Below, piece by piece: positions 1 to 64,000 of a stretch of DNA of 64,000 nt. Below the pieces are notes generated by a model, which worked only from the letters and a program-made list of their open reading frames with translations, made no database searches and was not told the origin of the DNA. Made by a program: the position numbers and the translations under genes. Origin of the DNA: an uncultured Fodinibius sp. (lineage in GTDB: Bacteria > Bacteroidota > Rhodothermia > Balneolales > Balneolaceae); the NCBI GenBank assembly GCA_913056235.1, contig CAJXMW010000004.1, positions 334,364-398,363 on the forward strand. The letters run 5' to 3'. Position 1 is the first letter of the stretch. The number at the start of each line of letters is the position of its first letter.

Positions 1-2
1 GT

Positions 3-407
3 GAGGTGGTAGTGACCAAGGAAATTACGACGACCGGGGATCCTGCAGCAATACAGCTAAGCGTCGACCAAAAAACGCTGTCGGCCAATCACCGGGATGT
101 GGCCCACCTGAAGGTTGAAGTAGTGGATGAGAATGGCAATGTCGTTCCCCGTGCAGATAACGAGATCACCTTCGAAGTGGAAGGTGAGGGGAAGCTTATC
201 GGCATTGGTAATGGAAATCCTCGGGACCATACCTCGCATAAAGCCAACCACCGGAAGGCATTTAATGGATTGGCGCTGGCTATCATCCAGGCCACGGGTA
301 AGCCGGGCTCCATCACGATTACAGCTCGTGTTGATGGATCGAAGAACCAGAAGATTACGATTCAGACGCAAAAAAATGGTGACACCTTCAACTACTGGAC
401 CGAATGA
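3..407 (+). CDS. Glycoside hydrolase family 2 (beta-galactosidase-like), C-terminal Ig-like domain; 5' partial
   Basis: The frame is open from the window start. Motifs 'VEVVDENGNVVPRADNEITFEVEGEGKLIGIGNGNP' and 'RKAFNGLALAIIQ' are typical GH2 C-terminal sequence, and it precedes Leloir-pathway genes. Confidence 0.85.
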   Translation, partial: EVVVTKEITTTGDPAAIQLSVDQKTLSANHRDVAHLKVEVVDENGNVVPRADNEITFEVEGEGKLIGIGNGNPRDHTSHKANHRKAFNGLALAIIQATGKPGSITITARVDGSKNQKITIQTQKNGDTFNYWTE

Positions 408-445
408 CAGCTTCGCAAAGCAAGTATAAAACCTAGACTCACAAA

Positions 446-1435
446 ATGGCCATGAGTACAAATATCTTGGATATCGACGAACTCAAAAAGCATTCGTCAT
501 CTGTTGTTGAGTTGGAAAATGATGAGCTCAAACTCTCACTTATACCCGAAATGGGGGGCAAAATACTGACTTTGGAGCGAAAGGATACCGGCACTCAGTT
601 TTTGCATCAAGGGGATATTGATTTAACCAATTATCGGAGGCCTGAAAAAGGGGAAGCCTTTTTACCGCCATTTGCTGCAGGATTTGATGAGTGTTTCCCC
701 AATGTTTCGCCTTCCGATTACCGTTTTAAGGGAGAAAATCGAAAGTTGCCCGATCATGGTGAATTGTGGACACAGGCTTGGAATTATGATCACAAGAAGG
801 ATGAGATACTACTTTGGACACGCGGGCAGAAACTTAACTACCGTTTTGCCAAGCATATACAACTTTCAGGATCTTCGGTAGAAATCACCTATGAGCTGGA
901 GTGTTTGGAAGAAGTGCCCTTCGATTATATCTGGTCAGCTCATCCGCTGCTCGATGTCACAGAAGGAGATGAACTATTACTTCCGAATGAAATTACCGAC
1001 TTGCTCATAAATTGGTCATCTGATCCCGCAGCGGGAAGTTTCGGAGAAAAAGTAGAATGGCCAAACATACTTGGTAATGATTCGAATATTGATTTTAATT
1101 ACGTACAAAAGAAGTCAGCCGGTATGGCCATCAAACTCTTTTCAGATCGGCTTTCGCAAGGCAAAGCGGGGCTGTACAAAAAAGAGACGGATGAATCGCT
1201 GCTGTTTTCCTTTGATGTTGACCAAGTCCCTTTTTTGGGTATTTGGCTATGTTACGGCGGATGGCCGGAAAATAGTTCGTCAAAGGAATACACGGTGGCT
1301 TTGGAACCGTGCAGCGGTCGGCCTGATTCTCTTGAAGAGGCCTGTCACTGGGGCGATCAGCGGCAAATTTCGCCTTCTGCCATTAAATGTTGGCAACTTC
1401 AAATAGATATCGCTGACGGTAAGATTAATCTATAG
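446..1435 (+). CDS. Galactose mutarotase-like (aldose 1-epimerase fold) protein
   Basis: Motifs GGFDECFP-like 'AGFDECFP', 'PDHGELW', 'WSAHPLL' and 'VALEP' are present, in gal-operon context. Confidence 0.75.
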   Translation: MAMSTNILDIDELKKHSSSVVELENDELKLSLIPEMGGKILTLERKDTGTQFLHQGDIDLTNYRRPEKGEAFLPPFAAGFDECFPNVSPSDYRFKGENRKLPDHGELWTQAWNYDHKKDEILLWTRGQKLNYRFAKHIQLSGSSVEITYELECLEEVPFDYIWSAHPLLDVTEGDELLLPNEITDLLINWSSDPAAGSFGEKVEWPNILGNDSNIDFNYVQKKSAGMAIKLFSDRLSQGKAGLYKKETDESLLFSFDVDQVPFLGIWLCYGGWPENSSSKEYTVALEPCSGRPDSLEEACHWGDQRQISPSAIKCWQLQIDIADGKINL

Positions 1436-1449
1436 ACACAAAATAATTT

Positions 1450-3087
1450 ATGGGTTTTACAATAATCGACACTATTGTTTTCTGCCTGTATTGCGCCGTT
1501 ATCGTAGGTATCGGCTTATGGGTATCTCAGGATGAAGAAGGGCATCAAAAAAATGCTGAAGATTACTTTTTAGCCAGTAAATCGCTGCCTTGGTGGGCAA
1601 TCGGTGCTTCCCTGATTGCAGCAAATATCTCTGCCGAGCAGATTATTGGGATGTCTGGTTCCGGTTTTGCAGTGGGATTGGCCATCGCCTCCTATGAATG
1701 GATGGCAGCAATTACATTAATTATTGTTGGAAAATACTTTCTGCCGATATTTATTGAGAAAGAGATTTTTACAATTCCGGAATTTGTTGAAAAACGGTTT
1801 AATACTACGCTCAAAACGATCTTGGCGGTCTTCTGGATTGCCTTGTTCGTGTTTGTTAATCTCACCACGGTGCTGTACCTCGGCGCCTTGGCACTTGATA
1901 CCATCATGGGTACGGGCGACGGCAGTTTGTTGGTGTATGCTCTCATTGGCTTATCAGCTATTGCTGCTGCTTATTCACTCTATGGTGGACTTTCGGCCGT
2001 AGCCTGGACCGACGTTCTACAGGTGGGCTTGCTCGTACTGGGTGGACTGGTCGTGACCTTTGCCGGCCTCTATCACCTTACGCCGGATGGGGGAATCATC
2101 GACGGCATTACACATCTTTATGAAGTAGCCGGCGACAAGTTTCAGATGATACTTGATCGTTCGAATCCCGAGTTTAATAACTTGCCCGGTATAGCGGTTC
2201 TTATTGGCGGCATGTGGGTGGCCAACCTCTACTACTGGGGATTCAACCAGTACATTATTCAGCGGACGCTGGCAGCCAAATCACTGGAGGAATCACAAAA
2301 GGGAATCATTTTTGCAGGATTTTTGAAGTTACTTATCCCGCTTATTGTAGTGATTCCTGGTATCATCGTTTATGTACTGTTCAACCAGCCTGAAGGTACC
2401 ACCCAGATGTCGGGCATTGTAGATGTGTTTACTCAGCCCGATGGCAGTATTAAGTATGATAATGCCTATCCCTGGCTTATGAAAGTGTTTTTGTCTCCCG
2501 GTTTCCTGGGACTGGTGGTAGCTGCGCTCGCAGCGGCGATCGTTTCATCGGTGGCATCGATGCTCAACTCGGTGGCAACGATCTTTACCATGGATATCTA
2601 TATTCCCTATATCAACCCGGATGCTACGGATAAAGAAACTGTCAACATGGGCCGTATATCTGCCGGGGTAGCCTTGGTTACGGCAATTATTGTAGCACCT
2701 CAGCTTGATAACGTACCCCAGGTTTTTCAGTATATCCAAGAATACACGGGAATGGTGAGCCCGGGGATATTAGCAGTATTCCTGATGGGACTGTTCTGGA
2801 AGAAAACAACTGCTAAAGGAGCAATTTACGGGGTACTGGTCTCTATTGTAATAGCGGTCTTCTTGAAATCACCAGCCGTACAGCTACCTTTTTTGGATCA
2901 GATGTTTTATACCCTCATCGCTACAATGGCGATTATTGTGGGCGTAAGTCTCACTACCAATCCTCATGATGAGGATCCCAAAGCGATCCATACCACCGCT
3001 GATATGTTCCAAACCACTCCGGCCTTTAATATTGGTGCTTACGTGATTCTGGTCATTGTAGCGGTACTCTATGCTGTATTCTGGTAA
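1450..3087 (+). CDS. Sodium:solute symporter (SSS family, probable Na+/galactose or glucose symporter)
   Basis: 'EDYFLASKSLPWWAIGASLIAANISAEQIIGMSGSG' and 'YYWGFNQYIIQRTLAAKS' are vSGLT-type signatures; many TM segments. Confidence 0.9.
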   Translation: MGFTIIDTIVFCLYCAVIVGIGLWVSQDEEGHQKNAEDYFLASKSLPWWAIGASLIAANISAEQIIGMSGSGFAVGLAIASYEWMAAITLIIVGKYFLPIFIEKEIFTIPEFVEKRFNTTLKTILAVFWIALFVFVNLTTVLYLGALALDTIMGTGDGSLLVYALIGLSAIAAAYSLYGGLSAVAWTDVLQVGLLVLGGLVVTFAGLYHLTPDGGIIDGITHLYEVAGDKFQMILDRSNPEFNNLPGIAVLIGGMWVANLYYWGFNQYIIQRTLAAKSLEESQKGIIFAGFLKLLIPLIVVIPGIIVYVLFNQPEGTTQMSGIVDVFTQPDGSIKYDNAYPWLMKVFLSPGFLGLVVAALAAAIVSSVASMLNSVATIFTMDIYIPYINPDATDKETVNMGRISAGVALVTAIIVAPQLDNVPQVFQYIQEYTGMVSPGILAVFLMGLFWKKTTAKGAIYGVLVSIVIAVFLKSPAVQLPFLDQMFYTLIATMAIIVGVSLTTNPHDEDPKAIHTTADMFQTTPAFNIGAYVILVIVAVLYAVFW

Positions 3088-3112
3088 ACATGAATAATGA
3101 GAAGTATACAAA

Positions 3113-4294
3113 ATGAAAAAACTGAGTAACCAAATAACTAATGAGTTTGAGCAACGGTTTGGAGATGATTACCTGCTAATCAAGTCACCAGGCAGGGTGA
3201 ACCTTATCGGTGAGCATACGGATTATAACGAAGGTTTTGTGCTCCCGGCCGCTGTAAACAAAAACATTGTGCTTGCGATGAAAGAGAATGGCACGCAGCA
3301 AGCCCGTTTCTATGCCGTTGATAAGGAAGAGTCATTCGAGACCGATATTTCGGGTGATCTTGAGGAATCGGGTCTCGGTTGGCCGGATTATTTGCTCGGG
3401 GTTATTGATCAGCTTCGCAAGCACGGCTATGAGATCAATGGCTTCGATTGTGTTTTTGGCGGCGATATTCCCATTGGGGCTGGTATGTCGTCATCGGCGG
3501 CGCTCGAAGGGGGCGTTCTTTTTGGATTGGACCAGCTCAGAGATCTGAAAATCGGTCCGGTGGAGATGGCTAAAATTGCCCAGAAGGCCGAAAATGATTT
3601 TGTGGGCGTGCAGTGTGGTATCATGGATCAGTTTGTGAGTCTCAACGGTAAAAAAGGTCATGCCCTTAAGCTCGATTGTCGTTCGCTCGATTACGAGTTT
3701 TATCCCTTTGATCAGCAGGATGTTCATATTGTGCTTTGCGACACCGGGGTGCGGCGTGAGCTGGCGACATCAGAATATAATGTGCGTAGACAGCAGTGTG
3801 AGCAGGGCGTCGCAGCTCTCCAGGAGTTTGATCCTGACATTAATAGTCTGCGGGATGTTGATCTCGATTTCCTAATTTTGCATCAGCAGGATCTGGATCC
3901 CATCGTATTTAAGCGCTGCAAGTATGTGGTAGAAGAAAACAGACGTGTGCTACAGGCCTGCAACGATCTGGACAGGGACGATCTGGCTTCTTTTGGTCAA
4001 CGGATGTTTCAGTCTCATATTGGGCTACGCAACGAATACGAAGTGAGTTGCAAAGAGCTTAATACCTTGGTTGATATCGCCTGGGATATCAAGGGCGTTA
4101 TCGGCTCTCGCATGATGGGAGGAGGCTTTGGGGGGTGTACCATTAACTTGGTTAAGGATCAGCAATTGGAGACGTTTGTGGGACAGATCACTGACCAATA
4201 TGAGGAGGCCCTGGGAGAATCCGTGAAAATTTACAAGACCAAAGTGTCCGGTGGAACCCATCTGCTGAACTCGAAAGATTTAGCGAGTACGTAA
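3113..4294 (+). CDS. galK: Galactokinase
   Basis: Motifs 'PGRVNLIGEHTDYNEGFVLP', 'PIGAGMSSSAA', 'CGIMDQF' and 'RMMGGGFGGC'. Confidence 0.97.
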   Translation: MKKLSNQITNEFEQRFGDDYLLIKSPGRVNLIGEHTDYNEGFVLPAAVNKNIVLAMKENGTQQARFYAVDKEESFETDISGDLEESGLGWPDYLLGVIDQLRKHGYEINGFDCVFGGDIPIGAGMSSSAALEGGVLFGLDQLRDLKIGPVEMAKIAQKAENDFVGVQCGIMDQFVSLNGKKGHALKLDCRSLDYEFYPFDQQDVHIVLCDTGVRRELATSEYNVRRQQCEQGVAALQEFDPDINSLRDVDLDFLILHQQDLDPIVFKRCKYVVEENRRVLQACNDLDRDDLASFGQRMFQSHIGLRNEYEVSCKELNTLVDIAWDIKGVIGSRMMGGGFGGCTINLVKDQQLETFVGQITDQYEEALGESVKIYKTKVSGGTHLLNSKDLAST

Positions 4295-4312
4295 TTTTTT
4301 GTATTAACCTAA

Positions 4313-5371
4313 TTGACCAACATATTTATGGCACTCGATCTCGATAATCATCCACACCGTCGCTGGAATTCACTGACCGGAGAATGGGTGCAGGTTTCGC
4401 CCCACCGGGCCAAACGTCCCTGGCAGGGCAAGCAAGAGGAAACGCCCGGAGAAGAAAAGCCAAAATACGATCCGGAATGCTATTTGTGTCCCGGAAACAA
4501 TCGAGCCGGGGATGCAAAGAATCCGGAGTTTGAATCGACCTTCGTGTTTACCAACGATTTTAGTGCCTTAAAACCCGATACGCCTTCGGAGACGATCAAA
4601 GACGGCGACCTGTTGTATGCCAAGGGCGAAAAAGGTATCTGCCGGGTTATTTGCTTTTCACCGCGCCACGATTTGACGTTACCCGAGATGGAACTTTCCC
4701 AGATACGCGAAGTGGTAGATCTCTGGACAAAGGAGTATACTGAGCTGGGCGACCGTGACTACATCAACTATGTGCAGATATTTGAGAATAAAGGTGAGAT
4801 TATGGGATGCAGCAACCCGCATCCGCACGGACAAATATGGGCGCAGCAGACCATCCCAGACGAGCCATCGAAAGAGCTCAAGCGGCAGATCAATTATTAT
4901 GAGGAGCACGATAAAACTTTGCTAGGCGACTATTTGGATCTTGAGCTGGAACGCGATGAACGGGTGGTGGTAGAGAATGAGCACTTTGTGGTTGTCGTGC
5001 CGTATTGGGCCTTCTGGCCGTTTGAGACACTGCTTATCAGTCGTCGGCCGTTCAGTCGATTTACCGATATGAGTGATGCCGAAAAGGACGGATTGGCCGA
5101 TATTGTCAAACAGATTACCGTGAAGTACGACAATATCTTCGAGGTTTCATTTCCATATTCGGCCGGTTTTCATCCCGCCCCCACCGATGGCAAAGAGCAT
5201 CCTGAGTGGCACTTTCATATGCATTTTTATCCACCGTTGCTGCGATCGGCTACGGTCAAGAAGTTTCGGGTGGGATATGAGATGCTGGGTACGCCACAGC
5301 GTGATATTACTCCTGAGGCCAGCGCAGATTTAATTAAGTCGTTGTCAGATACGCATTACAAAAAACAATAG
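4313..5371 (+). CDS. galT: Galactose-1-phosphate uridylyltransferase (start may be ATG 4328)
   Basis: '[25 protein letters not shown]' and catalytic '[12 protein letters not shown]'. Confidence 0.97.
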
Positions 5372-5696
5372 CAGGGAGGTTTGCTAGGCGGATTTACCTG
5401 AAAGTTTCATCTCGACAAATATCATATTTCTATAGCTATCCTACAAAGAGGTTGAGAGTTCCTCGATGTAATACTAAACAGGATGGATATGAAGATATTA
5501 GAATGTGCTGAATTAGGGCAGAAATGAAACTATGTAATCAGGATTAACATCTAACATAACTGACGAAGCCATGTAGCTGGTCGCCGATCATGCAGAACGG
5601 TTCTTAAATTATAGTCAACTGATCAAGCCATGACAAAATAGGTCAAGTCGATTATGGGGAATAGGGATGGAAGTCATAGGAAGGAGGAGAGCTAAA

Positions 5697-5942
5697 TCAT
5701 CCTGTGACCAACGTTTCTTTTTCTTCTTTTGAGAATTGTTTGATCTCATGTTCACGCTTACACGCTTCGGAGCGGTCAGGGTGTTCTTCGATAAATACTA
5801 CTGACTGTGGTTCGTGGGCTTGTAAGTATCTAGCGCCATTACCTTGTTTATGTTGATGCCAACGGCGGATCAGATGATTTGTACTGCCTGTATAAAGACT
5901 TTGGTCCTTACAACGGATAATATATACAAACCATTGTTTCAT
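5697..5942 (-). CDS. Stand-alone GIY-YIG nuclease (UPF0213-like)
   Basis: 'WFVYIIRCKDQSLYTGSTNHLIRRWHQH' and 'RSEACKREHEIK'; start taken at ATG 5942. Confidence 0.85.
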   Translation of the reverse strand: MKQWFVYIIRCKDQSLYTGSTNHLIRRWHQHKQGNGARYLQAHEPQSVVFIEEHPDRSEACKREHEIKQFSKEEKETLVTG

Positions 5943-6009
5943 AAATGAGAGAGTGGCCGACGAATGATTAAATAAAGCTTGCAATTTACTTAATTACCAA
6001 TCAACACAA

Positions 6010-6040
6010 AAACCCTGCAAGTCAACGACTTACAGGGTTT
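6010..6040 (-). terminator. Inverted repeat, probable native tRNA-Val terminator displaced by the integrated element
   Basis: AAACCCTGCAAGTC-aac-GACTTACAGGGTTT (one mismatch) lies immediately beyond the duplicated tRNA 3' end. Confidence 0.65.
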
Positions 6041-6042
6041 TA

Positions 6043-6056
6043 AGTGGGTGCTACTG
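6043..6056. repeat. att core, left copy (AGTGGGTGCTACTG)
   Basis: Identical 14-mer at 14751-14764, which overlaps the 3' end of tRNA-Val. Confidence 0.85.
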
Positions 6057-6170
6057 AACTTAAATAGTACATCAGCATTCCCCACTATTCCTGTTAATAT
6101 CCCGTCTATTCTATTTAAACAAACTTTTTGAACTGAGCTTCACAAGACATAAGTAGCATAAAACAATAAA

Positions 6171-6212
6171 TGTTTGTACCTTTTAGGGTATTGGTACAAA
6201 CAAGTACAAACA
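6171..6212. promoter_or_regulatory. Putative integrase arm-type sites, left
   Basis: TGTTTGTACC (6171-6180), inverted GGTACAAACA (6193-6202) and AGTACAAACA (6203-6212); the same motif recurs near the right att. Confidence 0.55.
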
Positions 6213-6222
6213 ACATCTACTT

Positions 6223-7536
6223 ATGGGATTAACTATTGGACTTACTCAGTTGAAACGTAAAAAGCGTAAAGACGGTACAATTCCTGTTTACGTTCGATTC
6301 ACTGAAGATAGAAAATCACGTTACAAAAGTACAGGTATTGCGATAAAAAAGAAGTATTGGTTAGGCAAAAAAGATGCGTGGGTTTCATCTTCACATGATC
6401 GAAGTGAGCAATTGAATAGAAAGCTAAAAAATCAACTTACTGAAATATACAAAGTTGAGGAACAGCTTTATAAAAATGAACAGCTTAGCCTGGATCGTAT
6501 TATTAGTACCCTTTCAGATGATAAAGATCCGCGCTCCATTCTACACAAGGCTGAGGAGTATAAACAGCACCTGAAAGAAGATGATCGGTATTGGGAGCAG
6601 CGCCACTTTACAGTAGTGATTAACAACCTGGATTCATTCATTGATGATAGAGGGAAATCAGATCAGTTAGATCAACTTAATTCTGAATGGATTGAACATT
6701 GGCAGCAATGGTTACTTAAAGAAGTTGGTAACGGGAATAATACCGTTCGTAAAAAGCTGCAACGCTTAAAAGGAATGACTGACTGGCTATATGATAGTGG
6801 AGATATAAAAACCAATCCGTTCGAGCGCGTGGATCGTGTTGAATCAAAGAAAACTAATAATAAGGTCAAGCTATCCTTTGACCAGATAAAAGCTATTGAA
6901 AGTTTGAGTTTAGAACGTGGCTCGGATCTATGGCACACTCGGAATTATTTTATGTATTCATTTTATAATGCCGGTATCCGGTTTGGTGATCTTTGTTGCT
7001 TAAAATGGGAAAATCTCATTGATGGGCGGTTGGTTTATCAGATGAATAAGACTGAGCAACAAAAAAGCATCAACCAACTGCAACCGATGTACCGGCTATT
7101 AATTCACTATGTCAGCAACGTTGGTGAGTATGTATCCTTTTCTAAATGGCAGCCCAACCTACAGCGACCAGTTGACCCTGTAGATAGCTGTTTGAAATAT
7201 ATTGTTATTGCTTATTCAAAAGACCATAACAGTGATTACATCCTTCCCATATTGGAGCAGCATCATTCCGACCCCCAAGAGCTACGTAAGCGAATAAGTA
7301 GTAAAAATGTGATCGTAAACAGGCACTTAAAAACAATTGCCGGTAAGGCTTCGATTCAGGCTAATATCTCATTCCATGTTAGTAGACATTCCTTTGCACA
7401 CTATGCACTTAAAAAGGGAATGGATTTATATGCTATCAGTAAAGCATTAGGTCATTCAGATTTGAAGGTTACAGAGGAATATATAAAGACCTTTGATGAA
7501 GAGATGCTGGATCAATCAATGAATCAATTATTCTAA
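6223..7536 (+). CDS. int: Tyrosine recombinase/integrase (Arm-DNA-binding + SAM-like + catalytic domains)
   Basis: N-terminal 'RKDGTIPVYVRFTEDRKSRYKSTGI'. Catalytic R (GIRFGDL), HxxR (HVSRHSFA), LGHS and Y (TEEY) are all intact. Confidence 0.95.
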   Translation: MGLTIGLTQLKRKKRKDGTIPVYVRFTEDRKSRYKSTGIAIKKKYWLGKKDAWVSSSHDRSEQLNRKLKNQLTEIYKVEEQLYKNEQLSLDRIISTLSDDKDPRSILHKAEEYKQHLKEDDRYWEQRHFTVVINNLDSFIDDRGKSDQLDQLNSEWIEHWQQWLLKEVGNGNNTVRKKLQRLKGMTDWLYDSGDIKTNPFERVDRVESKKTNNKVKLSFDQIKAIESLSLERGSDLWHTRNYFMYSFYNAGIRFGDLCCLKWENLIDGRLVYQMNKTEQQKSINQLQPMYRLLIHYVSNVGEYVSFSKWQPNLQRPVDPVDSCLKYIVIAYSKDHNSDYILPILEQHHSDPQELRKRISSKNVIVNRHLKTIAGKASIQANISFHVSRHSFAHYALKKGMDLYAISKALGHSDLKVTEEYIKTFDEEMLDQSMNQLF

Positions 7537-7549
7537 AACAGATATAACA

Positions 7550-8065
7550 ATGAGTATTTTTTCAGATGCCTTAAAATCATATCAAGATAATCGGTTTCAA
7601 GCCAATCAGAAGAAAGCTGAACAGTTAGATAATCTTTTAGAACGAATTTTGTTTTGGAAGAAATGCCTGAAAGAGGCTAAGCAAAAACAAGGGTTTAATA
7701 AAAAGTATCGTAATCAAATTAAAGCAGAAATAGCGTATTTAGAAGAGAAGATGGAGCTATCGAAAAGAGAGACTCAGAAATCTAAAAATGATAGTGATAA
7801 TTCAACAAAAGAGAATGAATCAAAATCCTATCCTTTAATAGATGAGTTTGTTACTCTTTTTTGTGAAGATACTAAATATTCAAAAAATGCTGTTAGAACT
7901 TACTTGATTGAATGGCAGAAAAGAGAAAATATTTCAAGTCAAAGAGCAAAGAGCAAAAAAGCAGCTATAGAAAAGTGTCCGAAGTTAAAAAATCCAGCTG
8001 AAGGAACATTCATAAATTGGGAAGAAAAATGGACTGAATTTCGTAAGAGTCGCACAGGAAAATAA
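7550..8065 (+). CDS. Hypothetical protein of the element (possible regulator)
   Basis: 171-aa ORF directly after int; N-terminal coiled-coil character and a basic C-terminus. No family recognised. Confidence 0.6.
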   Translation: MSIFSDALKSYQDNRFQANQKKAEQLDNLLERILFWKKCLKEAKQKQGFNKKYRNQIKAEIAYLEEKMELSKRETQKSKNDSDNSTKENESKSYPLIDEFVTLFCEDTKYSKNAVRTYLIEWQKRENISSQRAKSKKAAIEKCPKLKNPAEGTFINWEEKWTEFRKSRTGK

Positions 8066-8069
8066 CTAA

Positions 8070-8167
8070 TCAACCTATTTTCAACGAATTTTCAACAAAC
8101 TTTCAACGCTCTTTTAATAGACCCTTGTAGCCTCCTACCTTAAACTGCTTACAGAGAAAATTTCAAC
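8070..8167 (+). promoter_or_regulatory. Phased (T)TTCAAC direct repeats upstream of the xis-like gene
   Basis: TCAAC at 8070, 8081, 8092 and 8103 (11-bp period), plus TTTCAAC at 8161. Confidence 0.55.
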
Positions 8168-8182
8168 TAAATCTGTAAGCAA

Positions 8183-8485
8183 ATGCCTACTACTTATTTC
8201 CCTTCAAAAACCGAGTTCGAAGAAACGATCGAGGAAAAATTTCAGCAAGTCGTTTCAGAAAAATTACCGTCCTTAGTACGCGCTGCAACGGAAAAAAAGT
8301 ACTTAACCATTTCCGAGGTTTGCGACCTTTTAGATTGTAGCCGGCGACATCTTCAATATCTTCGAGATTCAGGTCAAATTGGCTACGTTAAAAACGGCCG
8401 AAAAGTGTATTTCAGGCGTGAAGATCTGGAAGAGTTTTTCACCGAAAACTATGTACCGGCTAAAGATGAAGGGGTGAAAAAATGA
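8183..8485 (+). CDS. Excisionase-like helix-turn-helix protein (HTH_17 type)
   Basis: 'YLTISEVCDLLDCSRRHLQYLRDSGQIGYVKNGRKVYFRREDLEEF'. Confidence 0.85.
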   Translation: MPTTYFPSKTEFEETIEEKFQQVVSEKLPSLVRAATEKKYLTISEVCDLLDCSRRHLQYLRDSGQIGYVKNGRKVYFRREDLEEFFTENYVPAKDEGVKK

Positions 8486-8700
8486 AACAGCCCGATTTTA
8501 CCCGGGCTGCTGAATCTCTGTATTCGTTTGACAAGAACGACTGTATAGAGAATGTAAGCAAGCCCACCGACTTTAGCAATTTATCCGGCCGCCCGTCGCT
8601 TATTCCGGGAGTGGAATATCCACTTTCAGAAAAGGAAGAGCAGCTTTTAGATAAAGCATGGCAACATTTCTGCAATATGAAATTACGGGGGGTATTATGA
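8482..8700 (+). CDS. Small hypothetical protein
   Basis: 72-aa ORF with ATGA overlaps to both neighbours (8482-8485 and 8697-8700), consistent with translational coupling. Confidence 0.6.
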   Translation: MKQPDFTRAAESLYSFDKNDCIENVSKPTDFSNLSGRPSLIPGVEYPLSEKEEQLLDKAWQHFCNMKLRGVL

Positions 8701-9902
8701 AGCATCACATTCCAGAAGAAGAAGATTTTAGCAATATACCGTTAATTGGTGAAGAGCACCACCAAACAAATGGTACGGCCTCAAAGTCAAATAAAACTAA
8801 AAAGGATGATAGCAGCGATTCTGAGGCGTTCCAACCGGTTGAACCGTACCAACACCCCGTTGATGGATCAGAGGTTGCTCAGGATATCAAAGACACCCTA
8901 ACTAAGTACTTGGTATTGCCTGAAGATGCCGACACTGCAATCACATTGTGGGTATTGTTTTCATATACCTTTGATGACTTCGATGTTTGCCCTATTCTGG
9001 CTATCACTTCACCTGAAAAACGATGTGGAAAAACGTCGCTGCTGGCCTTGCTCACAGCACTATGTCAAAAGGTGCTGGCAGGTTCCAATATTACACCGGC
9101 CGCAACCTTTCGAGCGATTGAGAAGTGGCAACCGACATTATTAGTTGATGAAGCCGATACCTTTCTGAATCAAAAAGAGGAACTGCGAGGGATTCTAAAT
9201 TCAGGCCATACCCGGCCAACGGCTTTTGTAACCAGAGCTGTTTCACAAGGTAAAAAGTTTGATGTAAAAAGATTCAGTACATGGACACCAAAGGCCATTG
9301 CTCTTATTGGTAAACTTACCGATACCCTGGAGGATAGATCAATCCGGGTAAAGATGCGTCGCAAAAAGAAAAATGAGTTCCGGGAACGGATACGATATTC
9401 ACAATTGAATAGTGAGTTGGAAGAACTCAGAAAAAAGATTGCAAAATGGGCAACGGAATTTGAACCAACATATCAATTTGAAGTTCCTGAGAAGTTGGAT
9501 GATAGAGCTGCTGACAATTGGTTACCGTTGCTATCCATTGCCGATGATGTAGGATGGACTGAGCAAGCCATAGAAGCCGCTGAGAATCTATCCGGAACGC
9601 CTGACACTCAGACATATCAAACGATGCTTTTAGAGGATATTCAGAAAATATTTTCAGGTGAGTGGAGGCAAAAAGATCATCCAACGGATAAAGTATTTAC
9701 TACTGATTTACTTGAAAAACTAAATGGGAAACCAGACAAACCGTGGTGCGAATTTAGTAATGGGCAAAACATGACAGCACGGAAATTGAGTGTCATGTTG
9801 AAGCCATTTGAGATTAGCTCAGACAATGTATCAATCAACGGTACGAGATTAAAAGGATTCACAAAAAATGACTTTGAAGATGCTTTCGACCGCTATTTAT
9901 AG
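8697..9902 (+). CDS. DUF3631-domain replication protein (P-loop, helicase-like)
   Basis: 'AITLWVLFSY', 'ILAITSPEKRCGKTSLL', 'PTLLVDEAD', 'LRGILNSGH' and 'LDDRAADNWLPLLSIAD'; start at coupled ATG 8697. Confidence 0.8.
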   Translation: MKHHIPEEEDFSNIPLIGEEHHQTNGTASKSNKTKKDDSSDSEAFQPVEPYQHPVDGSEVAQDIKDTLTKYLVLPEDADTAITLWVLFSYTFDDFDVCPILAITSPEKRCGKTSLLALLTALCQKVLAGSNITPAATFRAIEKWQPTLLVDEADTFLNQKEELRGILNSGHTRPTAFVTRAVSQGKKFDVKRFSTWTPKAIALIGKLTDTLEDRSIRVKMRRKKKNEFRERIRYSQLNSELEELRKKIAKWATEFEPTYQFEVPEKLDDRAADNWLPLLSIADDVGWTEQAIEAAENLSGTPDTQTYQTMLLEDIQKIFSGEWRQKDHPTDKVFTTDLLEKLNGKPDKPWCEFSNGQNMTARKLSVMLKPFEISSDNVSINGTRLKGFTKNDFEDAFDRYL

Positions 9903-10090
9903 CACACCCCCTATGTTAAAGCGTACACCCGTACGAATCGACGCTTACAGGCTACAGATGCCGTTTTTAGGGCTTTTAACCCGTACGGTTATTCACTCAG
10001 GGTGTACGGATGAGAACGACCAAAAATGCCGTTTACAGGCTATAAAGCCTGAAATGTACGGGTGTACGGATCAGTTTAGGGGGGTAGGGA
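9903..10090. other. Putative replication origin of the element
   Basis: Inverted 12-mers GTACACCCGTAC (9923-9934) / GTACGGGTGTAC (10056-10067), direct GGGTGTACGGAT (10000-10011, 10060-10071) and ACCCGTACGG (9979-9988), located between the two replication genes. Confidence 0.55.
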
Positions 10091-10099
10091 GGTTTTGCC

Positions 10100-11293
10100 A
10101 TGTTTGATGATAATATTTCCATATTCCGAACCTTCGATTCAGACCCTAAGGCTATCACTTTGGGACGTTGGATTCGTTCTACATTGAACGGGAATAATAC
10201 GTTCGCTAAGCAGGTGCTGAAATATCGAAACACCGGAGACGATAGTCTTAAAAAATCCCTTCCATTAGCGACCGTTGGTGCGTTATGTGAGGATGGCCGA
10301 AAGTTGGAAAATGTGAAAGAGCGCACGGGATGGATAGCCCTTGATATTGATGCCAAAGACAATCCCGAGGTTGAAGATTCAGCAGAGTTGCGGGACAATA
10401 TATCAAAGATTGTTTACGTGGCTTTTGCGGGATTATCAGTTTCAGGCAACGGCGTTTGGGCTTTGGTGAAGGTTGAAGATCCACAGAAGCAAGAGCAATA
10501 TTTCAAACAACTGCAACATGACTTTAAGCACTTTGGTATTGTCCTGGATTCTACAAAAGGTAAAAATCCCAATGATGCACGGTTCTACTCTTATGATCCG
10601 GACGCTGTTATCAGTGAAGATTTTAAGATATATGATCGGTTGCCTAAGAATAAGACTAAGCGCACCGGGAAACCTACCAGGCGAATCAATGCTAACTACT
10701 CATTAAATGATACCCGTGATAAAGTTGAGACTCTTATATCCAAAATTCAGGATCAACGGATAGATATAACTGAAGGTTATGAAAATTGGCGGGATTTGGG
10801 ATTTGCTTTTGAGGATGAATTTGGAGAGCAAGGCCGCGACTATTTTCATGCGATAAGTGAAATGTATCCAGGCTATGATCCCAAAGAATGTGATAGACAG
10901 TTCATAAAATGCGTACGACACCGAGGGAGTGGAATCAGTATAGGCACGTTCTTTTATGAATGTAGAAAGCATGGCATAACACTTGGAAATGATTTGAACG
11001 GCTCTAATGGCGAATATGAAGCCGATAAAAATACCGATTCTGAAAATTCTGCTACTTATGGGATAAATCCCTATACAGGCGAAGTTTTTGACGAACGCGG
11101 TTATCCGGTTGCATGGGATGACATTACACTGGATGAAGATTCACAGGAATATCACGAAGCGACTAAACAAGCTATTAACGATGCTGCACCTGATGAATTA
11201 GAGCAGCTATGCAGACGAGATCCCACAGTTAAGAAATTGATTAATCTTTTTGATGGAGAAGTGAAAACAGCAAGCGATATAATCTTAAACTAA
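10100..11293 (+). CDS. Primase-like protein: BT4734/VirE N-terminal domain + PriCT-2 domain
   Basis: 'LKKSLPLATVG', 'WIALDID', 'SVSGNGVWALV', 'RFYSYDPDA' (BT4734-type); 'YENWRDLGFA...GRDYFHAISEMYPGYDPKECD' (PriCT-2). Confidence 0.85.
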   Translation: MFDDNISIFRTFDSDPKAITLGRWIRSTLNGNNTFAKQVLKYRNTGDDSLKKSLPLATVGALCEDGRKLENVKERTGWIALDIDAKDNPEVEDSAELRDNISKIVYVAFAGLSVSGNGVWALVKVEDPQKQEQYFKQLQHDFKHFGIVLDSTKGKNPNDARFYSYDPDAVISEDFKIYDRLPKNKTKRTGKPTRRINANYSLNDTRDKVETLISKIQDQRIDITEGYENWRDLGFAFEDEFGEQGRDYFHAISEMYPGYDPKECDRQFIKCVRHRGSGISIGTFFYECRKHGITLGNDLNGSNGEYEADKNTDSENSATYGINPYTGEVFDERGYPVAWDDITLDEDSQEYHEATKQAINDAAPDELEQLCRRDPTVKKLINLFDGEVKTASDIILN

Positions 11294-11304
11294 CTACCAA
11301 CACT

Positions 11305-11532
11305 ATGAGTAAACAAAACTATAAAGAAATTGCCCGGGAGATCCTGGACAACAGAGACTTTGAACCGATCCACATAAATATTGCTCCTAAGCACCGCGAA
11401 CGACTCGAAGCAGTAGCCAACGCAATGGACTTGACCGTTCCCGAATGCTGCACATTCATGCTTTATTCCTTCATTAATGATATGGAATTGGCTGCTAAAC
11501 AAGCTGAAATGCAAAATCTTAATCCGAATTAA
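11305..11532 (+). CDS. Small hypothetical protein (possible ribbon-helix-helix DNA binder)
   Basis: 75 aa; 'PIHINIAPKHRERLEAVANAMDLTVPE' has a beta-helix-helix pattern. Confidence 0.5.
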   Translation: MSKQNYKEIAREILDNRDFEPIHINIAPKHRERLEAVANAMDLTVPECCTFMLYSFINDMELAAKQAEMQNLNPN

Positions 11533-11550
11533 TGGCGGGTATCCCTACAT

Positions 11551-11650
11551 ACTACGGGGGTATGGGCGGCATAGCAAATCACCTCCTCGACCCTATAATG
11601 ATAATCGTCCATCCCCGTATTATTCTTTCTTTAAGAAAACCCGAAACAAA
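11551..11650 (+). other. cos-like packaging site
   Basis: GGGGGTATGGGCGGCATAGCAAATC...CCCC...TTTCTTT..AAAACCCGAAA immediately upstream of TerS resembles the cos region layout of HK97-like cos phages. This is pattern recall, not a verified site. Confidence 0.45.
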
Positions 11651-11661
11651 AAAAATAGCTT

Positions 11662-11943
11662 ATGGATCTTTCAGATGAAGCCCAGAAATGGCACGATAAA
11701 ATAAAAAAAGAATACGGCATTCGAGATGAACCTGGATTGCTTTTGCTACAAACGGCGTTTGAAGCGTTCGACGAAATGAGAAAGGCGCAAAAAGAGATGA
11801 ACGGAACCCCTGTTTATACCGACCGTTTCGACCAGCCGAAGCCGCACCCGGCCGCAAAAGAGGCAAGGGCAGCACGTTCCCAGATGTTGAAAGCCTTGAA
11901 AGCTCTTAATTTAGAAATTGATCCTCCTAAAATTGAAAACTGA
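11662..11943 (+). CDS. terS: Phage terminase small subunit, P27 family
   Basis: 'LLLLQTAFEAFDEMRKAQKE...VYTDRFDQPKPHPAAKEARAARSQMLKALKALNL' is the characteristic P27/Terminase_4 pattern. Confidence 0.8.
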   Translation: MDLSDEAQKWHDKIKKEYGIRDEPGLLLLQTAFEAFDEMRKAQKEMNGTPVYTDRFDQPKPHPAAKEARAARSQMLKALKALNLEIDPPKIEN

Positions 11944-11951
11944 TACTGATT

Positions 11952-12254
11952 ATGCGTAAACGAAAACGAAGATCAACCGACCCGAAGGATGAACTTATTG
12001 AGTATGGTAAAAAATGGTTCAATGCTGCATGGGATGGCAATATTGATAAAGCTCTGAAAGCCCGGAAAGATGCTGAAGATGTTTTCAGTGAGCACCCGGA
12101 GTACCTGGAAGAGCCGCCCTACTGCAAAAAGATGTTATACATACATTGGCAGTGGTTTGTCAACTATTTGAAACCAGCAGTAAGAAACCGACTCAATGAA
12201 TTACTACACGAGGGCAAAATGCCGAATGCGTTTGCAGATCCTGATGACTTTTAA
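11952..12254 (+). CDS. Hypothetical protein
   Basis: 100-aa ORF between TerS and the capsid gene with a basic N-terminus (MRKRKRR); no family recognised. Confidence 0.6.
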   Translation: MRKRKRRSTDPKDELIEYGKKWFNAAWDGNIDKALKARKDAEDVFSEHPEYLEEPPYCKKMLYIHWQWFVNYLKPAVRNRLNELLHEGKMPNAFADPDDF

Positions 12255-12277
12255 CGATAACCAACGGGGGAAATATT

Positions 12278-12502
12278 ATGCCGGAAGTAACGAAATTACA
12301 ACTAAGATTAGTAGATCCTGAAACCTTTTTAGATGAATTTTATAAAGCAAAACACGAAACCGGCCTATCGGATAGAAAGGTTTTCGATGTGCTTAATAAA
12401 ATATTCCGAAAGACGTACGGAATCGACAGGTATTCGAGTTATGACTCTTTCCGAGTGGCACGAAATAGACGTATAAATAAAAAATGTAACAATGTTTCAT
12501 AA
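12278..12502 (+). CDS. Hypothetical protein (possible late-gene regulator)
   Basis: 74 aa with RBS-like GGGGA upstream; C-terminal 'RYSSYDSFRVARNR'. Confidence 0.55.
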   Translation: MPEVTKLQLRLVDPETFLDEFYKAKHETGLSDRKVFDVLNKIFRKTYGIDRYSSYDSFRVARNRRINKKCNNVS

Positions 12503-12579
12503 ATGGCCTATGCGCTTCATAAAGGGCATTTTATGGGGTATCTTTAAGTAGTACAAATTTAAACGAAACGCCCGTTATT

Positions 12580-13833
12580 ATGGACAAAGAAAACATAAAC
12601 AGACTATTAAATATCGACCCCAGCAACTTCGATTTTTCGAATATGAAGCTGGCCATTGAAACCCGAGATGAGTTTTTGCAAGCCATTGATAAACTTTCGA
12701 ATAATGGAGGCAATCCGGATCAAATAAATTCATTAGTTGCGAAAGCTAACCTTTTCGATTCAAAGATTGAAGCCCGTAAGCAAGAGGAGCGAAACGGGAT
12801 GCGTGCTGCGGATAACGGTTCGAGCAAATCGTATAGTTTGAAAGGTGGCAAACCGCTGAATGAAGCGGGAAGTATCCGGCTTTACCAGCCTAACCAACGT
12901 ATTGCAAACGATTTTAACAAGCCGCAAGGAACTGGCCGGGACGTGGATTTAGGTTCTTATTTAAGAGCCGTTGTTGACAAGCCCCGCAATGCAGCCGAAC
13001 GGGAGGTAGTTCAAAATTCAGTAACTTCAGGAGATTATGAATTGCCGACTCACATTGCTGCAGAACTCGTGGACAAATTGAGAGCACAGAATCCATTACT
13101 AATGAATAATGGCGCTGGCTCTCGTGTTGTAACCTTAGAAGGCGGAGATACGAAGTTTATAACTATTGACTCGGATATGTCGGCCACCTTCCATGCTGAA
13201 ATGGTAGAAGAGACCCCAGATGACCCTGCATTCGGCTCTAAAACGTTGGCGCCCAGTACATTACTGGCTATGACGGAAATCTCAAACGAGACCCTCCAGG
13301 ATTCTGCAAACATTGAAGAAGCGTTGACAACTTCGTTTGTCGGTGCGATTAATGATGCCATGTTGGATGCAACATTTGCAGCCACAACATCAAATGGACC
13401 GGACGGATTGGGAACTTATGTTACGCAAACGGAAGAGTATTCCAACGGTGGCAACCCAGATTGGAGCCATTTTGTAAACGCAAATAAGACCCTTTTTGAC
13501 AACAATCTTTCAGAGGACGGACGTTCTCATATTTTAGCCCCGGATGTATGGTCAGATTTAACCCTTGCCAAGGACTCGAATGGTAGATACCAGGATGCAC
13601 CCAGTGGAATACGAGATATTCCCAATTTTACAACATCTGGCGTTCCTACCGGTGAAGCGTATGCCGGGGATTTTGAAAACGTAATTTATGGGATGCGTCT
13701 TGAAATTAACATTCGACGGTATCCTTCAGCAGCGGCAAAGAGTTACGGGACGTTATTCGTTGCAGCAATGAGATACGATTTAGCCGTATTCCGACCGAAC
13801 GCACTTGTTCGAATTGAAGAAGCTACGGCTTAA
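12580..13833 (+). CDS. Major capsid protein, HK97 fold, with N-terminal delta/scaffold-like segment
   Basis: 'GDYELPTHIAAELVDKLRAQNPLL', 'AMTEISNETLQDS', 'LAKDSNGRY', 'AYAGDFENV' and 'MRYDLAVFRPNALVRI' follow the HK97-family MCP pattern; the first ~100 aa are helical. Confidence 0.9.
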   Translation: MDKENINRLLNIDPSNFDFSNMKLAIETRDEFLQAIDKLSNNGGNPDQINSLVAKANLFDSKIEARKQEERNGMRAADNGSSKSYSLKGGKPLNEAGSIRLYQPNQRIANDFNKPQGTGRDVDLGSYLRAVVDKPRNAAEREVVQNSVTSGDYELPTHIAAELVDKLRAQNPLLMNNGAGSRVVTLEGGDTKFITIDSDMSATFHAEMVEETPDDPAFGSKTLAPSTLLAMTEISNETLQDSANIEEALTTSFVGAINDAMLDATFAATTSNGPDGLGTYVTQTEEYSNGGNPDWSHFVNANKTLFDNNLSEDGRSHILAPDVWSDLTLAKDSNGRYQDAPSGIRDIPNFTTSGVPTGEAYAGDFENVIYGMRLEINIRRYPSAAAKSYGTLFVAAMRYDLAVFRPNALVRIEEATA

Positions 13834-13910
13834 TAATTCCCCCGTGCGCACCTTTGACGTGGCGTTTGCGCTTGATTCATCATCTGCGTGTTTATCCATG
13901 GTGCGCTTGC

Positions 13911-13958
13911 ATGCCCCACCGGTTTACTTTCAAGTTTACGGTGGGGCATTTTATTTTT
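13911..13958 (+). terminator. Rho-independent terminator after the capsid gene
   Basis: Perfect 11-bp stem ATGCCCCACCG / CGGTGGGGCAT followed by TTTATTTTT. Confidence 0.75.
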
Positions 13959-13975
13959 AGCCTTGACTAACAATT

Positions 13976-14116
13976 ATGAAAACGCAAAGAGTAGAACGCA
14001 GGATCTTATTTCTGGAAGAGCGTATCCAACGAGCACGGAAAGCCGGGAAAGATACCAGCGAACTAAGGAAACAGCGGAAACAGGCTATTCAGTATTTGAA
14101 CCGCCTGAACGAGTAA
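13976..14116 (+). CDS. Small basic coiled-coil protein, 46 aa (not in ORF track)
   Basis: MKTQRVERRILFLEERIQRARKAGKDTSELRKQRKQAIQYLNRLNE, translated by hand; A/T-rich leader like the other element genes. Confidence 0.5.
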   Translation: MKTQRVERRILFLEERIQRARKAGKDTSELRKQRKQAIQYLNRLNE

Positions 14117-14240
14117 TAGTAAACCCCTTTAATTTTTTTTTAGGCTCTTAGAATCCAATTATGAAAGCCGTTTAAAGCTAACTGATAGGGATTTTTAGAA
14201 ATAGCCTTCACAGTAATATGTGAGGGTTTTATGATGCCAA

Positions 14241-14510
14241 TTACAGAAAAAATTGCAGATAAACTGATATTGCAACTAATATTACATTTAATAAAGTCAT
14301 GACCGCTATACACCAAGTCATAATTTTAATATTCTTGCTGACTTGATAACTTTTGGCTAAAATTTTCAAATTAATTGCCCGTTGTGGATCTTTTTCAGTG
14401 TTAACCGGAAATTTTCTCAATTCTTTAGATAAGGTCGGTAATGAAATTTTGTCTTGAAGAACTTTCTTAAACAGCTCCTTGAGTTTCTTATCATATCTGT
14501 CGTATGACAT
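14241..14510 (-). CDS. Small protein with C-terminal transmembrane helix (accessory cargo)
   Basis: 89 aa with hydrophobic tail 'IMTWCIAVMTLLNVILVAISVYLQFFL'; the only antisense gene in the element; AT-rich. Confidence 0.65.
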   Translation of the reverse strand: MSYDRYDKKLKELFKKVLQDKISLPTLSKELRKFPVNTEKDPQRAINLKILAKSYQVSKNIKIMTWCIAVMTLLNVILVAISVYLQFFL

Positions 14511-14685
14511 AACAATAGATTTTATTTAAAATAGAAACCTAATATTAGTAAGACTGACAAGAGAGACAATCCTTACAATTTGTTAGCACAATGTTAAAAG
14601 ACTCTTGTCTTAATTGGCAGGGGCTTTTTTATGGAATAGCACTTCTTTTCTAAATTAATATAAAAAAGGCAGTTATAACCTTATA

Positions 14686-14707
14686 TGTTTGTACCCTTAT
14701 TTGTACC
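14686..14707. promoter_or_regulatory. Putative integrase arm-type sites, right
   Basis: TGTTTGTACC (14686-14695) and TTTGTACC (14700-14707), matching the left-end motif. Confidence 0.55.
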
Positions 14708-14750
14708 ATAAAAGATAAGTGTATGGCACACAAGGATTTACAGTAATGAG

Positions 14751-14764
14751 AGTGGGTGCTACTG
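14751..14764. repeat. att core, right copy (AGTGGGTGCTACTG)
   Basis: Identical to 6043-6056; overlaps the tRNA acceptor and T stems. Confidence 0.85.
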
Positions 14765-14827
14765 GATTCGAACCAGTGACCTCTACCGTGTCGGGGTAGC
14801 GCTCTAAACCAACTGAGCTAAGCACCC
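14753..14827 (-). tRNA. tRNA-Val(GAC); CCA not encoded
   Basis: Minus-strand sequence GGGTGCT TA GCTC AGTTGGTTTA GAGC G CTACC CCGACAC GGTAG AGGTC ACTGG TTCGAAT CCAGT AGCACCC A folds as a full cloverleaf with anticodon GAC. Confidence 0.95.
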
Positions 14828-15023
14828 AAAAAGTCAATATGTGAACTTGGTCTATTGTCTTTCCCAAGAGCGCCTAATATACAGATATTTCACTCAGGAT
14901 AGCAAGGAATGATTCGTCCTGCGGATTATCATTTTTTCTTAAAAACTGAGTGCCTTTTTTCTTTCAGCTGTAAGGCAGGTTTTGTATTTTGAGGATTCTC
15001 AAAAACGGCAAGAAATTTCAACA

Positions 15024-15488
15024 ATGGCTCAACGCAGAGAAGCACGGGAAGCGGTCTTACAGGCACTGTATGCCAATGAGATTGGTGAAGGTAAATGGAC
15101 CAATATCGTTAAAGCAGTTATCAAGCCACGTCTGGCTGATGATAAGAATACGTTTAAATTCGCAGAACGACTGTTCCTTAAAGTAGTCAATAATCAGGAA
15201 ACAGTAGATGAGGTTATGCAGGCTCATCTCAATAATTGGCGCGTAGATCGGTTAATGACCATCGACCGGCAGTTGCTGCGGATGGCGATCACTGAGTTTC
15301 TGTTTTTTGATCAGATCCCTACCAAGGTTACCATTAACGAGGCCATTGAAATTTCCAAGAAATTTTCTACCAAAAAATCTGGTAACTTCATCAACGGAAT
15401 ACTTGATTCGGCACTGGAACAGCTCCAGAAAGATGGCCGAATTGAAAAGAAGGGGCGGGGACGCATTGAAACCTCTCTTAATTCATAG
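15024..15488 (+). CDS. nusB: Transcription antitermination factor NusB
   Basis: 'RREAREAVLQALY', 'NWRVDRLMTIDRQLLRMAITE', 'PTKVTINEAIEISKKF' and 'FINGILD'. Confidence 0.95.
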   Translation: MAQRREAREAVLQALYANEIGEGKWTNIVKAVIKPRLADDKNTFKFAERLFLKVVNNQETVDEVMQAHLNNWRVDRLMTIDRQLLRMAITEFLFFDQIPTKVTINEAIEISKKFSTKKSGNFINGILDSALEQLQKDGRIEKKGRGRIETSLNS

Positions 15489-15500
15489 GCTATTTCAGCA

Positions 15501-16169
15501 GTGAGTGAACAAAAATTTATAGCCATTGGCGACATTCACGGATGTCTGGAGTCGATGGAGGCGATACTTGAAAAGCTAAAGCCCTATTACGACCGCCAGT
15601 TTGTATTTGTAGGCGATTACATCGATCGAGGTCCCAGCTCTAAGCAAGTGGTCGACTATCTGCTTGATTTCCAAAAAAAGGTAGACTGCGTGTTTTTACG
15701 CGGCAACCACGAGCAGATGCTTTTGGATGCCTTTAATCGCAATAAGGTGAACCTTTGGATGATGAATGGCGGCCGTGAGACTTTAGAGTCATATGGTCTC
15801 TCGAAGGATGATCAAAGCTTGCCAAAAGAGCATGAAGAATTTTACAATAATACCCGGTTTTATTACAACACTGATGACTACTTCTTTGTGCATGCCGGTA
15901 TATCGCCAGGTAAAACCATCGCCCAAAGTCTTGACGATGAGGATGAAGTACATGAATTTTTGTGGGAGCGTTCTCATTTAAATGCTTTTGAGACCCCTTG
16001 GGAAAAGACGGTGGTCTTTGGTCATACGCCCCGCCCAAAACCTTTAAAACGTAATAAGATGCTTGGTATTGATACCGGCTGCGTTTATGACCGTATAGGA
16101 TATGGTAAGTTGACGGCTGTGAAGCTTCCTGAAGAGGAGTTTATTCAGCAACCTTGTCTCGATATGTGA
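15501..16169 (+). CDS. Metallophosphoesterase (Ser/Thr protein phosphatase family)
   Basis: Motifs 'GDIHG', 'GDYIDRG', 'RGNHE', 'VHAG', 'FGHTP' and 'IDTGC'. Confidence 0.9.
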   Translation: MSEQKFIAIGDIHGCLESMEAILEKLKPYYDRQFVFVGDYIDRGPSSKQVVDYLLDFQKKVDCVFLRGNHEQMLLDAFNRNKVNLWMMNGGRETLESYGLSKDDQSLPKEHEEFYNNTRFYYNTDDYFFVHAGISPGKTIAQSLDDEDEVHEFLWERSHLNAFETPWEKTVVFGHTPRPKPLKRNKMLGIDTGCVYDRIGYGKLTAVKLPEEEFIQQPCLDM

Positions 16170-16212
16170 TTCCAAGAATTATAGTTATAAAATTTTTAGA
16201 ACTGTTTAGTTT

Positions 16213-17307
16213 ATGAGTTTACGCTGTGGAATTGTTGGACTGCCTAATGTGGGCAAGTCCACACTTTTTAATGCCTTGAGTGATGCCGGCGCCGATGCCG
16301 CAAATTTCCCCTTTTGTACCATTGATCCCAATATTGGGGTCGTACCGGTGCCCGACGAGCGCTTGGAAACGCTGTACGACATCGTGGAGTCCGAAGAAAA
16401 GATTCCCACGAGTGTAGAATTCGTGGATATTGCCGGACTTGTTAAAGGCGCTTCTGAAGGAAAAGGGAAGGGCAATGCCTTTCTTTCGCATATTCGGGAG
16501 GTGGATCTGATTGTTCATGTAGTGCGTTGTTTCGACGATGAAAATGTAGTGCATGTTGAGGGCGATGTCGATCCTACACGGGATGTACACATCATTGAAG
16601 ATGAGCTGATATTGAAGGATTTGGAGTCGGTCGAAAAGAAAGTGGAAAACCTCAAGCGTGAAGCCAAGAGTGGCAAGAAAGAGGATATCAAGAATCTGGA
16701 AACCGCTCAGCGTCTGAAAGAGCATTTGGAAACAGGCAATGCTGCCCGGACTTTTGAGGCCGATGATTCAGAGCAGGAAATTTATCGCGAGCTGTTTCTG
16801 CTGTCAGATAAACCGGTGCTCTATGCTTGCAATGTATCCGAAGACGATTTGCAGAGTGGCAACGAGTGGGTGGAGGAAGTAAAAGAAATTGCAGCCCGTT
16901 TTGATGATGAAGTCGTAACATTTTGTGCCAAAATTGAAGAAGAGATCGCTGAACTCGATGAAGAGGAAAAGCAGGCCTTCTTGGAAGAACTGGGTGTAGA
17001 AAGCGGTGGGCTGGAACGGTTGATTCGAGCAGCTTATAAAGAACTTGGCCTAATTACTTACTTCACCGTAGGACCTAAGGAAACACGTGCCTGGACGGTT
17101 AGAAAAGGCGCTAAAGCACCCGAAGCGGCCGGGGTAATACACAGCGATTTTGAGCGTGGGTTTATCCGTGCTGAGACGGTCAGTTATGAGAAATACAAAG
17201 AGCTGGGATCCGAGAAGGCTGTCAAAAATGCTGGTGAGATGCGCCAGGAAGGAAAAGACTACGTCGTCCAGGACGGAGACGTAATGCTTTTCCGTTTTAA
17301 TGTCTGA
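16213..17307 (+). CDS. ychF: Ribosome-binding ATPase YchF
   Basis: 'GIVGLPNVGKSTLFNAL', 'ANFPFCTIDPN', 'DIAGLVKGAS' and 'YVVQDGDVMLFRFNV'. Confidence 0.97.
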   Translation: MSLRCGIVGLPNVGKSTLFNALSDAGADAANFPFCTIDPNIGVVPVPDERLETLYDIVESEEKIPTSVEFVDIAGLVKGASEGKGKGNAFLSHIREVDLIVHVVRCFDDENVVHVEGDVDPTRDVHIIEDELILKDLESVEKKVENLKREAKSGKKEDIKNLETAQRLKEHLETGNAARTFEADDSEQEIYRELFLLSDKPVLYACNVSEDDLQSGNEWVEEVKEIAARFDDEVVTFCAKIEEEIAELDEEEKQAFLEELGVESGGLERLIRAAYKELGLITYFTVGPKETRAWTVRKGAKAPEAAGVIHSDFERGFIRAETVSYEKYKELGSEKAVKNAGEMRQEGKDYVVQDGDVMLFRFNV

Positions 17308-17318
17308 CGCAATAACAC

Positions 17319-18497
17319 TTAATGGGTTTTACTTAATTTGTACACCATACGCGCAAAATTCGAAAAGCTATCCGTTTTAGGATTGTAGTTTTCGGTCATT
17401 TCGATCATACGAACAGCTACAATATCCTGTTTGGGAAATATCACTAAGTATTGACCTCCATCACCTGAAGCTTTATAGCCAATAGTAGGTCCTGTCATGG
17501 ATTTTTTGTAGGGTGATAATTCTTTAGCCATTATCGCTTTGCGAAAACGCATAAATTGTTTTTTACTACCGAATTCACTCATAAAAGCGTTCTGCAGAGA
17601 CCCCAAGTTGCTATAGGTGCCCTTAATATTTTCAACTTTGGCTACCATCTTTTTATTTATTCCCGCCTGTTTTAATTCATTAATCTGTTGGTCACCAATT
17701 ATATATTTTTGCCCTTTGGGGATTCGCCACCAAAGCAACCCGTAAGTTCTGGTTTCTGGTGGGCCTTGTGCCAAAAGTTTTTCAATCCATTCTTGGTCAA
17801 TTAATTGTTTGCCATCCCAGGACCCTTTTTGTAAAACGAGTTGTCCCAACTTTGCAAGATCCCGAGGATGAATTCCAAGACCTCCCATTCCATAATGATT
17901 GCCGGCTTCATCAGTTCCCCAGGAAAAATCGTTAATACCAAGAGGATTGAATAGCTCAGCTTTAAGGTATTTATCAATGGGTTTGCCGACTACTTTTTTG
18001 AGGATTCCCGGAAGAATGTTTAACGCTTTGTTGTTGTAGCTAAATTCTGTCCCGGGCTCGTCTTCTACTGAGGCACATAATCCGAGCTTTAACACATCTG
18101 GGGCAGGATTCACTTCGGCATTTGCATTGGCTACGTTTTGCAAACCGGAGGTATGGCTCATCAGGTGACGAATGGTTATTTTATCTTTTTGGCCCTGTCG
18201 CCATTCGGGATAGTAATGAGCAACGGGAGTATTTAATGAGTCGATTTTGCCATCAGAAAGTAACTTGGCAAAAGCCAATCCAACAACTGATTTCGTTACC
18301 GACATCGATTCTATCTTTTTGCTCTTGGAATCGGAGTAGTATTCTACCATTTTTTCTCCGTCTTCCAGAACAACCAGTGCATCGGAGTTGGCCTTTATAC
18401 CCAATGTTAAAAGCTGACTGTACTTACTACTTGAGGGTTGACCGAGCACTAATGTTGGAACGAGAATAAGTTTTAGTACAGTTAATAAATTCTTCAT
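17319..18497 (-). CDS. Secreted serine hydrolase, beta-lactamase class C-like fold (paralog 1)
   Basis: Signal peptide, SxxK (SMSVTKS), 'HTSGL', YxN (FSYNN) and 'PRDLAKLGQL'. Confidence 0.85.
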   Translation of the reverse strand: MKNLLTVLKLILVPTLVLGQPSSSKYSQLLTLGIKANSDALVVLEDGEKMVEYYSDSKSKKIESMSVTKSVVGLAFAKLLSDGKIDSLNTPVAHYYPEWRQGQKDKITIRHLMSHTSGLQNVANANAEVNPAPDVLKLGLCASVEDEPGTEFSYNNKALNILPGILKKVVGKPIDKYLKAELFNPLGINDFSWGTDEAGNHYGMGGLGIHPRDLAKLGQLVLQKGSWDGKQLIDQEWIEKLLAQGPPETRTYGLLWWRIPKGQKYIIGDQQINELKQAGINKKMVAKVENIKGTYSNLGSLQNAFMSEFGSKKQFMRFRKAIMAKELSPYKKSMTGPTIGYKASGDGGQYLVIFPKQDIVAVRMIEMTENYNPKTDSFSNFARMVYKLSKTH

Positions 18498-18540
18498 GAT
18501 CGTATCTAAAATCTTGATTATAAAGATTGAAGAATTTGGC

Positions 18541-18567
18541 TACGAAGCGGGATAGTGAATTGTTACG
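18541..18567 (-). promoter_or_regulatory. ECF-sigma-like promoter (GTAAC-N17-CGTA)
   Basis: Minus strand reads CGTAAC-aattcactatcccgctt-CGTAGCC, about 45 bp before the ATG; the motif is repeated upstream of paralog 2. Confidence 0.5.
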
Positions 18568-18664
18568 GTTACTGTCTTTGCTGTATTAATACCACTAGTT
18601 TTAATGCGCCGGCAGGAAAAGCTACAATCACCCAGAATTGACTCCCATAGGTTCGTTGAGGTTC

Positions 18665-19840
18665 TTAGCTGTCAGTGGCTAATTTGTACACCATGTTCCC
18701 GAAATTGTTGAAAAGAACTTCTTTTCGGCTTAGCCCTTTCGTTGGAGATACCATCCGGACAGCCACGATATTTTGCTTGGGATAAATGTAGAGATATTGG
18801 CCATAATCACCGTTAGCATTATAGCCAATGACTTCTCCATTTGTTGCTACTTTCCACGGGTTCATTTCCTTGCTCTTCATCGTCTTTCTTAATGCCATAA
18901 ACTCTTTTCTAGTGGAATGGTTCATCATCGCCTGCACAATTTCGCTTCTTTTATCGTAGGTGCCTTTCATATTTTCAAAAAACTTGATCCAACTTTGTTT
19001 GATATCAGCCTCTTTTAGACTTTGGATTTTGTCCTCATCGATGATGTATTTGCTTTCGACAACACGCCACCATAATAAGCCCTCATTTAGGTGGGCAGAA
19101 CTACCATTCAAGAGCTGTTCTATTCTTTCTTTTGGGATGAGCTGACGTCCCTGCCATGAACCGTGTTGAAGCATTAGTTCACCTATTTTAGCGAGGTCAT
19201 TGGCACTCATACGAAGCCCGGACATCCCAAATTGGTTGCCAGCCTCATCGGTTTTCCAACTGATGTTGATAATACCCATTTCATCGAAGAGCTTTTGCTG
19301 CAAGTATTCGTCTACTGGTTTTTCTGAAACACTTTTAATGATATCCGGCAGAATATTTACTGCTTTATTGTTGTACTTCATCTTGGTTCCTGGCGCATCC
19401 ACAACTGAAGCACATAATGCCAGCTGCACAATATTTGGACTTGGATGTATTTCAGCTGCGGCATTCCGAACATTCTGTAGCCCTGAGGTATGATTCATCA
19501 GATGACGGATGGTAATATCCTTTTTTTGACCTTGTCTCCACTCCGGATAAAATTGAGTGACGGGAGTATCTACAGAATCAATTTTGTCGGCAGCCAACAA
19601 GTTGGCAATGGCTAAACTCATAATCGATTTGGTTATAGACATTGTGTTGCGCTTTGTTGTAGGTGTGTCTACATGATATTCAACCACTTTTTTGCCATCC
19701 TCTATGACGACTAGGTCATCCGTATGTGATTTTTTTGCGGCGTCGAGCAGAGGTTTAAATTGTGCACCTGATTGTCCCCAAGCGGCGACAGGTAACAATA
19801 TGAGTGCAATAATTTTCAATGTGATAGATTTCATAAACAA
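18665..19840 (-). CDS. Secreted serine hydrolase, beta-lactamase class C-like fold (paralog 2)
   Basis: Signal peptide, SxxK (TMSITKS), 'HTSGLQNV' and 'YNNKA'; colinear with paralog 1. Confidence 0.85.
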   Translation of the reverse strand: MFMKSITLKIIALILLPVAAWGQSGAQFKPLLDAAKKSHTDDLVVIEDGKKVVEYHVDTPTTKRNTMSITKSIMSLAIANLLAADKIDSVDTPVTQFYPEWRQGQKKDITIRHLMNHTSGLQNVRNAAAEIHPSPNIVQLALCASVVDAPGTKMKYNNKAVNILPDIIKSVSEKPVDEYLQQKLFDEMGIINISWKTDEAGNQFGMSGLRMSANDLAKIGELMLQHGSWQGRQLIPKERIEQLLNGSSAHLNEGLLWWRVVESKYIIDEDKIQSLKEADIKQSWIKFFENMKGTYDKRSEIVQAMMNHSTRKEFMALRKTMKSKEMNPWKVATNGEVIGYNANGDYGQYLYIYPKQNIVAVRMVSPTKGLSRKEVLFNNFGNMVYKLATDS

Positions 19841-19872
19841 CTCCTTTTTTATTGTTGAATAGGAAATGGGGC

Positions 19873-19898
19873 TACGAAAGGGAAAAGAAGCTGTTACG
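19873..19898 (-). promoter_or_regulatory. ECF-sigma-like promoter (GTAAC-N16-CGTA)
   Basis: Minus strand reads CGTAAC-agcttcttttcccttt-CGTAGCC upstream of the RBS (GGAG) and ATG. Confidence 0.5.
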
Positions 19899-20020
19899 AG
19901 CAGAAGTCAGGAAGTGGTATTAGCCGAATACTATTGGTGTAAAGTGATATAAAATGTTGCAAGATGGGGCCATCACTATCAGATTAAAAAGCAAAAGTAA
20001 GCTAAATCTGAATATTATTA

Positions 20021-20608
20021 CTATTCGGATTCAGCTTTGTTATTCTCTGGTTCTTTAAATGAAAAGGAGACTGTATCGGCCGGTACATTTGAGGGGTTGA
20101 TCCGATCATGTACGACCCATGCATCAGGATACTTGCGCTTGATAAGTTTGGAGTACGTATTTGCTTGCTCCCGCTGCTGGAAGTCCCCGATTTGCACCTT
20201 GTAAAACGGTTGCCGAAAAAAAGTGTAGGCCTTGGCAGAATATCCCTTAATGGTAGAGTCGGCCCATGCGCGATATTGATTTGCTACAGAATCAGCAAGT
20301 TGAATATCGCGTGTGGAGATGATCTGCACACGGTATCCGTCATAGGGATCATTGTTGATAGCTTCGCTGCTGGAATCCTTCTTCATAAAAGCTTTGGGCA
20401 TGTCCTGCTTTTGAGAAGTATGCACATCACTTAACTTACTTCGGTTTTCGACCAGTATCTGCTGGAGTTCGGTCATATCTGCATTACTGATAGCTGTGCT
20501 GTCGCGATCGGCATCACGATTCCGGGACGCCTTCTTGGTCGTTGAACAACCAAAGCTAATAACCATAATTGCGACAAGTAAAGACGTCAGAATATTTCGT
20601 ATAGTCAT
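20021..20608 (-). CDS. SPOR-domain lipoprotein
   Basis: Lipobox 'ISFGC'; SPOR-like 'GYRVQIIS...FYKVQIGDF...IKRKYPDAWVV'. Confidence 0.8.
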   Translation of the reverse strand: MTIRNILTSLLVAIMVISFGCSTTKKASRNRDADRDSTAISNADMTELQQILVENRSKLSDVHTSQKQDMPKAFMKKDSSSEAINNDPYDGYRVQIISTRDIQLADSVANQYRAWADSTIKGYSAKAYTFFRQPFYKVQIGDFQQREQANTYSKLIKRKYPDAWVVHDRINPSNVPADTVSFSFKEPENNKAESE

Positions 20609-20612
20609 GAAT

Positions 20613-21482
20613 TTAGAATCCAACGGGGTGCCAAGTGGTTTTTGTTTCTTGAAAATCAGTGATAAAGTACGGTGACTGAGTGTCCTCAGCCTCCCAATCT
20701 TCTACCGGTTTTCGAATTACGCGTTTTAGGTTTAAAGCCCCATTTTCGTCAATTTGTTTCCGGTCTTCCTGCGAGATTCCAGTATCGGTGTAAAAGAATG
20801 CATTGACATCCATGTGAGTGGTCATATGCTCGAGTAGTTCGTCGCGGAAGCCAGTAAGAATATTGACTACTCCGCCGGGGACATCAGATGAGTTGAGTAC
20901 TTCTGCAAAGCTGACTGCACTTAGTGGATACTTCTCAGAGGCCAGAATGATGCAGCTGTTGCCGCCGACAATGACAGGAGCCATAACTGAGACCAGTCCT
21001 AACAGGGGAGATTCTTCGGGCGCCCAGATATTGACGACCCCCATGGGTTCGGGCATTGAAAAGTTGAAATGCGAGCTGGCCACCGGGTTTATACTCCCAA
21101 AGACCTGCTGGTATTTATCCGACCAGCCGGCATAGTAAATCAGCCGGTCAACAGCGGCTTCCACCTCAGCTTTGGCCTCTTTTGATTTGTAGCCGATAGT
21201 TTCGAGTTCATCCACAAACTGAGCTTTGCGGGTTTCCAGCATTTCAGCGATGCGATACAGGATCTGCCCACGATTGTATGCCGATCGGCTACTCCAGTCC
21301 TCCACGGCATCGCGCGCAGCTACCACAGCGTCCCGTACGTCCTTGCGCGAGCACTGGCAGGCATTGGCCAAGATGTTATCATCGCCGTCATAGACCTTAT
21401 AATAGCGACCTGATTCCGTCCGCGGAAAATTCCCGCCTACATAGGTTTTGTATGTTTTTAAAACTTCAACTCTGTCAGACAT
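20613..21482 (-). CDS. Truncated aldehyde dehydrogenase-family protein (nucleotide-binding part only)
   Basis: The ALDH N-terminal motifs 'RGQILYRIAEMLE', 'YYAGWSDK', 'EPMGVV' and 'PGGVVNILTG' are present; the ELGGK and catalytic Cys region is absent. Confidence 0.85.
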   Translation of the reverse strand: MSDRVEVLKTYKTYVGGNFPRTESGRYYKVYDGDDNILANACQCSRKDVRDAVVAARDAVEDWSSRSAYNRGQILYRIAEMLETRKAQFVDELETIGYKSKEAKAEVEAAVDRLIYYAGWSDKYQQVFGSINPVASSHFNFSMPEPMGVVNIWAPEESPLLGLVSVMAPVIVGGNSCIILASEKYPLSAVSFAEVLNSSDVPGGVVNILTGFRDELLEHMTTHMDVNAFFYTDTGISQEDRKQIDENGALNLKRVIRKPVEDWEAEDTQSPYFITDFQETKTTWHPVGF

Positions 21483-21550
21483 AAGTACTTAATTTTATAC
21501 CAAAATGTATGCAGAACAGATGATACCAATACGGTCTGCACTCTGATTAT

Positions 21551-23071
21551 CTATTTCAATTTCACATAGGGATACAATCCCTGAAGGCCACCTTCGCGGC
21601 CTTCACCACTTTCCTTGTATCCGCCAAATGGTGATGTAGGATCAAACTGGTTGTAGGTATTTGCCCAGACCACACCATTGCGAATCTTGCCGCTCACGTT
21701 AAAGATCTTGGATCCCTTGTCGGTCCACACGCCGCCCGCCAATCCATAGGGCGTGTTGTTGGCTTTGTCGATACCTTCTTGGGCCGTCCGGAACGTCTGG
21801 ATCGTCAGTACTGGACCAAAGATCTCTTCCTGCACAATGCGGTTCGATTGGCCCACATTCGTAAACAGGGTAGGGCGGCAGAAATATCCTTTCTCGGGCA
21901 GTTCACAGGAAGCTTGGTACATATCAGCTCCCTCACTGACGCCCAGCTCAAGGTACTCGTTAATTTTGTTGTATTGCTGTTCGGAGTTAATAGCGCCGAT
22001 GTCAGTGTTTTTATCCAGTGGATCACCGACAATCAGCGTTTCCATGCGATCACGCAGTTTCTGGACTACCTTGTCGGCAATGCCTTCTTGGACAAACAGC
22101 CGTGATCCTGCACAGCAGACGTGTCCCTGGTTAAAGAAAATAGCATTGATGATTCCTTCGACCGCTTGATCAACCGGCGCATCTTCAAAAATAATATTGG
22201 GACCTTTGCCACCAAGCTCGAGCGTATATCTTTTATCCGTGCCCGCCAGTGACTTTTTGATGATCTTGCCCACTTCCGTTGAACCGGTAAAAGCAATTTT
22301 ATCCACACCATCGTGATTCACAATGGCAGAGCCCGTTTGTCCAGCTCCGGTGACAATGTTAACGACGCCCTCCGGCAATCCAGCATCGCGACAAAGTTCA
22401 GCAAACTTAAGGGCTGTAAGCGAAGTCGTTTCTGCCGGTTTCAGTACAACGGTATTACCTGTCGCCAGTGCTGGAGCAATTTTCCATGCCAGCATCAGCA
22501 GTGGAAAATTCCAGGGAATAATTTGTCCGGCAACCCCCAGCGGTTCGGCCTTTTTGCCGGGAAAGGCATAATCAAGCTTATCTGCCCAACCGGCATAGTA
22601 GAAAAAGTGAGCGGCAGCCAATGGTACGTCTACATCGCGAGATTCGCGTATAGGTTTGCCGCCGTCCATCGATTCAAGGATCGCAAACTCACGAGCCCGT
22701 TCCTGGATAAGTCGGGCAAGCCGGAAGATGTATTTTCCGCGCTCTTTAGCTTCAAGGGTAGACCAAGACTTTGTGAAAGCTTTGCGAGCGGCCTTAACGG
22801 CTTTGTCAACATCTTGCTGGGTGGCTTCGGCAAAAGAGGTCAGTGGTTCTTCGGTCGTAGGATTTACCGAATCGAAATAGCGATCTTTTTCCGGCGCCAC
22901 AAATTCTCCGCCAATAAACAGATCATACTGATCTTTAATTTCGATGCTGTCGGTACTCTGTGGGGCGTCATTATATTCCCAGAAACCATCAAAGTTGAGC
23001 TTCGAACTGGGAGATGATGGTTTAAATGGTTTTTCTTCGACAGGTTCAGCAGTTTGTTGATCGTCAGCCAT
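21551..23071 (-). CDS. Aldehyde dehydrogenase (intact)
   Basis: 'IIPWNFP', 'FTGSTEVG', 'LELGGK', catalytic 'GHVCCAG' and 'EEIFGP'. Confidence 0.95.
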   Translation of the reverse strand: MADDQQTAEPVEEKPFKPSSPSSKLNFDGFWEYNDAPQSTDSIEIKDQYDLFIGGEFVAPEKDRYFDSVNPTTEEPLTSFAEATQQDVDKAVKAARKAFTKSWSTLEAKERGKYIFRLARLIQERAREFAILESMDGGKPIRESRDVDVPLAAAHFFYYAGWADKLDYAFPGKKAEPLGVAGQIIPWNFPLLMLAWKIAPALATGNTVVLKPAETTSLTALKFAELCRDAGLPEGVVNIVTGAGQTGSAIVNHDGVDKIAFTGSTEVGKIIKKSLAGTDKRYTLELGGKGPNIIFEDAPVDQAVEGIINAIFFNQGHVCCAGSRLFVQEGIADKVVQKLRDRMETLIVGDPLDKNTDIGAINSEQQYNKINEYLELGVSEGADMYQASCELPEKGYFCRPTLFTNVGQSNRIVQEEIFGPVLTIQTFRTAQEGIDKANNTPYGLAGGVWTDKGSKIFNVSGKIRNGVVWANTYNQFDPTSPFGGYKESGEGREGGLQGLYPYVKLK

Positions 23072-23160
23072 GATTTAGTATAAATAAAAGTTAGAAAGTC
23101 ATTTCGAGTGTCAGCCAGAACTTTGGTATCACAACCTCTTGCTAACCTTCGAGCTCAAAA

Positions 23161-24054
23161 TCAATCATTGGAAAAATAGTCAGCGCTTTGATAGACGCCT
23201 GTTTTCTGCTTTACAATTTGCATAAGCAGATCGTTAGCTAGCGAGCTCGCACCAAAACGGAAGTAGTCGGGCGTAAGCCAGTCGGTTCCAAGTGTTTCTC
23301 TAACCAGTACCAAGTACTGTATTGCCTGCTTCGCTTTTCGGATGCCGCCGGCGGGTTTCATCCCCACCATGCGACCAGTTTCATAAAAATAGTCACGGAT
23401 AGCCTCCAGCATCACCAAGGTCACAGGCTGGGTCGCGGCCGGTTTTACTTTTCCGGTGGATGTTTTAATAAAATCGGCGCCGGCCTCCATGGCCAAATCA
23501 CTGGCCTTGCGGACGTTTTCATACGTCTGCAGTTCACCCGTCTCGAGGATTACTTTTAAGTGGGCCTCACCACAGGCCTCTTTGACTGAAGCAATTTCGT
23601 CATAAACATATTCGTAGTTTCCTTTCAGGAACTCCCCGCGGGAGATCACCATATCCACCTCATCGGCTCCGTCCTCAACTACGCGTCGGGTTTCCTCCAG
23701 CTTAGACTCAAGCGTGCTCATGCCGCTGGGGAAAGAGGTGGCCACACTGGCAATATTGATATTTGTACCCCGCAGTGCCTTTCGTGCGACGTTCACCATA
23801 TTGGGATACACGCAAACAGCCGCGACTTGAGGCAGCTCGGGAAGGCCTGCATAGGGCTCTTTGGCCTTTTGACAAAGTTGCCGAACTTTTCCGGGGGTAT
23901 CCATGCCGGCCAAGGTAGTGAGGTCAACCATGCTAAGCGCCAGTTTGAGCGCCTGCACCTTAGATTCTTTTTTAATGCTTCGTTTGTTGAGGCGGGCTAC
24001 ACGCTCCTCTATGCCCACCTGGTCAATTGGTACGGTTTGTGTAAAATCGGCCAA
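23161..24054 (-). CDS. deoC: Deoxyribose-phosphate aldolase
   Basis: 'DLTTL', 'AAVCVYP', 'GADEVDMVI', 'LKVILETGEL', 'FIKTSTGK', 'KPAGGIR' and 'RFGASSL'. Confidence 0.95.
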   Translation of the reverse strand: MADFTQTVPIDQVGIEERVARLNKRSIKKESKVQALKLALSMVDLTTLAGMDTPGKVRQLCQKAKEPYAGLPELPQVAAVCVYPNMVNVARKALRGTNINIASVATSFPSGMSTLESKLEETRRVVEDGADEVDMVISRGEFLKGNYEYVYDEIASVKEACGEAHLKVILETGELQTYENVRKASDLAMEAGADFIKTSTGKVKPAATQPVTLVMLEAIRDYFYETGRMVGMKPAGGIRKAKQAIQYLVLVRETLGTDWLTPDYFRFGASSLANDLLMQIVKQKTGVYQSADYFSND

Positions 24055-24142
24055 TGGTAAAACTATTTAGGTTTCCGGGGAAATTATTGCTCTGTTACAG
24101 TTAACAAATATAGGTGAATATCCGCTATAAGTTAAGGGCTAT

Positions 24143-24161
24143 TGTAGGATTTTTCCTTATA
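24143..24161. promoter_or_regulatory. 7-5-7 palindrome copy (TGTAGGA TTTTT CCTTATA)
   Basis: Upstream of the HEAT-repeat gene; matches the recurrent motif. Confidence 0.55.
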
Positions 24162-24219
24162 CCATGTTATTACAGGAATAACTATCCTGATAATCTAACA
24201 ATATCTAAAAAGGGAGGAT

Positions 24220-24981
24220 ATGTTGAGTAAAATAGGGAGCTATGAAATTGAATTAATTAATCTGTCTCCACGACAGTGGAATGCTTTTCTGAAGGAACAT
24301 TCGAACCTGCCTGGCCCTCGGGCAAATATCGAACTTGCGCAAGCTTTTGCTCATATCGGCACGTTGATGGATTTCAAAAAGTTGATACGTCTTGATGTCG
24401 ATGAAGCGCCCGAAAACACCCCGGAAGAGTTTCTGACTTTCTGTGGAGTGCTCGGTTATGGGCAGTATCTGGCAAAATATCACGACAGCGGATTATTGAA
24501 ACAGCTGAGAGAGCGAGCGAATGATTCGCGGTGGCGTATCCGCGAGGCCGTAGCTATGGCTTTGCAGAGTGTAGGTAAGAAAAATATGCCTCGGTTGGTA
24601 CAATATGCCAAAACCTGGGCAGAAGGGACCTACCTAGAGCAACGCGCAGCTGTTGCTGCTTTATGCGAGCCGGACTTGTTGAAGACTCGGTCAGATTGTT
24701 TCGCGGTGTTTGACTTACTGGATTGGGTAACTGCCACTATCGTGCAAAATGATGAGCATCAAGATGATGAGGGATACCAGATTCTGAAGAAAGCACTTAG
24801 TTACTGCTGGAGTGTTGCCGTTGCGATACTACCCGAGAAGGGGAAACCGATGATGGAGCGCTGGATGAAAGAGAAACATCCAATCGTAAGAAAAATTATG
24901 CGCCAAAACTTAAAAAAGAAGCGGCTTGAAAAGATTGAGCCTGAGTGGACAGCCGGTTGGCTTCATCAAATTTCGGACTAA
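24220..24981 (+). CDS. HEAT/ARM-repeat-like protein of unknown function
   Basis: Helical repeats 'NLPGPRANIELA', 'NDSRWRIREAVAMALQ' and 'YLEQRAAVAALCEPDLL'; strong RBS (AGGGAGG). Confidence 0.7.
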   Translation: MLSKIGSYEIELINLSPRQWNAFLKEHSNLPGPRANIELAQAFAHIGTLMDFKKLIRLDVDEAPENTPEEFLTFCGVLGYGQYLAKYHDSGLLKQLRERANDSRWRIREAVAMALQSVGKKNMPRLVQYAKTWAEGTYLEQRAAVAALCEPDLLKTRSDCFAVFDLLDWVTATIVQNDEHQDDEGYQILKKALSYCWSVAVAILPEKGKPMMERWMKEKHPIVRKIMRQNLKKKRLEKIEPEWTAGWLHQISD

Positions 24982-25278
24982 GGATTATTGCTCATGGTTT
25001 TCCCCACAGTGCTTAGTTTTTAAAAACTACAAATGGGCGTTGGTTCTATTTTTAAAGTCGTCTATAATAATATTCCAGATAAAAGAGGAAGGTCGTAGTC
25101 AGATTCAGCGATCTTCTATCTTTTGGTGGATCTTAGAATCAGAACATAGACTAGATACTTGAGCCTATGTAACGGTTAGTATTAACATATGTTACTTCAG
25201 AGTTTTTAAGGGAGATGCTTTGGAGTAATGCGCCGTGGGGGGAAGGGACACTAGGCTCGTTCCCTTTTTTTGATAGAA

Positions 25279-25404
25279 TTATTCGCCAACTGTTTTTCGA
25301 AAATGTTGTTTGAACCAGCTGATGGCGATCTTCGCTGCTTCATTACTCTTACCCGGTTCTTTGAAGAGGTGCTGATCAAAATGGGTTTTCCGATTGACAG
25401 GCAT
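25279..25404 (-). pseudogene. Remnant resembling the C-terminus of a dienelactone-hydrolase-like alpha/beta hydrolase
   Basis: Hand translation MPVNRKTHFDQHLFKEPGKSNEAAKIAISWFKQHFRKTVGE resembles the family ending HLFEEPG...A..WF..HL. Confidence 0.4.
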
Positions 25405-25541
25405 GGCGACAAATTAGCTCAGATTTGTAGTAAGAAGGATTGAAATTACCTAGGGCTTAATAGGCAGGCTTTGAGAGGCAGATTCCGATGGGGATGAGGT
25501 GATTTCCTTATCTCCCGATTTAAGTTGTAAGCTAGTTTGCA

Positions 25542-25560
25542 TGTAAGGTTTTTCCCTACA
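25542..25560. promoter_or_regulatory. 7-5-7 palindrome copy (TGTAAGG TTTTT CCCTACA)
   Basis: About 150 bp upstream of the sensor kinase, followed by an extra TGTAGGG half-site at 25564. Confidence 0.65.
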
Positions 25561-25708
25561 TGTTGTAGGGCCTTTCTATGATTGTAGAGAACACACAGTT
25601 GTTCTATAATAGCTAAACTACTATAGGGACATAACCTCTTGTAAGATAAACATTAGAATTTTGAATGATATATGGAAAGAAGTGTATCTTCGTGTGAATT
25701 AGAGTAAT

Positions 25709-27127
25709 ATGGCTGAAAAAGGAGCAGAAGTGGCTAAAAAAATCGCCCAACATAGTACCGATACAAAGCAAATTCTTGAACACATTACCCAGTGTGTTAT
25801 TAAGACTAATCTTGATGGCATCGTTACCTACTGGAATAAAGCAAGTGAGCAGATATTTGGCTATACAAAAGAGGAGATGCTTAATGAATCGTTAATCAAA
25901 ATTTATCCAAGCGTTGCAGAAAAACAGTTTCAGGATGACTTAGAACAATTACGAAGAGGTAACGAAGTACAGGGAAAGTGGAAAAGTCTTACGAAAGACG
26001 GATCTATTGTTTGGGTTGATGTTCATGCACGTCCCTTAAATAATGCGGCAGGCAAGCCCGAAGCTATAATTGCTTCTGCCCATGATATACAGGATTTAGT
26101 TGAAATTGAAAAAGAATTGGAAGAAAGAAAAGCACAAGCCCAGGCTATCTTGGAGACTACCGTTGATGGTATTATCACTATTGACGATGATGGTCATATT
26201 CTGAGTTTTAACCAGTCAGCGTCAAGAATTTTTGGTTACAAAGAGGAGGAAGTTCTTGGAGAGAATGTAAAAATGCTTATGCCCCAACCCCATCGCAGTA
26301 AACACGATAGTTTTATGAAACGTTATGGCGAAACGGATGAAGAACGGGTTATCGGTTATCGGCGGGAATTGACTGGAAAGCGCCAGGATGGCACCTTGTT
26401 TCCAATGGAGCTGTCGGTGAGTGAGGTACAATGGAATGGGAAGCGTATTTATACAGGAGTTGTCAACGATATTAGCGAGCGACGACGACTCGAGCAAGAG
26501 ATTCTTCATATTTCTGAGGAAGAACGCCGCAGCTTGGGCCAGGATTTGCACGACGGACTCGGTCAGATGCTTACCGGCATCAGTTTGATTAGTCAAAACT
26601 TAGCCCGAAAGCTCAAATCCAATGGTATCCCCGGGGCTGATGAGGTACAAGAGATTTCGAACCTGATAAAAGAGGCAGACGAATATGCCAAGGCTCTAGC
26701 TCATGGATTGGTGCATGTTGATTTTGAAGAAGAGGGGCTACAGGCGGCCTTGCGGCAGCTCAGTGAGCAGGCTAAAAAGTTTTTCAATGTAGATTGTACA
26801 TTGAATTTTCAGGATGATTATGATATTAACAATAATATTCAGGCGATGCACTTGTATCGTATCACCCAAGAATCTATAAGTAATGCAGTGAAGCATGGGG
26901 AGGCCGAAAATATCGAAATCAACGTGAAGAGAGAAGGTGACAGAATTCAACTTTCGATTATTGATGACGGCATAGGCTTTGAAAAAGCAAGACAAAACAA
27001 TAAGAAAAAGGGTATGGGTATTCATATAATGAAATACCGCGCAAACATACTATCAGGTCACCTAGAAACAAAAGAGACCGATAATAGGAGCTATGTAGTT
27101 TGCAGCATCCCCCAAAATAATTCATAA
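25709..27127 (+). CDS. Sensor histidine kinase: two PAS domains (second FixL-like heme-PAS) + HisKA_3/HATPase
   Basis: PAS2 'LMPQPHRSKHDSFMKRYGETDEERVIGYRRELTGKRQDG..FPMELSVSE' mirrors FixL; H-box 'QDLHDGLGQML'; 'ESISNAVKHG', 'DDGIGF' and 'GMGIHIMKYRA'. Confidence 0.9.
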   Translation: MAEKGAEVAKKIAQHSTDTKQILEHITQCVIKTNLDGIVTYWNKASEQIFGYTKEEMLNESLIKIYPSVAEKQFQDDLEQLRRGNEVQGKWKSLTKDGSIVWVDVHARPLNNAAGKPEAIIASAHDIQDLVEIEKELEERKAQAQAILETTVDGIITIDDDGHILSFNQSASRIFGYKEEEVLGENVKMLMPQPHRSKHDSFMKRYGETDEERVIGYRRELTGKRQDGTLFPMELSVSEVQWNGKRIYTGVVNDISERRRLEQEILHISEEERRSLGQDLHDGLGQMLTGISLISQNLARKLKSNGIPGADEVQEISNLIKEADEYAKALAHGLVHVDFEEEGLQAALRQLSEQAKKFFNVDCTLNFQDDYDINNNIQAMHLYRITQESISNAVKHGEAENIEINVKREGDRIQLSIIDDGIGFEKARQNNKKKGMGIHIMKYRANILSGHLETKETDNRSYVVCSIPQNNS

Positions 27128-27147
27128 AAGAAAGATGGTGGCTTACT

Positions 27148-27819
27148 ATGGGAAATAGTTTTAAAAAACGGATTGTAATTGTAGATGATCATCCGCTGAT
27201 GCGCAAAGGGTTGGCGCAAACTCTGGAAACTGACCCTGTTTTTGAAGTCGTTGAACAACTGGACAGGGGGGAAGAGCTGATCCAGAGAATTGATGAGCTA
27301 AATCCGGATCTGATTATCGTGGATGTTTCGCTGCCCGGTATGAGTGGACTGGAACTGGTGAAGCATGTAATATCTCAAAAAGAAAATCAGAAAATGCTGG
27401 TGGTGTCACGTCACGACGAGTCGTTGTATGCCGAGCGTGTAATCCGGGCCGGCGCCAAGGGATACGTAATGAAGCTGGAGGCTGGTGAAGTTCTGCTTAA
27501 AGCGGTACGCAAGGTGCTAAACGGCGGTATCTATGTCAGCGAAGAAGTAAGTGAGCGACTGTTGATGGGCATGGCCAAAGGCCAGAAAGAGGTAATGGAA
27601 TCGCCCATCGAAAAGCTCAGCGACCGCGAGCTTGAAGTGTTTGAACTGACAGGCAAAGGCAATAGTACCCGTGAAATTGCTGAGAAGTTGCATCTGTCGG
27701 TGAAGACCGTAGAATCATATCGTGCACGCATCAAAACAAAACTTAACCTGGAGAATGCAACGGAACTGATGGTACACGCTGTAAAATGGGTTGAAACTGA
27801 GCATACGGGTAGTCTGTAA
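27148..27819 (+). CDS. NarL/LuxR-family response regulator
   Basis: 'VDDHPLMRKGL', intact phospho-Asp in 'IIVDVSLPG', and HTH 'LSDRELEVF...IAEKLHLSVKTVESYRARIKTKL'. Confidence 0.95.
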   Translation: MGNSFKKRIVIVDDHPLMRKGLAQTLETDPVFEVVEQLDRGEELIQRIDELNPDLIIVDVSLPGMSGLELVKHVISQKENQKMLVVSRHDESLYAERVIRAGAKGYVMKLEAGEVLLKAVRKVLNGGIYVSEEVSERLLMGMAKGQKEVMESPIEKLSDRELEVFELTGKGNSTREIAEKLHLSVKTVESYRARIKTKLNLENATELMVHAVKWVETEHTGSL

Positions 27820-27830
27820 CGATTAAGAGT

Positions 27831-27849
27831 TGTAGGGATTTTTCCTAAC
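27831..27849. promoter_or_regulatory. 7-5-7 palindrome copy (TGTAGGG ATTTT TCCTAAC)
   Basis: 12 bp after the regulator stop codon, upstream of the atpG remnant. Confidence 0.5.
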
Positions 27850-28175
27850 GATAATTGCCACTTTAGCTTACAGCCTTCACGAGGAACTTACTGCAGCTCT
27901 CTAGCCCTCTCTGTTTTATGTTCAGGGAAGAAAGGGATATACCCTCATTTCACTGAAAGTTATCAAAAATGAAACTCATTTTTACGATGGCTGGAGAGGT
28001 ATAGAGTAAAGATGTTAGTGAAGTAGGAGGAAAGAATGCCACGCTGGGAGAGATGCTTAAACACTTGATTCCACTTTGAATAAAGGTTTCCTATGGATTT
28101 TATATAACTTCAACTGAATATTATAAATCTATGTCAATCATTAAGTTATAAACTTCAATTGAAAAAAATAACCTC

Positions 28176-28601
28176 TTGGAGTTGAACACTGGATACCAAC
28201 CAACTGTAGAGCAGTTATTACCTATTGACATGCACTGGCTACAGCAGTTGACCCGGCAAGAATGGGAGGTGCGCTCCTTGCCAACTTATTCTATGGAGGC
28301 AACGGAGTTGGTTTCAGCTTTGACGAAGGAATTGATGTTTGTATCCATCTACAAGGCGTTAGCCAGTTCACTGTCAGCGGAGAACAACAGCAGATTAACT
28401 GCTATGCAGCTGGCTGAAAAGAAAATAACGGAGATGATTGAAGACCTTACCAAAGCCTATCGGAGCCAGCGTCAAAATAATATAACCGAAGAAATCCTGG
28501 ATATTATGGCCAGTTTTGAGGTGCTGCAAACACAAGAGAAGCAACAAGTGCAATCAGCGGCAGGCCCCCGTCTACATAAACCAACCGGAAGTTCTGTGTA
28601 G
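28176..28601 (+). pseudogene. atpG: C-terminal fragment of an alternate (N-ATPase-type) F1 gamma subunit
   Basis: 'ELMFVSIYKALASSLSAENNSRLTAMQLAEKKITEMIEDL...RSQRQNNITEEILDIMASFEVL' is the gamma C-terminal signature; the N-terminal half and all other atp genes are absent. Confidence 0.8.
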
Positions 28602-28615
28602 TGGATTTACCGACA
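28597..28615. promoter_or_regulatory. 7-5-7 palindrome copy (TGTAGTG GATTT ACCGACA)
   Basis: About 90 bp upstream of DUF5335-cgs, with extra half-sites GTAGGA and TGTAGGC nearby. Confidence 0.45.
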
Positions 28616-28707
28616 ATAGAGTAGGACAAGACCTGTAGGCAATCTATCCCAGTTTTTACTGATATTGCAAAGGTTAATAACATTATTTTAATCATAGAGG
28701 GTTCGTT

Positions 28708-29034
28708 ATGACTTCCAAAAAAATAACCAAACGACAATGGCAGAAGTATTTCGACACCTTTTCATTGACGTTTCTCAAAGATAAACAGCCCGAGTATATT
28801 GAAATACAAGTTATGTCGGAACAGTTAGGTGTTCAGCCCCAAACAAAGTGGACGCTACTTAAGGGAATCTCTTATGATCCCAAGAGTGACATGCTGGAAA
28901 TACAGGTTGACAAAATGGAGCATATGATCGCCCATCCCAAAGAAATATATGTAAATGAAGAAGATAATGGTTGGCTTACGGGAATGATGATCATACAAAA
29001 AGGTGGAGAACGAAATATTATCGACATTCGATAG
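28708..29034 (+). CDS. DUF5335-family protein
   Basis: 'WQKYFDTFS', 'LGVQ', 'LLKGISYDPKSDMLEI' and 'HMIAHPKEIYV'. Confidence 0.75.
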   Translation: MTSKKITKRQWQKYFDTFSLTFLKDKQPEYIEIQVMSEQLGVQPQTKWTLLKGISYDPKSDMLEIQVDKMEHMIAHPKEIYVNEEDNGWLTGMMIIQKGGERNIIDIR

Positions 29035-29118
29035 AATAAAAAACATAGTCAGCATGTCGCTATTTGTGAGTATAACCACAACATAGATATAGGCTGTCTG
29101 TACTAAAGTAAGGCGGGT

Positions 29119-32100
29119 ATGCCCACAGACACACAAGTTCACTACAATAAACAATACCTGGAAGAGGAGATACGCCAGCTTGCCACCATCCAACAGGCTA
29201 CGCTTGATAGTAAGCCTTTACAGCCTATCAGTCCTATTATTGCGGATGCCAAAGATACATTAGTTGAAGCCTATCGTGTGTTGGCCCGTGCGGCCAAACA
29301 AAACAGAGAGCTGAGTTCGGCCGGGGAATGGTTGATTGACAACTTTTACATCATCCAGGAGCAGATGGTACAGCTTAACGCGGACCTGCCCGAATCGTAC
29401 TATCGAAAGCTTCCGCGGCTGGTTCAGGGAGAGTATCGTGGATATCCCCGTACCTTTGAGATTGTTCAGATGCTGGCGACAATCAGCGACAATACGATCG
29501 ACCAGGATAATACGACTATAGCTGTCCGGGCTTACCAAGAGATTGACACGCTTAGTTTAGCTGAGATGTGGTCAGTGCCACTAATGAATCGTCTGGCTCT
29601 GATTGTGAGGCTGGCAGAACGAGCCAAAAAGCTGCTCAGAGACCGCCGAATGCAAGATGAAATTGAAAAGATCTTACACGAAAAGATTGACGAAGAGGCA
29701 GATGAACCCGGTTATTTGCTGCGTAAGCTTTCTGAAATTGTTGGCCAACAAAACGATACTCAACGGTTTCTGGTGATATTAGCCCAACAGCTTCAAAAAA
29801 GGGGGATGCTCACTGAAAACGAGCGCCGCTGGTTCGATTATAAGTTCTCTCGTTGGGAGACAAACCTTGAAGAACAGCTTCGAGGCCGTACGCAACAAAC
29901 TTCTCGGCTCCACCTCAGCATTCAGAATGCGATCTCATCGCTGCGCGTGGTTTCAGAGACCGACTGGGCTGATTTTGTAGAAAGTTGTTCGGTGGTAGAA
30001 CGTATCCTGCGCCTGGACCCGGCGGACATGTATCACCAGATGGATTTTAGCACGCGCGACACTTATCGCAAAAAGGTTGAGAAGCTAAGTGCACATTCGA
30101 ATTTTAGCGAGCAGAAAGTAGCCGAGCAGGCGCTGCTTATGGCCGAAAGTGCTGCTCAGAATGGTGCCACCAGTAAAGGCAAAAAAGTGCATATTGGGTA
30201 CTATCTGGTCGGGGATGGATATGAAGGGCTTATCGACAAACTTAAATATAACAGGCCGTTCGACGAGTGGGTGCTGAAGAAAGGCGAAGAACAGCCAGCT
30301 ATCTACTTTTCCATTATCGGATTGCACCTGGTGATATTACTCGGAATTGTGGGACTCTTCACCAATTTTTTAATGCAAGAATGGTGGATGATTACACTGA
30401 CCCTGCTGATTACAGTTCTTCCGGCGCTTGATTTATCGATCGTGTCAACCAATCGGCTACTCTCCTTTTTTGTGTCGCCCCGGATACTACCTAAACTCGA
30501 ATTTAAGGACGAAATTCCGCATAAATATCGAACTGTAGTGATTGTTCCGACGATGCTTTCTTCCCCCCGTGATGTTGCTGATCAGTTCGAGGCACTTGAA
30601 ATCAGGGCCCTGGCCAATACGAACCCGTCGCTGCAGTTCGCTTTGTTGGCAGACTTCCATGATGCCCCGCATGAAAGTATGCAAGACGACAGCGCTATCC
30701 TGGAAGAAGCCCAACAGCAAGTTAACCGATTAAACTTGCAGTACAAGAGTAAGTATGGAGATAAATTCCTGTTCTTCCATCGAAAACGTCGCTGGAACGA
30801 AGAGGAAGACACGTGGATGGGGTGGGAGCGCAAACGGGGTAAGTTGGAAGAGTTTAATCACCTGCTAAAAAATCCCGATGCCGATACCACATATAGCATC
30901 GTAAATGATAATTTCTTGCAGACGCTTACGAAGTTTCCCCTGCAGTTTGTAATTACTCTTGATGCAGACACCAAACTGCCGCCGGGTAGTGCCCGCATGC
31001 TGATAGGTACGGCCGCCCATCCGTTAAACAGGGCAGAGGTCGATAAGGAGGGTAATATTGTTGAAAGAGGTTACGGTATTTTTCAACCCCGTATTTCTAT
31101 AGCACCGAAATCGGCGAATCGGACGTGGTTTGCGCGCATTTTTTCGGGTAATGTGGGGTTGGATCCCTATACCACGGCCGTTTCCGATATTTATCAGGAT
31201 TTGTTTGGAGAGGGCATTTTTACAGGCAAGGGATTGTATGACCTTGCTGTTTTTGAACAGGTTCTGGGTGATAAGTTTCCCGAAAATGCTATTCTCTCAC
31301 ACGATTTGCTCGAAAGTACCTATCTACGGGCGGCCTTGGTCACTGATATTGAGCTCTTTGATGCCTATCCCCGCAATTACCTGAGCTTTGCCAAACGCAA
31401 TCACCGTTGGATACGTGGGGATTGGCAAATTTTGTACTGGCTGTTTACGAAAGTACCTGCAAGAGGCCAAAGTAGTGAGTCAAATCCCATCAGTGGTATT
31501 TCAAAGTGGAAAATATTTGACAATATGCGTCGCTCGCTCAACCCGGTAGCGCTGATTATATTCTTGCTTGCCGGCTGGGTACTGCTTCCGGGATCAGCAT
31601 TCGTATGGACGGCAGCAGTATTCGGGATTCTGGCCTTTCCCATTTATTCAAGTTTTTCAACTGATATTTTTAGGCGTCCCGAACGCGTTAATTGGAAACT
31701 GTATATCGAGAAAATAAGGGCTGATCTGAAGACCAATACACTGCAGGCCGTAACAAGTTTCTTGTTTTTGCCTCACCAGGCTGCAATTTCGCTTGATGCA
31801 ATAATTCGGACATTGTATCGGATGTTTATATCGCAAAAAAAAATGTTGGAGTGGACCACGGCGAACCAAGCTGAACGCCTGCATTCAAACGGCACATTTC
31901 TGAGCTATTGGCTTAACATGTGGTTTAATATCTTTTGGGGTATTGTAAGCCTTATATTGGTCAGTATTTATCATTCAACAATATTGATCATTGCGATCCC
32001 GGTTTGCTTGGGTTGGATATTAGCTCCCGGAATAGCCTTTTATCTGACCCGTACGCCGGAGGTATTTGAGCATCGGGAGTTGCCAGAAGGGGATGTCAGG

Positions 32101-35100
32101 GAACTTCGGGGATATGCGCGGCGAACCTGGCACTTTTTTGAACAGTATATGAATGCCGAGCACTCTTGGCTACCCCCCGATAATGTACAGGAAGATCCGT
32201 ATGTAGGACCCGTGGGGCGAACATCTCCCACCAATATTGGTCTTGCTCTTGTGTCGATATATGTAGCATATGAGATGGGATACATTACCTTTTCTAAGAC
32301 CATGGAACGCTTGCAAAATATGTTGGACTCTCTGCAGGTGCTTGATCGCTATCGTGGTCATTTTTACAACTGGTACAGTACAAAGCTGGGTGAAGTGCTC
32401 AGTCCCAGTTATGTCTCTACCGTGGATTCAGGCAATCTGGCGGGTTCACTGCTGGTGATACAACAGGCATTGGAGAAAATTGGTGAGCGGCGGTGGCCGA
32501 ATCCTAGATTCTGGGATGGCCTCGAGGATACACTCATGGTTATTGATGAACTGTTGGATGAGCTGCAGGATACCGACGATTTTAAGGGGATCCATGAGTC
32601 GCTTGTGCAGGAAATGGATCAACTCAAGGCCAAGTTCCCATCCAGTACGCCTTCAAATATTGTAGATTGGCGGGACACCCTGAAGAGCCTTGCCGATAAT
32701 GCCCGAAAGTTATCAGAGGTTAACCTGTCTATACTACAAGAGGAATTTGAAGAGCTGCGGTTCAGCGAATGGAAAGACTGGCTGACTCGGCCTTATATGA
32801 TGATTTCCGATCAGCTGAGCGAGATAGAGGAGTACTCCGGCAGCAAAACACCGCATTCGTCTGTTGCCTCTGGCAATCCTCCATCAGACAATGTGAAACA
32901 TAATAAAGCGTTTGCCGGCAAGGTGAGAGTTGCGCGCGAGCTGGGAACCATTTGTCGTGATTTCGTTCAGGACATGGATTTCAGTTTGCTGTATAATGCT
33001 GATCGAGAGTTGTTTAGCATCGGCTTTAACGTAGATCGGTCGGCGCAGGATTCAAGCTATTACGATCTGTTGGCCAGTGAGGCACGGCTGGCTTCTTTTA
33101 TTGCGATTGCCAAAGGTGAAGTGCCGCCCGAGCACTGGTTCCGGCTGAGCCGGCGGCTGACGAGTATCGAGCAGAACGAGATTCTGCTTTCGTGGGGTGG
33201 CACCATGTTTGAATATCTTATGCCGCTGCTTTTTATGTCTCGGTTTGACCAGACATTATTGAGCAATACCTACGAGAATGTGGTCACCTGGCAGCGGGAT
33301 TACGGTTCACTTCGCAACCGTCCCTGGGGATTCTCAGAAAGTGGATACGCCATTCTCAATCTTGAGCTCCATTACCAGTACCGGGCCTTTGGCGTACCGG
33401 GGCTTGGCCTGCGCCGTGGTCTGGCAGAAGATTATGTAGTTGCGCCTTACGCGGGCATGTTGGCTTTGATGGTGCAGCCCTCGGAGGCGATGAAAAACCT
33501 GCGCAAGTTAAAATCTGAAGGTGCTTACGGTGCAAATGGTTTTTATGAGGCCATCGATTATACCTCTGGCCGTACGAATAATAATGGAGATCAAGAGCGA
33601 TCAGTCATCAAGATGTATATGGCGCATCACCAGGGGATGAGTCTGCTCTCGATGGTAAATATTTTGCAGGATAATCTGGTTCAGCATCTATTTCACGATC
33701 ACCCGCTGGTACGCTCCTGCGAGCTGTTGCTTCAAGAGCGAATTCCGCGTGGTATCCCCATCAAAGAACCTCGGCCGATTGATGTTGAGCTGGAGCCGGC
33801 TGAAGAGGAGAAAGTGCATGAATCGGTTGATCATGTTGGCATTGATGATCTTAACGATACACCGCCGCGAACACATATTCTGTCCAACGGCCGATATTCC
33901 ACCCTTATTACACATGCGGGAACAGGCTACTCGGTGTTTGATGAGACCATGCTTACCCGATGGCGGTCGGATGTGGTGCAAGATCAGTATGGGTTATTCT
34001 TTTATGTGCGTGATCTTGAAAGCGGGAAATACTGGTCGGTGGGGCACCAGCCGGTCAGGCGCAAAGCAGATCGCTATGACAGCTGGTTCCACGCAGGGAA
34101 GGTGCAAACTGCCCGCGTGGATGACTGGATCGAATCGTTTATGGAAGTCTGTGTTTCGCCGGAGGATGATATCGAATTGCGCAAAATTGCGTTGACTAAC
34201 TACTCTGATCGAGAGCGAAAGATTGAGTTAACTAGTTATGCTGAAGTGGTGCTTAATACCCAGCAGGCTGATATGTCGCATCCGGCATTCTCCAGCTTGT
34301 TTGTGCAGACAGAATATGTGCAACAGCATCACTCGGTATTGGCACGTCGGCGTCCCCGCGAAAGCGAAGATGAGGCGATGTGGTTGGTGCATACTATTGC
34401 CAGTGAAGACATGGAAGGGGAAGGCAACATGCTGCAGGTCGAAACAGATCGGTCAAATTTTATTGGTCGCAACCGGTCGTTGCAAAATCCCAGAGTTATG
34501 GATCGCAGCGTTAAGCTCAGCGGCACAGTGGGGAACGTAAAAGACCCGATTTTAAGCTTGAGGTGTGTTGTGACGCTGGCTCCCGGTGAAAAGAAGAATA
34601 TAACCTTTGGCCTTGGCCGGGTTAATACACGCGAAGAAGCTGTTAAGATGGGAGATCGGTACGATAATCCCTATTCCACCGATCGCGTGTTTGAGCTTGC
34701 CTCGATATATGGAAGTGTGGAGATGGAGCAAATTAATATTTCAAGCGATCAGGCCAATTATTTTCAGCAGCTGGCCGGCCATCTTATTTTTAATTCACCT
34801 GATCTAAGAGCTAGTGAGGATATTCTCAAACGAAATAGGCGACAGCAACCGGGGCTTTGGGCCCATAGCATTTCGGGCGATGTGCCCATCCTGGTGTATC
34901 ATATCGAGGATACCAAGTTCATTCGCCAGGTGGAGTTGCTACTTAAGGCACATACGTTCTGGCACCATAAGGGATTAAAGATTGATCTTGTTTTTATGAA
35001 CGACCATCCCCCGTCGTATGCGGATGAGTTGCAGGAAGCCATACATCAGAAGATACAGTTTTCATCAGAGCGACAGAAATTTCGGGAACGAGGAGGGATA

Positions 35101-37752
35101 TTTGTGATTCGTTCGGACGAATTAAGTCCGGATGAGCGCACTTTGATTGATTCTGTGGCTAGTGTGGTGCTGAAAGGCAAGCTGCCGAGTTTGAACTCAC
35201 TCAATGGGATATCCAATGTTCGACAAGACGAGAATTTATATCATCCGGTGGATCAGAACCAGTTCGATTATGCTTGTGCTCCCGATAGCGATGATCTGAA
35301 ACTCTTTAATGGCTATGGCGGTTTTACGGCCAAGGGCCAAGAATATGTTATTCGGCTTTGCATGGATCCAGAGACCCAGACTATGAACTATCCGCCGTCT
35401 CCTTGGATTAATGTGATTGCCAATCCTGATTTTGGGTTTATCACCTCTGAGAAGGGATCGGGATACACCTGGAGCCAGAACAGTCGTGAAAATAAGCTCA
35501 CGCCATGGTCGAATGACGCAGTCTTGGATCCCACAGGAGAAGCAATATATATCCGGGATGAAAAAGAGCATATCTTCTGGTCTCCGCTGCCGGAACCGGT
35601 AGCAGGAAGTGGGTTTTACGAGATTCGTCACGGCTTTGGGTATTCGACCTATTGCAGCAAAACCTTGAACGTGGAGCAGGACGTGCGAAAATGGGTATCC
35701 AAAGATGAGTCTATAAAATTTGTAAAGCTCCGATTGTCGAATACTGATCTGATGAGCAAGAAATTGTCGATCTTTCGATATGTGGATTGGGTGTTGGGGG
35801 TATTTCGGGAGGAGTCAACTCGCTATGTACATACAAGCTTCGATTCCGGTTTGCAGGCGGTTTTCGCCCGTAATCATTATAACAATGAGTTCGCCGGACG
35901 TCTGGCATTTTCTGCCCTGTACACGCCCCATCAGTTTGAGTTTGACAGCTTTACCGCGAATCGACAGGATTTTATTGGGCGAAATCGCTCGCTTCATGAT
36001 CCCAAAACTATTGCCCAGGATCAGCAGCTAAGTCAAGAATTTGGGATTGGCTTTGAATCATGTGCAGCATCCCAAATTACATTTAATTTGGATTCTGGAA
36101 AATCAATCGACCTGTACTTTTTACTGGGAGAGGCAGAAGATGAAGGAGAGGCTTGCAAGCTGATCGAAAAATATCGGAGCGCGGAAGCCATTGATCATTC
36201 ATTCGACATAGTAAAACAGTTTTGGAAGCAAAAATTTTCTCGTATTCAGGTAAAAACGCCCTTGCCAGAATTCAATTACCTGGCCAATGGCTGGTTGCAG
36301 TATCAAAATATTGCCTGCCGCATATGGGGCCGTACTGGTTTCTATCAGGCTGGTGGTGCTTTTGGATTCCGCGACCAGTTACAGGATTCAATGGCGGCGT
36401 GCTACCTGGATCCGGAGTTGACCAGGAAACAAATATTACTGCATGCACGTCACCAATTTATGGAGGGTGATGTGTTGCACTGGTGGCATCCCCCCACCGA
36501 TCGGGGCATTCGTTCCCGCATTACCGATGATCTGTTATGGCTGCCTTATGTAACGGATAATTATATCCGTCATACTGGAGATTCCTCAATTTTAAAAGAG
36601 GAATTACCGTTTGTTACAGCGCGTCAGCTGAAAGAGCATGAACATGAAGCCTATCTACAACCTGAAACTACAGAGCAGGTGGCAAGCTTGTATGAACATT
36701 GTTGCCGGGCCATCGACCGCTCACTCACGGTTGGGGATCACGGGTTACCGCTTATCGGTGCCGGCGACTGGAATGATGGGATGAACAAGGTGGGCATTGA
36801 AGGCAAAGGAGAGAGCATCTGGCTGGGATTTTTCCTGTATGATATCTTAGAATCGTTTATTCCAATTTGTAAACGGCGTAAAGATGAGGAGCGAGCCCAA
36901 AAGTATAGCACCTACCAACAGGAACTAAAACAAAAACTCAACAGCAAAGGCTGGGATGGCGAATGGTATCTTCGAGCCTATTACGATGACGGAACGCCGC
37001 TGGGATCAAGTGAAAACGACGAATGTTGCATTGACGCTATTGCTCAGTCGTGGTCGGTCATTTCCGGTGCTGGTACGCCCCAAAAGATACGCAAAGCATT
37101 GCAGTCCGCGGATGAGCATTTAGTCTCAGAGCCGGAGGGCATCATCCGTCTGTTGACTCCCGCTTTTGATAAGACGGAGAAGAATCCTGGATATATCAAA
37201 GGGTACATCCCCGGCGTGCGTGAAAATGGTGGCCAATATACCCACGCTGCCTTGTGGCTGGTAAAAGCATTTGCCGAAAGTGGTAACCGCGAACGTGCGG
37301 CAAAATTGTTGCAGATGCTGACGCCCGTGAATCACACTCTACTAGAGCAGGATGTGCAGCGCTATAATGTGGAGCCCTATGCGGTTGCAGCAGATATTTA
37401 TGGTGAAGCACCACTTACCGGTATGGGGGGCTGGACGTGGTATACTGGTTCGGCCGGATGGATGTACCGGGTGATGGTAGAATCGGTCCTGGGATTCCAG
37501 ATCTTAAAGGGAAACACCTTGCGGATTTCTCCATTTATTTCCCCCAACTGGAAGCGATACAGCATAACCATTCGACGTATGGATGGGGAAACAGAATACA
37601 ATATTATGGTGGTAAACTCTCAAAAGCGGTCTAAAGGAACTCTTTCGGCACAGCTCGACGGTAACAAAATTACTGTTAAAAAGAATGCCGTTGAGGTTAA
37701 AATGACCAATGACGGTAACTTACATGAACTCCGGGTAGAAGTTGGAGATTGA
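29119..37752 (+). CDS. ndvB: Cyclic beta-1,2-glucan synthase-like protein (GT84 + glucoamylase-like + GH94 phosphorylase domains; NdvB/ChvB/Cgs family)
   Basis: 2877 aa with 'GWERKRGKL', 'VITLDADT', 'LSHDLLE', 'RWIRGDWQ', 'RTSPTNIG', 'SWGGTMFEYLMP', 'YQAGGAFGFRDQLQD', 'GDWNDGM', 'ENGGQYTH' and 'GWTWYTGSAGW'. Confidence 0.92.
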   Translation: MPTDTQVHYNKQYLEEEIRQLATIQQATLDSKPLQPISPIIADAKDTLVEAYRVLARAAKQNRELSSAGEWLIDNFYIIQEQMVQLNADLPESYYRKLPRLVQGEYRGYPRTFEIVQMLATISDNTIDQDNTTIAVRAYQEIDTLSLAEMWSVPLMNRLALIVRLAERAKKLLRDRRMQDEIEKILHEKIDEEADEPGYLLRKLSEIVGQQNDTQRFLVILAQQLQKRGMLTENERRWFDYKFSRWETNLEEQLRGRTQQTSRLHLSIQNAISSLRVVSETDWADFVESCSVVERILRLDPADMYHQMDFSTRDTYRKKVEKLSAHSNFSEQKVAEQALLMAESAAQNGATSKGKKVHIGYYLVGDGYEGLIDKLKYNRPFDEWVLKKGEEQPAIYFSIIGLHLVILLGIVGLFTNFLMQEWWMITLTLLITVLPALDLSIVSTNRLLSFFVSPRILPKLEFKDEIPHKYRTVVIVPTMLSSPRDVADQFEALEIRALANTNPSLQFALLADFHDAPHESMQDDSAILEEAQQQVNRLNLQYKSKYGDKFLFFHRKRRWNEEEDTWMGWERKRGKLEEFNHLLKNPDADTTYSIVNDNFLQTLTKFPLQFVITLDADTKLPPGSARMLIGTAAHPLNRAEVDKEGNIVERGYGIFQPRISIAPKSANRTWFARIFSGNVGLDPYTTAVSDIYQDLFGEGIFTGKGLYDLAVFEQVLGDKFPENAILSHDLLESTYLRAALVTDIELFDAYPRNYLSFAKRNHRWIRGDWQILYWLFTKVPARGQSSESNPISGISKWKIFDNMRRSLNPVALIIFLLAGWVLLPGSAFVWTAAVFGILAFPIYSSFSTDIFRRPERVNWKLYIEKIRADLKTNTLQAVTSFLFLPHQAAISLDAIIRTLYRMFISQKKMLEWTTANQAERLHSNGTFLSYWLNMWFNIFWGIVSLILVSIYHSTILIIAIPVCLGWILAPGIAFYLTRTPEVFEHRELPEGDVRELRGYARRTWHFFEQYMNAEHSWLPPDNVQEDPYVGPVGRTSPTNIGLALVSIYVAYEMGYITFSKTMERLQNMLDSLQVLDRYRGHFYNWYSTKLGEVLSPSYVSTVDSGNLAGSLLVIQQALEKIGERRWPNPRFWDGLEDTLMVIDELLDELQDTDDFKGIHESLVQEMDQLKAKFPSSTPSNIVDWRDTLKSLADNARKLSEVNLSILQEEFEELRFSEWKDWLTRPYMMISDQLSEIEEYSGSKTPHSSVASGNPPSDNVKHNKAFAGKVRVARELGTICRDFVQDMDFSLLYNADRELFSIGFNVDRSAQDSSYYDLLASEARLASFIAIAKGEVPPEHWFRLSRRLTSIEQNEILLSWGGTMFEYLMPLLFMSRFDQTLLSNTYENVVTWQRDYGSLRNRPWGFSESGYAILNLELHYQYRAFGVPGLGLRRGLAEDYVVAPYAGMLALMVQPSEAMKNLRKLKSEGAYGANGFYEAIDYTSGRTNNNGDQERSVIKMYMAHHQGMSLLSMVNILQDNLVQHLFHDHPLVRSCELLLQERIPRGIPIKEPRPIDVELEPAEEEKVHESVDHVGIDDLNDTPPRTHILSNGRYSTLITHAGTGYSVFDETMLTRWRSDVVQDQYGLFFYVRDLESGKYWSVGHQPVRRKADRYDSWFHAGKVQTARVDDWIESFMEVCVSPEDDIELRKIALTNYSDRERKIELTSYAEVVLNTQQADMSHPAFSSLFVQTEYVQQHHSVLARRRPRESEDEAMWLVHTIASEDMEGEGNMLQVETDRSNFIGRNRSLQNPRVMDRSVKLSGTVGNVKDPILSLRCVVTLAPGEKKNITFGLGRVNTREEAVKMGDRYDNPYSTDRVFELASIYGSVEMEQINISSDQANYFQQLAGHLIFNSPDLRASEDILKRNRRQQPGLWAHSISGDVPILVYHIEDTKFIRQVELLLKAHTFWHHKGLKIDLVFMNDHPPSYADELQEAIHQKIQFSSERQKFRERGGIFVIRSDELSPDERTLIDSVASVVLKGKLPSLNSLNGISNVRQDENLYHPVDQNQFDYACAPDSDDLKLFNGYGGFTAKGQEYVIRLCMDPETQTMNYPPSPWINVIANPDFGFITSEKGSGYTWSQNSRENKLTPWSNDAVLDPTGEAIYIRDEKEHIFWSPLPEPVAGSGFYEIRHGFGYSTYCSKTLNVEQDVRKWVSKDESIKFVKLRLSNTDLMSKKLSIFRYVDWVLGVFREESTRYVHTSFDSGLQAVFARNHYNNEFAGRLAFSALYTPHQFEFDSFTANRQDFIGRNRSLHDPKTIAQDQQLSQEFGIGFESCAASQITFNLDSGKSIDLYFLLGEAEDEGEACKLIEKYRSAEAIDHSFDIVKQFWKQKFSRIQVKTPLPEFNYLANGWLQYQNIACRIWGRTGFYQAGGAFGFRDQLQDSMAACYLDPELTRKQILLHARHQFMEGDVLHWWHPPTDRGIRSRITDDLLWLPYVTDNYIRHTGDSSILKEELPFVTARQLKEHEHEAYLQPETTEQVASLYEHCCRAIDRSLTVGDHGLPLIGAGDWNDGMNKVGIEGKGESIWLGFFLYDILESFIPICKRRKDEERAQKYSTYQQELKQKLNSKGWDGEWYLRAYYDDGTPLGSSENDECCIDAIAQSWSVISGAGTPQKIRKALQSADEHLVSEPEGIIRLLTPAFDKTEKNPGYIKGYIPGVRENGGQYTHAALWLVKAFAESGNRERAAKLLQMLTPVNHTLLEQDVQRYNVEPYAVAADIYGEAPLTGMGGWTWYTGSAGWMYRVMVESVLGFQILKGNTLRISPFISPNWKRYSITIRRMDGETEYNIMVVNSQKRSKGTLSAQLDGNKITVKKNAVEVKMTNDGNLHELRVEVGD

Positions 37753-37780
37753 TTTTTTGCTGAAAAAAGACGGGAACTTT

Positions 37781-37799
37781 TGTAGGAGTAATACTTACA
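37781..37799. promoter_or_regulatory. 7-5-7 palindrome copy (TGTAGGA GTAAT ACTTACA)
   Basis: Intergenic, about 105 bp upstream of the CheB-like gene; extra TGTAGGG half-site at 37827. Confidence 0.6.
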
Positions 37800-37903
37800 A
37801 TTAGAAGGTATATGATCGTACAATATTGTAGGGTTGTAGTATCTATAATTGAACATCAGCTGAAAAATAAATACCCCAGAAAAGGTGAGTTAAGCGGGTT
37901 TAA

Positions 37904-39049
37904 TTGGAGGGTCTTATGGATTCAATCAAAGTGCTTATCCTAGATGAAAATGTACTTGTTAGACGTGCTGTATCAAATATTCTAAATAAATATGATGTAT
38001 TCGATGTATTTTGGATGGCCGATCGGTCGCAGGATGTTACAGAAGTGATAAATCAGAATTATCCGGATGTAGCGTTGCTGAACATCGATAATATGGAGTC
38101 CTCCGGTTTTACTATCCTGAATACGCTGCGTATGAATTTTCCAAATTTGCCGGTCATTGTCATTTCTCCACGTGATAATGAAGGAGCCGAAGCCGCAATT
38201 AATGCCCTGCGAATGGGAGCGATTGATTTTATCAGCAAACCGGCACACAAGAACCTGATACTATTTGCAGAACGACACCTTGAAAAGCGACTTGGTCCCA
38301 TTATCAAGGCAGCGAAGAAAATTCGTGAACGGCATCATTTGAACGAGGAGATCCTGCAAACGCTGGTTCATCCCCAAAAAACGTTTGAACAAATTGGTAG
38401 TGATCCCAAAGCAGATACCCCTGCGGAACTGGTCGTGATAGGTGGATGCACGGGGGGCACACAAACACTGTTTTCGCTGATTTCAGAATTGCCGGATGAT
38501 TTGGAAGTGCCTGTGGTTGTTGTGCAACACCTGCCGCGCATATATACGGCATACTTGGCCCAAAAATTAGATTCCGTGGCTCATGTTAACGTGCGTGAAG
38601 TACAGGATGGAGATCCGCTAGAGGGAGGTAATGTATGGATAGCACCTGGTGGTTATCAGTGTGAAGTAGGGTTGTCAGGTTATCAAAAAGTGTTGAAAAC
38701 ACATCGGGGCATGCGCGAAAATAATATGCGGCCTTCTATCGACATCCTTTTCCGGTCTGCAGCTAAAGTATATGGCAAGAAGACGCTCGGGATATTATTG
38801 AGTGGCTGTGGCTATGATGGGCTGTCGGGCGCAGAAGATATTCGAAATATGGGTGGACAACTTATTACACAGGATCCACGAACTGCCATAGCTGCCGAGC
38901 TTCCGCTTGCCGCTATCCGTAATGGGTTGACCAGAGAGTATTATTCACCGGAAGACTTAGCTAAACAAATTGTATATCGAGTTGCTCGTGTTAATGAGAC
39001 TTCTGTTGAGGGGGAAACCGATAGGGTTGGCAGTTCACTTTTATTTTAG
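37904..39049 (+). CDS. cheB: CheB-like REC + methylesterase protein with atypical active sites
   Basis: REC 'KVLILDE...ALLNIDNM...GAIDFISKP'; esterase 'VVIGGCTGG', 'VVQHLP', 'RPSIDILFRS', 'LLSGCGYDG' and 'QDPRTA'. Confidence 0.85.
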   Translation: MEGLMDSIKVLILDENVLVRRAVSNILNKYDVFDVFWMADRSQDVTEVINQNYPDVALLNIDNMESSGFTILNTLRMNFPNLPVIVISPRDNEGAEAAINALRMGAIDFISKPAHKNLILFAERHLEKRLGPIIKAAKKIRERHHLNEEILQTLVHPQKTFEQIGSDPKADTPAELVVIGGCTGGTQTLFSLISELPDDLEVPVVVVQHLPRIYTAYLAQKLDSVAHVNVREVQDGDPLEGGNVWIAPGGYQCEVGLSGYQKVLKTHRGMRENNMRPSIDILFRSAAKVYGKKTLGILLSGCGYDGLSGAEDIRNMGGQLITQDPRTAIAAELPLAAIRNGLTREYYSPEDLAKQIVYRVARVNETSVEGETDRVGSSLLF

Positions 39050-39105
39050 TGAAAAAAATAAATAGAAGCTATATACCAGCGCAAATAGCTGGAGTGTAAA
39101 TACAG

Positions 39106-41769
39106 ATGGACAGATCAGGTGATGGTAAAGTAAACATACAATCTCCATGGTCGCTGGAAAAAGAGACGGTACTTGAGAAGCTGAACAGTGATGCGCAGCA
39201 AGGCTTGTCAGAATCGGAAGTAACCCGGCGTCTGCAAGATTATGGTCCTAATGTGCTGAGGAGACATGAAGAAAGGAGTCTACTGAGTATTTTGTGGGAT
39301 CAGTTCAAAAGTATCATTATTGCACTTCTTGTAGCCGCGGCTCTATTTGCGTTTTGGCTGGGCGAAATTATCGACGGTTCGGCCATTGTCGTTGTAATTC
39401 TGTTGAATACCTTGATTGGTTTTGTTACCGAGTTACGGGCCGTACGATCCATGGAGGCCCTCTTCAAATTGGGTGAAGTTAAAACGCGGGTACTCCGTGG
39501 TGGTAACGTACAAGAGATCGATGCCCAGAAGCTGGTTCCCGGTGATATTGTGCTTGTTGAGGGTGGGGATATTATTACTGCTGATATGCGAATTGTTGAT
39601 AGCTCAAAACTCCAGGCCGATGAATCGGCATTAACTGGAGAAAGCCTCCCTGTTACGAAGAAAAATAAGGCCGTTGCGGCTGATACGGTACTTGCAGAAC
39701 GCAGTAGTATGCTGTACAAAGGTACAGCGGTTACGCGCGGGGCCGGTGAAGCTGTCGTGGTTGCGACCGGCTTGCAAACAGAACTTGGGCATATTTCATC
39801 GCTTGTAGAAGAGGCCGAAGATGAGCAGACGCCGCTGCAGGAACGTCTTGATACACTCGGCTATCGGCTGATTGGAGTGACGCTTGTTATTGCAGTTTTT
39901 GTAATCGGATCGGGTATAGTAGCTGGTAAAAAAATGTACCTGATGATAGAGACTGGTATAGCTTTGGCCGTAGCAGCTATTCCGGAGGGCCTACCCATTG
40001 TGGCAACCATTGCACTGGCCAAAGGCGTCCGCATTATGGGTAAGAAAAATGCCCTCATCAACAGACTTTCGTCGGTTGAGACATTAGGCTCAACCGGAGT
40101 GATCTGTACGGACAAAACCGGCACTCTGACAGAGAACAAAATGACGGTAACACAGATATATCTGCCAGATAGAGAGCCGGTGAAGCCTGAAAAGGATCTT
40201 GATTCCGGGGATGAGCAGCACGACAGCAAATTGGATGCTGATATTAGACTCGCACTTGAAACTGGTACTCTTTGTAATAATGCTACGCTTAACACCAAAG
40301 AGGATGATGGGACCGGCGATCCGATGGAGATCGCTTTGTTACAAGTGGCACGTAAAGGGGGAGTGGATATCGCAGAACTAAGCCATCGCTATCCCGAAGA
40401 AAGGGAAGAGGCTTTTGATCCTGAAGTTAAAATGATGGCTACCTGGAATCAGCAGGAAAAGGGTTTTAAGGTGAGCGTAAAAGGAGCTCCAGGTGCCGTC
40501 TTGGAAGCCTGCAGTACCGTTATGATGGATGGCAATACTATGGCTTTGGACGAAGAACAAAGACAACATTGGCAGAAGGTTAATGAAGATCTAGCCGCCC
40601 AGGGATTACGTATTATCGGTCTTGCCGTAAAAGAAGTGGAAGAGGTTGACGGAAATCCATACCAGGATTTATCGTGGGTTGGATTAGTAGCTCTCGCTGA
40701 TCCCCCGCGGACCGACATCAAGCCCGTTATAGAGCAGTGCTATCAGGCAGGGATACGAGTTGTGATGGTAACGGGTGATCAGGTAGCGACGGCTAAATAT
40801 ATAGCAGAATCAATTGGGTTACAGAATGCCGATCTGGTCATCCACGGGAATGAGCTGGTAACCGATACTGATAAATCAAATTCAGAGTTGTTGAAGGCCG
40901 CAGTTTTTGCTCGCATAAGCCCACAGCAAAAACTTGATCTTATTGGTCTGTTTCAGGGTCAGGGACAGATTGTGGCTATGACTGGCGACGGCGTTAATGA
41001 TGCCCCCGCTCTCAAAAAAGCCGATATTGGTATAGCTATGGGACAGCGTGGGACACAGGTGGCTCGCGAAGCAGCTGATATGGTGCTCACAGATGATGCT
41101 TTTTCATCCATTGTGACTGCCATTGAACAGGGAAGGGTCATCTTTGGGAACATCCGACGGTTTATCTATTACCTAATGTCGTGTAATGTTAGTGAAGTGA
41201 TGGTAGTTGGATTGGCGTCGTTGTTAGGTACACCGTTACCCATCCTGCCGCTGCAAATCCTTTTCTTAAATCTGGTGACCGATGTATTTCCAGCTCTAGC
41301 CCTTGGCGTGGGCGAAGGCGAAGAAGGAATTATGCAGCATCCGCCGCGCGATCCGGATAATCCTATCCTTGGCAAAAAGCAATGGTTAGGTATTGCTTTC
41401 TATGGTTTCATAATCACACTTTCTGTGTTGGGAGCCCTGTTTATTGCCTTGCATTATCTGGAATTGCCTGCTCGTGAGGCGGTAACAATTTCTTTTGTAA
41501 CACTGGCAATGGCCCAGCTGTGGCATGTGTTCAATATGATTGGCCCAAATGCAAACCTTTTTGATAACACCATCACCCGGAATCCATACATTTGGGGAGC
41601 GTTGGTACTTTGTTTAGGATTATTGGGAGTAGCACTTTATGTACCTGCAATAGCAAGTGTACTAGAGGTAAGTGCCCCACATTTATATGGATGGATCACC
41701 GTGCTGGGAATGAGCTTGATCCCGTTTGTAGTAGGGCGGTTAAGAAAGGTTCGGTCATTGGGTGAATAA
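39106..41769 (+). CDS. Cation-translocating P-type ATPase (type II, Ca2+/CtpF-like)
   Basis: 'ALTGES', 'VAAIPEGLP', 'CTDKTGT', 'MVTGD', 'GDGVNDAPAL' and 'LNLVTDVFPALALG'. Confidence 0.95.
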   Translation: MDRSGDGKVNIQSPWSLEKETVLEKLNSDAQQGLSESEVTRRLQDYGPNVLRRHEERSLLSILWDQFKSIIIALLVAAALFAFWLGEIIDGSAIVVVILLNTLIGFVTELRAVRSMEALFKLGEVKTRVLRGGNVQEIDAQKLVPGDIVLVEGGDIITADMRIVDSSKLQADESALTGESLPVTKKNKAVAADTVLAERSSMLYKGTAVTRGAGEAVVVATGLQTELGHISSLVEEAEDEQTPLQERLDTLGYRLIGVTLVIAVFVIGSGIVAGKKMYLMIETGIALAVAAIPEGLPIVATIALAKGVRIMGKKNALINRLSSVETLGSTGVICTDKTGTLTENKMTVTQIYLPDREPVKPEKDLDSGDEQHDSKLDADIRLALETGTLCNNATLNTKEDDGTGDPMEIALLQVARKGGVDIAELSHRYPEEREEAFDPEVKMMATWNQQEKGFKVSVKGAPGAVLEACSTVMMDGNTMALDEEQRQHWQKVNEDLAAQGLRIIGLAVKEVEEVDGNPYQDLSWVGLVALADPPRTDIKPVIEQCYQAGIRVVMVTGDQVATAKYIAESIGLQNADLVIHGNELVTDTDKSNSELLKAAVFARISPQQKLDLIGLFQGQGQIVAMTGDGVNDAPALKKADIGIAMGQRGTQVAREAADMVLTDDAFSSIVTAIEQGRVIFGNIRRFIYYLMSCNVSEVMVVGLASLLGTPLPILPLQILFLNLVTDVFPALALGVGEGEEGIMQHPPRDPDNPILGKKQWLGIAFYGFIITLSVLGALFIALHYLELPAREAVTISFVTLAMAQLWHVFNMIGPNANLFDNTITRNPYIWGALVLCLGLLGVALYVPAIASVLEVSAPHLYGWITVLGMSLIPFVVGRLRKVRSLGE

Positions 41770-41774
41770 CATAA

Positions 41775-42090
41775 TTACTTAATGATGCCCGCCTTTCGCA
41801 CTCCTTGGTAATCAATAATATGGCTTTCATTCCACTGTTGGTCGCCATCTTTTAAGATAAGCTGATAATAACTGCAAACTGACTTTTCAAATTCTAGACT
41901 TAGAATGATGTAGAGGTTCTTTTCTTCTTTGGCGAATCCCATTTTATTATTCCAGTGATCAAGGAAGATAAAGTCTTGATTTTCAGCAATATCATGGCAA
42001 AGATCCGGGTGTTGGCCAATCATTTTTTCGAGAAATTCCGTAACTAGCCGGATTTCACGCTGATTAAATTGCTTTTTTTGAAAATAGCAT
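41775..42090 (-). pseudogene. Small hypothetical protein, apparently frameshifted in an A7 run
   Basis: ATG CTA TTT TCA AAA AAA GCA ATT TAA; removing one A gives MLFSKKQFNQREIRLVTEFLEK fused in frame to the 82-aa ORF 41775-42023. Confidence 0.4.
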
Positions 42091-42224
42091 GGTAGTGGGC
42101 TCTCTCGTTTAGTATGTTAATTACTAAACTATACGAAAAAAATAATTAAAACCCTATGCCATTATATATCTAAGTTAAAGTTACCTTTCTCAAGTAATAC
42201 ATGGAGTTTCGCTGATTAGTGGAT

Positions 42225-42326
42225 AATCCATTTAATCTCTCAATGGTCATTCAATACCAGATGCCCAAACACAGCGATATGAAATTGGTGGTATACGAAG
42301 TATTAGAACTGGAAACGCTTAAGTGA
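42225..42326 (+). pseudogene. Remnant of a T9SS/Por secretion C-terminal domain
   Basis: Hand translation NPFNLSMVIQYQMPKHSDMKLVVYEVL resembles the NPFNPxTxIxYxLPxxxxVxLxVYDxLG motif; no upstream gene body. Confidence 0.55.
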
Positions 42327-42342
42327 CTTCAACCTTTAGAGC

Positions 42343-42747
42343 ATGTGGCTGTGCATGAAGTATGAAATTCCTGAGATGCTGAAAGGTAGAGAAGGTGCCA
42401 TCGTGAATGTATCATCTATAGCGGGACTCTTGGGCTCAACGGGTATTCCGGCATATGTATCCAGCAACCACTGAATCAATAGCTTAACAAAAACCGCGGC
42501 CTTGGATTATGCTGATAAAAAACTTCGTATTAATTCCGTATGTCCGGGTGCAATTCAAACGCCCATGATTGATAGGTTTGTGGGAGGAGCGACAAAAGAA
42601 CGCAATGAGTTGGTTGCCCAATATCCGATGGGCAGATTTGGTCGGTCGCAAGAAGTAGCGGAAGCCATTGTCTGGTTTTATTCCAACAAAGCATCATTTA
42701 TCACTGGTCAAACATTGGCCGTTGACGGTGAATTTATAGTACATTAA
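42343..42747 (+). pseudogene. SDR-family oxidoreductase, C-terminal half with internal stop
   Basis: WLCMKYEIPEML..GAIVNVSSIAGL..GIPAYVSSNH*INSLTKTAALDYA..RINSVCPGAIQTPM; in-frame TGA at 42472-42474; the N-terminal Rossmann part is missing. Confidence 0.8.
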
Positions 42748-42865
42748 CGGTGAAAAGGCTCGGTATTTTAGTCATTATCCGGGTTGGAATTGCTTCCATT
42801 ATATTTCATGTTTAGGGCATGCTATCGCGAACTAAAAAGCAAATAGTATAGACTCGATTATTATC

Positions 42866-45100
42866 ATGAGCAATATTTTAATCACCGATCTTGAACACCA
42901 GGGACCCGGCGATATTCTGGGAGCAATCAGTGGGGAAACTGATGTTGATCCCGGGTTAATTGGTAATATTGACATTGAAAATTCCAGAGCCCTTGTAGAA
43001 GTAGGTAATGGCCAGGCACAGGAACTTGCTTCGCAGCTGGATGGTCGAAAGGTTGGTAATTCCCGCGTTTCGGTGAGCAGGGTGACCGTCGAAGACCAAG
43101 CAAACATCAAAGATATATTGAACTATATTGATCAATTTCGCCGGCTTGTAGAGCTAGAGCGCAAACAGGAGATGCGCGAGCACGAACAGAGTATCCTGAA
43201 TTTATCTGCTGAGCAGCGAGAAGCCCAAGGGAAAGCCATTCTGCATCTGAAAGGCCGAGATGAAGGTATGGCGCTGGAAGGAAAGCTGGTAAAGTTTTTG
43301 CGGCAGCACTCCGGCGAACCTCTGCCGGATACTGAAATTGCTGTTGGCGATCTGGTCATGCTCTCACGAAAAGATCCACTGCTTGATGATAATCCAACGG
43401 GGACCGTGGTTGAAAAGACCAATTACTCGATGACCGTTGCTTTTGATCAGCCCCGAAGCTTCTTGTTTGGCAAGGGATTGCGTATGGACCTGTATGTTAA
43501 TGATATCACCTATCAGCGCATGAAAGAAGCATTGGTCCAGCTACAGGATGCCGATGGTCGATTGGCGGAGCTGAGAAATATCTTTGTGGGTCTCCAATCC
43601 CCGGAAGAGTCTGCCCAAGCCGAGATTGAGCAGTGGTTTAATGAGCAGCTCAATGAATCGCAGAAAGAGGCAGTTGCCTATAGTGTAGGTGCCGAAGATG
43701 TCCATCTTATCCACGGACCGCCGGGCACCGGTAAAACAACAACAGCAATAGAAGTGATTGAACAGGCGGTGGCCGAGGGCCAAAAAGTGTTGGCCACAGC
43801 TGCATCGAACACGGCCGTTGATAACATACTGGATTTTCTGCTGGATCGTGGGGTGGAGGCCGTCAGAGTAGGTCACCCGGCCCGCGTTACACCTCAGTTG
43901 AAAGAACATACGCTCGACAGCCTGATCCGGGAACACGAGAAGCATCAGGAATCGGAAAAGCTGCGTAACAAGGCTTTTGATTTAAAGGATCAGCAGGATG
44001 AGCATACTCATCCGTCGGGCAAGTATCGACGGGGCATGAGTAACAAGAAAATCAAACAGCTAGCTGAGCAGGGCAGTAGCTCCAGAGGTGTTTCTGAGGA
44101 GAAAATAAGATCAATGGCCCGTTGGATTCAGCTGCAGGAAGAAATCGATGAGCTTTTCGAAGAGGCCGATGAGTTGCGCGAAGAGGCTGTGGATGAAGTG
44201 CTGAGTGACAAGCAGGTGATTTGCACAACCAACAGTACTGCTGGCAGCGATCTCTTAGAGAATCGATCGTTTGATCTTGTTGTGATTGACGAAGCAACAC
44301 AAGCCACCGAGCCGAGTTGTCTAATTCCGATCTCCCATGGCAACAAAGTGGTTATGGCCGGCGATCATCGCCAGCTGCCACCAACGGTCAAAAATATGGA
44401 GGCTATAGAAGAAGGGCTGAAAGAGACTCTCTTTGAACGTCTGGCAGAAAATCATCCCGGGAACAAGAGTATGCTTCGCATGCAATACCGCATGCACCAG
44501 GATATTATGAGATTCTCCAGCGAGCAGTTTTACGATGGCCAGCTTGAGGCTGACGAAAGTGTTCGAGAACATCTGCTTTCTGATTTCGATCTTGATGAGA
44601 ATTCGTTTGATAATAATGTTGCCCGGATTTTAAATACCACAGAGCCGGTTACTTTTGTGGATACTTCGGATATCGATGCCCGGGAGCGTAGTCGGCAGGG
44701 TTCTACATCAAAGGAAAATCCTGAGGAAGCGCTGCTGGTAGCCAAGCTGGCTGATAACCTGCTGCGAGCAGGAATGAATCCTGAGGATATAGCCGTCATA
44801 AGTCCGTATCACGATCAGGTTGATCTGGTGGATCGCAAGATTGGTGTCGAAGATCTGGAAGTCAAAACGGTAGATGGGTTCCAGGGACGGGAAAAAGAGG
44901 CAGTAATCATATCTCTGACCCGCAGTAATGCTAAAAATGCAATTGGCTTCCTGGAAGATGTGCGTCGGCTAAATGTTTCATTGACCCGCGCCAAACGTAA
45001 GCTGATTGTGGTAGGGGATCGTTCGACGATAACCAGTCATAAAACTTATCAGCGGTTCGTGGATTATGTGGAAGAACAGGGAACAGTAGTTGAACTGTAA
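42866..45100 (+). CDS. SF1 helicase, IGHMBP2/Upf1-like, with N-terminal DbpA-type RNA-binding domain
   Basis: N-terminal '[24 protein letters not shown]...ALVEV'; '[11 protein letters not shown]', 'VIDEATQ', '[10 protein letters not shown]', 'QYRMH', '[11 protein letters not shown]' and '[11 protein letters not shown]'. Confidence 0.9.
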
Positions 45101-45131
45101 ATTTTGAGCTGATTTAGAAAATACTAAAAGA

Positions 45132-45163
45132 AACCCTGAAAGGGTTCAAAACCTTTCAGGGTT
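45132..45163. repeat. REP-like palindrome AACCCTGAAAGGGTTCAAAACCTTTCAGGGTT
   Basis: Near-identical copy at 51937-51969; both lie between convergent genes. Confidence 0.7.
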
Positions 45164-45551
45164 AAATTATATAAAATAAGCCCGTGATTTCCTTTCGCCC
45201 CGAATTACCGGGATTCAAGTTCTGGAGGTATAATCTCAGTCCCGTTAGGGACACCCTCAACCACTGGCTTTGATGTCAGCACTTTTCATGTGCCAACAAA
45301 TGCAATAACTAAAAGACTCTCTCTCTCAAAAAAAGACCGTTGCACACTTCCGAATGTACCTTGTAGGGCATGGATCCGAGAAGAAGCCGACGGTCATTGA
45401 TTCTAGGCTTGTTATCCCGTGCACCGTAGCGCCCGTGAAACTGTGCAATTTCAAAATGTCAATTTCTCTCTCTCAGTATACTCCCTCTTGATTCTGTAAT
45501 TAATATAACAGCTGTCGATAGATTCGTATGTAGGCTGTCGCTGTAATTGAC

Positions 45552-45570
45552 TGTGGAAGTTTAACCTACA
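45552..45570. promoter_or_regulatory. 7-5-7 palindrome copy (TGTGGAA GTTTA ACCTACA)
   Basis: Intergenic; additional TGTAGGC half-site at 45529. Confidence 0.45.
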
Positions 45571-45698
45571 ATTCGTAAGAGTTATACCTTCTCAGTTTGT
45601 GGCGATTTCTCCTGTTTATATTCCATCACCTTCAATAGGGCAGGCAACAGGAGAACCTGTTCGAGCTTTTTAAAAAGTGTTTCCATGGGCCGTTTCCG

Positions 45699-46820
45699 TT
45701 AGATGGAGTTGACCCTCAGCTGCCAGAAGTAACTAAACAGTGTACCAAGGCCGAAGAATATCAGTAACAGGTTGAGAAATGGACCTGCATAGGGCAGGGC
45801 TGTGAGTATGGCAATTAATATCATACCGAGGGCCAGTCCCCAGAAATAATCAGTATAGACTTCTGTGGCTTTGAAATAACGGATGCTTTTGGTTCCCAGT
45901 GTCAGAGCTACCAGCAAGAAGCTTACAAACAGGGCCAGGCCGTAGAGCATCATCACAATGAACGAAAGCGGAATAGTGAGGATGAGGACTATCAGAATGA
46001 TGATAGCGATGGGGATAGCCAGGAATAACAGTAATCCCAGACCGGTGTTCCGTAGGTAACGTTCGGTCGAAAAGCGGTACAGGTCGGTCATCGTTTCGCG
46101 GAATACCAGAATCAGAATAATGCCAATAATAAGCATCGACACATAGAACCAAATGCTGAAGAGTAGTGCCGTTCCCCAGGCTTCATCGGGATCCTCGACA
46201 ATGATATTCAAATCTGCCGGCGCATTTTTGATGTCTTCTCTGGTAATCTCATGTGGAGTTGAAATGGTTGTACTTGAGGCCGGCTTATAAGCTTCACCGA
46301 ATGCAATATCATTGCCGTAGAGTTCTACAAAGTTGTTTGCCGTTCCATTGACCATAATATCGTTGCCGGCGATCCGCAGCCAACCGTCCACGGTTCCCCC
46401 TTCGAAGATGATCTCATTGCCGGCCAGCGCTACATTGCCCCTGATGTGTGCATTCGCCGCTATCCGAACCTCATTGCCCGCTGCAAAGAGGTCGCCTGCC
46501 ACTTCACCATCGATGACGATTGTTTCTCCGGCAGCTATCAGCATATCGCCAACCGAGCCCCGGAGCGTTACCGACTGTGCTACAACGATAGCATCATCGC
46601 TTACCAAGCCGTGAATGGTCAGGTTGCGCGAAGCTGCAAAAATATCATCACCGAGATATCCAAATACATCCACGAACTGCCCGGCTGCTATTACATTCGT
46701 TGAAATCGTATCACTTTCATTAATTCGCACGGTGGTTCCAAATCGGTAGTCCGATCCCTGTGCTACCAAAAGTACCGGTAATGCCAACGCCATCATTCCC
46801 GTCAAGATGAATTGTCTCAT
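45699..46820 (-). CDS. Polymer-forming cytoskeletal (bactofilin-like beta-helix) membrane protein
   Basis: Signal peptide; repeats '(I/V)xGxVxDD(A/L)xxAG', 'IDGEVAGDLFAAG' and 'AHIRGNV'; C-terminal multi-TM region ending 'FGLGTL'. Confidence 0.75.
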   Translation of the reverse strand: MRQFILTGMMALALPVLLVAQGSDYRFGTTVRINESDTISTNVIAAGQFVDVFGYLGDDIFAASRNLTIHGLVSDDAIVVAQSVTLRGSVGDMLIAAGETIVIDGEVAGDLFAAGNEVRIAANAHIRGNVALAGNEIIFEGGTVDGWLRIAGNDIMVNGTANNFVELYGNDIAFGEAYKPASSTTISTPHEITREDIKNAPADLNIIVEDPDEAWGTALLFSIWFYVSMLIIGIILILVFRETMTDLYRFSTERYLRNTGLGLLLFLAIPIAIIILIVLILTIPLSFIVMMLYGLALFVSFLLVALTLGTKSIRYFKATEVYTDYFWGLALGMILIAILTALPYAGPFLNLLLIFFGLGTLFSYFWQLRVNSI

Positions 46821-46933
46821 AATGAACTCCCTTAGTTGTTTGGCCAAAGTTATTTATAGGCAGAATAATTATTTAACGAATGGCATTTTGCAGGATGATA
46901 CCGCCGATACTGTACCGGATAGAAGGTAATTTC

Positions 46934-46952
46934 TGTAGGTATTTTGCCTACA
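46934..46952. promoter_or_regulatory. 7-5-7 palindrome copy (TGTAGGT ATTTT GCCTACA; extends to TTCTGTAGG...CCTACAGAA)
   Basis: About 110 bp upstream of the bactofilin-like gene; the most perfect copy. Confidence 0.65.
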
Positions 46953-47187
46953 GAATGAATGAGGGCAGTGTGCTAATCAACTGATATAGAATGATTTAAT
47001 GAACTGGAGTTGCTTTTATTCGTATTATTGAGATTAATTGAGTTGGGATGTAGTTCTATTTCAATCAAAACTAAACAGGGAGCACATTATAGATTTATCA
47101 AATATTAATTTTTTGGCGGTTATCGCTCACAGTGATGGGGCTCATACTCGGGGCTTGGCACTAATCCAATAAAAATTTGGTTATTTA

Positions 47188-47220
47188 AGATCCCCGGAGT
47201 TTTGGAATCTCTGGGGATCT
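47188..47220. repeat. Hairpin (REP-like or terminator)
   Basis: AGATCCCCGGAG-ttttggaat-CTCTGGGGATCT, a 12-bp stem with one G.U pair. Confidence 0.5.
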
Positions 47221-47295
47221 CTAGTTTTAGTTGATATTTAATACGCTTTTGAATTTTTTCAGATTCACTCAAAACCAACTCAATCTTTGATCGTT

Positions 47296-48141
47296 ATGAA
47301 ATATATCGGAGCCCATGTCAGTGCTGCCGGCGGAGTCGAAAATGCCCCCAAACGTGCCCACGAAATCGGAGCCAAAGCATTTGCGCTGTTTACCAAGAAT
47401 CAGCGCCAATGGGAATGGCCGCCGCTTTCGGATGAAAATATTGCCGGTTTTAAAAAGAACTGCGAAGAGCTTGGCTATTCGATGGATTACGTGATGCCAC
47501 ACGACAGCTACTTGATTAACCTCGGCCATCCGGAGCAGGATCAGCTAGAAAAATCGCGTAACGCCTTCCTGGACGAGATGCAGCGCTGTGAGCAGCTGGG
47601 GATCAAGTTGCTCAATTTTCATCCTGGCAGTCACCTTGATGACATTACTGTGGAAGAGTGCCTGAAGCGCAATGCCGAATCACTGAACTGGGCGTTGGAT
47701 AAAACCGAAGGGGTGACGGCTGTTATAGAAAATACGGCCGGGCAGGGGACCAACACCGGATATACCTTTGAGCATCTGGCCGCTATTATCGATTGGGTAG
47801 AAGACAAAAGCCGCGTGGGGATTTGCATTGATACCTGTCATGCTTTTGCGGCCGGCTACGACTTGTCCACAGAAGAAGGCTACAAGCTGATGATGGGAGA
47901 ATTTGAGCAGACCGTAGGCTTTGAATACTTGAAGGGCATGCACCTGAACGACTCTAAAAAAGAGCTGGGCAGCCGCGTGGATCGCCACGATAACATTGGA
48001 GAGGGTCATATTGGGATGAAGGGTTTTGAACTGCTCATGCAGGATGAGCGCTTTGATGACATCCCGATGATTCTGGAGACGCCCAATACCGAACGCTGGC
48101 CGGAAGAGATTGAACTGCTATATAGCTTGGCTTCGAAATAA
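47296..48141 (+). CDS. nfo: Endonuclease IV
   Basis: '[10 protein letters not shown]', 'FTKNQRQW', '[10 protein letters not shown]', 'FHPGSH', 'ENTAGQG', 'CIDTCH', 'HLNDSK', 'DRHDNIG' and 'ILETP'. Confidence 0.97.
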
Positions 48142-48225
48142 ATTCTCGTTTGAGCACTAGACTGGCAGTCGGGTGTTTTTTGGACACATACAACTGCAGG
48201 ATGTAAGTTTAGCCTCCGCGGGAAA

Positions 48226-49170
48226 TCAGCTAGCTTTCACTTCTTGGTAGTCGTGTGTTACCACTTCTTTGATGCCTTCTGCATAGGGTGTGGGATACAT
48301 CTCAAACTGCGACTCAAATTTGGAGCTGTCAAAGACGTAATCCCGGTCATATTGATACATCATTTCGACCATCTCTTTCATCACCGGCGAAAACCAGCCA
48401 ATAATCCAGACTAGGAATTTGGGTGCTGAGCGGTATCGTGCCTCAACACCAAGCTCATCGGCTACCATCTGAATCCACTCTTTACCCGTTGGCGGATTCG
48501 AGGCCGTGGGCAAGTGCCAAACCTGGTTGTAGGCCACGGGATTATTCCCCAGCAGGGCCGTGGCTTTGCCAGCATCAGGCGTATAGGTAAAGGAGTGCTT
48601 GTATTTGGCGGATCCCAGCCAATTGGCCTTTTTGCCATCGGCCAGGGGATTAAATACCATTTCTGTGAGTACGCTGGAGTCTTCGATTGCTGGTCCATAA
48701 AAATCAGCCGAACGGGCAATGAGGGCTTGAAAATTGCCTCGCTTCACCCGATCCATAAGCATCGTAGCCAGCTCGGCTCGGATTTTGCCTTTGTTACTAC
48801 TCGGGTTGATTGGCGTCTCTTCGGTCATGTGTCCCACGTGATTGGGATCGTACATGTACACATTATCAAAAAAGACCAGCTTTGTCCCATGTCTTTCGCA
48901 GGCATCCATCACGTTCTGCATGATGGCGGGCCAGGTTTCCTGCCAAACCTCCAGGTCATAGGGCAAGCCCACCGTCAAATAGGCAATTTCAGATCCCTCT
49001 AAAGCCCGCAAGGTGTCGTTGCCATCGGTCAGATCTGCCGCAAAGACCTCGTTATCGGGATTCACTTTCTCGGGATTCCGGCTCACTAGCCGGATGTCGT
49101 CGGTATAAGTCAGCAGTGCCTTAGCCAGTTCCCTGCCGATTGCGCCCCCAGATCCCAGTATTGTTTGCAT
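48226..49170 (-). CDS. NAD-dependent epimerase/dehydratase family protein
   Basis: 'ILGSGGAIG', 'FFDNVYMY', 'RSADFYGP' and 'YTPDAGKA'. Confidence 0.85.
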   Translation of the reverse strand: MQTILGSGGAIGRELAKALLTYTDDIRLVSRNPEKVNPDNEVFAADLTDGNDTLRALEGSEIAYLTVGLPYDLEVWQETWPAIMQNVMDACERHGTKLVFFDNVYMYDPNHVGHMTEETPINPSSNKGKIRAELATMLMDRVKRGNFQALIARSADFYGPAIEDSSVLTEMVFNPLADGKKANWLGSAKYKHSFTYTPDAGKATALLGNNPVAYNQVWHLPTASNPPTGKEWIQMVADELGVEARYRSAPKFLVWIIGWFSPVMKEMVEMMYQYDRDYVFDSSKFESQFEMYPTPYAEGIKEVVTHDYQEVKAS

Positions 49171-49275
49171 AATGCTCCCTTTTGAAGTTGACTGAATAAA
49201 TAAAGATACGAATAAAGTAGATTTCGGAGTAATCCTATAAAGATAAAAAGGGGACAGGATGACAAAGCTTGAATT

Positions 49276-50010
49276 TTATTGCACCTTGCCCAAGCGCAGA
49301 AATATTGGGAAAGTAACCTCAAATGGCTGATCGGCAGGTAGTTCTTGTTTCAGCCGTTCCATCGTTTTATCCACGGGATTATACTGTTGGTCGGTTTTCA
49401 TCTTTTGCACAGCCGACCATGAGTTGAAGTAGCCCTCGAGCTGATCCATATTCCATACAAGCGAATTGCTAAAGTCTGGAGATTCAATTTCGTCAAAAGG
49501 GAAGGGAAGCGTCTGGTATCTTGCATCCAAATATTTACGGTTTTTGCTGAAATAGGTGCCAAAGGTTTCTTCATACAGCGCATCGATAATGGGATTGGTC
49601 TGCTCATCAATGCGCAGCATTCCGTAACCGATTACGGCCATCAGAGTCTCGGGTTTAGCCACACGTCGGACTTCCTTGTAAAATTTATCAAAGTCGAACC
49701 AGTGCATGGCTTGTCCCACCTTAATCAAATCGAAATAGTTGGCTGGCAGCCCCGATTCTTCGGCACCGGCAATGCTATAGGAGATATTCGCCTTCTGTGG
49801 GGCGTGACTGAGCTGTTCTTTGCTGATGTCAGTGGCAATTACTTCATCAAAATAATGGGCCAGCACTTTGGCTATTTGACCTGATCCGGTGGCGCAATCC
49901 CAAGCGCAATGACGGGCAGAGAGATGCTTCAGGATAAAATCATAGAGCTCTTGGGGATATTCAGGGCGGTAGCGGGCATAGAGTTCTGACTGCTCAGAAA
50001 AACGACTCAT
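49276..50010 (-). CDS. Class I SAM-dependent methyltransferase
   Basis: 'YARYRPEYP', 'AWDCATGSGQ' and 'GQAMHWFD'. Confidence 0.9.
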   Translation of the reverse strand: MSRFSEQSELYARYRPEYPQELYDFILKHLSARHCAWDCATGSGQIAKVLAHYFDEVIATDISKEQLSHAPQKANISYSIAGAEESGLPANYFDLIKVGQAMHWFDFDKFYKEVRRVAKPETLMAVIGYGMLRIDEQTNPIIDALYEETFGTYFSKNRKYLDARYQTLPFPFDEIESPDFSNSLVWNMDQLEGYFNSWSAVQKMKTDQQYNPVDKTMERLKQELPADQPFEVTFPIFLRLGKVQ

Positions 50011-50018
50011 TTTGTAAG

Positions 50019-50396
50019 CTATTCAGCTTTGAATTCGGGATTATAGATAATGCCTAAGATGTTGCCCCACGGATCTTTTACCGATGCGACCATGATTTCT
50101 CCGCCCACATTTTCGGGCTGATTATTCGGTTTGGCGCCAAGATCTACTAAACGGTTAAATGATTTATGAATATCCTTGACGCCCCAATAGACAACCTCGT
50201 TGTTTCCTCGGTTAAAATCTTCTGACTCGATAGGCTGAAGTCCCAGCTCATAACCGCTAACGTTAAATCCCACATAAAAAGGCTCATCAAAATAGGGATT
50301 TTGGTCGAGTGCCTTGGCATACCATTTTGTAGCCTTCTCAATATTCTCAACGTTGTAAATGACAGTACGCAGACCTAAAAATTTATTTGATGACAT
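50019..50396 (-). CDS. VOC/glyoxalase family protein
   Basis: 'LRTVIYNVENIEKATKWY', 'GYELGL' and 'DPWGNILGI'. Confidence 0.85.
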   Translation of the reverse strand: MSSNKFLGLRTVIYNVENIEKATKWYAKALDQNPYFDEPFYVGFNVSGYELGLQPIESEDFNRGNNEVVYWGVKDIHKSFNRLVDLGAKPNNQPENVGGEIMVASVKDPWGNILGIIYNPEFKAE

Positions 50397-50539
50397 AGTC
50401 TTGAATTAATTGTGGTTTTAAATAAAATAACTCGAAATCCCGGAAGGAGTAAAGCATTTTTAGGTTAGTCGTGAAATGGCATAGACGGTAATATTTGTTG
50501 AAGTCTTGAACTCAAAGATGAAATTAATATTGGCATTCT

Positions 50540-51340
50540 ATGGATTTAGGTCTTGATGATAAAACGGCATTGGTTACGGGTGGAAGCAAGGGAATTGGAT
50601 ACGGTATTGCTGAAGCGCTGGCACAGGAAGGCGCAAAGCTCGTGATTTGTGCTCGTCACAAAGAGGAGCTTAAAAAAGCTGCTGAAAAGTTGCGTGCTTA
50701 CGGTTCCGAAGTACTTGCAGTACCGGCAGATCTTACCAAGTCACCAGATATTCATAAACTTGTGAGTGAAGCTACTGATGCATATGATACGCTCGACATT
50801 CTGGTGAATAATGCTGGTACGATTGGCAACAATGGCACTTTTGAAGAGACGCCAATGGAGGAGTGGCGCTCGGTCTTTGAGCTTAACGTATTTGCCGTGG
50901 TAGAGTTGACGCAAAAGGTTATCCCACTGATGCAAAAGCAGGAGGGGGGACGTATTATCAATGTCTCATCTGAGAATGGCACACAACCCTATCCCGATAT
51001 GATACATTACAGTGCCAGCAAAGGGGCCTTGGATAATTTTAGTAAGGCCCTTTCCAAGCAGTATGCCTCGGATGGCATTCTGGTGAATACGATCAGTCCT
51101 GCCTTTATCGAGACGCCACTGGTAGATAATATGATGCAACAAATGGCTGATGAACAAAATGTAAGTAAACGTGAGATGATCAATGATTTTCTGAATAATA
51201 ATCGGCCGCATATCGAGCTCAAGCGATCCGGTACTATTGAGGAAGTGGGAGCCGTAGCGGCATTCCTGGCTTCAGAGAAGGCATCGTTTATTAATGGTTC
51301 GAATTACCGCATTGACGGTGGATCGGTTGCCGCGGAGTAG
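50540..51340 (+). CDS. SDR-family oxidoreductase
   Basis: 'ALVTGGSKGIG', 'LVNNAG', YxxxK 'YSASKGAL' and 'IDGG'. Confidence 0.92.
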   Translation: MDLGLDDKTALVTGGSKGIGYGIAEALAQEGAKLVICARHKEELKKAAEKLRAYGSEVLAVPADLTKSPDIHKLVSEATDAYDTLDILVNNAGTIGNNGTFEETPMEEWRSVFELNVFAVVELTQKVIPLMQKQEGGRIINVSSENGTQPYPDMIHYSASKGALDNFSKALSKQYASDGILVNTISPAFIETPLVDNMMQQMADEQNVSKREMINDFLNNNRPHIELKRSGTIEEVGAVAAFLASEKASFINGSNYRIDGGSVAAE

Positions 51341-51362
51341 TAGTGACAAACGATAGTAAACT

Positions 51363-51875
51363 ATGGATATGATTAACTGCAATACATACTTTTTTGAGGA
51401 TGACGGCTCCATCCCGAATAATCCCAACTTGCCTTTGCTGGTTTATGCTGATGCTCTGGAAGGAGAGCAACTGCAACCCAATAAGTGCGAATCACTGCTC
51501 AACAGTCATGGCTGGAGCAACGCTTGGGTGAATGGCATTTTCTCCTATCACCATTACCACAGTACCACCCACGAAGTGCTGGCGGTGATTGCCGGATCGG
51601 CTCAAGTAAAGATGGGCGGCGAAGGGGGAGAGGAGCTTGCGATATCAGCCGGAGATGTGATGGTGATTCCCGCCGGGGTGGGACATTGCCGAAAGAGCAG
51701 CTCTACTGACTTTCGCGTGGTTGGTGCTTATCCCAGAGGTACGAGCTATGATTTATGTACGGATAAGCCGAACGAACGTCCACAAGTGCTTGAGAATATC
51801 AGGAATGTGGCCTTGCCAGAACGGGATCCCGTGACTGGTGAACAAAAGCCATTGCACGACTACTGGAAAGGCTGA
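51363..51875 (+). CDS. Cupin-domain protein (YjlB-like)
   Basis: 'IPNNPNLPLLVY', 'YHHYHSTTHEVL', 'VIPAGVGH', 'VVGAYP' and 'DPVTG'. Confidence 0.85.
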   Translation: MDMINCNTYFFEDDGSIPNNPNLPLLVYADALEGEQLQPNKCESLLNSHGWSNAWVNGIFSYHHYHSTTHEVLAVIAGSAQVKMGGEGGEELAISAGDVMVIPAGVGHCRKSSSTDFRVVGAYPRGTSYDLCTDKPNERPQVLENIRNVALPERDPVTGEQKPLHDYWKG

Positions 51876-51936
51876 TCCTCTCTTGCCCTCTCCCTCTACG
51901 CAGAGAGAGACTTTGCAAATAAATACATTAAAGCAA

Positions 51937-51969
51937 AACTCTGAAAGGGTTCAGAACCCTTTCAGAGTT
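51937..51969. repeat. REP-like palindrome AACTCTGAAAGGGTTCAGAACCCTTTCAGAGTT
   Basis: Paralog of 45132-45163 with a compensatory C-G to T-A change in the outer stem. Confidence 0.7.
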
Positions 51970-51982
51970 CAAAATATAATTA

Positions 51983-52888
51983 TTATCTATACATCTTTTC
52001 GCCGGCGGTAATATTCAGATCAAGCCGGTTTTGTTCCGGCGGCAGGGGACAGGTGGCAAAATCGGTAAATACGCAGGGTGGATTATATGCTTTGTTAAAA
52101 TCGATATAGGTACCGCCGTTTTTATCCGGTGTGGGAGCATAAAAATAGCGTCCGCCGCTATAGGTGCTATTCCCGTTAGTGTTATCTCCGAAGATAATAA
52201 AGAATTCTTCATCCTTTTGGGGATGTCCGAGCGGTGCCAGGCTATACTGTTGTCCATCTATGCTAAACTGAAGTGTCCCATAGAGCGAATCCTGGTAAGT
52301 ATCACCCATAATGTCAGGTATGGTAATAGTTTTTGGCTCTTCAAACGGATCAAAAGTTGCTTTTACCCGCCAATTCTTTGAGACCGGGAATCGGTCAATA
52401 CCATCAAAGTTGGCAAAGTTTGGGTGCTTGGTGTCTTTGAGGCGGATGTAGTAATTACCTCTGCGCTCTATAATGTACCAGAGCAGAGATCCATGGCGGA
52501 GCTTGCGGGATTCATTCTGATCGGAGTGCGAAATCTCTAATTGCGAAACCGCAGAACCATCTTGGGTAACATTAACGCCGGCTGCGAAATCAAATGAAAA
52601 CTGGTTGCCTTCCTTGCTTACCGTTCCCATTTGAGCCGGTGCTTTGGGCGGAAATACGATATCATTGGTCGAATCGGATCCAAACGTATGCGTACCATCA
52701 TCAATTTGATACAATCCGGCCAGGCTTAGCCAACTATCTTCTTGCTTAAGCGATTGAATACGCTTTTGATGCCATTGATCAACGTTGGCAACATAATCTT
52801 TTGTGGATTTTTGACTTTGGCCGGAGCAACCTGCAAGTAGAATCCCAATGGCTAAAATAGTCAGCAAGGGGAAAAGTTTTTTGATCAT
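51983..52888 (-). CDS. DUF1684-domain lipoprotein
   Basis: Lipobox 'LLAGC'; 'WLSLAGL', 'FIIFGDNTNGNSTYSGGRY', 'DFNKAYNPPCVFTDFATCPLPP' and 'ITAGEK'. Confidence 0.85.
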   Translation of the reverse strand: MIKKLFPLLTILAIGILLAGCSGQSQKSTKDYVANVDQWHQKRIQSLKQEDSWLSLAGLYQIDDGTHTFGSDSTNDIVFPPKAPAQMGTVSKEGNQFSFDFAAGVNVTQDGSAVSQLEISHSDQNESRKLRHGSLLWYIIERRGNYYIRLKDTKHPNFANFDGIDRFPVSKNWRVKATFDPFEEPKTITIPDIMGDTYQDSLYGTLQFSIDGQQYSLAPLGHPQKDEEFFIIFGDNTNGNSTYSGGRYFYAPTPDKNGGTYIDFNKAYNPPCVFTDFATCPLPPEQNRLDLNITAGEKMYR

Positions 52889-53090
52889 AGTATTTCTGTT
52901 GATGTTGTAAAATTCGTCAGGCACAATCTACGCTTCCCTCTCAAAGAAATAAAGCCGGGTATTTCTGACATATTTTAATGAGCTTTCCTTTAAAACCTAG
53001 GGATGAAAAAGGCAAAACTAATCAAGTTAGCAACTGAAGCTGGTACTGATTCAAAAATTGCAGGTACTTGCTGAAATTCAAGGGTAATCC

Positions 53091-53702
53091 TCAATCCAAT
53101 CCCAGTTCAATATCCACTTCTTCGTACTTCTTATAAAAAAGCGGGAGGATGAGTGCGGCCACATAACAAAGGATTCCGATCCCCATAAATGCGATGCCAA
53201 AGGTTATATCGTGTTCCAGAGCATTCATACGTACCAGCAAATTATACCAATCGTGTGCCTCTTTGCCCAATCCCCCGATAAGTGGTAATTGCCGGGCGCT
53301 TCCGTCGGCAGCATATCCGGCGACATCCAGCCAGCTGTATCCTACCAGGCAGAGCGAAAATTGCATGCCGATATATTTGCGGTTGACCCAGCAAAAGGCA
53401 AGAATCATCAGCGGCAGTAGAATTTGAAAAAGCGACCCCCCGAGAATGGTGATGAACCGGCTGCCAAAAATCCCCAAAAAAGTGTGACCTGCTTCGTGGA
53501 CAATCAGCAAAAAGTTATCGATAAAAAAGTGAACAATCCCCAAAGGGAATGGGTAGTCGTAGTTCACGGCAAAGAAAATATTATATCGAAGTGCCCAGTA
53601 ATAGTGGTGAACCGAATAGATGGCAAACGGGAGTATTACCAAGGATACCCACCATTCTTTGACAATCTTTTTGGCAAGTGATTGTAGTCGCGATGCTTCC
53701 AT
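53091..53702 (-). CDS. Membrane protein with HExGH motif (M50-like)
   Basis: 'LIVHEAGH..F..FG......LGGSLFQ' and 'HDWYNLL'; several TM segments. Confidence 0.7.
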   Translation of the reverse strand: MEASRLQSLAKKIVKEWWVSLVILPFAIYSVHHYYWALRYNIFFAVNYDYPFPLGIVHFFIDNFLLIVHEAGHTFLGIFGSRFITILGGSLFQILLPLMILAFCWVNRKYIGMQFSLCLVGYSWLDVAGYAADGSARQLPLIGGLGKEAHDWYNLLVRMNALEHDITFGIAFMGIGILCYVAALILPLFYKKYEEVDIELGLD

Positions 53703-53831
53703 TATTGATCCCCGGTTAAAATGGATTTAATCGAAAATACAGGAAATTGCGGATTTGTAAAGTAGATAGAACACGAGTTAGATGGAAAGATCGGGTGACC
53801 TCCCGCTAACTGCAGTATCCACACTTCTTTT

Positions 53832-54857
53832 TTAACCTTTTGGCAACTCCAGAAATTTAGTTTTCCCTTTGGCGAAGTATTCACTGATGATATTTACCGG
53901 CAATAACGTTTTGGGATCGTCATCGGTAGTTCTCCGGTCTTGTAATTGGCTGCGTTTTTGTTGCGTCTCATTAAAGCCCTTCCAGAAATCGAGGTGGGCT
54001 CGGCCAATAGCCTTAAACTCTTCCCATTCGCCCTTAAACAGGGATCGGAAGGAAGCAATAATGTCCAACAGGTATCGCCCGCTAAACCGCCAGGGCAGGC
54101 TGTCGGTGCTGCAGTTTTTCCAGAGCATGCGCAGGTTGTTTCGGTAGTTATAGTAAATTTTTCTGGGGGATCCCATGGCCATGGAGCCGCCGCCAAGGTG
54201 ATAAACGGTGCTCTGGGGACAGAACCGAACCCTGTATCCTGTATTCCAGAGTTGCCAGCAGAGGTCAATTTCTTCCATGTGGAATGCAAAGTCCTCGTCG
54301 AACCCGCCCATTTGATTAAAGAGTTCTTTGCGAACTGCTAACGCAGCACCACTGGCCCAAAAAATGTCGGTCTCATTGTTGTACTGACCATTATCTTTCT
54401 CCACAGTATCAAAAATGCGTCCTCGACAAAAGGGATAGCCAAATCGGTCTAGGTAGCCGCCGGCAGCCCCGGCATATTCAAAGTATTCCGGTTGCTCATC
54501 GGATAGCATTTTGGGCTGTACTGCACCAATAGATTCATCCTTTTGGAAACAGCGGCCCAGTCCATGCAGCCAGTCGGGTTCAACGCGAACATCATTATTC
54601 AAAAAAAGCAGAATATCGCCATTGGCATAGGGCACTGCGCGATTATTGCCGCCGCAATAACCATAGTTTTTATCCAGCTCGGCAATTTTAATTTCTGGAT
54701 AATGCTCGCGCACCCATACTTTGGATCCATCGCTGGAGGCGTTGTCAGCCAAAATAATTTCATACTTGGGATAATCGGTGGTAGTTACGCTGGGTAAATA
54801 ATTCTTCAGGTGCTTCAGGGCATTCCAGGATACGATGATGATGCTAAAAAAGGGCAT
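53832..54857 (-). CDS. Glycosyltransferase family 2
   Basis: 'IIIVSWN', 'DNASSDGS', 'LFLNNDV', 'WASGAAL' and 'HMEEIDLCW'. Confidence 0.92.
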   Translation of the reverse strand: MPFFSIIIVSWNALKHLKNYLPSVTTTDYPKYEIILADNASSDGSKVWVREHYPEIKIAELDKNYGYCGGNNRAVPYANGDILLFLNNDVRVEPDWLHGLGRCFQKDESIGAVQPKMLSDEQPEYFEYAGAAGGYLDRFGYPFCRGRIFDTVEKDNGQYNNETDIFWASGAALAVRKELFNQMGGFDEDFAFHMEEIDLCWQLWNTGYRVRFCPQSTVYHLGGGSMAMGSPRKIYYNYRNNLRMLWKNCSTDSLPWRFSGRYLLDIIASFRSLFKGEWEEFKAIGRAHLDFWKGFNETQQKRSQLQDRRTTDDDPKTLLPVNIISEYFAKGKTKFLELPKG

Positions 54858-54968
54858 ATCGAATTTTTATTTCGCAATAAATTGTTTTGATTGGGATCTT
54901 TTAATACTGATTTACTTAGCCAAAAAACATCCCTATCATTTGAAGCGGAAAATGAGAAAGAATCGTCT

Positions 54969-55475
54969 ATGATCAAAGTAGGATTAATTTCGGATACACA
55001 TTCATACCTCGATCCCCAGGTGCTGGAGTATTTCGAGGACCGGGATGAGATTTGGCACGCCGGTGATTTTGGCACTATTGAAATCGCGGATCAGCTGAAG
55101 GAAATTGCGCCGCTTATCGGTGTCTATGGAAATATCGACGGCCAGGACATCCGCAGCGAATATCCCTTACACCAGCGGTTTGAGCGCCAGGGCATTAATT
55201 TTTGGATGACGCACATCGGGGGCACGCTGGGGCGCTATTGCATTCCTATTCGGGATGAGATGGAGAGTAATCCGCCGGATGTGTTTATGTGCGGCCACTC
55301 GCATATTCTAAAGATCGGGCGCGACCAGGAAAAAGATAAGATGCTGTTTATCAATCCCGGGGCAGCTGGTAAACATGGCTTTCAAGTTTATCGCACCTGT
55401 GTTCGTTTTAGTATTGATGATGGTAAGATCCAGGATATGGAAGTTATTAATCTTGGTGAGCGGGGAGAGGGCTAG
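54969..55475 (+). CDS. YfcE-like metallophosphoesterase
   Basis: 'GLISDTH', 'WHAGDFG', 'VYGNID', 'CGHSH' and 'INPGAAG'. Confidence 0.9.
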   Translation: MIKVGLISDTHSYLDPQVLEYFEDRDEIWHAGDFGTIEIADQLKEIAPLIGVYGNIDGQDIRSEYPLHQRFERQGINFWMTHIGGTLGRYCIPIRDEMESNPPDVFMCGHSHILKIGRDQEKDKMLFINPGAAGKHGFQVYRTCVRFSIDDGKIQDMEVINLGERGEG

Positions 55476-55572
55476 TTAGTTTTGAGTCATGAGACTTGAG
55501 TAGTGAGAGATTTCACCCCAAGTTTCTAGCTACAAGCTTCCAGCATCTTGCAATCTGTATCCAGTAACCAGT

Positions 55573-57048
55573 CTATTCCTCAAAACGCTGGATCAATTCC
55601 GTGGCATGAAAAGCCGAGAGCGTTACAAGAGGAATGCCGCCACCCGGATGTGTACTTCCGCCCACCAGGTAGAGTCCCTTGATCGACCGCGATTTGTTGC
55701 GGGGACGAAGGAAAGCCGACAATTTACTGTTGGATGACGTACCATAAATGCTGCCTTTGTTACTGCGATACTGTTGGTAGAAATCTCGTGGTGTGATGCT
55801 CTGGGAATAGACAATATGCTTTTCTAAATCGGTTAAGCCCCGTTTTTCCAAAGCGCGTATTACCTTTTGTTTGTACTGATCTTCCCGTTTTTGCCAGTTG
55901 TATTGGTCACTCAGATAAGGAGCGTTGACCAATACAAATAGATTTGATCCGCCATCGGGAGCATGCCGGGGATTAGAGTGCGAGGTGTTGGCAATGTAGA
56001 TGGTGGGATCTTCGGGCATCATCTTTTCGTCAAAAATTTGCTCAAATTCTCGCTGGTAATCCTCCGAAAAGAAAATATTGTGATGGGTCAGCTCATCATA
56101 ACTTTTGTCAATCCCAAGTAGCAGTACAAAGCCGGAACAGGAGGGTTCAAGGCTGGAAATCTTTTTCTGCTTTAGTGTAGAAACCTCTGAATCGGTCACA
56201 AAATTGAGATACGTTTCGGCTGCATCGGCATTGGAGACTACCAAATCCGAAGGGTAGTGGTTGCCGTCAACATCCGTGACGCCGGAGACTTTGCCGTCAG
56301 CAATACCAATTCGTTTGATTTCAGTATTGTATTGGAAAGTGACCCCAAGCTTTGAACTCAATTTTGTCAGTGCTTCGATCAGCTCAAAAATGCCCCCATT
56401 GATATAGTGGCCGCCCATGGCTAATTCTACATGGGGAATTACGTTAAGAGTCGCTGGCGCCTGGAAAGGAGAAGATCCGTTATAGGTCGTGAATCGTTTT
56501 AAAAACTGTCGCAATTCTGTGGACTCAAACATGCCGTCGATGCGTTCGGCAACGGTTTTAAAAGCATCGATCTTAAAGAAGTCGGTAAGATTAAGTGAGC
56601 TCAAATCCGAAAGCCCAAACAGAGGATTAAATAAGAAAGCGTCTTTCGTACGTTCGTAAAGTTGTTCCGAGTATTCCTGAAATTTCTTGTACGCCTGAAC
56701 GTCGTTGGGAGCAAACTCCTGAATTTGCGCTATGTTTACGCCGTTGTCTTTATAACAGTCGAATTGGGTGCCGTTTTGATAAAAATATCGACAAATGGGA
56801 TTGACCGGTTGAATATCGAGGTAATCGTTGATATTTGCATCGCAGACCTCGAACAGTCGATCGAGTACAAAAGGCATTGTCAGCAGTGAGGGACCAGTAT
56901 CAAAGCGAAAACCCTCGGCTGTGACTTCTCCAATTTTACCACCGGGTCGTTCATTTTTTTCCAGAACGGTAACATTGTGACCTCGATTAGCTAGTAGGCA
57001 AGAAGCCGCAAGTCCCCCTAAACCCGCACCAATAATATTTATGTTCAT
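55573..57048 (-). CDS. Phytoene desaturase-family carotenoid desaturase (CrtI/CrtD-like)
   Basis: 'IIGAGLGGL', 'GFRFDTGPSLLTMP', 'YNGSSPFQAPAT', 'HHNIFFS' and 'GGSTHPGGGIPLV'. Confidence 0.9.
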   Translation of the reverse strand: MNINIIGAGLGGLAASCLLANRGHNVTVLEKNERPGGKIGEVTAEGFRFDTGPSLLTMPFVLDRLFEVCDANINDYLDIQPVNPICRYFYQNGTQFDCYKDNGVNIAQIQEFAPNDVQAYKKFQEYSEQLYERTKDAFLFNPLFGLSDLSSLNLTDFFKIDAFKTVAERIDGMFESTELRQFLKRFTTYNGSSPFQAPATLNVIPHVELAMGGHYINGGIFELIEALTKLSSKLGVTFQYNTEIKRIGIADGKVSGVTDVDGNHYPSDLVVSNADAAETYLNFVTDSEVSTLKQKKISSLEPSCSGFVLLLGIDKSYDELTHHNIFFSEDYQREFEQIFDEKMMPEDPTIYIANTSHSNPRHAPDGGSNLFVLVNAPYLSDQYNWQKREDQYKQKVIRALEKRGLTDLEKHIVYSQSITPRDFYQQYRSNKGSIYGTSSNSKLSAFLRPRNKSRSIKGLYLVGGSTHPGGGIPLVTLSAFHATELIQRFEE

Positions 57049-57154
57049 AACTTTGATAATAACGAATTTGATAAACTTTTAAAGCTATTGCGGGCAGTCT
57101 TTATATGGGATGGATTTAGAGTCAAATGCCTGTTAGATTTAGACTCCTACTTAA

Positions 57155-58312
57155 ATGAAAAGAGCTCCTATGAAATTATTTCGTTGTTTACTCACAGTAT
57201 TAACGGCAATTATTACGTTAATGGGATGTCAGACCACCGAATCTGCGGAGGAGTATTACCTTTTTGTGGGGACTTACACCCAGGAATCCAGTGAGGGTAT
57301 TTATCTCTATAAATTTGATGCCGGAGATGGCAGTTTGGATTCTCTTGGGACAACCACCGGTGTCAAAAACCCGTCGTACCTGGCATTTTCGCCGGATCAT
57401 AAAAACGTTTATGCGGTAAATGAGATGGCCGATTCGGCACGGGCAACAGTAAGTGCGTTCTCATTCGATAAGAAAAACAATAGTCTCACATTTCTGAACA
57501 AGCAGTCTTCGGGCGGCGGAGCGCCCTGCTATATTTCGGTGGATAAGACTGGTCAATACGCCTTTGTAGGTAATTACGTGGGCGGCTCATTGTCGGTGTT
57601 GCCCATCAACAGTGATGGATCGCTGGCCCCGTCACAGCAGACGATTCAGCATCAAGGCAGCAGTGTTAACAAGAAACGCCAGCAACAGCCGCACGTTCAT
57701 TGTACGTTGCCTACGCCCGATAACGACGCTCTGGTAGTTACTGATCTAGGAACTGACTATGTGAAGCGATATTCCTTTGACGCAAATAGCGGTCGTTTAA
57801 ATCCCGACCCTGTTTCCACATATAAGGCCAAGGCGGGGGCTGGTCCGCGACATATAACGTTTGGTCCCAGCGCCGATTATGCCTATCTGATCGAAGAGAT
57901 GAGCGGTTCTGTTGTGGCTTTTAAAAACCAAGCGGACACCCTTAAGCCGATTCAAAGAACTTCCGCACTTCCCAAAGACTACGGAGACGCTATTTCGGGA
58001 GCTGATATCCATGTTTCATCCGACGGCAAGTATTTATACGCCTCGATGCGTGAGGATCTCAACCAGATTGTCATCTTTGAAATTGATCAAGAGAATGGAA
58101 AGCTGTCGCTTGCGGGACGCCAACCCACAGGTGGCGAGCACCCGCGGAACTTTATGGTCGATCCCACCGGGGGATATTTACTTGCTGCGAATCGTGATAC
58201 GGATAATGTGGTGGTTTTTGAACGTGATCAGTCGACGGGTAAATTAACCGCTACAGGCACGGAGTTAAACATTTCCATGCCGGTTTGCCTGAAGATGATG
58301 CCGATGGAGTAA
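57155..58312 (+). CDS. pgl: 6-phosphogluconolactonase-like beta-propeller lactonase (lipoprotein)
   Basis: 'LFVGTYT', 'NPSYLA', 'GGAPCY', 'GNYVGGS', 'PHVH', 'DLGTD', 'GPRHI' and 'PRNF'. Confidence 0.85.
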   Translation: MKRAPMKLFRCLLTVLTAIITLMGCQTTESAEEYYLFVGTYTQESSEGIYLYKFDAGDGSLDSLGTTTGVKNPSYLAFSPDHKNVYAVNEMADSARATVSAFSFDKKNNSLTFLNKQSSGGGAPCYISVDKTGQYAFVGNYVGGSLSVLPINSDGSLAPSQQTIQHQGSSVNKKRQQQPHVHCTLPTPDNDALVVTDLGTDYVKRYSFDANSGRLNPDPVSTYKAKAGAGPRHITFGPSADYAYLIEEMSGSVVAFKNQADTLKPIQRTSALPKDYGDAISGADIHVSSDGKYLYASMREDLNQIVIFEIDQENGKLSLAGRQPTGGEHPRNFMVDPTGGYLLAANRDTDNVVVFERDQSTGKLTATGTELNISMPVCLKMMPME

Positions 58313-58365
58313 AGGTAGGGTGGGAGCGTCCCAAGCAGAGCTTAGGACGCAGATGATTAGAATGC

Positions 58366-59775
58366 CTATTTCCGCAGTCGTAGCTTGGCAACCGTTTCGA
58401 TGTGATAGGTTTGCGGAAACATATCCACGGGCTGAATTTCAAGGATATCGTACACCTCGTTAAGTTCTTTGAGATCACGTGCCATGGTAGAGCTGTTACA
58501 GCTTATGTAGACCAGTTTTGGAACTTTTAGCTCTTTAAGCCGCTCTACCACTTCTGGGTGCATGCCTGAGCGCGGTGGATCGGTGATCAGGCAATCGGGA
58601 AATCCATGATCATCGGTAATCTCCTCGGTAAACACATCCTTCATATCGCCCTCGACGAAGGCTACATTCCCGACCTCGTTTTCCTCAGCATTCTTGCGGG
58701 CATTCTTAATAGATACATCTTCTAACTCAATACCTACAACGCGTTTAGCTTCATTACTTAGAAAGAGGCTAAGAGTTCCTACGCCACAGTACAGATCATA
58801 AACAACATCATCTTGCTGAATACCAGCATACTCTTTAGCTACTTCATACAGTCGTTCAGCCTGACGCGTGTTCGTCTGGAAAAAGGCATTGGCATCTATA
58901 TTGAAATGGTAGGGACCAATCTTGTCTGTGATATAGCCCGGACCGTAGATAATCTTTTTATATCGCCCTTCGGCGGTTGGCCGCCGGGTGTCATTCACAT
59001 TGTTGATAATTGTGGTGATCTGAGGAAACTCATCCAAGAGGGCATCTGCCATATTTTTGATAATCTCCTGATCGTCCTGATAAGTCACAATATTGACCAT
59101 CAGATCATCGGTATGATAGGCTTTACGAATCACCAGGTTGCGCATAAAGCCCTCGTGGTCAATGCGATTGAAGGGCGGGATGTCGCGTTCTTTACACCAA
59201 CTACGTACAAAATCCAGGATTTGGTAGGATACGGGATCCTGCAGGTGGCATTCGCTGATATTCAGAATCTTGTCGAAACGGCCGGGAGCATGTAATCCAG
59301 CGGCAAAACAGCGATCGCTTACAAATTCATCGCGCTCGATCTCTTCACGGCTCAGCCAGCGTTTGTGACCCATGGAGTATTCCATCTTGTTTCGATAATA
59401 AAAGGTATCCTCGCAGCCCAGCGTCTCATTTACTTCCAGGTGCGTCAAATCACCAATACGGTGCATGTGATCTTGCACCTGCTCCTGCTTGAACTCCAAC
59501 TGGTGCTTGTAGGAGACATGCTGCCAGTTGCAGCCGCCACAATGCTGTGCGTGCTGGCATTTGGGTTCAATTCGCTCAGGGCCCTCCTCTATCACTTCTA
59601 ACAGCTTGCCTTCGAGGTAGCTCTTTTTCTTTTTGATGATGCGGGTCTTGACCTTATCGCCCGGTGCCGTATTGGGTACAAACACGACCTGACCGTCTAA
59701 TTTGCCAATACCTTTGCCTTCATATGCTGCTGAATCAATGTCGAGCTCAATTTCAGCTCCTTTCTTTACTGCCAT
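58366..59775 (-). CDS. rlmD: 23S rRNA (uracil-1939-C5)-methyltransferase
   Basis: TRAM domain; 'CGGCNWQH', 'YYRNKMEY', 'AFFQTN', 'DLYCGVGT', 'DPPRSG', 'YISCN' and 'DMFPQTYHIE'. Confidence 0.95.
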   Translation of the reverse strand: MAVKKGAEIELDIDSAAYEGKGIGKLDGQVVFVPNTAPGDKVKTRIIKKKKSYLEGKLLEVIEEGPERIEPKCQHAQHCGGCNWQHVSYKHQLEFKQEQVQDHMHRIGDLTHLEVNETLGCEDTFYYRNKMEYSMGHKRWLSREEIERDEFVSDRCFAAGLHAPGRFDKILNISECHLQDPVSYQILDFVRSWCKERDIPPFNRIDHEGFMRNLVIRKAYHTDDLMVNIVTYQDDQEIIKNMADALLDEFPQITTIINNVNDTRRPTAEGRYKKIIYGPGYITDKIGPYHFNIDANAFFQTNTRQAERLYEVAKEYAGIQQDDVVYDLYCGVGTLSLFLSNEAKRVVGIELEDVSIKNARKNAEENEVGNVAFVEGDMKDVFTEEITDDHGFPDCLITDPPRSGMHPEVVERLKELKVPKLVYISCNSSTMARDLKELNEVYDILEIQPVDMFPQTYHIETVAKLRLRK

Positions 59776-59787
59776 ATTGTGATCTTT

Positions 59788-60333
59788 TTATGCGTCTTCT
59801 TCTCGTGGTGATAGGTAGGTTTCGAATTGCAGAGAAAATGCCCGCTCGGCCGAGCTCACTTTTTTGAGCTCTTTAGTGACGATCTCGAGTTGTTTCATCG
59901 CAATCATTGCCAGTGTTTCCATAAACTTAACGGCGATAGTAGGATGACGTTTCTTAAGCGTTTCAAAATCTGGCTTAAAGAAGCCCATCAGTGTACAGTC
60001 TGTCATACATTTGGCACTGGATATGCGCCGCAGTTCATAGCCGATGGAGAGGGCTCCAAAACTTTCGGGAGCTTCAATCATATAGCTCTGGGTATCGCTT
60101 TCAGAACCAGGTTCCGGCTCTACGATAAGTTCCACCTTGCCTTTTTCAACAAAATACATGCCCGTGCCGGGATCACCCTGATAGTATATATGCTCATTTT
60201 CTTTGTACTGTCTGCGGTGGCAATATTGTAGAAACTCCGACCGCTCGAGCGTGGTCAGATTCTGTAGGAACCGGGAATTGAAAATAAGATCCGCTTTGTT
60301 TTTGGCTTTTTCTATCCTATTGGAACCAAACAT
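59788..60333 (-). CDS. Cyclic nucleotide-binding domain protein
   Basis: 'IYYQGDPGTGMYFVEKGKV', 'ESFGALS' and 'RRISSAKC'; no HTH evident. Confidence 0.8.
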   Translation of the reverse strand: MFGSNRIEKAKNKADLIFNSRFLQNLTTLERSEFLQYCHRRQYKENEHIYYQGDPGTGMYFVEKGKVELIVEPEPGSESDTQSYMIEAPESFGALSIGYELRRISSAKCMTDCTLMGFFKPDFETLKKRHPTIAVKFMETLAMIAMKQLEIVTKELKKVSSAERAFSLQFETYLSPREEDA

Positions 60334-60406
60334 GAGTGGTGGTTTAATTACAAGTAGCGATATGCAGCTTCGCAATTTAACATTATTATATCAACTTTTC
60401 GTATTG

Positions 60407-62872
60407 CTAAAATGAGTGGCCGATACCAAAGGTAAAATAAGGCGTGTTATCTTTAAACCAACCATCTTGCAAGTCGTGAATGCGCAAGGCAAAGTCGAAA
60501 CGGGCTACCACATATTCCCAGTCCAGGCGTAGCCCAATACCCGAGCTTACTGCAATCTGTTTGTAGAATTCATCGAACTGGAATTTACCCAATTCGAGTT
60601 GTTTTTTCCGCTGGCTTTGCGTTTGAGAGCCTGAGCCAGAGGAGGGGAATTCGGTCCGTGGCCCGTACCAGATGTTACCCGCATCAGTAAACCAAGCGCC
60701 AATCCAGTTGGCTGACAGGAAATCTTTGATCAGGCTCTGGCGGACCTCGGTCTGCGCCAGAAGCTTGATTTCGCCGCCGTTAATGGTCACATCATCCAGC
60801 GGAATGGCTCCGGGTCCCAGGCTGTAGATATCCCATCCACGAATGTCGTTGGCTCCACCGGCGTAAAAGCGTTGGTTTAATGGGATGGATTTACTATTGC
60901 CATAAGGAAATGCCAGTCCCATGAATCCACGATAAGCAAATACGGCATTGTTGGAGATAGGAATATAGCGTCGATAATCGGCCGTACCTTTCACAAAACG
61001 GCTGTAAGCCAAACTGTTTTGACTGGTGGGAAAAACCGGCGGCAAGTTTCCTTCCAAGGTATCAGGAGTTACAATAAATCGATCGCTCAGGTAAGGGATA
61101 TTTCCACCAGAGGCAATAGAATATTCGCTGTAGTAGCCATAATTCCGTTTTATCAGGTCGGTCCGTTGACTACGGAAAGTGTAGCGTAGAATGGATGATA
61201 TCTGGGGTCGAAAGTCCTCCAGGATTCGCTGATATTCAAAGGAATTTTCGCCAAATTCTTCGCGAAGCGCGTTGCGGAACTGGGTAGTGGGATTGGTATC
61301 CAGGAGATCGAGTTCAATAAGATCCAGGTAACTGGAAAAACGCTTATTGTGCTGCACTTCGTAGCGGACGTTGAACCGAATGTCGGAGTTAATGTCAAAC
61401 AGCAGCTGATCAGAACGGGTGAAGGACAAGGAGTATCGCGTGCGGCTATTGGAGAAAAAGAGATTCTGGTCCAGTCCTCCAAAGGGAAAGATGAGCCGGG
61501 GCAGGGAGTATTCAATACGTGTTTCGAAACTCTGAAAAAACTGTCCATCGTAGGATCCTGCTGCGGAGTCGGGGGCAATTTCTTCAAATTTATCGGAGGT
61601 GACGTATTCGAAACTTCCATTAAGACTGATCTGTAGGTTTTCGGCCTTTCCAAACAGGTTATTATTGGTATAGGTGATACCTGCTCCAGATCCAAAGCCG
61701 TATCGTTCCATCCCGAAAAGGTTCAGGTTGACTGAATGTTTGGGTAATGTCTGCAACGAAAACATGGCCGGAATATCTTCCTTGGAATAGTCTGGCAGAG
61801 ACCCATCCTCACTGAGCCCAAACTGCCGCACGGTGAGCATTCCCAGGTTTTGAAATTCGTTGATTGTGCGGATATAAAGCGAGTTGTTAAAGGTTTGCCC
61901 CGGTTCAAAGAGGATTTGGTCGGTCAGCAGACTGAACTTTGTTTGGGCAGAGCGTTTTTTTTGCAGGAAAATAGACTTACCATTTACAGTAAAAGGTGGC
62001 CCGCTTAAAGTATCCCGCTGGTTGTATTGCAAGCTGTCGTCTTCTGGACCGCTTAAGCTGATAAACAGGTCTCCGAAGGTATATTTCTTACCTGTATCGA
62101 TGGTGAATAGGGCATCAAGCTGATATTTGTTAGTGGAATCTCGTTTCATTAGCACACTGATAGAATCGCGTTGTACAGCCGCATATCCATTGTTTTTGAG
62201 GAAGGTCAGTAGGCGGTTGCGTTCTTGATTGAGCTTATTCTCGGAGTATCGCTGATCCATCACATAGGTAGTGTCATTGATCCGCTTCCGTGTTAACGGG
62301 CTGTTATTTAAAAAACGGGGCACCTTGGTTGAATCCTGAAACTGTGGCAATCCAGCGTACTTTACCGTCTTGATTGAAAATGAGGGACCTTCATCAATCA
62401 AAAAAGAGACTTCTGCACGATTTTTTTTAAACTCGACGATATTGGTATCGACGGTTGCCTCCAGAAAACCCACCGTTTTGTAGTACTGTTTGATTCGTTC
62501 TATATCATTGGCTACGGTTGACCGGTTGAGCAGTGCAGGGGGTTCTCCAAATTTTTTGGTGAGCTGCCATATAAAGTACCAGGGAGTAAAGCGAGGAATA
62601 CCCAAAAATTCGCGATTCGTTTGGGTACGAATGAGCGTTTCAAGTGTGTTGTCTTTCACATTATCGTTGCCAACAAAGCGAATAATGCGAACTACTTTAT
62701 CCGTAGTATCTGTTTCAGCGCTATTTTGAGACATAGCTTGGTCTGGACAGGCGAAAAATAGTCCACTCCAGAGTGTTAACGCTGAAAAAAATAAGCCTAT
62801 CTTTATTTTCAAGAGGCAAGAGAACGGTTTACATGGTTCAAAAAAAACGGTTGCATGATCATTGCCATGCAA
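60407..62872 (-). CDS. BamA/TamA (Omp85) family outer membrane protein (start uncertain)
   Basis: POTRA-like 'IRFVGN'; barrel signatures 'NLFGKAE', 'RFYAGGANDIRGW', 'FTDAGNIW', 'GIGLR' and 'FGIGHSF'. Confidence 0.9.
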   Translation of the reverse strand: MHGNDHATVFFEPCKPFSCLLKIKIGLFFSALTLWSGLFFACPDQAMSQNSAETDTTDKVVRIIRFVGNDNVKDNTLETLIRTQTNREFLGIPRFTPWYFIWQLTKKFGEPPALLNRSTVANDIERIKQYYKTVGFLEATVDTNIVEFKKNRAEVSFLIDEGPSFSIKTVKYAGLPQFQDSTKVPRFLNNSPLTRKRINDTTYVMDQRYSENKLNQERNRLLTFLKNNGYAAVQRDSISVLMKRDSTNKYQLDALFTIDTGKKYTFGDLFISLSGPEDDSLQYNQRDTLSGPPFTVNGKSIFLQKKRSAQTKFSLLTDQILFEPGQTFNNSLYIRTINEFQNLGMLTVRQFGLSEDGSLPDYSKEDIPAMFSLQTLPKHSVNLNLFGMERYGFGSGAGITYTNNNLFGKAENLQISLNGSFEYVTSDKFEEIAPDSAAGSYDGQFFQSFETRIEYSLPRLIFPFGGLDQNLFFSNSRTRYSLSFTRSDQLLFDINSDIRFNVRYEVQHNKRFSSYLDLIELDLLDTNPTTQFRNALREEFGENSFEYQRILEDFRPQISSILRYTFRSQRTDLIKRNYGYYSEYSIASGGNIPYLSDRFIVTPDTLEGNLPPVFPTSQNSLAYSRFVKGTADYRRYIPISNNAVFAYRGFMGLAFPYGNSKSIPLNQRFYAGGANDIRGWDIYSLGPGAIPLDDVTINGGEIKLLAQTEVRQSLIKDFLSANWIGAWFTDAGNIWYGPRTEFPSSGSGSQTQSQRKKQLELGKFQFDEFYKQIAVSSGIGLRLDWEYVVARFDFALRIHDLQDGWFKDNTPYFTFGIGHSF

Positions 62873-62903
62873 CCGCTTGGAAAATTCTTATTGCGTTAGG
62901 AGA

Positions 62904-63158
62904 TTAAACGTCATCGTAATTAAAGCCTTCATCTTCCTCGTTGTGAAAGAAATCTTCTTTGCTGATGTAATCCGGCCAGATATCCTCAATGCCTTCATAA
63001 ACTACGTCTTCTCCTTCCTGGATTTCTTCAAGCTCATACAGGTTATCGAGCACCTGCTGGGGCACGCCAGTACGTTCTGCCCACTCAATTAGTTCTTCTC
63101 GGGTTGCAGGAAAAGGCGCATCATCCAATGCAGCCGCTAGTTCAACAGTCCAAATCAT
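62904..63158 (-). CDS. DUF2795-domain protein
   Basis: 'MIWTVELAAALDDAPFPATREELIEWAERTG...IEDIWPDY'. Confidence 0.8.
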   Translation of the reverse strand: MIWTVELAAALDDAPFPATREELIEWAERTGVPQQVLDNLYELEEIQEGEDVVYEGIEDIWPDYISKEDFFHNEEDEGFNYDDV

Positions 63159-63354
63159 AAAAAAGTACTTCAGGTTTTGGTTTTGAGTTCTACTAAAATT
63201 CTTAGCACGTTAATAAAAGGTTTAACACATTAAATTCAAGTCATTTTTTAAGGAAAATGCAATTATTTTTTCTATTGAATGACTCAAAGGTCTAAAAAAA
63301 AATCCTTATCTTTCGAATTCTATAATGCAAACTCAAAATAACCCGTAATATTAT

Positions 63355-63582
63355 ATGTTTAGTCCTGGCATCCCAGAAATTCTTATTATAGTCTTAGTTA
63401 TTCTTTTGTTTTTCGGGGCCAAACGTATTCCCGAACTAGCCAGAGGAATAGGCCAAGGTATTAAAGAATTCCGAAAAGCCTCTGATGAGATCAAAAAAGA
63501 AATTGAAGAGGGCGAAAAAGAAGGATTTGAAGGTCAAAGCGATAAAGAAACCGCCGAAAAGAAGAACAGCAAGACTAATTAA
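63355..63582 (+). CDS. tatA: Twin-arginine translocase TatA/TatE subunit
   Basis: 'GIPEILIIVLVILLFFGAKRIPELARGIGQGIKEFRKA'. Confidence 0.95.
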   Translation: MFSPGIPEILIIVLVILLFFGAKRIPELARGIGQGIKEFRKASDEIKKEIEEGEKEGFEGQSDKETAEKKNSKTN

Positions 63583-63600
63583 CAAAGCATATCTATCCCA

Positions 63601-64000
63601 TTGAGTTTTTCTAACTTTAGCCAGATTCAACAGGCTTTGGAATCTGGTGATATCACGCTACCTGAAATTGTACAGAACTACATCCAAAATATTGAAGAGC
63701 GCAACGATGAGATTAATGCCGTCGTCAGCTTAGATACTGAAGATGCCTTAGAACGTGCTCAACAGATCCAGCAACGTATTGATGATGGTTCAGCCGGCAA
63801 GCTGGCCGGTATGGTCATTGGCGTCAAAGATCTTATCTGCGAAAAGGACAAGCAGACCACCTGTGCATCCCATATTCTTGAAAATTTTGAAAGCGTCTAT
63901 GATGCAACGGTTGTTGAACGTCTTCGAGATGAAGATGCGATCCTTATGGGACGCTTGAACATGGATGAGTTTGCCATGGGCTCTTCTACAGAAAATACCA
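63601..64000 (+). CDS. gatA: Glutamyl/aspartyl-tRNA amidotransferase subunit A; 3' partial (not in ORF track)
   Basis: Hand translation from TTG 63601 gives '...KLAGMVIGVKDLIC...TTCASHILENF...DATVVERLRDEDAILMGRLNMDEFAMGSSTEN'. Confidence 0.92.
   Translation, partial: MSFSNFSQIQQALESGDITLPEIVQNYIQNIEERNDEINAVVSLDTEDALERAQQIQQRIDDGSAGKLAGMVIGVKDLICEKDKQTTCASHILENFESVYDATVVERLRDEDAILMGRLNMDEFAMGSSTENT

What the first reader, a model, noticed from the sequence alone, without database searches (positions are those of the whole stretch)
6043..14764. Complete 8.7 kb phage satellite integrated at tRNA-Val in a Balneolota-like host
Seen in the sequence: 14-bp att repeats, an intact tyrosine integrase, a xis-like HTH, DUF3631 and primase genes flanking ori-like repeats, TerS, an HK97 capsid gene and one antisense cargo gene. 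No frameshifts or stops were seen in the core genes. Established: PICIs, cf-PICIs and tycheposons are small int-rep-packaging elements that parasitise helper phages; I am not aware of a characterised example from this lineage. Inference: an active satellite, possibly of an undescribed family, that depends on an HK97-like cos helper phage.
Basis: partly seen in the sequence, partly recalled or inferred. Interest (0 to 1): 0.85.

Follow-up and report, generated by a model that had tools for sequence, protein, structure and literature searches.

The report
Small capsid-gene phage satellite at tRNA-Val
An 8.7 kb mobile island sits in a tRNA-Val gene of a Fodinibius (Balneolota) bacterium. It carries only an integrase, a replication module, a small terminase and one phage capsid gene, so it most likely spreads by hijacking a still-unknown helper phage, and it belongs to an uncharacterised family of same-sized islands.

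Summary
An 8,708-bp insertion is bounded by an exact 14-bp repeat, the right copy being the 3' end of tRNA-Val(GAC). Near-identical strains in other metagenomes carry the exact empty site. Others carry a different 16.7 kb element between the same repeats. So the island is a discrete, recently mobile unit.

Its genes are intact: tyrosine integrase, an unknown 171-aa gene, an AlpA-like HTH_17 protein, DUF3631, an iteron cluster, a primase, then a packaging block. That block holds a 75-aa protein, a short P27-family small terminase, 100-aa and 74-aa unknowns, an HK97-fold capsid protein with a helical N-terminal domain, and a 46-aa protein. No portal, large terminase, protease, tail or lysis gene was found.

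Every relative of the capsid gene whose surroundings could be read lies in an island of the same layout. Nine of them, bounded by att repeats, measure 8.2-9.2 kb and sit at five different tRNA genes; none is a full prophage. Integrase and replication modules are swapped between relatives while the packaging genes stay under purifying selection. One relative was assembled in circularly permuted (excised) form.

The best reading is a PICI-like satellite whose own capsid protein builds or resizes small heads. The helper phage, induction and cos packaging remain unshown. I rate it a new variant of a known kind.

The parts
6009..6041 (-). Host hairpin terminator of tRNA-Val. It lies outside the element and was displaced 8.7 kb from the tRNA by the insertion.
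   Evidence: 15-pair stem followed by a T run. In the empty sites L099, L101 and L103 it directly follows the tRNA.
6043..6056 (.). attL core, AGTGGGTGCTACTG
   Evidence: Exact 14-bp direct repeat. Empty sites keep a single copy.
6173..6210 (.). Candidate arm-type integrase sites (TTTGTAC / GTACAAA, three copies) upstream of int
   Evidence: Matching copies lie next to attR. The 16.7 kb element at the same site and relatives L163 and L164 have analogous repeats at both ends. The function is inferred.
6223..7536 (+). Tyrosine integrase, 437 aa
   Evidence: Arm-DNA-bind_5, Phage_int_SAM_5 and Phage_integrase domains; PHROG 1. It is 71% identical to the integrase of L110, which also targets tRNA-Val, and 57% identical to the integrase of the 16.7 kb element at the same site.
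7550..8065 (+). 171-aa protein of unknown function in a hypervariable slot between int and the HTH gene
   Evidence: No Pfam, PHROG or PADLOC hit. Every relative has a gene at this position, but the genes are not homologous to each other.
8079..8167 (.). Four TTTCAAC boxes, three of them in 11-bp tandem, upstream of the HTH gene: a candidate operator
   Evidence: 4 of the 9 plus-strand copies in the 64 kb window fall within 83 bp. The function is inferred.
8183..8485 (+). HTH_17 protein of the AlpA / excisionase type, 100 aa
   Evidence: PF12728, E 1.1e-15; excisionase PHROGs. The counterparts in L094 and L108 also hit PF05930 Phage_AlpA.
8482..8700 (+). 72-aa ORF of unknown function
   Evidence: It has one homologue, in L110.
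8658..9902 (+). DUF3631 protein, 414 aa, part of the replication module
   Evidence: PF12307, E 1.6e-38. Relatives carry DUF3987, VapE or AAA_25 proteins here instead.
9928..10071 (.). Iteron-like repeat cluster, a candidate origin of replication
   Evidence: GTACGR five times in 134 bp, the densest cluster in the window. CGYTTACAGGCTA occurs twice and GGGTGTACGGAT twice.
10100..11293 (+). Primase, 397 aa
   Evidence: BT4734-like_N and PriCT_2 domains; DNA-primase PHROGs. Its last 67 aa are shared at 73% with the otherwise unrelated replication protein of L081.
11305..11532 (+). 75-aa conserved protein, the first gene of the packaging block. It reads like a ribbon-helix-helix protein.
   Evidence: Homologues in L081, L093, L086 and L110. 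dN/dS is 0.10 against L081. The fold assignment is my own reading of the sequence, not a tool result.
11662..11943 (+). Short P27-family small terminase (TerS), 93 aa
   Evidence: PF05119, E 8.8e-4 alone. 26 of 30 homologues match PF05119, best E 5.8e-22. dN/dS is 0.017 against L081. The AF2 model (pLDDT 83) has no PDB neighbour.
11952..12254 (+). 100-aa conserved protein with a basic N-terminus, function unknown
   Evidence: Homologues always follow TerS in the Balneolaceae relatives. No Pfam, PDB or PADLOC hit.
12278..12502 (+). 74-aa conserved protein always placed just upstream of the capsid gene, function unknown
   Evidence: Alignment A6. In L097 and L108 this domain is fused behind a TerS-like N-terminal half, which is my reading of A6. 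No PDB hit.
12580..13833 (+). HK97-fold major capsid protein, 417 aa, with a helical N-terminal (delta-like) domain
   Evidence: PF05065. AF2 model pLDDT 77: helices at 22-72, a disordered stretch at 74-87, then a fold whose top matches are HK97 prohead and RcGTA capsid. A discrete clade of about 11 clusters at 50% identity.
13976..14116 (+). 46-aa conserved ORF
   Evidence: 98% identical in L081 and 91% in L085.
14120..14200 (.). Conserved non-coding box with an invariant CTTAGAAT, a candidate cis site (packaging signal or promoter)
   Evidence: Conserved in five elements whose neighbouring cargo differs. The function is inferred.
14241..14510 (-). Antisense 89-aa cargo ORF with a hydrophobic C-terminus, in the variable region
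   Evidence: no PADLOC hit. Near-identical elements L083 and L084 diverge to the right of 14129.
14602..14623 (+). Terminator-like hairpin at the right end
14688..14706 (.). Two TTTGTAC arm-type boxes next to attR
   Evidence: The right arm is 81.5% identical to that of L110.
14751..14764 (.). attR core, AGTGGGTGCTACTG
14752..14827 (-). tRNA-Val(GAC), the integration target; its 3' end is rebuilt by the element's core copy
   Evidence: ARAGORN; Rfam tRNA, 68.6 bits.

Best explanation
This is an integrative phage satellite of the PICI type.

Shown: it is an 8,708-bp unit that a tyrosine integrase inserted into the 3' end of tRNA-Val. It is present, absent or replaced by another element among otherwise identical strains.

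Inferred life cycle: a helper phage triggers the AlpA-like HTH_17 protein and the rightward operon. The integrase, with that HTH protein acting as excisionase, cuts the island out as a circle. The DUF3631 protein and the primase replicate it from the iteron cluster that lies between their genes. The short P27-type TerS, probably together with the three conserved small proteins, directs the helper's large terminase to satellite DNA.

The satellite's own HK97-fold capsid protein carries its own scaffold-like N-terminal domain. It either builds the shell on the helper's portal or co-assembles with the helper's capsid protein, as Ccm of SaPIbov5 does. The result would be small heads that fit about 8-9 kb and exclude the helper genome. 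Portal, large terminase, protease, head completion, tail and lysis functions must all come from the helper.
For: Mobility. The empty attB is exact in L099, L101 and L103 and in runs X2 and X3. One sample holds both the occupied and the empty allele. A second element, 16,730 bp long with a 57%-identical integrase, lies between the same core repeats.

Gene set. It is restricted to integration, regulation, replication, TerS and the capsid protein. The capsid protein has the HK97 fold and a delta-like N-terminus.

Family.
- All contexts of the capsid clade and of the closest TerS relatives share the layout. None has a TerL-sized or portal-sized gene.
- The nine bounded relatives span 8,283-9,195 bp. 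Their targets are tRNA-Val, tRNA-Asn, tRNA-Leu(TAA) and tRNA-Leu(CAG); L172, whose left end was not recovered, lies at tRNA-Leu(GAG). The geometry is the same in all.
- Integrase and replication modules are swapped, while the packaging block is 95.8% identical in nucleotides between the window and L081.
- Purifying selection acts on the packaging genes: TerS dN/dS 0.017 and the 75-aa gene 0.10. Capsid synonymous sites are saturated while pN is about 0.2.
- L095 is a circular permutation of the integrated L094 element, joined through a single 66-bp att.

Precedent. Ccm of SaPIbov5 is a capsid-protein homologue with a cleaved delta domain. It makes small capsids, and SaPIbov5 has no protease of its own (PMC8569155). 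EcCICFT073 and PmCI172 also carry capsid homologues (PMC6092414).
Against: - No helper phage was identified. There is none in the 64 kb window. No GenBank phage has a capsid protein more than 27% identical. IMG/VR holds no close relative.
- No circle or virion-packaged form of this exact element was seen. In run X1 its depth equals that of the flanks (23x), so it was not induced there.
- TerS is short and has no structural match.
- Three conserved small proteins are of unknown function.
- 8.7 kb is small even for a T=4 head, so packaging of multimers into full-size heads is equally possible.
Confidence: 0.75

Rival explanations
1. It is a satellite, but it is packaged as head-to-tail multimers into full-size helper heads, as VEIMEs and PICMIs are. 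The capsid gene would then serve only to interfere with helper assembly, as a dominant-negative or defence function, and would not build satellite-sized heads.
For: VEIME monomers range from under 5 kb to 16.8 kb and travel as 8-17 copies per virion (PMC9618062). Four or five copies of 8.7 kb would fill a typical 35-45 kb head. No size-determining scaffold was recognised.
Against: VEIMEs carry no capsid genes (PMC9618062). Here the capsid gene is the most constant feature of the family and keeps a complete scaffold-like domain. The unit length is tightly conserved at 8.2-9.2 kb despite module swaps. That fits a monomer-capacity limit better than free multimer packaging.
Confidence: 0.15
2. It is a decayed prophage remnant that kept the integrase, replication genes and one head gene by chance.
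For: All its recognisable genes are of phage type. The sister element at the same site carries a tape-measure-like gene.
Against: More than ten independent elements share the same gene order, and the nine bounded ones fall in one narrow size range, with different integrases, tRNA targets and replication modules. The packaging genes are under strong purifying selection. The att sites are intact and empty sites exist. One relative occurs as an excised circle. No full-length prophage has a related capsid protein or TerS.
Confidence: 0.04
3. It is an integrative mobilisable element moved by conjugation or vesicles, and the capsid and TerS genes are anti-phage cargo.
For: DUF3631, VirE-like primases and HTH_17 proteins are common in integrative elements of Bacteroidota; that statement rests on my own knowledge. 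The primase matches a defence-associated PADLOC model at the domain level only.
Against: No relaxase, oriT or coupling protein was found. The capsid and TerS genes, not the replication genes, are the invariant core of the family.
Confidence: 0.04
4. It is a self-sufficient particle maker, encapsulin-like or a minimal tailless virus, that needs no helper.
For: It encodes a complete HK97-fold shell protein with its own scaffold-like domain.
Against: It has no portal, large terminase, lysis or exit function. It matches Pfam Phage_capsid, not an encapsulin family. A TerS has no known role without a TerL.
Confidence: 0.02

Closest known systems
Gram-negative-type PICIs (EcCICFT073, PmCI172; Fillol-Salom et al. 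2018, PMC6092414)
   Same: Site-specific integrase. Unidirectional rightward transcription starting at int. An AlpA-type HTH protein. A pri/rep module with iterons. A capsid-protein homologue in some members. Accessory genes at the far end. No tail or lysis genes.
   Different: The host phylum is different (Balneolota). The integrase is of Bacteroidota type (Arm-DNA-bind_5). The replication genes are DUF3631 plus a BT4734/PriCT_2 primase. The island is 8.7 kb rather than the 10-20 kbp quoted for PICIs (10.1101/2020.12.28.424599). It carries both a P27-type TerS and a capsid gene, plus three conserved small proteins with no known counterpart. Induction and interference were not tested.
SaPIbov5 and its Ccm protein (Hawkins et al. 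2021, PMC8569155)
   Same: [quoted passage not shown]
   Different: SaPIbov5 has no TerS and carries the helper's cos site. Ccm is recognisably related to its helper's capsid protein, whereas here no phage capsid protein above 27% identity is known. Some relatives of this island add their own ClpP-type or S78 prohead protease.
Capsid-forming PICIs (cf-PICI, EcCIEDL933; 10.1101/2022.09.08.507074)
   Same: The satellite encodes its own capsid protein, which is distant from all phage capsid proteins, together with a TerS.
   Different: cf-PICIs (the prototype is 15.4 kb) also encode a protease, a portal, head-tail connectors, an HNH protein and TerL. None of these is present here.
PICI-like tycheposons (Hackl et al., 10.1101/2020.12.28.424599)
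   Same: tRNA-targeting tyrosine recombinase, excisionase and primase, with a single phage packaging gene class (terS or MCP). Integration and replication modules are exchanged between elements.
   Different: Tycheposons are defined by their own recombinase clade and hallmark genes in Prochlorococcus and other marine bacteria. They are reported to carry either terS or MCP, whereas this island has both. Membership was not testable here.
VEIMEs and PICMIs (PMC9618062; PMC10803314, the latter cited through PMC11389934)
   Same: Very small marine or saline satellites with an integrase, an AlpA-like protein or excisionase, and replication genes.
   Different: They encode no capsid gene and travel as concatemers in full-size helper heads.
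P4-like satellites
   Same: A small tRNA-integrated satellite with a primase. Some relatives (L094, L108, L153) use P4-type integrases.
   Different: P4's Sid, Psu, Delta and alpha-type primase-helicase are features I take from my own knowledge. None of them was found. P4 resizes heads with an external scaffold, not with a capsid homologue.

Membership tests
PICI, Gram-negative type (features listed in PMC6092414, section 6) | Site-specific integrase with defined att sites | tested here: met
   Integrase domains; 14-bp att core; exact empty sites.
PICI, Gram-negative type | Unidirectional rightward transcription from int, with an AlpA-type activator | tested here: inconclusive
   Thirteen of fourteen ORFs are co-oriented with int. 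An HTH_17 protein follows int, and relatives hit PF05930 Phage_AlpA. Activator function was not tested.
PICI, Gram-negative type | Own pri/rep module with an iteron origin next to the replication gene | tested here: met
   DUF3631 protein and primase. The iteron cluster at 9928-10071 lies between them. Origin function was not tested.
PICI, Gram-negative type | Attachment site never used by temperate prophages | tested here: inconclusive
   The same site holds a 16.7 kb element with a tape-measure-like gene but no head or terminase genes. No complete prophage was seen there.
PICI, Gram-negative type | Induction by, packaging by, and interference with a helper phage | not testable with these tools
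   No helper was identified. Only assembled contigs were available for the runs.
cf-PICI | Own major capsid protein and TerS | tested here: met
cf-PICI | Own prohead protease, portal, head-tail connectors, HNH and TerL | tested here: not met
   No such Pfam or PHROG hit in any ORF. The largest unassigned ORF is 171 aa.
SaPIbov5 / Ccm type | Lone capsid-protein homologue with a delta domain and no satellite protease | tested here: met
   AF2 model: N-terminal helices at 22-72, a disordered stretch at 74-87, then the HK97 fold. No protease was found.
SaPIbov5 / Ccm type | Carries the helper's cos site, and its capsid homologue is related to the helper's capsid protein | not testable with these tools
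   The helper is unknown. The best phage capsid match is 27% identical.
P4-like | Sid, Psu, Delta and an alpha-type primase-helicase (features taken from my own knowledge) | tested here: not met
   No matching Pfam or PHROG family.
VEIME / PICMI | No capsid structural gene; packaged as concatemers | tested here: not met
   A capsid gene is present. The packaging form could not be tested.
Tycheposon (PICI-like subtype) | Tycheposon-clade tyrosine recombinase and hallmark gene set | not tested
   No tycheposon profiles were available. tRNA targeting and a terS/MCP payload are shared.

The most novel reading that the evidence does not exclude
The island would be one member of a cross-phylum, so far unnamed class of minimal capsid-encoding satellites. 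These are 8-10 kb tRNA-integrated islands with integrase, an AlpA-like protein, a replication module, a short P27 TerS and an HK97 capsid protein, with or without a protease. They would assemble a small shell entirely from their own capsid protein on a stolen portal. That would place them between Ccm-type capsid redirection and the full capsid formation of cf-PICIs. The tight unit length would reflect the capacity of that shell.

Support: homologues of the short TerS sit within about 2 kb of a capsid gene in roughly 20 loci. In about 30 loci they lie 2-7 kb downstream of an integrase. Thirteen islands could be bounded, at 8.2-10.4 kb, eleven of them ending at a tRNA gene. These loci come from Gammaproteobacteria, Planctomycetes, Desulfobacterota and other phyla.
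Probability: 0.35. Interest if true: 0.8.

Novelty: new variant of a known kind. Interest (0 to 1): 0.62.

Why it matters
I know of no characterised phage satellite from Balneolota, and none turned up in my literature searches. This island gives a clean natural example with three allelic states at one tRNA: empty, occupied by the satellite, and occupied by a different element.

The family is also a minimal design. A capsid protein and a small terminase are the only virion-related genes, and genome length is tightly conserved. It could show how little a satellite needs in order to take over head assembly, and how capsid-forming satellites evolve from, or into, capsid-redirecting ones.

Similar TerS-plus-capsid islands appear in many phyla. 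Current satellite detectors, which are built on P4, PICI, cf-PICI and PLE models, may therefore miss a common class. A cultured carrier, Fodinibius roseus DSM 21986, makes the question experimentally testable.

Tried and rejected
- Empty site in GTDB species representatives. None was clean. In L002 and L003 the tRNA-Val gene is inverted relative to nusB, and L005 has 5.5 kb of other genes there. The empty site was found instead through exact-protein look-ups of flanking genes. A first look-up with a guessed GalT start failed.
- Helper phage search. No GenBank phage has a capsid protein above 27% identity. IMG/VR has no close capsid relative. The closest TerS relatives on long contigs, P0189 and P0193, turned out to be satellites too. 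Only L123-L125 look like real phages, and their capsid proteins are distant. The rest of the window holds ordinary chromosomal genes.
- Circle junction of this element. Only Logan contigs exist for the seven runs that hold it, and no junction contig was seen.
- Function of the 74-aa, 100-aa and 171-aa proteins and of the cargo ORF. No hit in Pfam, PHROGs, PADLOC or PDB sequences.
- Structural confirmation of TerS. The model is confident but has no significant PDB neighbour, and there is no PDB sequence hit.
- Next tier of capsid relatives. The attempt to find their contexts failed because the alignment was too divergent to seed a scan.
- Metagenome scan with the capsid alignment. It returned only three loci.
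- Non-coding RNA. Rfam found nothing in the island beyond the tRNA.
- The 20-nt inverted repeat flanking the 74-aa and capsid genes (12264 and 13826). It does not bound the 100%-identical recombination block at 12022-14034, so I treat it as chance.

Full report
**1.

The 14-bp sequence AGTGGGTGCTACTG occurs at 6043-6056 and at 14751-14764. ARAGORN and Rfam place tRNA-Val(GAC) at 14752-14827 on the minus strand. The right copy is therefore the tRNA's 3' end. G+C content falls from about 0.47 in the flanks to 0.34-0.44 inside the interval.

The ORFs in the interval are intact. The main assignments come:
- Tyrosine integrase, 6223-7536, with Arm-DNA-bind_5, SAM_5 and Phage_integrase domains.
- HTH_17 protein, 8183-8485.
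- DUF3631 protein, 8658-9902.
- Primase, 10100-11293, with BT4734-like_N and PriCT_2 domains.
- PF05065 capsid protein, 12580-13833.

The putative TerS (11662-11943) scores below Pfam's cut-off on its own (E 8.8e-4). A profile search nevertheless found 58 relatives, many annotated as P27-family small terminase. Of 30 aligned members, 26 match PF05119, with a best E of 5.8e-22.

Three sets of short repeats stand out:
- Between the DUF3631 and primase genes, GTACGR occurs five times in 134 bp, against 24 copies on that strand in the whole 64 kb. Two further two-copy repeats lie in the same stretch.
- Four TTTCAAC boxes lie upstream of the HTH gene.
- TTTGTAC boxes lie just inside both ends, where integrase arm sites would be expected.

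**2. The island is a discrete, recently mobile unit**

The host is a Fodinibius. Its GalT is 89% identical to that of a Fodinibius MAG, and the genus belongs to phylum Balneolota.

Species-level relatives gave no clean empty site. Exact-protein look-ups of the flanking YchF and GIY-YIG genes did find the same strain in several metagenomes, and they showed three states of the locus between those flanks, plus a fourth arrangement:
- Empty (L099, L101, L103). The left flank, the 6009-6041 hairpin, one core copy and the tRNA body are contiguous and match the window base for base.
- Occupied by this element (L102).
- Occupied by a different 16,730-bp element flanked by the same 14-bp core (L104 and L098, merged).
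- A different left flank altogether (L100).

Logan contigs of four runs agree:
- X1 holds the island at the same depth as its flanks (23x).
- X2 and X3 have the empty joint at 253x and 89x.
- X4 has the 16.7 kb element.

Metagenome 3300000927 contains both the empty allele (L103) and a contig 100% identical across the right junction (L082).

The hairpin at 6009-6041 is the tRNA's own terminator. The insertion moved it 8.7 kb away from the tRNA.

**3. The island belongs to a family, and the family looks like a satellite**

The capsid protein has 33 close relatives. Beyond them comes a gap: a profile search of 1.84 billion representative proteins gives about 11 clusters above 345 bits and then nothing above 255 bits. 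No GenBank phage exceeds 27% identity. IMG/VR holds nothing close.

Every context I could read, for the capsid clade and for the nearest TerS relatives, is a small island with the same gene order: integrase, a variable gene, HTH_17/AlpA, a replication gene, several small genes, the capsid gene, then cargo. These contexts are L081, L085, L093, L094, L097 (the same F. roseus element as L087), L108, L110, L163, L164, L172 and L174.

Spacing between att repeats is 8,283-9,195 bp in the nine relatives with clear repeats, against 8,708 bp here. All lie at the 3' end of a minus-strand tRNA gene with the integrase at the far end. The bounded ones target tRNA-Val(GAC), tRNA-Asn, tRNA-Leu(TAA) and tRNA-Leu(CAG). 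L172, whose left end was not recovered, lies at tRNA-Leu(GAG). None contains an ORF large enough, or annotated, to be a TerL or a portal.

Two subtypes exist:
- Capsid gene only, as in this window.
- Capsid gene plus a ClpP-type protease and a Ser/Thr kinase (L097 from the isolate Fodinibius roseus DSM 21986, and L108).

**4. Modularity and selection**

L081 has a packaging block (window 11292-14129) that is 95.8% identical in nucleotides. Its integrase, however, is only 31% identical. Its replication module is different (DUF3987 plus a Zn_ribbon_16/DUF6371 protein), and it sits at tRNA-Asn.

Within the packaging block, 2,013 bp (12022-14034) are 100% identical. TerS, by contrast, shows dS 0.80 with dN/dS 0.017, and the 75-aa gene shows dS 0.91 with dN/dS 0.10. 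Against more distant relatives the capsid gene is saturated at synonymous sites while pN is about 0.2. The genes are therefore functional and exchanged by recombination, not decaying.

The gene between int and the HTH gene is present in every element but is not homologous between them. A helper-specific sensor or an accessory hot spot would behave this way; that is inference.

**5. Excision has been seen in a relative**

L095 is a 7,866-bp contig from one run. It is a circular permutation of the integrated element in L094. The right end runs through a single copy of the 66-bp att into the integrase end. A contig from a sister run (L096) is collinear with the integrated form. I could not map reads on that locus.

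**6. The capsid protein**

The AlphaFold model (pLDDT 77) has long N-terminal helices at 22-72 and a disordered stretch at 74-87. The rest is an HK97 fold whose best PDB matches are HK97 prohead I/II, the RcGTA capsid and siphophage capsids. A cf-PICI capsid and the SaPI1 capsid also appear in the list.

This is the layout of phi12 capsid protein and of SaPIbov5 Ccm. In both, the N-terminal delta domain is cleaved (residues 1-87 in Ccm). Ccm takes the pentamer positions to force small T=4 heads, and SaPIbov5 has no protease of its own (PMC8569155).

The N-terminal ~90 residues are the most variable part of the family. That would fit adaptation to different helpers, which is inference.

**7. 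Mechanism**

Shown: site-specific insertion and loss, the modular family, selection on the packaging genes, and the circular form of a relative.

Inferred: helper-triggered expression through the AlpA-like protein; replication from the iterons by the DUF3631 protein and the primase; redirection of the helper's TerL by TerS and the small proteins; and formation of satellite-sized heads by the satellite's capsid protein on the helper's portal, matured by the helper's protease.

The conserved unit length of 8.2-9.2 kb suggests a capacity limit. By volume scaling from T=7 heads of about 40-48 kb, my own estimate, a T=3 or T=4 shell would hold roughly 9-20 kb. Multimer packaging into full-size heads is the main alternative (PMC9618062).

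A conserved non-coding box with an invariant CTTAGAAT lies just after the packaging block in five elements. It is a candidate cis site.

**8. Comparison with known families**

- Gram-negative-type PICIs are the nearest design. Shared features are unidirectional transcription from int, an AlpA-type protein, pri/rep with iterons, accessory genes and, in EcCICFT073 and PmCI172, a capsid homologue (PMC6092414).
- SaPIbov5 with its Ccm protein is the nearest mechanistic precedent (PMC8569155).
- The island is not a cf-PICI. Protease, portal, connectors, HNH and TerL are all absent (10.1101/2022.09.08.507074).
- It is not a VEIME or a PICMI, which have no capsid gene (PMC9618062).
- It is not P4-like.
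[quoted passage not shown] The concept is shared, but membership rests on a recombinase clade I could not test.

I therefore rate the island a new variant of a known kind. It comes from a new host phylum, uses new gene families, and has a fixed minimal payload of TerS, capsid protein and three conserved unknown proteins.

**9. Wider signal**

The short P27 TerS family is not confined to Balneolaceae. A scan of one genome per species returned 46 loci from many phyla, and IMG/VR returned 11.
- In most of them an integrase on the same strand lies 2-7 kb upstream of TerS, with a large replication-type ORF between.
- Where my profiles detect a capsid gene, it is usually within about 1-2 kb of TerS.
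- Only three IMG/VR contigs show the phage order TerS, TerL, portal, then a capsid gene about 5 kb away.
- Pfam confirmed two examples. L153 (Wenzhouxiangella) reads integrase, VapE, TerS, capsid gene, RIO kinase. L137 (Haliea) reads integrase, S78 protease, capsid gene, TerS.
- Thirteen such islands could be bounded at 8.2-10.4 kb, eleven of them ending at a tRNA gene.

This suggests a broad, unnamed class. I did not test common ancestry.

**10. Limits**

No helper was found, and there is no induction or virion evidence for this element. cos versus pac packaging is unknown. The small proteins have no assigned function, and the TerS model has no structural neighbour. The remainder of the window holds ordinary chromosomal genes.

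Noticed in passing
L104 and L098 merged (JGI 3300000885, contig JGI12445J12830_1000002); the same site as window 6043-14764: In sister strains the same tRNA-Val site holds a 16,730-bp element flanked by the identical 14-bp core. Its integrase is 57% identical to the window's and its HTH_17 protein about 60% identical. It carries a DnaD-like loader, a DnaB helicase, an 1198-aa tape-measure-like protein (PhageMin_Tail) and a Ser/Thr kinase. No capsid, portal or terminase gene was detected. It is either a tail-module-bearing cousin of the satellite or a deleted prophage.
   Followed up: partly
L115-L171, e.g. L153:3064-11300 and L137:2644-10519: Homologues of the short P27 TerS sit in 8.2-10.4 kb tRNA-integrated islands with an integrase, and usually an HK97 capsid gene within about 1-2 kb. 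The hosts include Gammaproteobacteria, Planctomycetes, Desulfobacterota, Acidobacteriota and other phyla. This may be a widespread, unnamed class of satellites.
   Followed up: partly
L097:12403-13083, L108:12334-13032, L172:6513-7175, L153:11374-12237, L098:5643-6179: Protein kinases (Pkinase or RIO) recur as cargo a short way downstream of the capsid gene in several relatives, and one occurs in the 16.7 kb element. They may be anti-phage or host-takeover cargo.
   Followed up: no
window 12022-14034 against L081: A 2,013-bp block covering part of the 100-aa gene, the 74-aa gene, the capsid gene and the start of the 46-aa ORF is 100% identical between two elements. Their adjacent TerS and 75-aa genes have dS of about 0.8-0.9. 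This points to very recent gene conversion between co-occurring satellites.
   Followed up: yes
window 11098-11293 against L081:5664-5856: The last 67 aa or so of the primase are 73% identical to the C-terminus of an otherwise unrelated replication protein (Zn_ribbon_16/DUF6371) in L081 and L093. This is either a shared interaction tail or the recombination joint between the replication and packaging modules.
   Followed up: no
L002:12386-12461 and L003:5999-6074, compared with window 14752-14827: In two related Fodinibius/Balneolaceae genomes the tRNA-Val(GAC) gene lies between the same neighbours but in the opposite orientation relative to nusB. The satellite L110 is inserted accordingly on the nusB side.
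   Followed up: partly
L100:1-8770: A strain with an identical YchF has a quite different left neighbourhood next to nusB (SusC/SusD, GH130, ROK kinase, MFS transporter). The tRNA-Val locus seems to be a rearrangement hot spot.
   Followed up: no
window 29119-37752: A 2,877-aa ORF carries GH94 supersandwich, GH94 catalytic and glucoamylase domains (cyclic beta-1,2-glucan synthase-like). It is an ordinary chromosomal gene, unrelated to the island.
   Followed up: partly
window 5941-6042: A weak, far sub-threshold Rfam hit to the Bacteroides sRNA BTnc005 (24.6 bits against a gathering score of 174.8) overlaps the tRNA terminator hairpin. It is most likely chance.
   Followed up: no

Follow-up and report, generated by a model that had tools for sequence, protein, structure and literature searches.

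A mobile element at a tRNA-Val gene

The window, by which we mean the whole 64,000-nucleotide stretch of DNA analysed here, comes from a marine bacterium, probably of the Balneolaceae. It contains a mobile element at 6057-14764, which is 8,708 bp long and flanked by 14-nt direct repeats at the tRNA-Val 3' end (Table 1). The gene order runs from the integrase through an HTH_17/AlpA-like gene, DUF3631 and the primase to a P27-family small terminase subunit (TerS), two short genes (u100 and u74) and an HK97-fold major capsid protein (MCP) with a delta-like N-terminus. The boundaries are confirmed by metagenome runs X2 and X3, in which the same chromosome has an empty site, the contig reaching 6056 and then continuing directly with the sequence that follows 14764. 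The related element L013 has the identical arrangement at tRNA-Val. The 8.7 kb genome proposed by the first-pass annotation is thus exact, and the genes listed there are real and correctly placed. In run X1 the depth of the element equals that of the chromosome, so there is no sign of induction in that sample.

Table 1. Features of the element and its integration site, in window coordinates.
Feature	Position	Strand	Evidence or remark
attL core, 14-nt direct repeat AGTGGGTGCTACTG	6043..6056	.	empty-site comparison, repeat search
TGTTTGTACC-containing repeat, partner at 14674-14698	6159..6183	+	repeat family D5, 80% identical
Tyrosine integrase (Arm-DNA-bind_5, SAM_5, catalytic domains)	6223..7536	+	PF00589 E 1.6e-15, PF17293 E 1.4e-11, PF13102 E 7e-9
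171-aa protein after integrase	7550..8065	+	no Pfam/PHROG/NCBIfam match
HTH_17 (AlpA/excisionase/MerR-like) DNA-binding protein	8183..8485	+	PF12728 E 1e-15; MerR_1 E 6e-5
Conserved small ORF, 72 aa	8482..8700	+	homologs in L003 and L013; no family match
DUF3631 protein, replication module	8658..9902	+	PF12307 E 1.6e-38
Primase, BT4734-like N-terminal domain and PriCT_2	10100..11293	+	PF08707 E 4e-13, PF08800 E 8e-11, PHROG 15962 DNA primase E 1e-19
u75, 75 aa, first gene of exchanged packaging block	11305..11532	+	L012 85% identical; dN/dS 0.07
Non-coding TerS leader; claimed cos-like G-runs (~11553-11571); conserved CCGAAACAAAAAAAA directly before start codon	11533..11661	+	alignments
Small terminase subunit (TerS), P27 family, 93 aa	11662..11943	+	profile matches, homolog alignment
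u100, 100 aa, helical, basic N-terminus, in phage TerL position	11952..12254	+	dN/dS 0.09
u74, 74 aa, three-helix	12278..12502	+	AF2 pLDDT 80; phage gene order
HK97-fold MCP, 417 aa, N-terminal delta-like domain (~residues 1-90)	12580..13833	+	PF05065, TIGR01554
Terminator-like hairpin, 11-bp perfect stem (13911-13921 with 13939-13949), then TTTATTTTT	13911..13958	+	read from sequence
u46, small conserved ORF, last gene of exchanged block	13976..14116	+	L001: 91% identical by tblastn, 89% in pairwise alignment
89-aa ORF, accessory, hydrophobic C-terminus (by eye)	14241..14510	-	no significant family
attR core, overlaps tRNA-Val 3' end	14751..14764	.	repeat search, empty-site comparison
tRNA-Val(GAC), integration target	14752..14827	-	tRNA call

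The canonical PICI core comprises int, alpA, pri-rep, capsid morphogenesis and terS (PMC10085698). The element has an integrase with a specific attachment site (the 14-nt repeat at tRNA-Val, unoccupied in X2 and X3) and a primase-replicase module of its own (BT4734_N/PriCT_2 primase and DUF3631), and the HTH_17 gene after the integrase appears to be the regulator of AlpA/MerR/Stl type; the corresponding slot in relatives holds HTH_17 or Phage_AlpA. TerS and the MCP are present, other structural or lysis genes are absent, and 8,708 bp is well below phage size. The TerL, portal, protease and head-tail adaptors or connectors that mark a cf-PICI are lacking. Members of a P4-like set (Sid, Psu, Delta, Ash and the alpha primase-helicase) found no Pfam, PHROG or NCBIfam match among the element's ORFs. 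The paired TGTTTGTACC repeats, with more GTACAAAC copies at 6192-6210, are candidate arm-type binding sites for the integrase. The 171-aa protein has no homolog in related loci, where the content of its slot differs from element to element. Scans for promoters and terminators returned counts no higher than chance, and the hairpin downstream of the MCP was missed by the terminator scan because its loop is 17 nt long.

The packaging block

The P27-family TerS predicted by the first-pass annotation is supported by its homologs, all six of those aligned matching PF05119 (best E 5.8e-22), though the window protein alone stays below threshold (Pfam Terminase_4, E 9e-4, 20.1 bits against a cut-off of 24.7). 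PHROG 83 (E 3e-3) and TIGR01558 (E 1e-3) also match it, so that three libraries agree on the P27 family. Its dN/dS of 0.017-0.022 is the strongest constraint. Upstream of it, u75 has no family match; by eye it has a ribbon-helix-helix look.

A cos-like site at ~11551-11580, immediately before TerS, had been proposed as well. The bases are present, but they are conserved only at the level of synonymous sites: the stretch is 63% identical to that of L012, like the synonymous sites of the adjacent TerS (pS 0.39), whose protein is 98% identical. In a relative that is 96.6% identical the indels are gathered exactly in this stretch, and the AAATC motif is not kept across five elements. Conservation in 4-5 elements and the indel pattern therefore lend no support to a cos site here. 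Within the leader it is the 3' A-rich part that is conserved (91% identical in L012, 75% in L013), the 5' part being no better conserved than synonymous sites.

The assignment of the 417-aa protein to the HK97 family holds. Its shell region matches PF05065 (residues 151-412, E 5e-24) and TIGR01554 (residues 53-412 on model positions 38-383, E 3e-24), and what its sequence suggests is a delta domain precedes them: the N-terminal ~90 residues are variable, conservation sets in at G90, relatives align from residue ~93 on, and the profile consensus of the N-terminus is a charged, scaffold-like stretch. The dN/dS of the MCP is 0.11 against L013 and 0.21 against L003, other MCP pairs being saturated at synonymous sites. 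GTDB representative genomes, IMG/VR and JGI metagenomes yielded few close relatives of the protein. The satellite MCPs form a clade of their own, and the nearest phage MCPs are 24-27% identical. Profile searches of the PDB with TerS, u74 and the MCP gave nothing useful.

Between TerS and the MCP lie the two small ORFs that had been put forward as new interference factors. Both exist, have no Pfam, PHROG or NCBIfam match and are conserved under purifying selection, but only u100 is satellite-specific. Homologs of u100 occur in satellite loci only. Its AF2 model is all-helical and of low confidence (pLDDT 64), and a fold search with it found no match. Neither a TerL remnant (best score 6 bits against 71 TerLs) nor a homolog of phi39:1 gp06 (1.8 bits) accounts for it.

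The second protein, u74, is a phage-derived head-cluster gene and not an invention of the satellites. It matches gp08 of Cellulophaga phage phi39:1 with 47 bits, and in phi39:1 and ~80 IMG/VR contigs its homologs lie between TerL and portal whenever the contig includes these two genes. The family is represented by 38 clusters among 1.84e9 proteins, and family scans against Pfam (11 members, alignment A6) and PHROG (32 members, alignment A7) found no match. Its model finds structural matches in BFVD at TM 0.59-0.71, and in the PDB weak homeodomain-like matches with E above 2. In L002 and L014, u74 is part of a fusion protein, the N-terminal extension of which was considered as a TerS-like segment and dismissed, the likeness being by eye (E 0.4).

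The first-pass annotation had stated that the element has no portal, TerL, protease or tail, and had named a protease or portal remnant as a sign of decay. A tblastn search with 217 TerL, portal and protease proteins returned nothing significant in the element or the whole window and no remnants, nor does the element have a Pfam or PHROG match to these proteins. Since u74 lies between TerL and portal in phages, the satellite module amounts to a phage head cluster that lacks TerL, portal and protease. Read in this way, the late block (u75, TerS, u100, u74, MCP, u46) would be a cut-down form of a TerS-TerL-u74-portal-protease-MCP cluster.

Related elements in Balneolaceae and metagenomes

The original description is corroborated for the window element, which is compact and integrative and brings a TerS and an HK97 MCP of its own while lacking portal, TerL, protease and tail. 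Its reduced set of head genes recurs in at least nine related elements from Balneolaceae and metagenomes. All have u74 and the MCP, with the full-length MCP and its delta domain kept in every member; most have TerS and u100, and none has TerL or portal. Their integrases and replication modules differ, falling into three integrase or replication types, and despite this differing content the unit length of eight elements stays within 8,283-9,195 bp. Two relatives are circular contigs of 8,714 and 9,188 bp, and a ClpP-type protease is found in two. Some relatives also carry genes that are likely to serve defence, for instance one for a Ser/Thr kinase. L001, L003, L014 and L015 have no recognisable P27 TerS, and the small proteins that occupy the TerS slot in L001, L003, L015 and L105 matched no family. 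Among IMG/VR viral contigs we found no element of this clade except the distant L007.

An 8,959-nt contig from run X2 matches the block at 11111-14106 with 96.6% identity but differs elsewhere, the identity ending at 14106, which suggests modular exchange of the packaging block between elements. Where synonymous sites are not saturated, as they are in several pairs, dN/dS is 0.02-0.2. Comparison of these sequences supports the view that the reduced TerS/MCP set is a conserved, selected design and not a product of decay.

A probable satellite of HK97-like phages

We consider it probable that the element is a PICI-like satellite, which replicates with its own primase and DUF3631 protein and is transferred by an HK97-like helper phage of the P27-TerS type. 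By analogy with known satellites, its most likely vehicle is a particle made with parts of the helper. Upon induction, the integrase and the HTH_17 protein would excise the element as a circle, which would then be replicated. TerS, possibly together with u74, would mark satellite DNA for the TerL of the helper, and the MCP would co-assemble on the helper portal, forming either the whole shell or particular capsomers in the manner of Ccm of SaPIbov5, to give a head sized for one genome of 8.3-9.2 kb. Co-assembly with the helper MCP is uncertain because even the closest phage MCPs share so little identity with it. The delta domain might be removed by a helper or host protease. The earlier proposal of a borrowed protease fits the window element, which has none, but not those relatives that carry, and may use, a protease of their own. 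The satellite-specific u100, placed where phages have TerL, is the strongest candidate for a protein that either engages the helper terminase as an adaptor or inhibits it. No helper prophage lies within the window. Phages of the helper type (HK97-like, P27-TerS) typically have genomes of ~28-38 kb, and phi39:1 is the only cultured one that we found.

The partial head module might be taken for the leftovers of a decaying prophage, with the protease of some relatives marking stages of loss. This reading is strongly disfavoured: the same reduced set occurs in at least nine elements with unrelated integrases and replication modules, the genes are intact and under purifying selection where this is measurable (dN/dS 0.02-0.2), TerL, portal and protease have left no pseudogene traces, and the precise presence/absence polymorphism, circular forms and block exchange speak for an active element. 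It is likewise very improbable that the MCP forms a helper-independent, portal-less shell, like that of an encapsulin or gene transfer agent, with a purpose other than phage-borne transfer. HK97-fold proteins such as encapsulins can indeed close shells without portals, and isometric SaPIbov5 procapsids can form without one (PMC8569155), but this MCP matches the phage capsid families PF05065 and TIGR01554, carries a delta domain, is encoded together with a terminase subunit and a gene of phage head clusters, and belongs to an integrase-primase element in which no cargo or targeting genes were recognised.

Alternatively, the element may be primarily an anti-phage defence island, in which homologs of the MCP, TerS and u74 serve as dominant-negative decoys against head assembly or packaging of phi39:1-type phages and transfer in particles is rare or absent. 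The encoded proteins are homologous to exactly those phage components that have to fit one another, PICIs are known for interference (PMC6092414, PMC8569155), some of the relatives' cargo is probably defensive (the Ser/Thr kinase, for example), and IMG/VR holds no trace of packaging for the clade apart from distant L007. We nevertheless consider this unlikely, because a limit on packaged size would predict the tight 8.3-9.2 kb range and the circular forms, which defence does not call for, and because the most constrained protein is the DNA-recognition subunit TerS (dN/dS 0.02), which fits packaging of the element's own DNA; moreover, interference and transfer can coexist. Little weight also attaches to packaging of concatemers into full-size helper heads, with an MCP homolog that has no effect on size and serves another role, such as interference or stabilisation. 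Marine VEIMEs travel in this way, several copies being joined as a concatemer in a normal head (PMC9618062), EcCICFT073 has phage-sized heads despite its capsid homolog (PMC6092414), and three to four copies of 8.7 kb would amount to a helper-type genome of 28-38 kb. Against this, VEIMEs lack an MCP (PMC9618062), PmCI172 makes small heads with its MCP homolog (PMC6092414), and the fact that every member keeps a full-length MCP, delta domain included, under purifying selection suggests a role in building.

Within the preferred reading of a helper-dependent satellite, a bolder version is possible, though we hold it doubtful. The element would be a capsid-swap satellite halfway between PICI and cf-PICI, its own MCP building the entire small shell (T=3 or T=4-sized) on a stolen portal, with u100 as a new terminase hijacker in the place of TerL. 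In this version u74 would be an essential factor, overlooked so far, that serves packaging or associates with the portal in a large group of HK97-like phages; it would have to match TerS or the MCP and for that reason would be kept by the satellites.

The intermediate hijacking strategy suggested by the first-pass annotation is not new, since satellites with MCP homologs are already known (PmCI172, EcCICFT073, SaPIbov5 with Ccm, and tycheposons), and our results overturn nothing. They extend PICI-type satellites to Balneolota (FCB group), for which we found no satellites described in the literature consulted. The at least nine compact, comparable elements show which genes are brought (TerS, u74, MCP) and which can be borrowed (TerL, portal, protease, tail), and two small proteins stand out, u74 as an unannotated phage family and u100 as specific to satellites.

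The closest precedents are PmCI172 of Pasteurella multocida, with terS and an MCP homolog and small capsids of 37-39 nm, and EcCICFT073 of E. coli, with capsid and decoration homologs (PMC6092414). Like the window element, they combine an integrase, an AlpA/HTH regulator and a primase-replicase with a late block of terS and/or an MCP homolog, lack portal, TerL and tail, and are about a third of the helper's size or less; the likeness is one of gene plan and common Pfam families. The window element differs in belonging to Balneolota, in being smaller at 8.7 kb and in carrying u74 and the satellite-specific u100. Ccm of SaPIbov5 is likewise a satellite-encoded HK97-fold MCP homolog; it bears a delta domain and is cleaved, no protease having been identified in SaPIbov5, and it fills the pentameric capsomers to give small T=4 heads (PMC8569155). 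It is the best-studied mechanistic model for a possible role of the window MCP. However, SaPIbov5 has no TerS and uses the helper cos site, whereas the window element has TerS, and Ccm is a homolog of the CP of a known helper, whereas the nearest phage match of the window MCP is 24-27% identical.

Among marine elements, the PICI-like tycheposons of Prochlorococcus are also small and tRNA-integrating, with an integrase, a primase or helicase and a viral packaging gene, and have been seen in viral fractions (bioRxiv 10.1101/2020.12.28.424599); they are described with either terS or an MCP, where the window element has both together with u74. Marine VEIMEs are small integrative elements with an integrase, AlpA, a primase and sometimes TerS, but without the major capsid gene that the window element encodes, and it is as concatemers that they enter full-size heads (PMC9618062). 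The cf-PICIs share an HK97-type MCP and TerS of their own and differ in also encoding TerL, portal, protease, head-tail adaptors and HNH, stealing tails only (PMC10690885; PMC10085698). The source-type module itself is seen in phi39:1 and the ~80 IMG/VR contigs, which have a P27 TerS, a PF05065 MCP and the u74 family (gp08). Unlike the window element, these are complete phages equipped with TerL, portal, S78 protease and tails; they have no u100, and their MCP shares ~24% identity with the window MCP.

Late block of the element and the u74 family

The element is a mobile, selected and size-constrained integrative replicon whose genes, listed below, include a matched set of three from a phage head cluster. 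As the first-pass annotation had proposed, it has its own TerS and HK97-type MCP. TerS on its own scores below threshold in three libraries, each of which names P27 / Terminase_4, and all six of its aligned homologs match PF05119 (best E 5.8e-22). MCP is clearly an HK97-family protein, with its TIGR01554 alignment starting at residue 53. Conservation across 23 relatives starts at G90, and more distant relatives cannot be aligned before residue ~93, so that the N-terminal ~90 residues behave like a fast-evolving delta (scaffold) domain. The claimed lack of portal, TerL and protease was borne out: 217 such proteins from related phage contigs, used as tblastn queries in a decay test, gave nothing significant in the element or the whole window, and no prophage was found elsewhere in these 64 kb. 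Decay does not account for any of these absences.

Features of the element (window coordinates)
Feature	Position	Remark
Tyrosine integrase	6223-7536	
Unknown 171-aa protein	7550-8065	
HTH_17 (AlpA/MerR-like)	8183-8485	
Small ORF	8482-8700	
DUF3631	8658-9902	
BT4734_N/PriCT_2 primase	10100-11293	
u75	11305-11532	
TerS	11662-11943	
u100	11952-12254	
u74	12278-12502	
MCP	12580-13833	
Strong hairpin + T-run	13911-13958	read from sequence
u46	13976-14116	
89-aa ORF	14241-14510	minus strand

The u74 protein, predicted to form three helices with a basic tail (pLDDT 80, fair confidence), has no relative in Pfam, PHROG or PDB. Its BFVD matches are small, uncharacterised proteins of phages (TM 0.59-0.71, 25-30% identity), and an exhaustive profile search recovered only 38 cluster representatives. 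The family profile matches gp08 of Cellulophaga phage phi39:1 (47 bits; gene at 3916-4146 of locus L016), where the order is TerS(P27)-TerL-gp06-gp07-gp08-gp09-portal-S78 protease-MCP. Through the family motif, GF..F...LN..Y...FG..RYSSYDSFR..R.RR, carried by three-helix proteins of 64-95 aa, we gathered 80 IMG/VR contigs (L017-L096). Wherever the neighbouring genes are present, the u74 homolog lies 3' of TerL, usually abutting it, and 5' of portal, the usual order being TerL-u74-portal-protease-MCP. This arrangement identifies u74 as a head-cluster gene, conserved and so far unannotated, in a large HK97-like phage group, and the satellite late block reads as such a cluster minus TerL, portal and protease. 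That satellites retain u74 with TerS and MCP, while those three genes are dropped, suggests a role for u74 at a step where compatibility with the DNA or proteins of the satellite itself is required. Binding of nucleic acid or of terminase/portal is plausible from the predicted helix bundle and basic tail, as a guess.

The neighbouring u100 occurs in satellites only (0 of the 80 phage contigs), at exactly the position of TerL in phages. Its N-terminus is basic and conserved, and its predicted structure, helical and of low confidence, has no fold match. A TerL fragment was considered for u100 and rejected by comparison. Both ORFs had been put forward as candidates for new interference factors; of the two, only u100 is satellite-specific.

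Insertion site and related elements

The single tRNA gene in the window, tRNA-Val(GAC) (14752-14827, minus strand), has a 3' end, AGTGGGTGCTACTG (14751-14764), that recurs at 6043-6056, giving an inter-repeat length of 8,708 bp. Public contigs matching window 5000-16000 include this chromosome from two further marine metagenomes, X2 and X3 (depths of 89x and 253x). In each, position 6056 is joined without a gap to the bases after 14764. This empty site defines the element as a discrete insertion with exact ends, polymorphic in the population, and we are close to certain that this integrative element is active. Its genes lie almost all on the plus strand, and G+C is lower at the integrase end. 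The flanking genes (galT, a GIY-YIG protein, nusB) are ordinary. The GIY-YIG nuclease-domain ORF (95 aa, 5697-5984, minus strand), just beyond attL, is chromosomal, as the contigs with the empty site also carry it. Another ordinary chromosomal gene, at 29119-37752, encodes 2,877 aa with GH94 supersandwich, GH94 catalytic and glucoamylase domains, which by our own reading looks like the cyclic beta-1,2-glucan synthase type.

Only 34 MCP relatives were found among 5.8 billion clusters, and every one with readable context lies in the same element type: an integrase (Bacteroidota or P4 type), unknown ORF, HTH_17 or AlpA, a replication module that varies (DUF3631+primase, DUF3987, DUF3987+DUF6371 and others), small ORFs, (TerS)-(u100)-u74-MCP and a tRNA (Val, Leu-CAG or Leu-TAA). 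Among the sources, those with a name are Fodinibius roseus and a Balneolaceae MAG (phylum Balneolota). For pairs unsaturated at synonymous sites, dN/dS is 0.017-0.022 in TerS, about 0.09 in u100, 0.07-0.11 in u74 and 0.11-0.21 in MCP. A separate 8,959-nt contig of X2 shares with the window only 11111-14106 (96.6% identity), so different backbones exchange the late block, u75 to u46, as one piece. In a minor X2 population another sequence is joined to the tRNA-Val 3' end at 14752 (2,140-nt contig, depth ~7); this may be the related element of 8,959 nt (depth ~10) in the same att site. In the X1 metagenome, window 12340-14908 is assembled as short broken contigs, at 29-50x versus 23x in parts of the MCP-to-tRNA stretch, which may reflect the presence of a second, related sequence in that sample.

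Two relatives (L002/L006 and L014) carry, 3' of MCP, a ClpP-type protease followed by a Ser/Thr kinase (Pkinase), and the more distant L007 has the order MCP-TerS-unknown-S78 protease; none of these has TerL or portal. The kinase gene (L002 12403-13083, L014 12334-13032), reduced to a truncated N-lobe in L001 (11629-11904), is possibly defence or accessory cargo. In the TerS slot, L001 (9133-9369) and L003 (5056-5298) encode a different 78-80-aa protein, similar between the two and matching no known family, which may be an alternative DNA-recognition subunit. L015 has three u74 paralogs, two in tandem upstream of MCP (8268-8555, 8558-8845) and one downstream (11454-11693), with no recognisable TerS or u100. 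L105, a 9,188-bp circular contig with an MCP of the element's clade (381 aa), has RHH and HTH_3 genes and no integrase, u74 or TerS match; it may be a plasmid-like or non-integrating variant.

Proposed packaging and head size

A cos-like site had been proposed before TerS, and its G-runs and AAATC are present in non-coding 11533-11661. Against the related element L012, whose TerS is 98% identical as protein and 91% as DNA, identity in the G-run part is 63%, as at synonymous sites, and over the last 36 nt before the TerS start codon it is 91%. Indels in the X2 relative concentrate at 11547-11553 and 11590-11602. Semi-conservation among five TerS-bearing elements is confined to a GGG-rich island (about 11561-11571), AAyCGT and CCGAAAyAAAAAAA beside the start; it does not include AAATC. 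Nothing singles these bases out as cos, and the stretch may contain a promoter, operator or packaging signal.

From established satellite biology, we would expect the element to excise and then replicate, its TerS to bring helper TerL to satellite DNA, and its MCP to build on the helper portal, giving a one-copy head, with the delta domain cut off by a helper or host protease. That it is a helper-dependent satellite working in this way is probable. In SaPIbov5 the Ccm delta domain was found cleaved, with no protease identified in the island, and Ccm sits at the pentons of T=4 heads (PMC8569155); PmCI172 has terS, an MCP homolog and 37-39 nm heads (PMC6092414). Precedents for the "intermediate strategy" put forward in the first-pass annotation thus exist already. 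The stronger capsid-swap reading, that the satellite MCP builds the entire small shell on a stolen portal, we consider unlikely.

Unit lengths are strikingly uniform (8,708, 8,561, 8,899, 9,195, 8,283 and 8,775 bp; two self-closing contigs of 8,714 and 9,188 bp), and the elements that encode protease and kinase do not exceed the others in length. Packaging into a fixed small head predicts such a size ceiling. Helper-type genomes are about 28-38 kb (phi39:1, 28.76 kb; IMG/VR contigs, up to 38 kb). The 8.7 kb of the element amount to a fraction of about 0.23-0.31 of such a genome, which by our own estimate is roughly the ratio of T=3 to T=7 volumes ((3/7)^1.5 = 0.28). A normal head filled with a concatemer of three to four copies, as in VEIMEs (PMC9618062) and EcCICFT073 (PMC6092414), would fit equally well.

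Place among known satellites

The PICI core comprises int, an AlpA-type regulator, pri-rep, capsid morphogenesis and terS, with no other structural genes (PMC10085698, PMC6092414), and all of its sequence-testable features are present here. The element differs from cf-PICIs in having no TerL, portal or adaptors, from P4-like satellites in having no Sid, Psu or Delta matches, and from VEIMEs, which are without MCP (PMC9618062), in having one. PICI-like tycheposons carry terS or MCP (bioRxiv 10.1101/2020.12.28.424599), whereas the element has both. A literature search found no satellites of Balneolota or Bacteroidota. New here are the host lineage (Balneolota) and the compact element family, the recognition of u74 as a phage head-cluster gene retained by satellites, and u100 as a satellite-specific gene. 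Among the IMG/VR contigs, L087, L089, L090 and L095 differ: in their first ~5 kb, an integrase-like ORF directly precedes u74, portal, protease and MCP, and the available stretch shows no TerL upstream. These contigs may come from cf-PICI-like satellites or from phages whose genes are arranged differently.

Follow-up and report, generated by a model that had tools for sequence, protein, structure and literature searches.

A palindromic candidate operator shared by the genes around a predicted haem-sensor two-component system in an uncultured Fodinibius sp.

Genes and palindromic sites of the locus

The window (the whole 64,000-nucleotide stretch analysed, from an uncultured Fodinibius sp. of the Balneolaceae) carries a sensor kinase and response regulator gene pair that is surrounded by seven copies of a 19-base palindrome. 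The predicted features are listed below by window coordinates, with operator scores from the weight matrix described further on.

24143–24161, plus strand: predicted operator 1, TGTAGGATTTTTCCTTATA, 17.8 bits; 58 bp before the HEAT-like gene, which is divergent from a DeoC aldolase gene
24220–24981, plus strand: HEAT-repeat-like protein of 253 aa, proposed target (Pfam HEAT_2 23.6 bits, under the 27.7 cut-off)
25542–25570, plus strand: predicted operator 2, TGTAAGGTTTTTCCCTACA, 23.4 bits, the window's highest score; 148 bp upstream of the kinase gene
25709–27127, plus strand: soluble sensor kinase with PAS, FixL-type haem PAS, HisKA_3 and HATPase domains (Pfam)
27148–27819, plus strand: NarL/GerE-family response regulator, proposed operator binder (Pfam Response_reg and GerE)
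27831–27975, plus strand: predicted operator 3, TGTAGGGATTTTTCCTAAC, 18.6 bits, with a conserved hsp20 promoter and leader
28176–28601, plus strand: 3' fragment of an ATP synthase gamma gene (Pfam ATP-synt, model positions 179–284 of 285 only)
28597–28615, plus strand: predicted operator 4, TGTAGTGGATTTACCGACA, 17.9 bits; 92 bp before DUF5335-cgs
28708–37752, plus strand: proposed target operon of a DUF5335 gene (28708–29034) and a cyclic beta-1,2-glucan synthase gene, cgs (29119–37752) (Pfam)
37781–37799, plus strand: predicted operator 5, TGTAGGAGTAATACTTACA, 18.9 bits; 104 bp before the CheB-like gene
37904–41769, plus strand: proposed target operon of a CheB-like receiver-methylesterase gene (37904–39049) and a Ca-type (IIA) P-type ATPase gene (39106–41769) (Pfam)
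45552–45570, minus strand: predicted operator 6, weak, TGTAGGTTAAACTTCCACA, 11.3 bits; immediately past what is left of a deleted MMPL gene
45699–46820, minus strand: DUF8173 (bactofilin-like) protein of 373 aa, proposed target (PF26514; a 373-aa database product)
46934–46952, minus strand: predicted operator 7, TGTAGGTATTTTGCCTACA, 19.6 bits; 113 bp before the DUF8173 gene

The palindrome had been noticed in a sequence-only reading of this DNA, and all seven copies are indeed present at the positions given there (24143, 25542, 27831, 28597, 37781, 45552 and 46934). All are intergenic, the copy at 28597 overlapping the last five bases of the gamma gene fragment. The degenerate pattern by which they had been described, TRTARGR-N5-YCYTAYA, fared less well; it matches only two of the sites exactly and, with up to two mismatches, finds 7 against 5.9 expected, which is chance level. 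The pattern TGTAGG-N7-CCTACA with up to two mismatches has exactly seven matches in the 64 kb and no others, against 1.3 expected, and none of 100 shuffles reaches seven, an excess over chance. All palindromic 6-N(0–12)-6 dyads were also searched without bias in the intergenic DNA of the window and scored by the number of different intergenic regions in which they occur. TGTAGG-N7 scored seven; none of 200 shuffles exceeded five when half-sites contained at least three G/C, and 5/200 reached seven when they contained at least two. A simpler count-based dyad test of the window alone was not significant.

A weight matrix built from 55 sites of relatives, none of them from the window, has the consensus TGTAGGG-AAWTT-CCCTACA (TGTAGGGAAWTTCCCTACA in this system). 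Six of the seven sites are its top six matches in the window (17.8–23.4 bits), and its background at 14 bits or above is 0.3 per 64 kb; the site at 45552 is weak, the background at its score being 1.6 per 64 kb. The scan also upheld the absence of copies outside 24–47 kb with one exception, a 14.8-bit match at 11057 that lies within a primase gene carried by a mobile island and is probably a chance hit.

Conservation of the sites in related genomes

Each of the seven sites recurs at the equivalent gene position in other Balneolaceae (kinases 56–82% identical), namely before the HEAT-like gene, kinase, hsp20, DUF5335-cgs, CheB-like/Ca-type P-ATPase and DUF8173(-MMPL) genes and after MMPL; the conservation at orthologous positions that the proposal implied is thus present. 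In 1.26 Mb of orthologous loci there are 110 hits (background ~1.2 per 64 kb), with peaks at -250 to 0 (25 hits), -1500 to -1250 (14) and +1750 to +2250 (19) relative to the kinase start. Among 49 AT-rich related loci the operator precedes the kinase gene in 30 (an autoregulatory site 130–250 bp before it), hsp20 in 23, the HEAT-like gene in 13, tandem universal stress protein (USP) genes in 6, DUF892 in 6, the P-ATPase gene in 3 or more, the CheB-like gene in 2–5 and DUF5335 in 3–5; it accompanies DUF8173 in four lineages. The relatives' operators also precede tandem USPs, DUF892 and hsp20-SDR-PEP synthase-N-ATPase operons, so that the content resembles the DosR regulon.

Operator 1 has a counterpart at the same place in 13 lineages and is the most conserved block of the DeoC-HEAT spacer in an unanchored alignment; the adjacency of the HEAT-like gene to the two-component pair is itself conserved. 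Operator 2, whose position is conserved in 30 loci, has a third half-site, TGTAGGG, 3 nt downstream and is identical in the 98%-identical strain L081, though the flanks differ. The third site had been assigned to an atpG remnant; the site itself stands, and the assignment is better replaced by an orphaned hsp20 promoter. The operator precedes hsp20 in 23 lineages, and the hsp20 leader is 82% identical to that of L161 until ~27975, beyond which similarity is lost; operator 3 is orphaned here because hsp20 has been deleted in the window, and it is degraded in L081. Relatives carry hsp20-SDR-PEP synthase-N-ATPase where the gamma fragment lies, and the gamma gene is the last gene of that N-ATPase operon. 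The atypical arms of operator 4 recur in the corresponding site of L161, L163, L168 and L184, and at least 15 lineages have cgs next to the two-component cluster, in agreement with the suggested inclusion of cyclic glucan synthesis. Operator 5 has counterparts before CheB-like genes in L245 (16.6 bits) and in L180, L189, L210 and L164 (12–13 bits); the P-type ATPase downstream is of the PMR1/SERCA type by NCBIfam, under the equivalog cut-off. The "decayed slot" seen at 45552 is the place of a deleted MMPL gene, whose last 16 codons survive at 45586–45633 on the minus strand, and the site there is supported by stronger counterparts after MMPL in L245 (13.4 bits) and L246 (16.1 bits), both with the same CCTACA 17–18 nt downstream. 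MMPL follows DUF8173 in relatives, the two forming operons in L244–L246, and in these three the counterpart of operator 7 lies 106–112 bp before DUF8173.

Only the gene-side flank of the operators has conserved elements at fixed offsets. At +20, TACA is found in 28 gene-side flanks and in 3 on the other side; it starts 20 nt past the operator in 21/23 hsp20 promoters, and a TAnnnT hexamer starts 22 nt past it in 13/13 HEAT promoters. The extra GTARG half-site at the kinase operator lies on the gene side in 13/32 and on the other side in 0/32. The TACA of the hsp20 class could be either a -10 or a -35 element, and from the conserved hexamers the operator centre would lie ~41–43 or 62–66 bp before the start site; activators of the GerE type commonly have their centre at about -42. 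Scanning the surroundings of the sites for a sigma-70 consensus gave no informative signal, and two metatranscriptome runs gave thin coverage, of some genes only. The HEAT promoters contain a second inverted repeat, which may belong to another factor.

Could such sites be something other than operators? That the seven matches are a chance cluster is hardly credible: the pattern was picked after the data had been seen, and neither the original degenerate pattern at two mismatches nor the count-based test is significant, but the window-excluded matrix returned six of the seven, the region-count test gave 0/200 and the sites are conserved at orthologous positions. Nearly as improbable is a REP- or MITE-like repeat, RNA hairpin or terminator with no regulatory role. 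In its favour are that the palindrome is short and intergenic, that one copy (27831) lies 12 bp after a stop codon and that another (45552) lies between convergent genes. However, the arms are complementary at only 4–6 of 7 positions, and 247 deviating arm pairs comprise 224 one-sided and 18 compensatory changes, which fits a protein site and not a hairpin. The copies have neither a T-run nor shared flanks, they keep their positions relative to genes (at 56–82% protein identity) while the flanking DNA is not kept, and none is present in the other 41 kb of the window, the one coding match aside. A REP/MITE-type repeat was rejected on these grounds, all seven copies being beside regulon genes.

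The sensor kinase and response regulator and their known relatives

The second PAS domain of the kinase matches the FixL haem domains in the PDB with E values of 1e-35 to 1e-31 and ~50% identity. Its His199 aligns with the proximal His200 of BjFixL (RSKH199DSFMKRY versus RSRH200DSYISRY) and equivalents of FixL Arg206 and Arg220 (FG loop) are present, so by sequence it is a predicted FixL-type haem domain with a proximal His. The kinase core is HisKA_3 plus HATPase_c, and the regulator gene is 20 bp away. The regulator matches Pfam Response_reg (5.6e-26) and GerE (3.5e-17), has the recognisable receiver residues DD, D58, S87 and K109, and among PDB proteins is closest to DevR (2e-27), followed by NarL (6e-26) and FixJ (8e-12); it reaches no NCBIfam equivalog cut-off. 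It is the only DNA-binding protein encoded in the island. The earlier recognition of a heme-PAS kinase/NarL-type pair is supported by these matches.

The system shares with FixL-FixJ of rhizobia the haem PAS and its key residues, and the regulator belongs to the FixJ/NarL superfamily. The Sinorhizobium meliloti fixK FixJ site is TAAGTAATTTCCCTTA, and a SELEX class is GTAGTTTCCC (PMC4999443). The half-site here resembles both; the FixJ palindrome is even, its centre being one base shorter or longer, and there is here no FixK cascade and no nif/fix target. The predicted recognition helix of the window's regulator, KTVESYRARI, resembles RTVEVHRANV of FixJ. The kinase is not a full-length rhizobial FixL, which has a HisKA core: it reaches 166.8 of the 850 bits required by NCBIfam sens_FixL_Rhizob, over residues 88–298 only, and the regulator scores 84.5 against the FixJ cut-off of 255 bits.

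NreB-NreC of staphylococci likewise comprises an oxygen-sensing cytoplasmic PAS-HisKA_3 kinase and a NarL-type regulator that activates transcription from a GC-rich palindrome (PMC8139620, PMC5694512). The O2 sensor of NreB is a [4Fe-4S] cluster bound by four Cys, and NreC targets are nitrate/nitrite respiration genes, unlike those here. In our kinase Cys residues are scattered and form no NreB-like cluster in the first PAS, and identity with NreBC was rejected. The NreC box, reportedly TAGGG-N4-CCCTA as described by Fedtke et al. in 2002, has the same half-sites with a spacer of N4 in place of N5. More generally, NarL heptamers and LuxR-type lux/tra boxes are, like the operator here, inverted repeats of ~16–20 bp, and they are bound by dimers of the GerE-type helix-turn-helix; the NarL half-site TACYYMT has TAC outside its C-run in the opposite order and 7-2-7 spacing, and lux boxes have a CTG-N10-CAG core.

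DevR/DosR-DevS/DosT of Mycobacterium tuberculosis and OsdR of Streptomyces are similar in having an autoregulated NarL-family regulator, a kinase with a HisKA_3-type core that senses gas through haem, a ~20-bp palindromic operator with GGG/CCC triplets and targets rich in alpha-crystallin/Hsp20, tandem USPs and Ca-type P-ATPase; DevR is also the best solved relative of our regulator. Such targets and autoregulation are present among the Balneolaceae relatives (hsp20 23 loci, tandem USP 6, P-ATPase at least 3, kinase operon 30). DevR promoters have packed sites too, the proximal one over the -35 element (PMC3029386), and the DosR/OsdR regulons, like the one here, have a conserved core beside the regulator gene (PMC5069765). 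The Dev box is the 20-bp TTSGGGACTWWAGTCCCSAA (PMC2275270), from which the 19-bp TGTAGGG-N5-CCCTACA differs in its outer half and its spacing, GGG/CCC being 3 bp closer here, so the operator is not a Dev box. The haem of the DosR sensors is in GAF domains and not in a FixL-type PAS. The regulator, rejected as a DevR orthologue, is only ~30% identical to DevR, with DevR KTVKNY aligned to KTVESY; Lys182 and Asn183, with which DosR contacts bases, are replaced by Glu and Ser in the alignment. The targets here that the DosR regulon lacks are cyclic glucan synthase, N-ATPase, PEP synthase and DUF8173-MMPL. The DosR-like programme that had been suggested therefore holds for gene content (hsp20, tandem USPs, DUF892, Ca-type P-ATPase) and not for the operator; it is a resemblance in content, not regulon homology.

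A proposed gas-responsive regulon

We consider it probable (roughly 0.75) that the palindrome serves as operator for the neighbouring two-component system, a predicted low-O2 haem sensor that would activate these operons. The FixL-type haem PAS of the soluble kinase would sense a diatomic gas, most likely low O2, the kinase would phosphorylate the NarL-family regulator, and a regulator dimer would bind TGTAGGG-N5-CCCTACA. Binding would activate, rather than repress, six transcription units in the window: the HEAT-like gene, the kinase-regulator operon itself, the hsp20 unit (reduced here to its promoter), the DUF5335-cgs operon, the CheB-like gene with the Ca-type P-ATPase, and DUF8173 without its former MMPL partner. 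In relatives the same operator would also control the tandem USPs, DUF892 and hsp20-SDR-PEP synthase-N-ATPase operons, and the whole set would be a stress or dormancy-like programme resembling the DosR regulon. Every part of the earlier inference thus has independent support from the computations. The type of switch is familiar and the example new, a predicted response regulator dimer on a palindrome being an ordinary mechanism.

It is unlikely that the palindrome instead binds a transcription factor whose gene lies outside this locus, such as a global regulator of redox or stress responses, and which also controls the two-component operon. The regulator is a candidate binder named from sequence, the operator also stands beside quite different regulators in other phyla (see below), and the second repeat of the HEAT promoters could point to a further factor. 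Against this, the regulator is the sole DNA-binding protein in the island, and 26 of the 60 perfect sites found genome-wide adjoin a NarL-type regulator. Genome L186 retains the HEAT, kinase, cgs and CheB-like genes but lacks the regulator and has no operator above 5.4 bits, a co-loss seen in this one genome only. Together with the conserved site before the kinase gene, these observations lend indirect support to binding by the regulator. The 7-5-7 layout is also unlike sites of the CRP/FNR/NtcA type (TGTGA-N6-TCACA, TTGAT-N4-ATCAA, GTA-N8-TAC). A less improbable alternative, still rather doubtful, is that the regulator binds the operator in response to NO, CO, redox state or a ligand of the first PAS, and that the programme serves osmotic or envelope stress and not hypoxia. 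Haem-PAS domains can sense several gases, the first PAS has no assigned ligand, and cyclic glucan synthase, N-ATPase, Ca-ATPase and MMPL would suit ion and envelope homeostasis in a halophile; moreover, a Fodinibius/Aliifodinibius subclade has the operators but not the proximal His, so that O2 need not be the signal everywhere. The likeness to FixL haem domains argues for oxygen, as does the parallel with the mycobacterial hypoxia regulon, whose DosR gene list includes hsp20, USPs and Ca-ATPase.

These results supply an operator and a list of genes, both open to testing, for a predicted haem-sensor two-component system that has not been characterised and is common in halophilic Balneolaceae and their relatives, in which gene regulation has hardly been studied genetically. 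They suggest that a stress programme like that of DosR, with Hsp20, USPs and Ca-ATPase, exists outside the Actinobacteria, with another sensor and another operator, and would place cyclic beta-1,2-glucan synthesis and N-ATPase under a gas sensor; a literature search found no relevant description of either link.

Perfect operators occur at 60 loci across 185,579 genomes (~17 estimated by chance), and the NarL-type regulators beside 26 of them are paired with a HisKA_3 kinase. A tentative and broader reading is that a widespread NarL subfamily may have kept one operator, TGTAGGG-N5-CCCTACA, over Rhodothermia (Balneolaceae, Salinibacter relatives), Gemmatimonadota, Anaerolineae and others, and that in Balneolaceae, with a FixL-type haem sensor, it might serve a dormancy-like programme whose origin is independent of mycobacterial DosR and which would connect low oxygen with the homeostasis of envelope and ions (cyclic beta-1,2-glucan synthesis, Na+-type N-ATPase, Ca-ATPase, MMPL exporter). 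We note that in the other phyla the operator adjoins regulators only 36–48% identical to that of the window, and its specificity is therefore not unique to this protein.

Proposed operator sites and genes of the window

The sequence-only reading had placed a 19-bp palindrome, with two 7-bp arms and a 5-bp spacer, at seven places in the window, and all seven are found at those coordinates (24143, 25542, 27831, 28597, 37781, 45552 and 46934). Its degenerate pattern TRTARGR-N5-YCYTAYA fits only two of the sites exactly, and at two mismatches finds seven where 5.9 are expected; because this is chance level, it was replaced by a sharper core. With at most two mismatches allowed, TGTAGG-N7-CCTACA hits those seven sites and none other in the 64 kb (1.3 expected), and seven was reached in none of 100 shuffles. 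Since this core was picked post hoc, an unbiased search was run over all palindromic 6-N(0-12)-6 dyads of the window's intergenic regions (9 kb). By raw counts the motif was third and not significant, the shuffles being dominated by low-complexity and self-overlapping patterns, and for that reason distinct intergenic regions were counted instead. By this measure TGTAGG-N7 reaches 7 regions. When half-sites had to contain at least three G/C, all 200 shuffles stayed at or below 5; when at least two G/C were required, 7 was reached in 5 of 200.

A weight matrix made from 55 sites of relatives, the window excluded, reads TGTAGGG-AAWTT-CCCTACA and so has the 7-5-7 shape first described; with a threshold of 14 bits its background is 0.3 matches per 64 kb. 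The reported lack of copies outside 24-47 kb holds for the window at large, with the exception of one operator-like match at 11057, which is probably due to chance.

Best matches to the operator matrix in the window
25542, rank 1, 23.4 bits
46934, rank 2, 19.6 bits
37781, rank 3, 18.9 bits
27831, rank 4, 18.6 bits
28597, rank 5, 17.9 bits
24143, rank 6, 17.8 bits
11057, rank 7, 14.8 bits, inside the primase gene of a mobile island
45552, rank 8, 11.3 bits, weakest of the original seven

The primase gene belongs to a small prophage- or satellite-like island (about 6200-14830) that also carries DUF3631 and small-terminase-like genes, terminates at a tRNA gene on the minus strand (14753-14827) and dips to 36% G+C. 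In the operator-bearing cluster the earlier gene calls agree with Pfam.

Features of the mobile island (first three lines) and of the operator-bearing cluster (Pfam)
6223-7536, integrase
10100-11293, PriCT_2 primase
12580-13833, capsid gene
23161-24054, minus, DeoC aldolase
24220-24981, plus, weak HEAT-repeat protein
25709-27127, plus, PAS-PAS-HisKA_3 sensor kinase
27148-27819, plus, receiver-GerE regulator
28176-28601, plus, ATP synthase gamma subunit, C-terminal fragment
28708-29034, plus, DUF5335
29119-37752, plus, GH94 cyclic glucan synthase (cgs), 2877 aa
37904-39049, plus, CheB-like receiver-methylesterase
39106-41769, plus, P-type ATPase
42866-45100, plus, SF1 helicase
45699-46820, minus, bactofilin-like protein, now Pfam DUF8173

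NCBIfam makes the P-type ATPase a Ca (IIA) type, under the equivalog cut-offs. The CheB-like gene is paired with it, has no chemotaxis genes nearby, and in several lineages stays together with cgs; the kinase might phosphorylate its product as a second target. No DUF8173 relatives were found in the genome contigs by peptide words; a protein database search did find them.

Conservation, predicted targets and gene loss

The host is a Balneolaceae bacterium of the Fodinibius group, and the kinase family is common in Balneolaceae; among cultured relatives, Aliifodinibius salipaludis WN023, Fodinibius roseus DSM 21986 and F. sediminis DSM 21194 possess the system. Orthologous loci, drawn from metagenomes, Logan assemblies and 80 species-level genomes, keep the order DeoC (minus strand), HEAT, kinase, regulator and hsp20, followed by either SDR, PEP synthase and an N-ATPase operon or a P-ATPase, and then by DUF5335, cgs, the CheB-like gene and a P-ATPase. 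In 1.26 Mb of these loci there are 110 operator matches with at most two mismatches, whereas 2 Mb of unrelated loci gave a background of about 1.2 per 64 kb. Relative to the kinase start, 25 matches lie at -250 to 0 (before the kinase gene), 14 at -1500 to -1250 (before the HEAT-like gene) and 19 at +1750 to +2250 (before hsp20).

Conservation in relatives, which the earlier reading had named as a check, is seen for all seven sites, each of which has orthologous counterparts. The operator before the HEAT-like gene is present in 13 lineages, and when the DeoC-HEAT spacers are aligned unanchored with MAFFT, it and the adjoining downstream block are the conserved portion near HEAT. The operator before the kinase gene is found in 30 loci; in a 98%-identical strain (L081) the 19-mer at 25542 is unchanged, with substitutions in both flanks. 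An operator follows the regulator gene in 23 loci, in every case preceding hsp20; the corresponding 27831 site is degraded in L081. At least five lineages have the operator before DUF5335, with the same atypical arms. Before the CheB-like gene the best counterpart scores 16.6 bits (L245) and four more score 12-13 bits, and the operator before DUF8173 recurs in loci L244, L245 and L246, in each of which an MMPL transporter gene comes next after DUF8173. For the weak site 45552 the counterparts are stronger sites directly behind MMPL in L245 and L246, which share its downstream CCTACA.

Clustering of the proteins encoded downstream of sites of at least 13 bits in 49 AT-rich loci gave as predicted target families the kinase, hsp20, HEAT (with DeoC divergent from it), tandem universal stress proteins, DUF892, a 426-aa protein that belongs to no Pfam family, a dienelactone-hydrolase-like protein, the P-type ATPase, DUF5335 and the CheB-like protein; a Pyr_redox_2 enzyme, an amidase and a phosphoribosyltransferase were seen once each. 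As a rule the hsp20 unit runs on into SDR, PEP synthase and a beta-epsilon-AtpI-AtpR-a-c-b-alpha(-gamma) operon, the gene order of an N-ATPase. In at least 15 lineages cgs lies within or adjoins the cluster, which supports the suggested link to cyclic glucan synthesis.

Compared with the related locus L161, similarity of the window runs through the hsp20 promoter and leader to about 27975 and returns at the DUF5335 operator, which indicates that hsp20 and the genes downstream of it were deleted. The deletion took hsp20 and the greater part of the N-ATPase operon, leaving the leader and the atpG 3' fragment, and MMPL has likewise been deleted except for its final 16 codons (45586-45633, minus strand). 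Gene-decay stretches lie at 27975-28601, 45101-45698 and 42300-42750, and the 41770-42865 gap holds a short-chain dehydrogenase fragment.

Proposed promoter geometry

Elements at fixed offsets from the operator are conserved on the gene side only. In all 13 HEAT promoters TAnnnT begins 22 nt after the operator. Among the 32 kinase promoters, a third half-site GTARG begins 5-6 nt after it in 13 and on the other side in none, and TAnnnT is found at +45/46 in 15 or at +22 in seven. On the gene side 28 flanks have TACA beginning at +20, and almost all of these belong to the 33 hsp20, DUF8173, CheB-like and post-MMPL promoters, versus 3 of 86 on the opposite side. If the hexamers are -10 elements, the operator centre would lie near -41 to -43, and in the two-site promoters near -64 to -66 together with a proximal half-site, a geometry which would fit activation from a site over the -35 region, as in DevR promoters (PMC3029386). 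Alternatively, in the hsp20 class, TACA might be a -35 element, putting the operator near -62. A sigma-70 consensus scan around the sites gave no more than the shuffle expectation. Sigma-54 was ruled out for the conserved GG...GC of the hsp20 leader, where the spacing is 8 nt and not 10. Two small metatranscriptome runs gave thin contig coverage of DeoC, the kinase, the regulator, cgs and the CheB-like gene, and no transcript ends.

The HEAT operator is followed, 14-30 nt on, by a further inverted repeat, (C)AGAAT-N4/5-TATTCT(G), which overlaps the -10-like hexamer; it lies at 24175-24190 in the window, recurs at the equivalent position in 12 relatives and may be another factor's site. The spacer from the HEAT-like gene to the kinase operator holds a conserved RNA-like element (25192-25275, plus strand) without an Rfam match, which has an 11-bp hairpin (TTACTTCAGAG / CTTTGGAGTAA) with an 18-nt loop containing AAGGGAGATG, followed by TGCGCC and an intrinsic terminator with compensatory variation in its stem. 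It is present in at least ten Balneolaceae lineages, with two copies in locus L085.

The probable binding protein and its known relatives

A palindrome could also be the stem of a hairpin. Among 100 sites, however, 247 arm pairs depart from the consensus, 224 on one side only versus 18 in a compensatory manner; in the window's seven sites 4-6 of the 7 arm positions are complementary, no T-run follows, and the flanks are unrelated among copies. By these sequence features the palindrome is most reasonably a protein site, not a hairpin. Rfam has no match at the sites. An NtcA/CRP/FNR-type site was ruled out by its spacing.

Apart from the regulator, the cluster encodes no DNA-binding protein. The Balneolaceae MAG SMAG_U2017 (L186) keeps DeoC, HEAT, the kinase, cgs and the CheB-like gene, and its locus has no regulator, hsp20, DUF5335 or operator (top matrix score 5.4 bits in 21 kb), a natural co-loss of regulator and operators. 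Exact TGTAGGGRAWTYCCCTACA was found at 60 loci (L247-L306) in 185,579 genomes, versus about 17 estimated by chance. At 26 of the 60 a NarL-type regulator, usually with a HisKA_3 kinase, is encoded within the 8-kb stretch and often within 100 bp, where our own estimate of the chance rate, made without a measured control, is a few percent. Gemmatimonadota and Anaerolineae/Chloroflexota account for 11 exact-operator loci each; the adjoining regulators there are 36-48% identical to that of the window, and the sensors are different. Since exact operators so often lie beside such pairs in other phyla, the operator specificity seems to be common to a regulator subfamily well beyond Balneolaceae.

The best solved relatives of the regulator are DevR/DosR (2e-27) and NarL (6e-26), with FixJ more distant (8e-12), and its recognition helix presumably resembles that of FixJ. 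The Dev box, TTSGGGACTWWAGTCCCSAA (PMC2275270), shares GGG/CCC triplets with the operator here, though its outer bases are unlike and its triplets are 3 bp further apart; KTVKNY of DevR aligns with KTVESY of the window regulator. The FixJ site of S. meliloti fixK is TAAGTAATTTCCCTTA and its SELEX class GTAGTTTCCC (PMC4999443). Both are like the half-site TAAGGGAAA of our operator, but the FixJ palindrome is even. The box of the staphylococcal regulator NreC is TAGGG-N4-CCCTA. Its half-sites are the same as those here and its spacer is one base shorter. In staphylococcal NreBC, likewise, the partner of an O2-sensing PAS-HisKA_3 kinase is a NarL-type regulator that acts as an activator at a GC-rich palindrome (PMC8139620, PMC5694512); NreB has an Fe-S cluster, whereas the window kinase is soluble and without a Cys cluster. 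The second PAS domain of the window kinase, at about residues 135-265, is about 50% identical to FixL haem domains (E 1e-35 to 1e-31), with His199 aligned to BjFixL His200 and equivalents of Arg206 and Arg220 present.

Neither kinase nor regulator reaches an NCBIfam equivalog cut-off. The system would work like DosRS and NreBC and lies outside the FixLJ, DosRS and NreBC orthologous groups; the operator and regulon are of a familiar system type and themselves undescribed, our literature search having found no paper on them. The repeated palindrome is thus confirmed as real, and the original interpretation, that the haem-PAS kinase and NarL-type regulator drive a DosR-like low-oxygen or dormancy programme including cyclic glucan synthesis, is supported as far as sequence analysis reaches.

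Around kinase residue 199 in alignment A1, 8 of 26 orthologues (P0024, P0026, P0030, P0031, P0041, P0057, P0060 and P0074), mostly of Fodinibius/Aliifodinibius, have another residue in place of the proximal haem His, and loci of such species still carry strong operators. Because the His is absent in several orthologues that keep the operators, the signal may differ among lineages.
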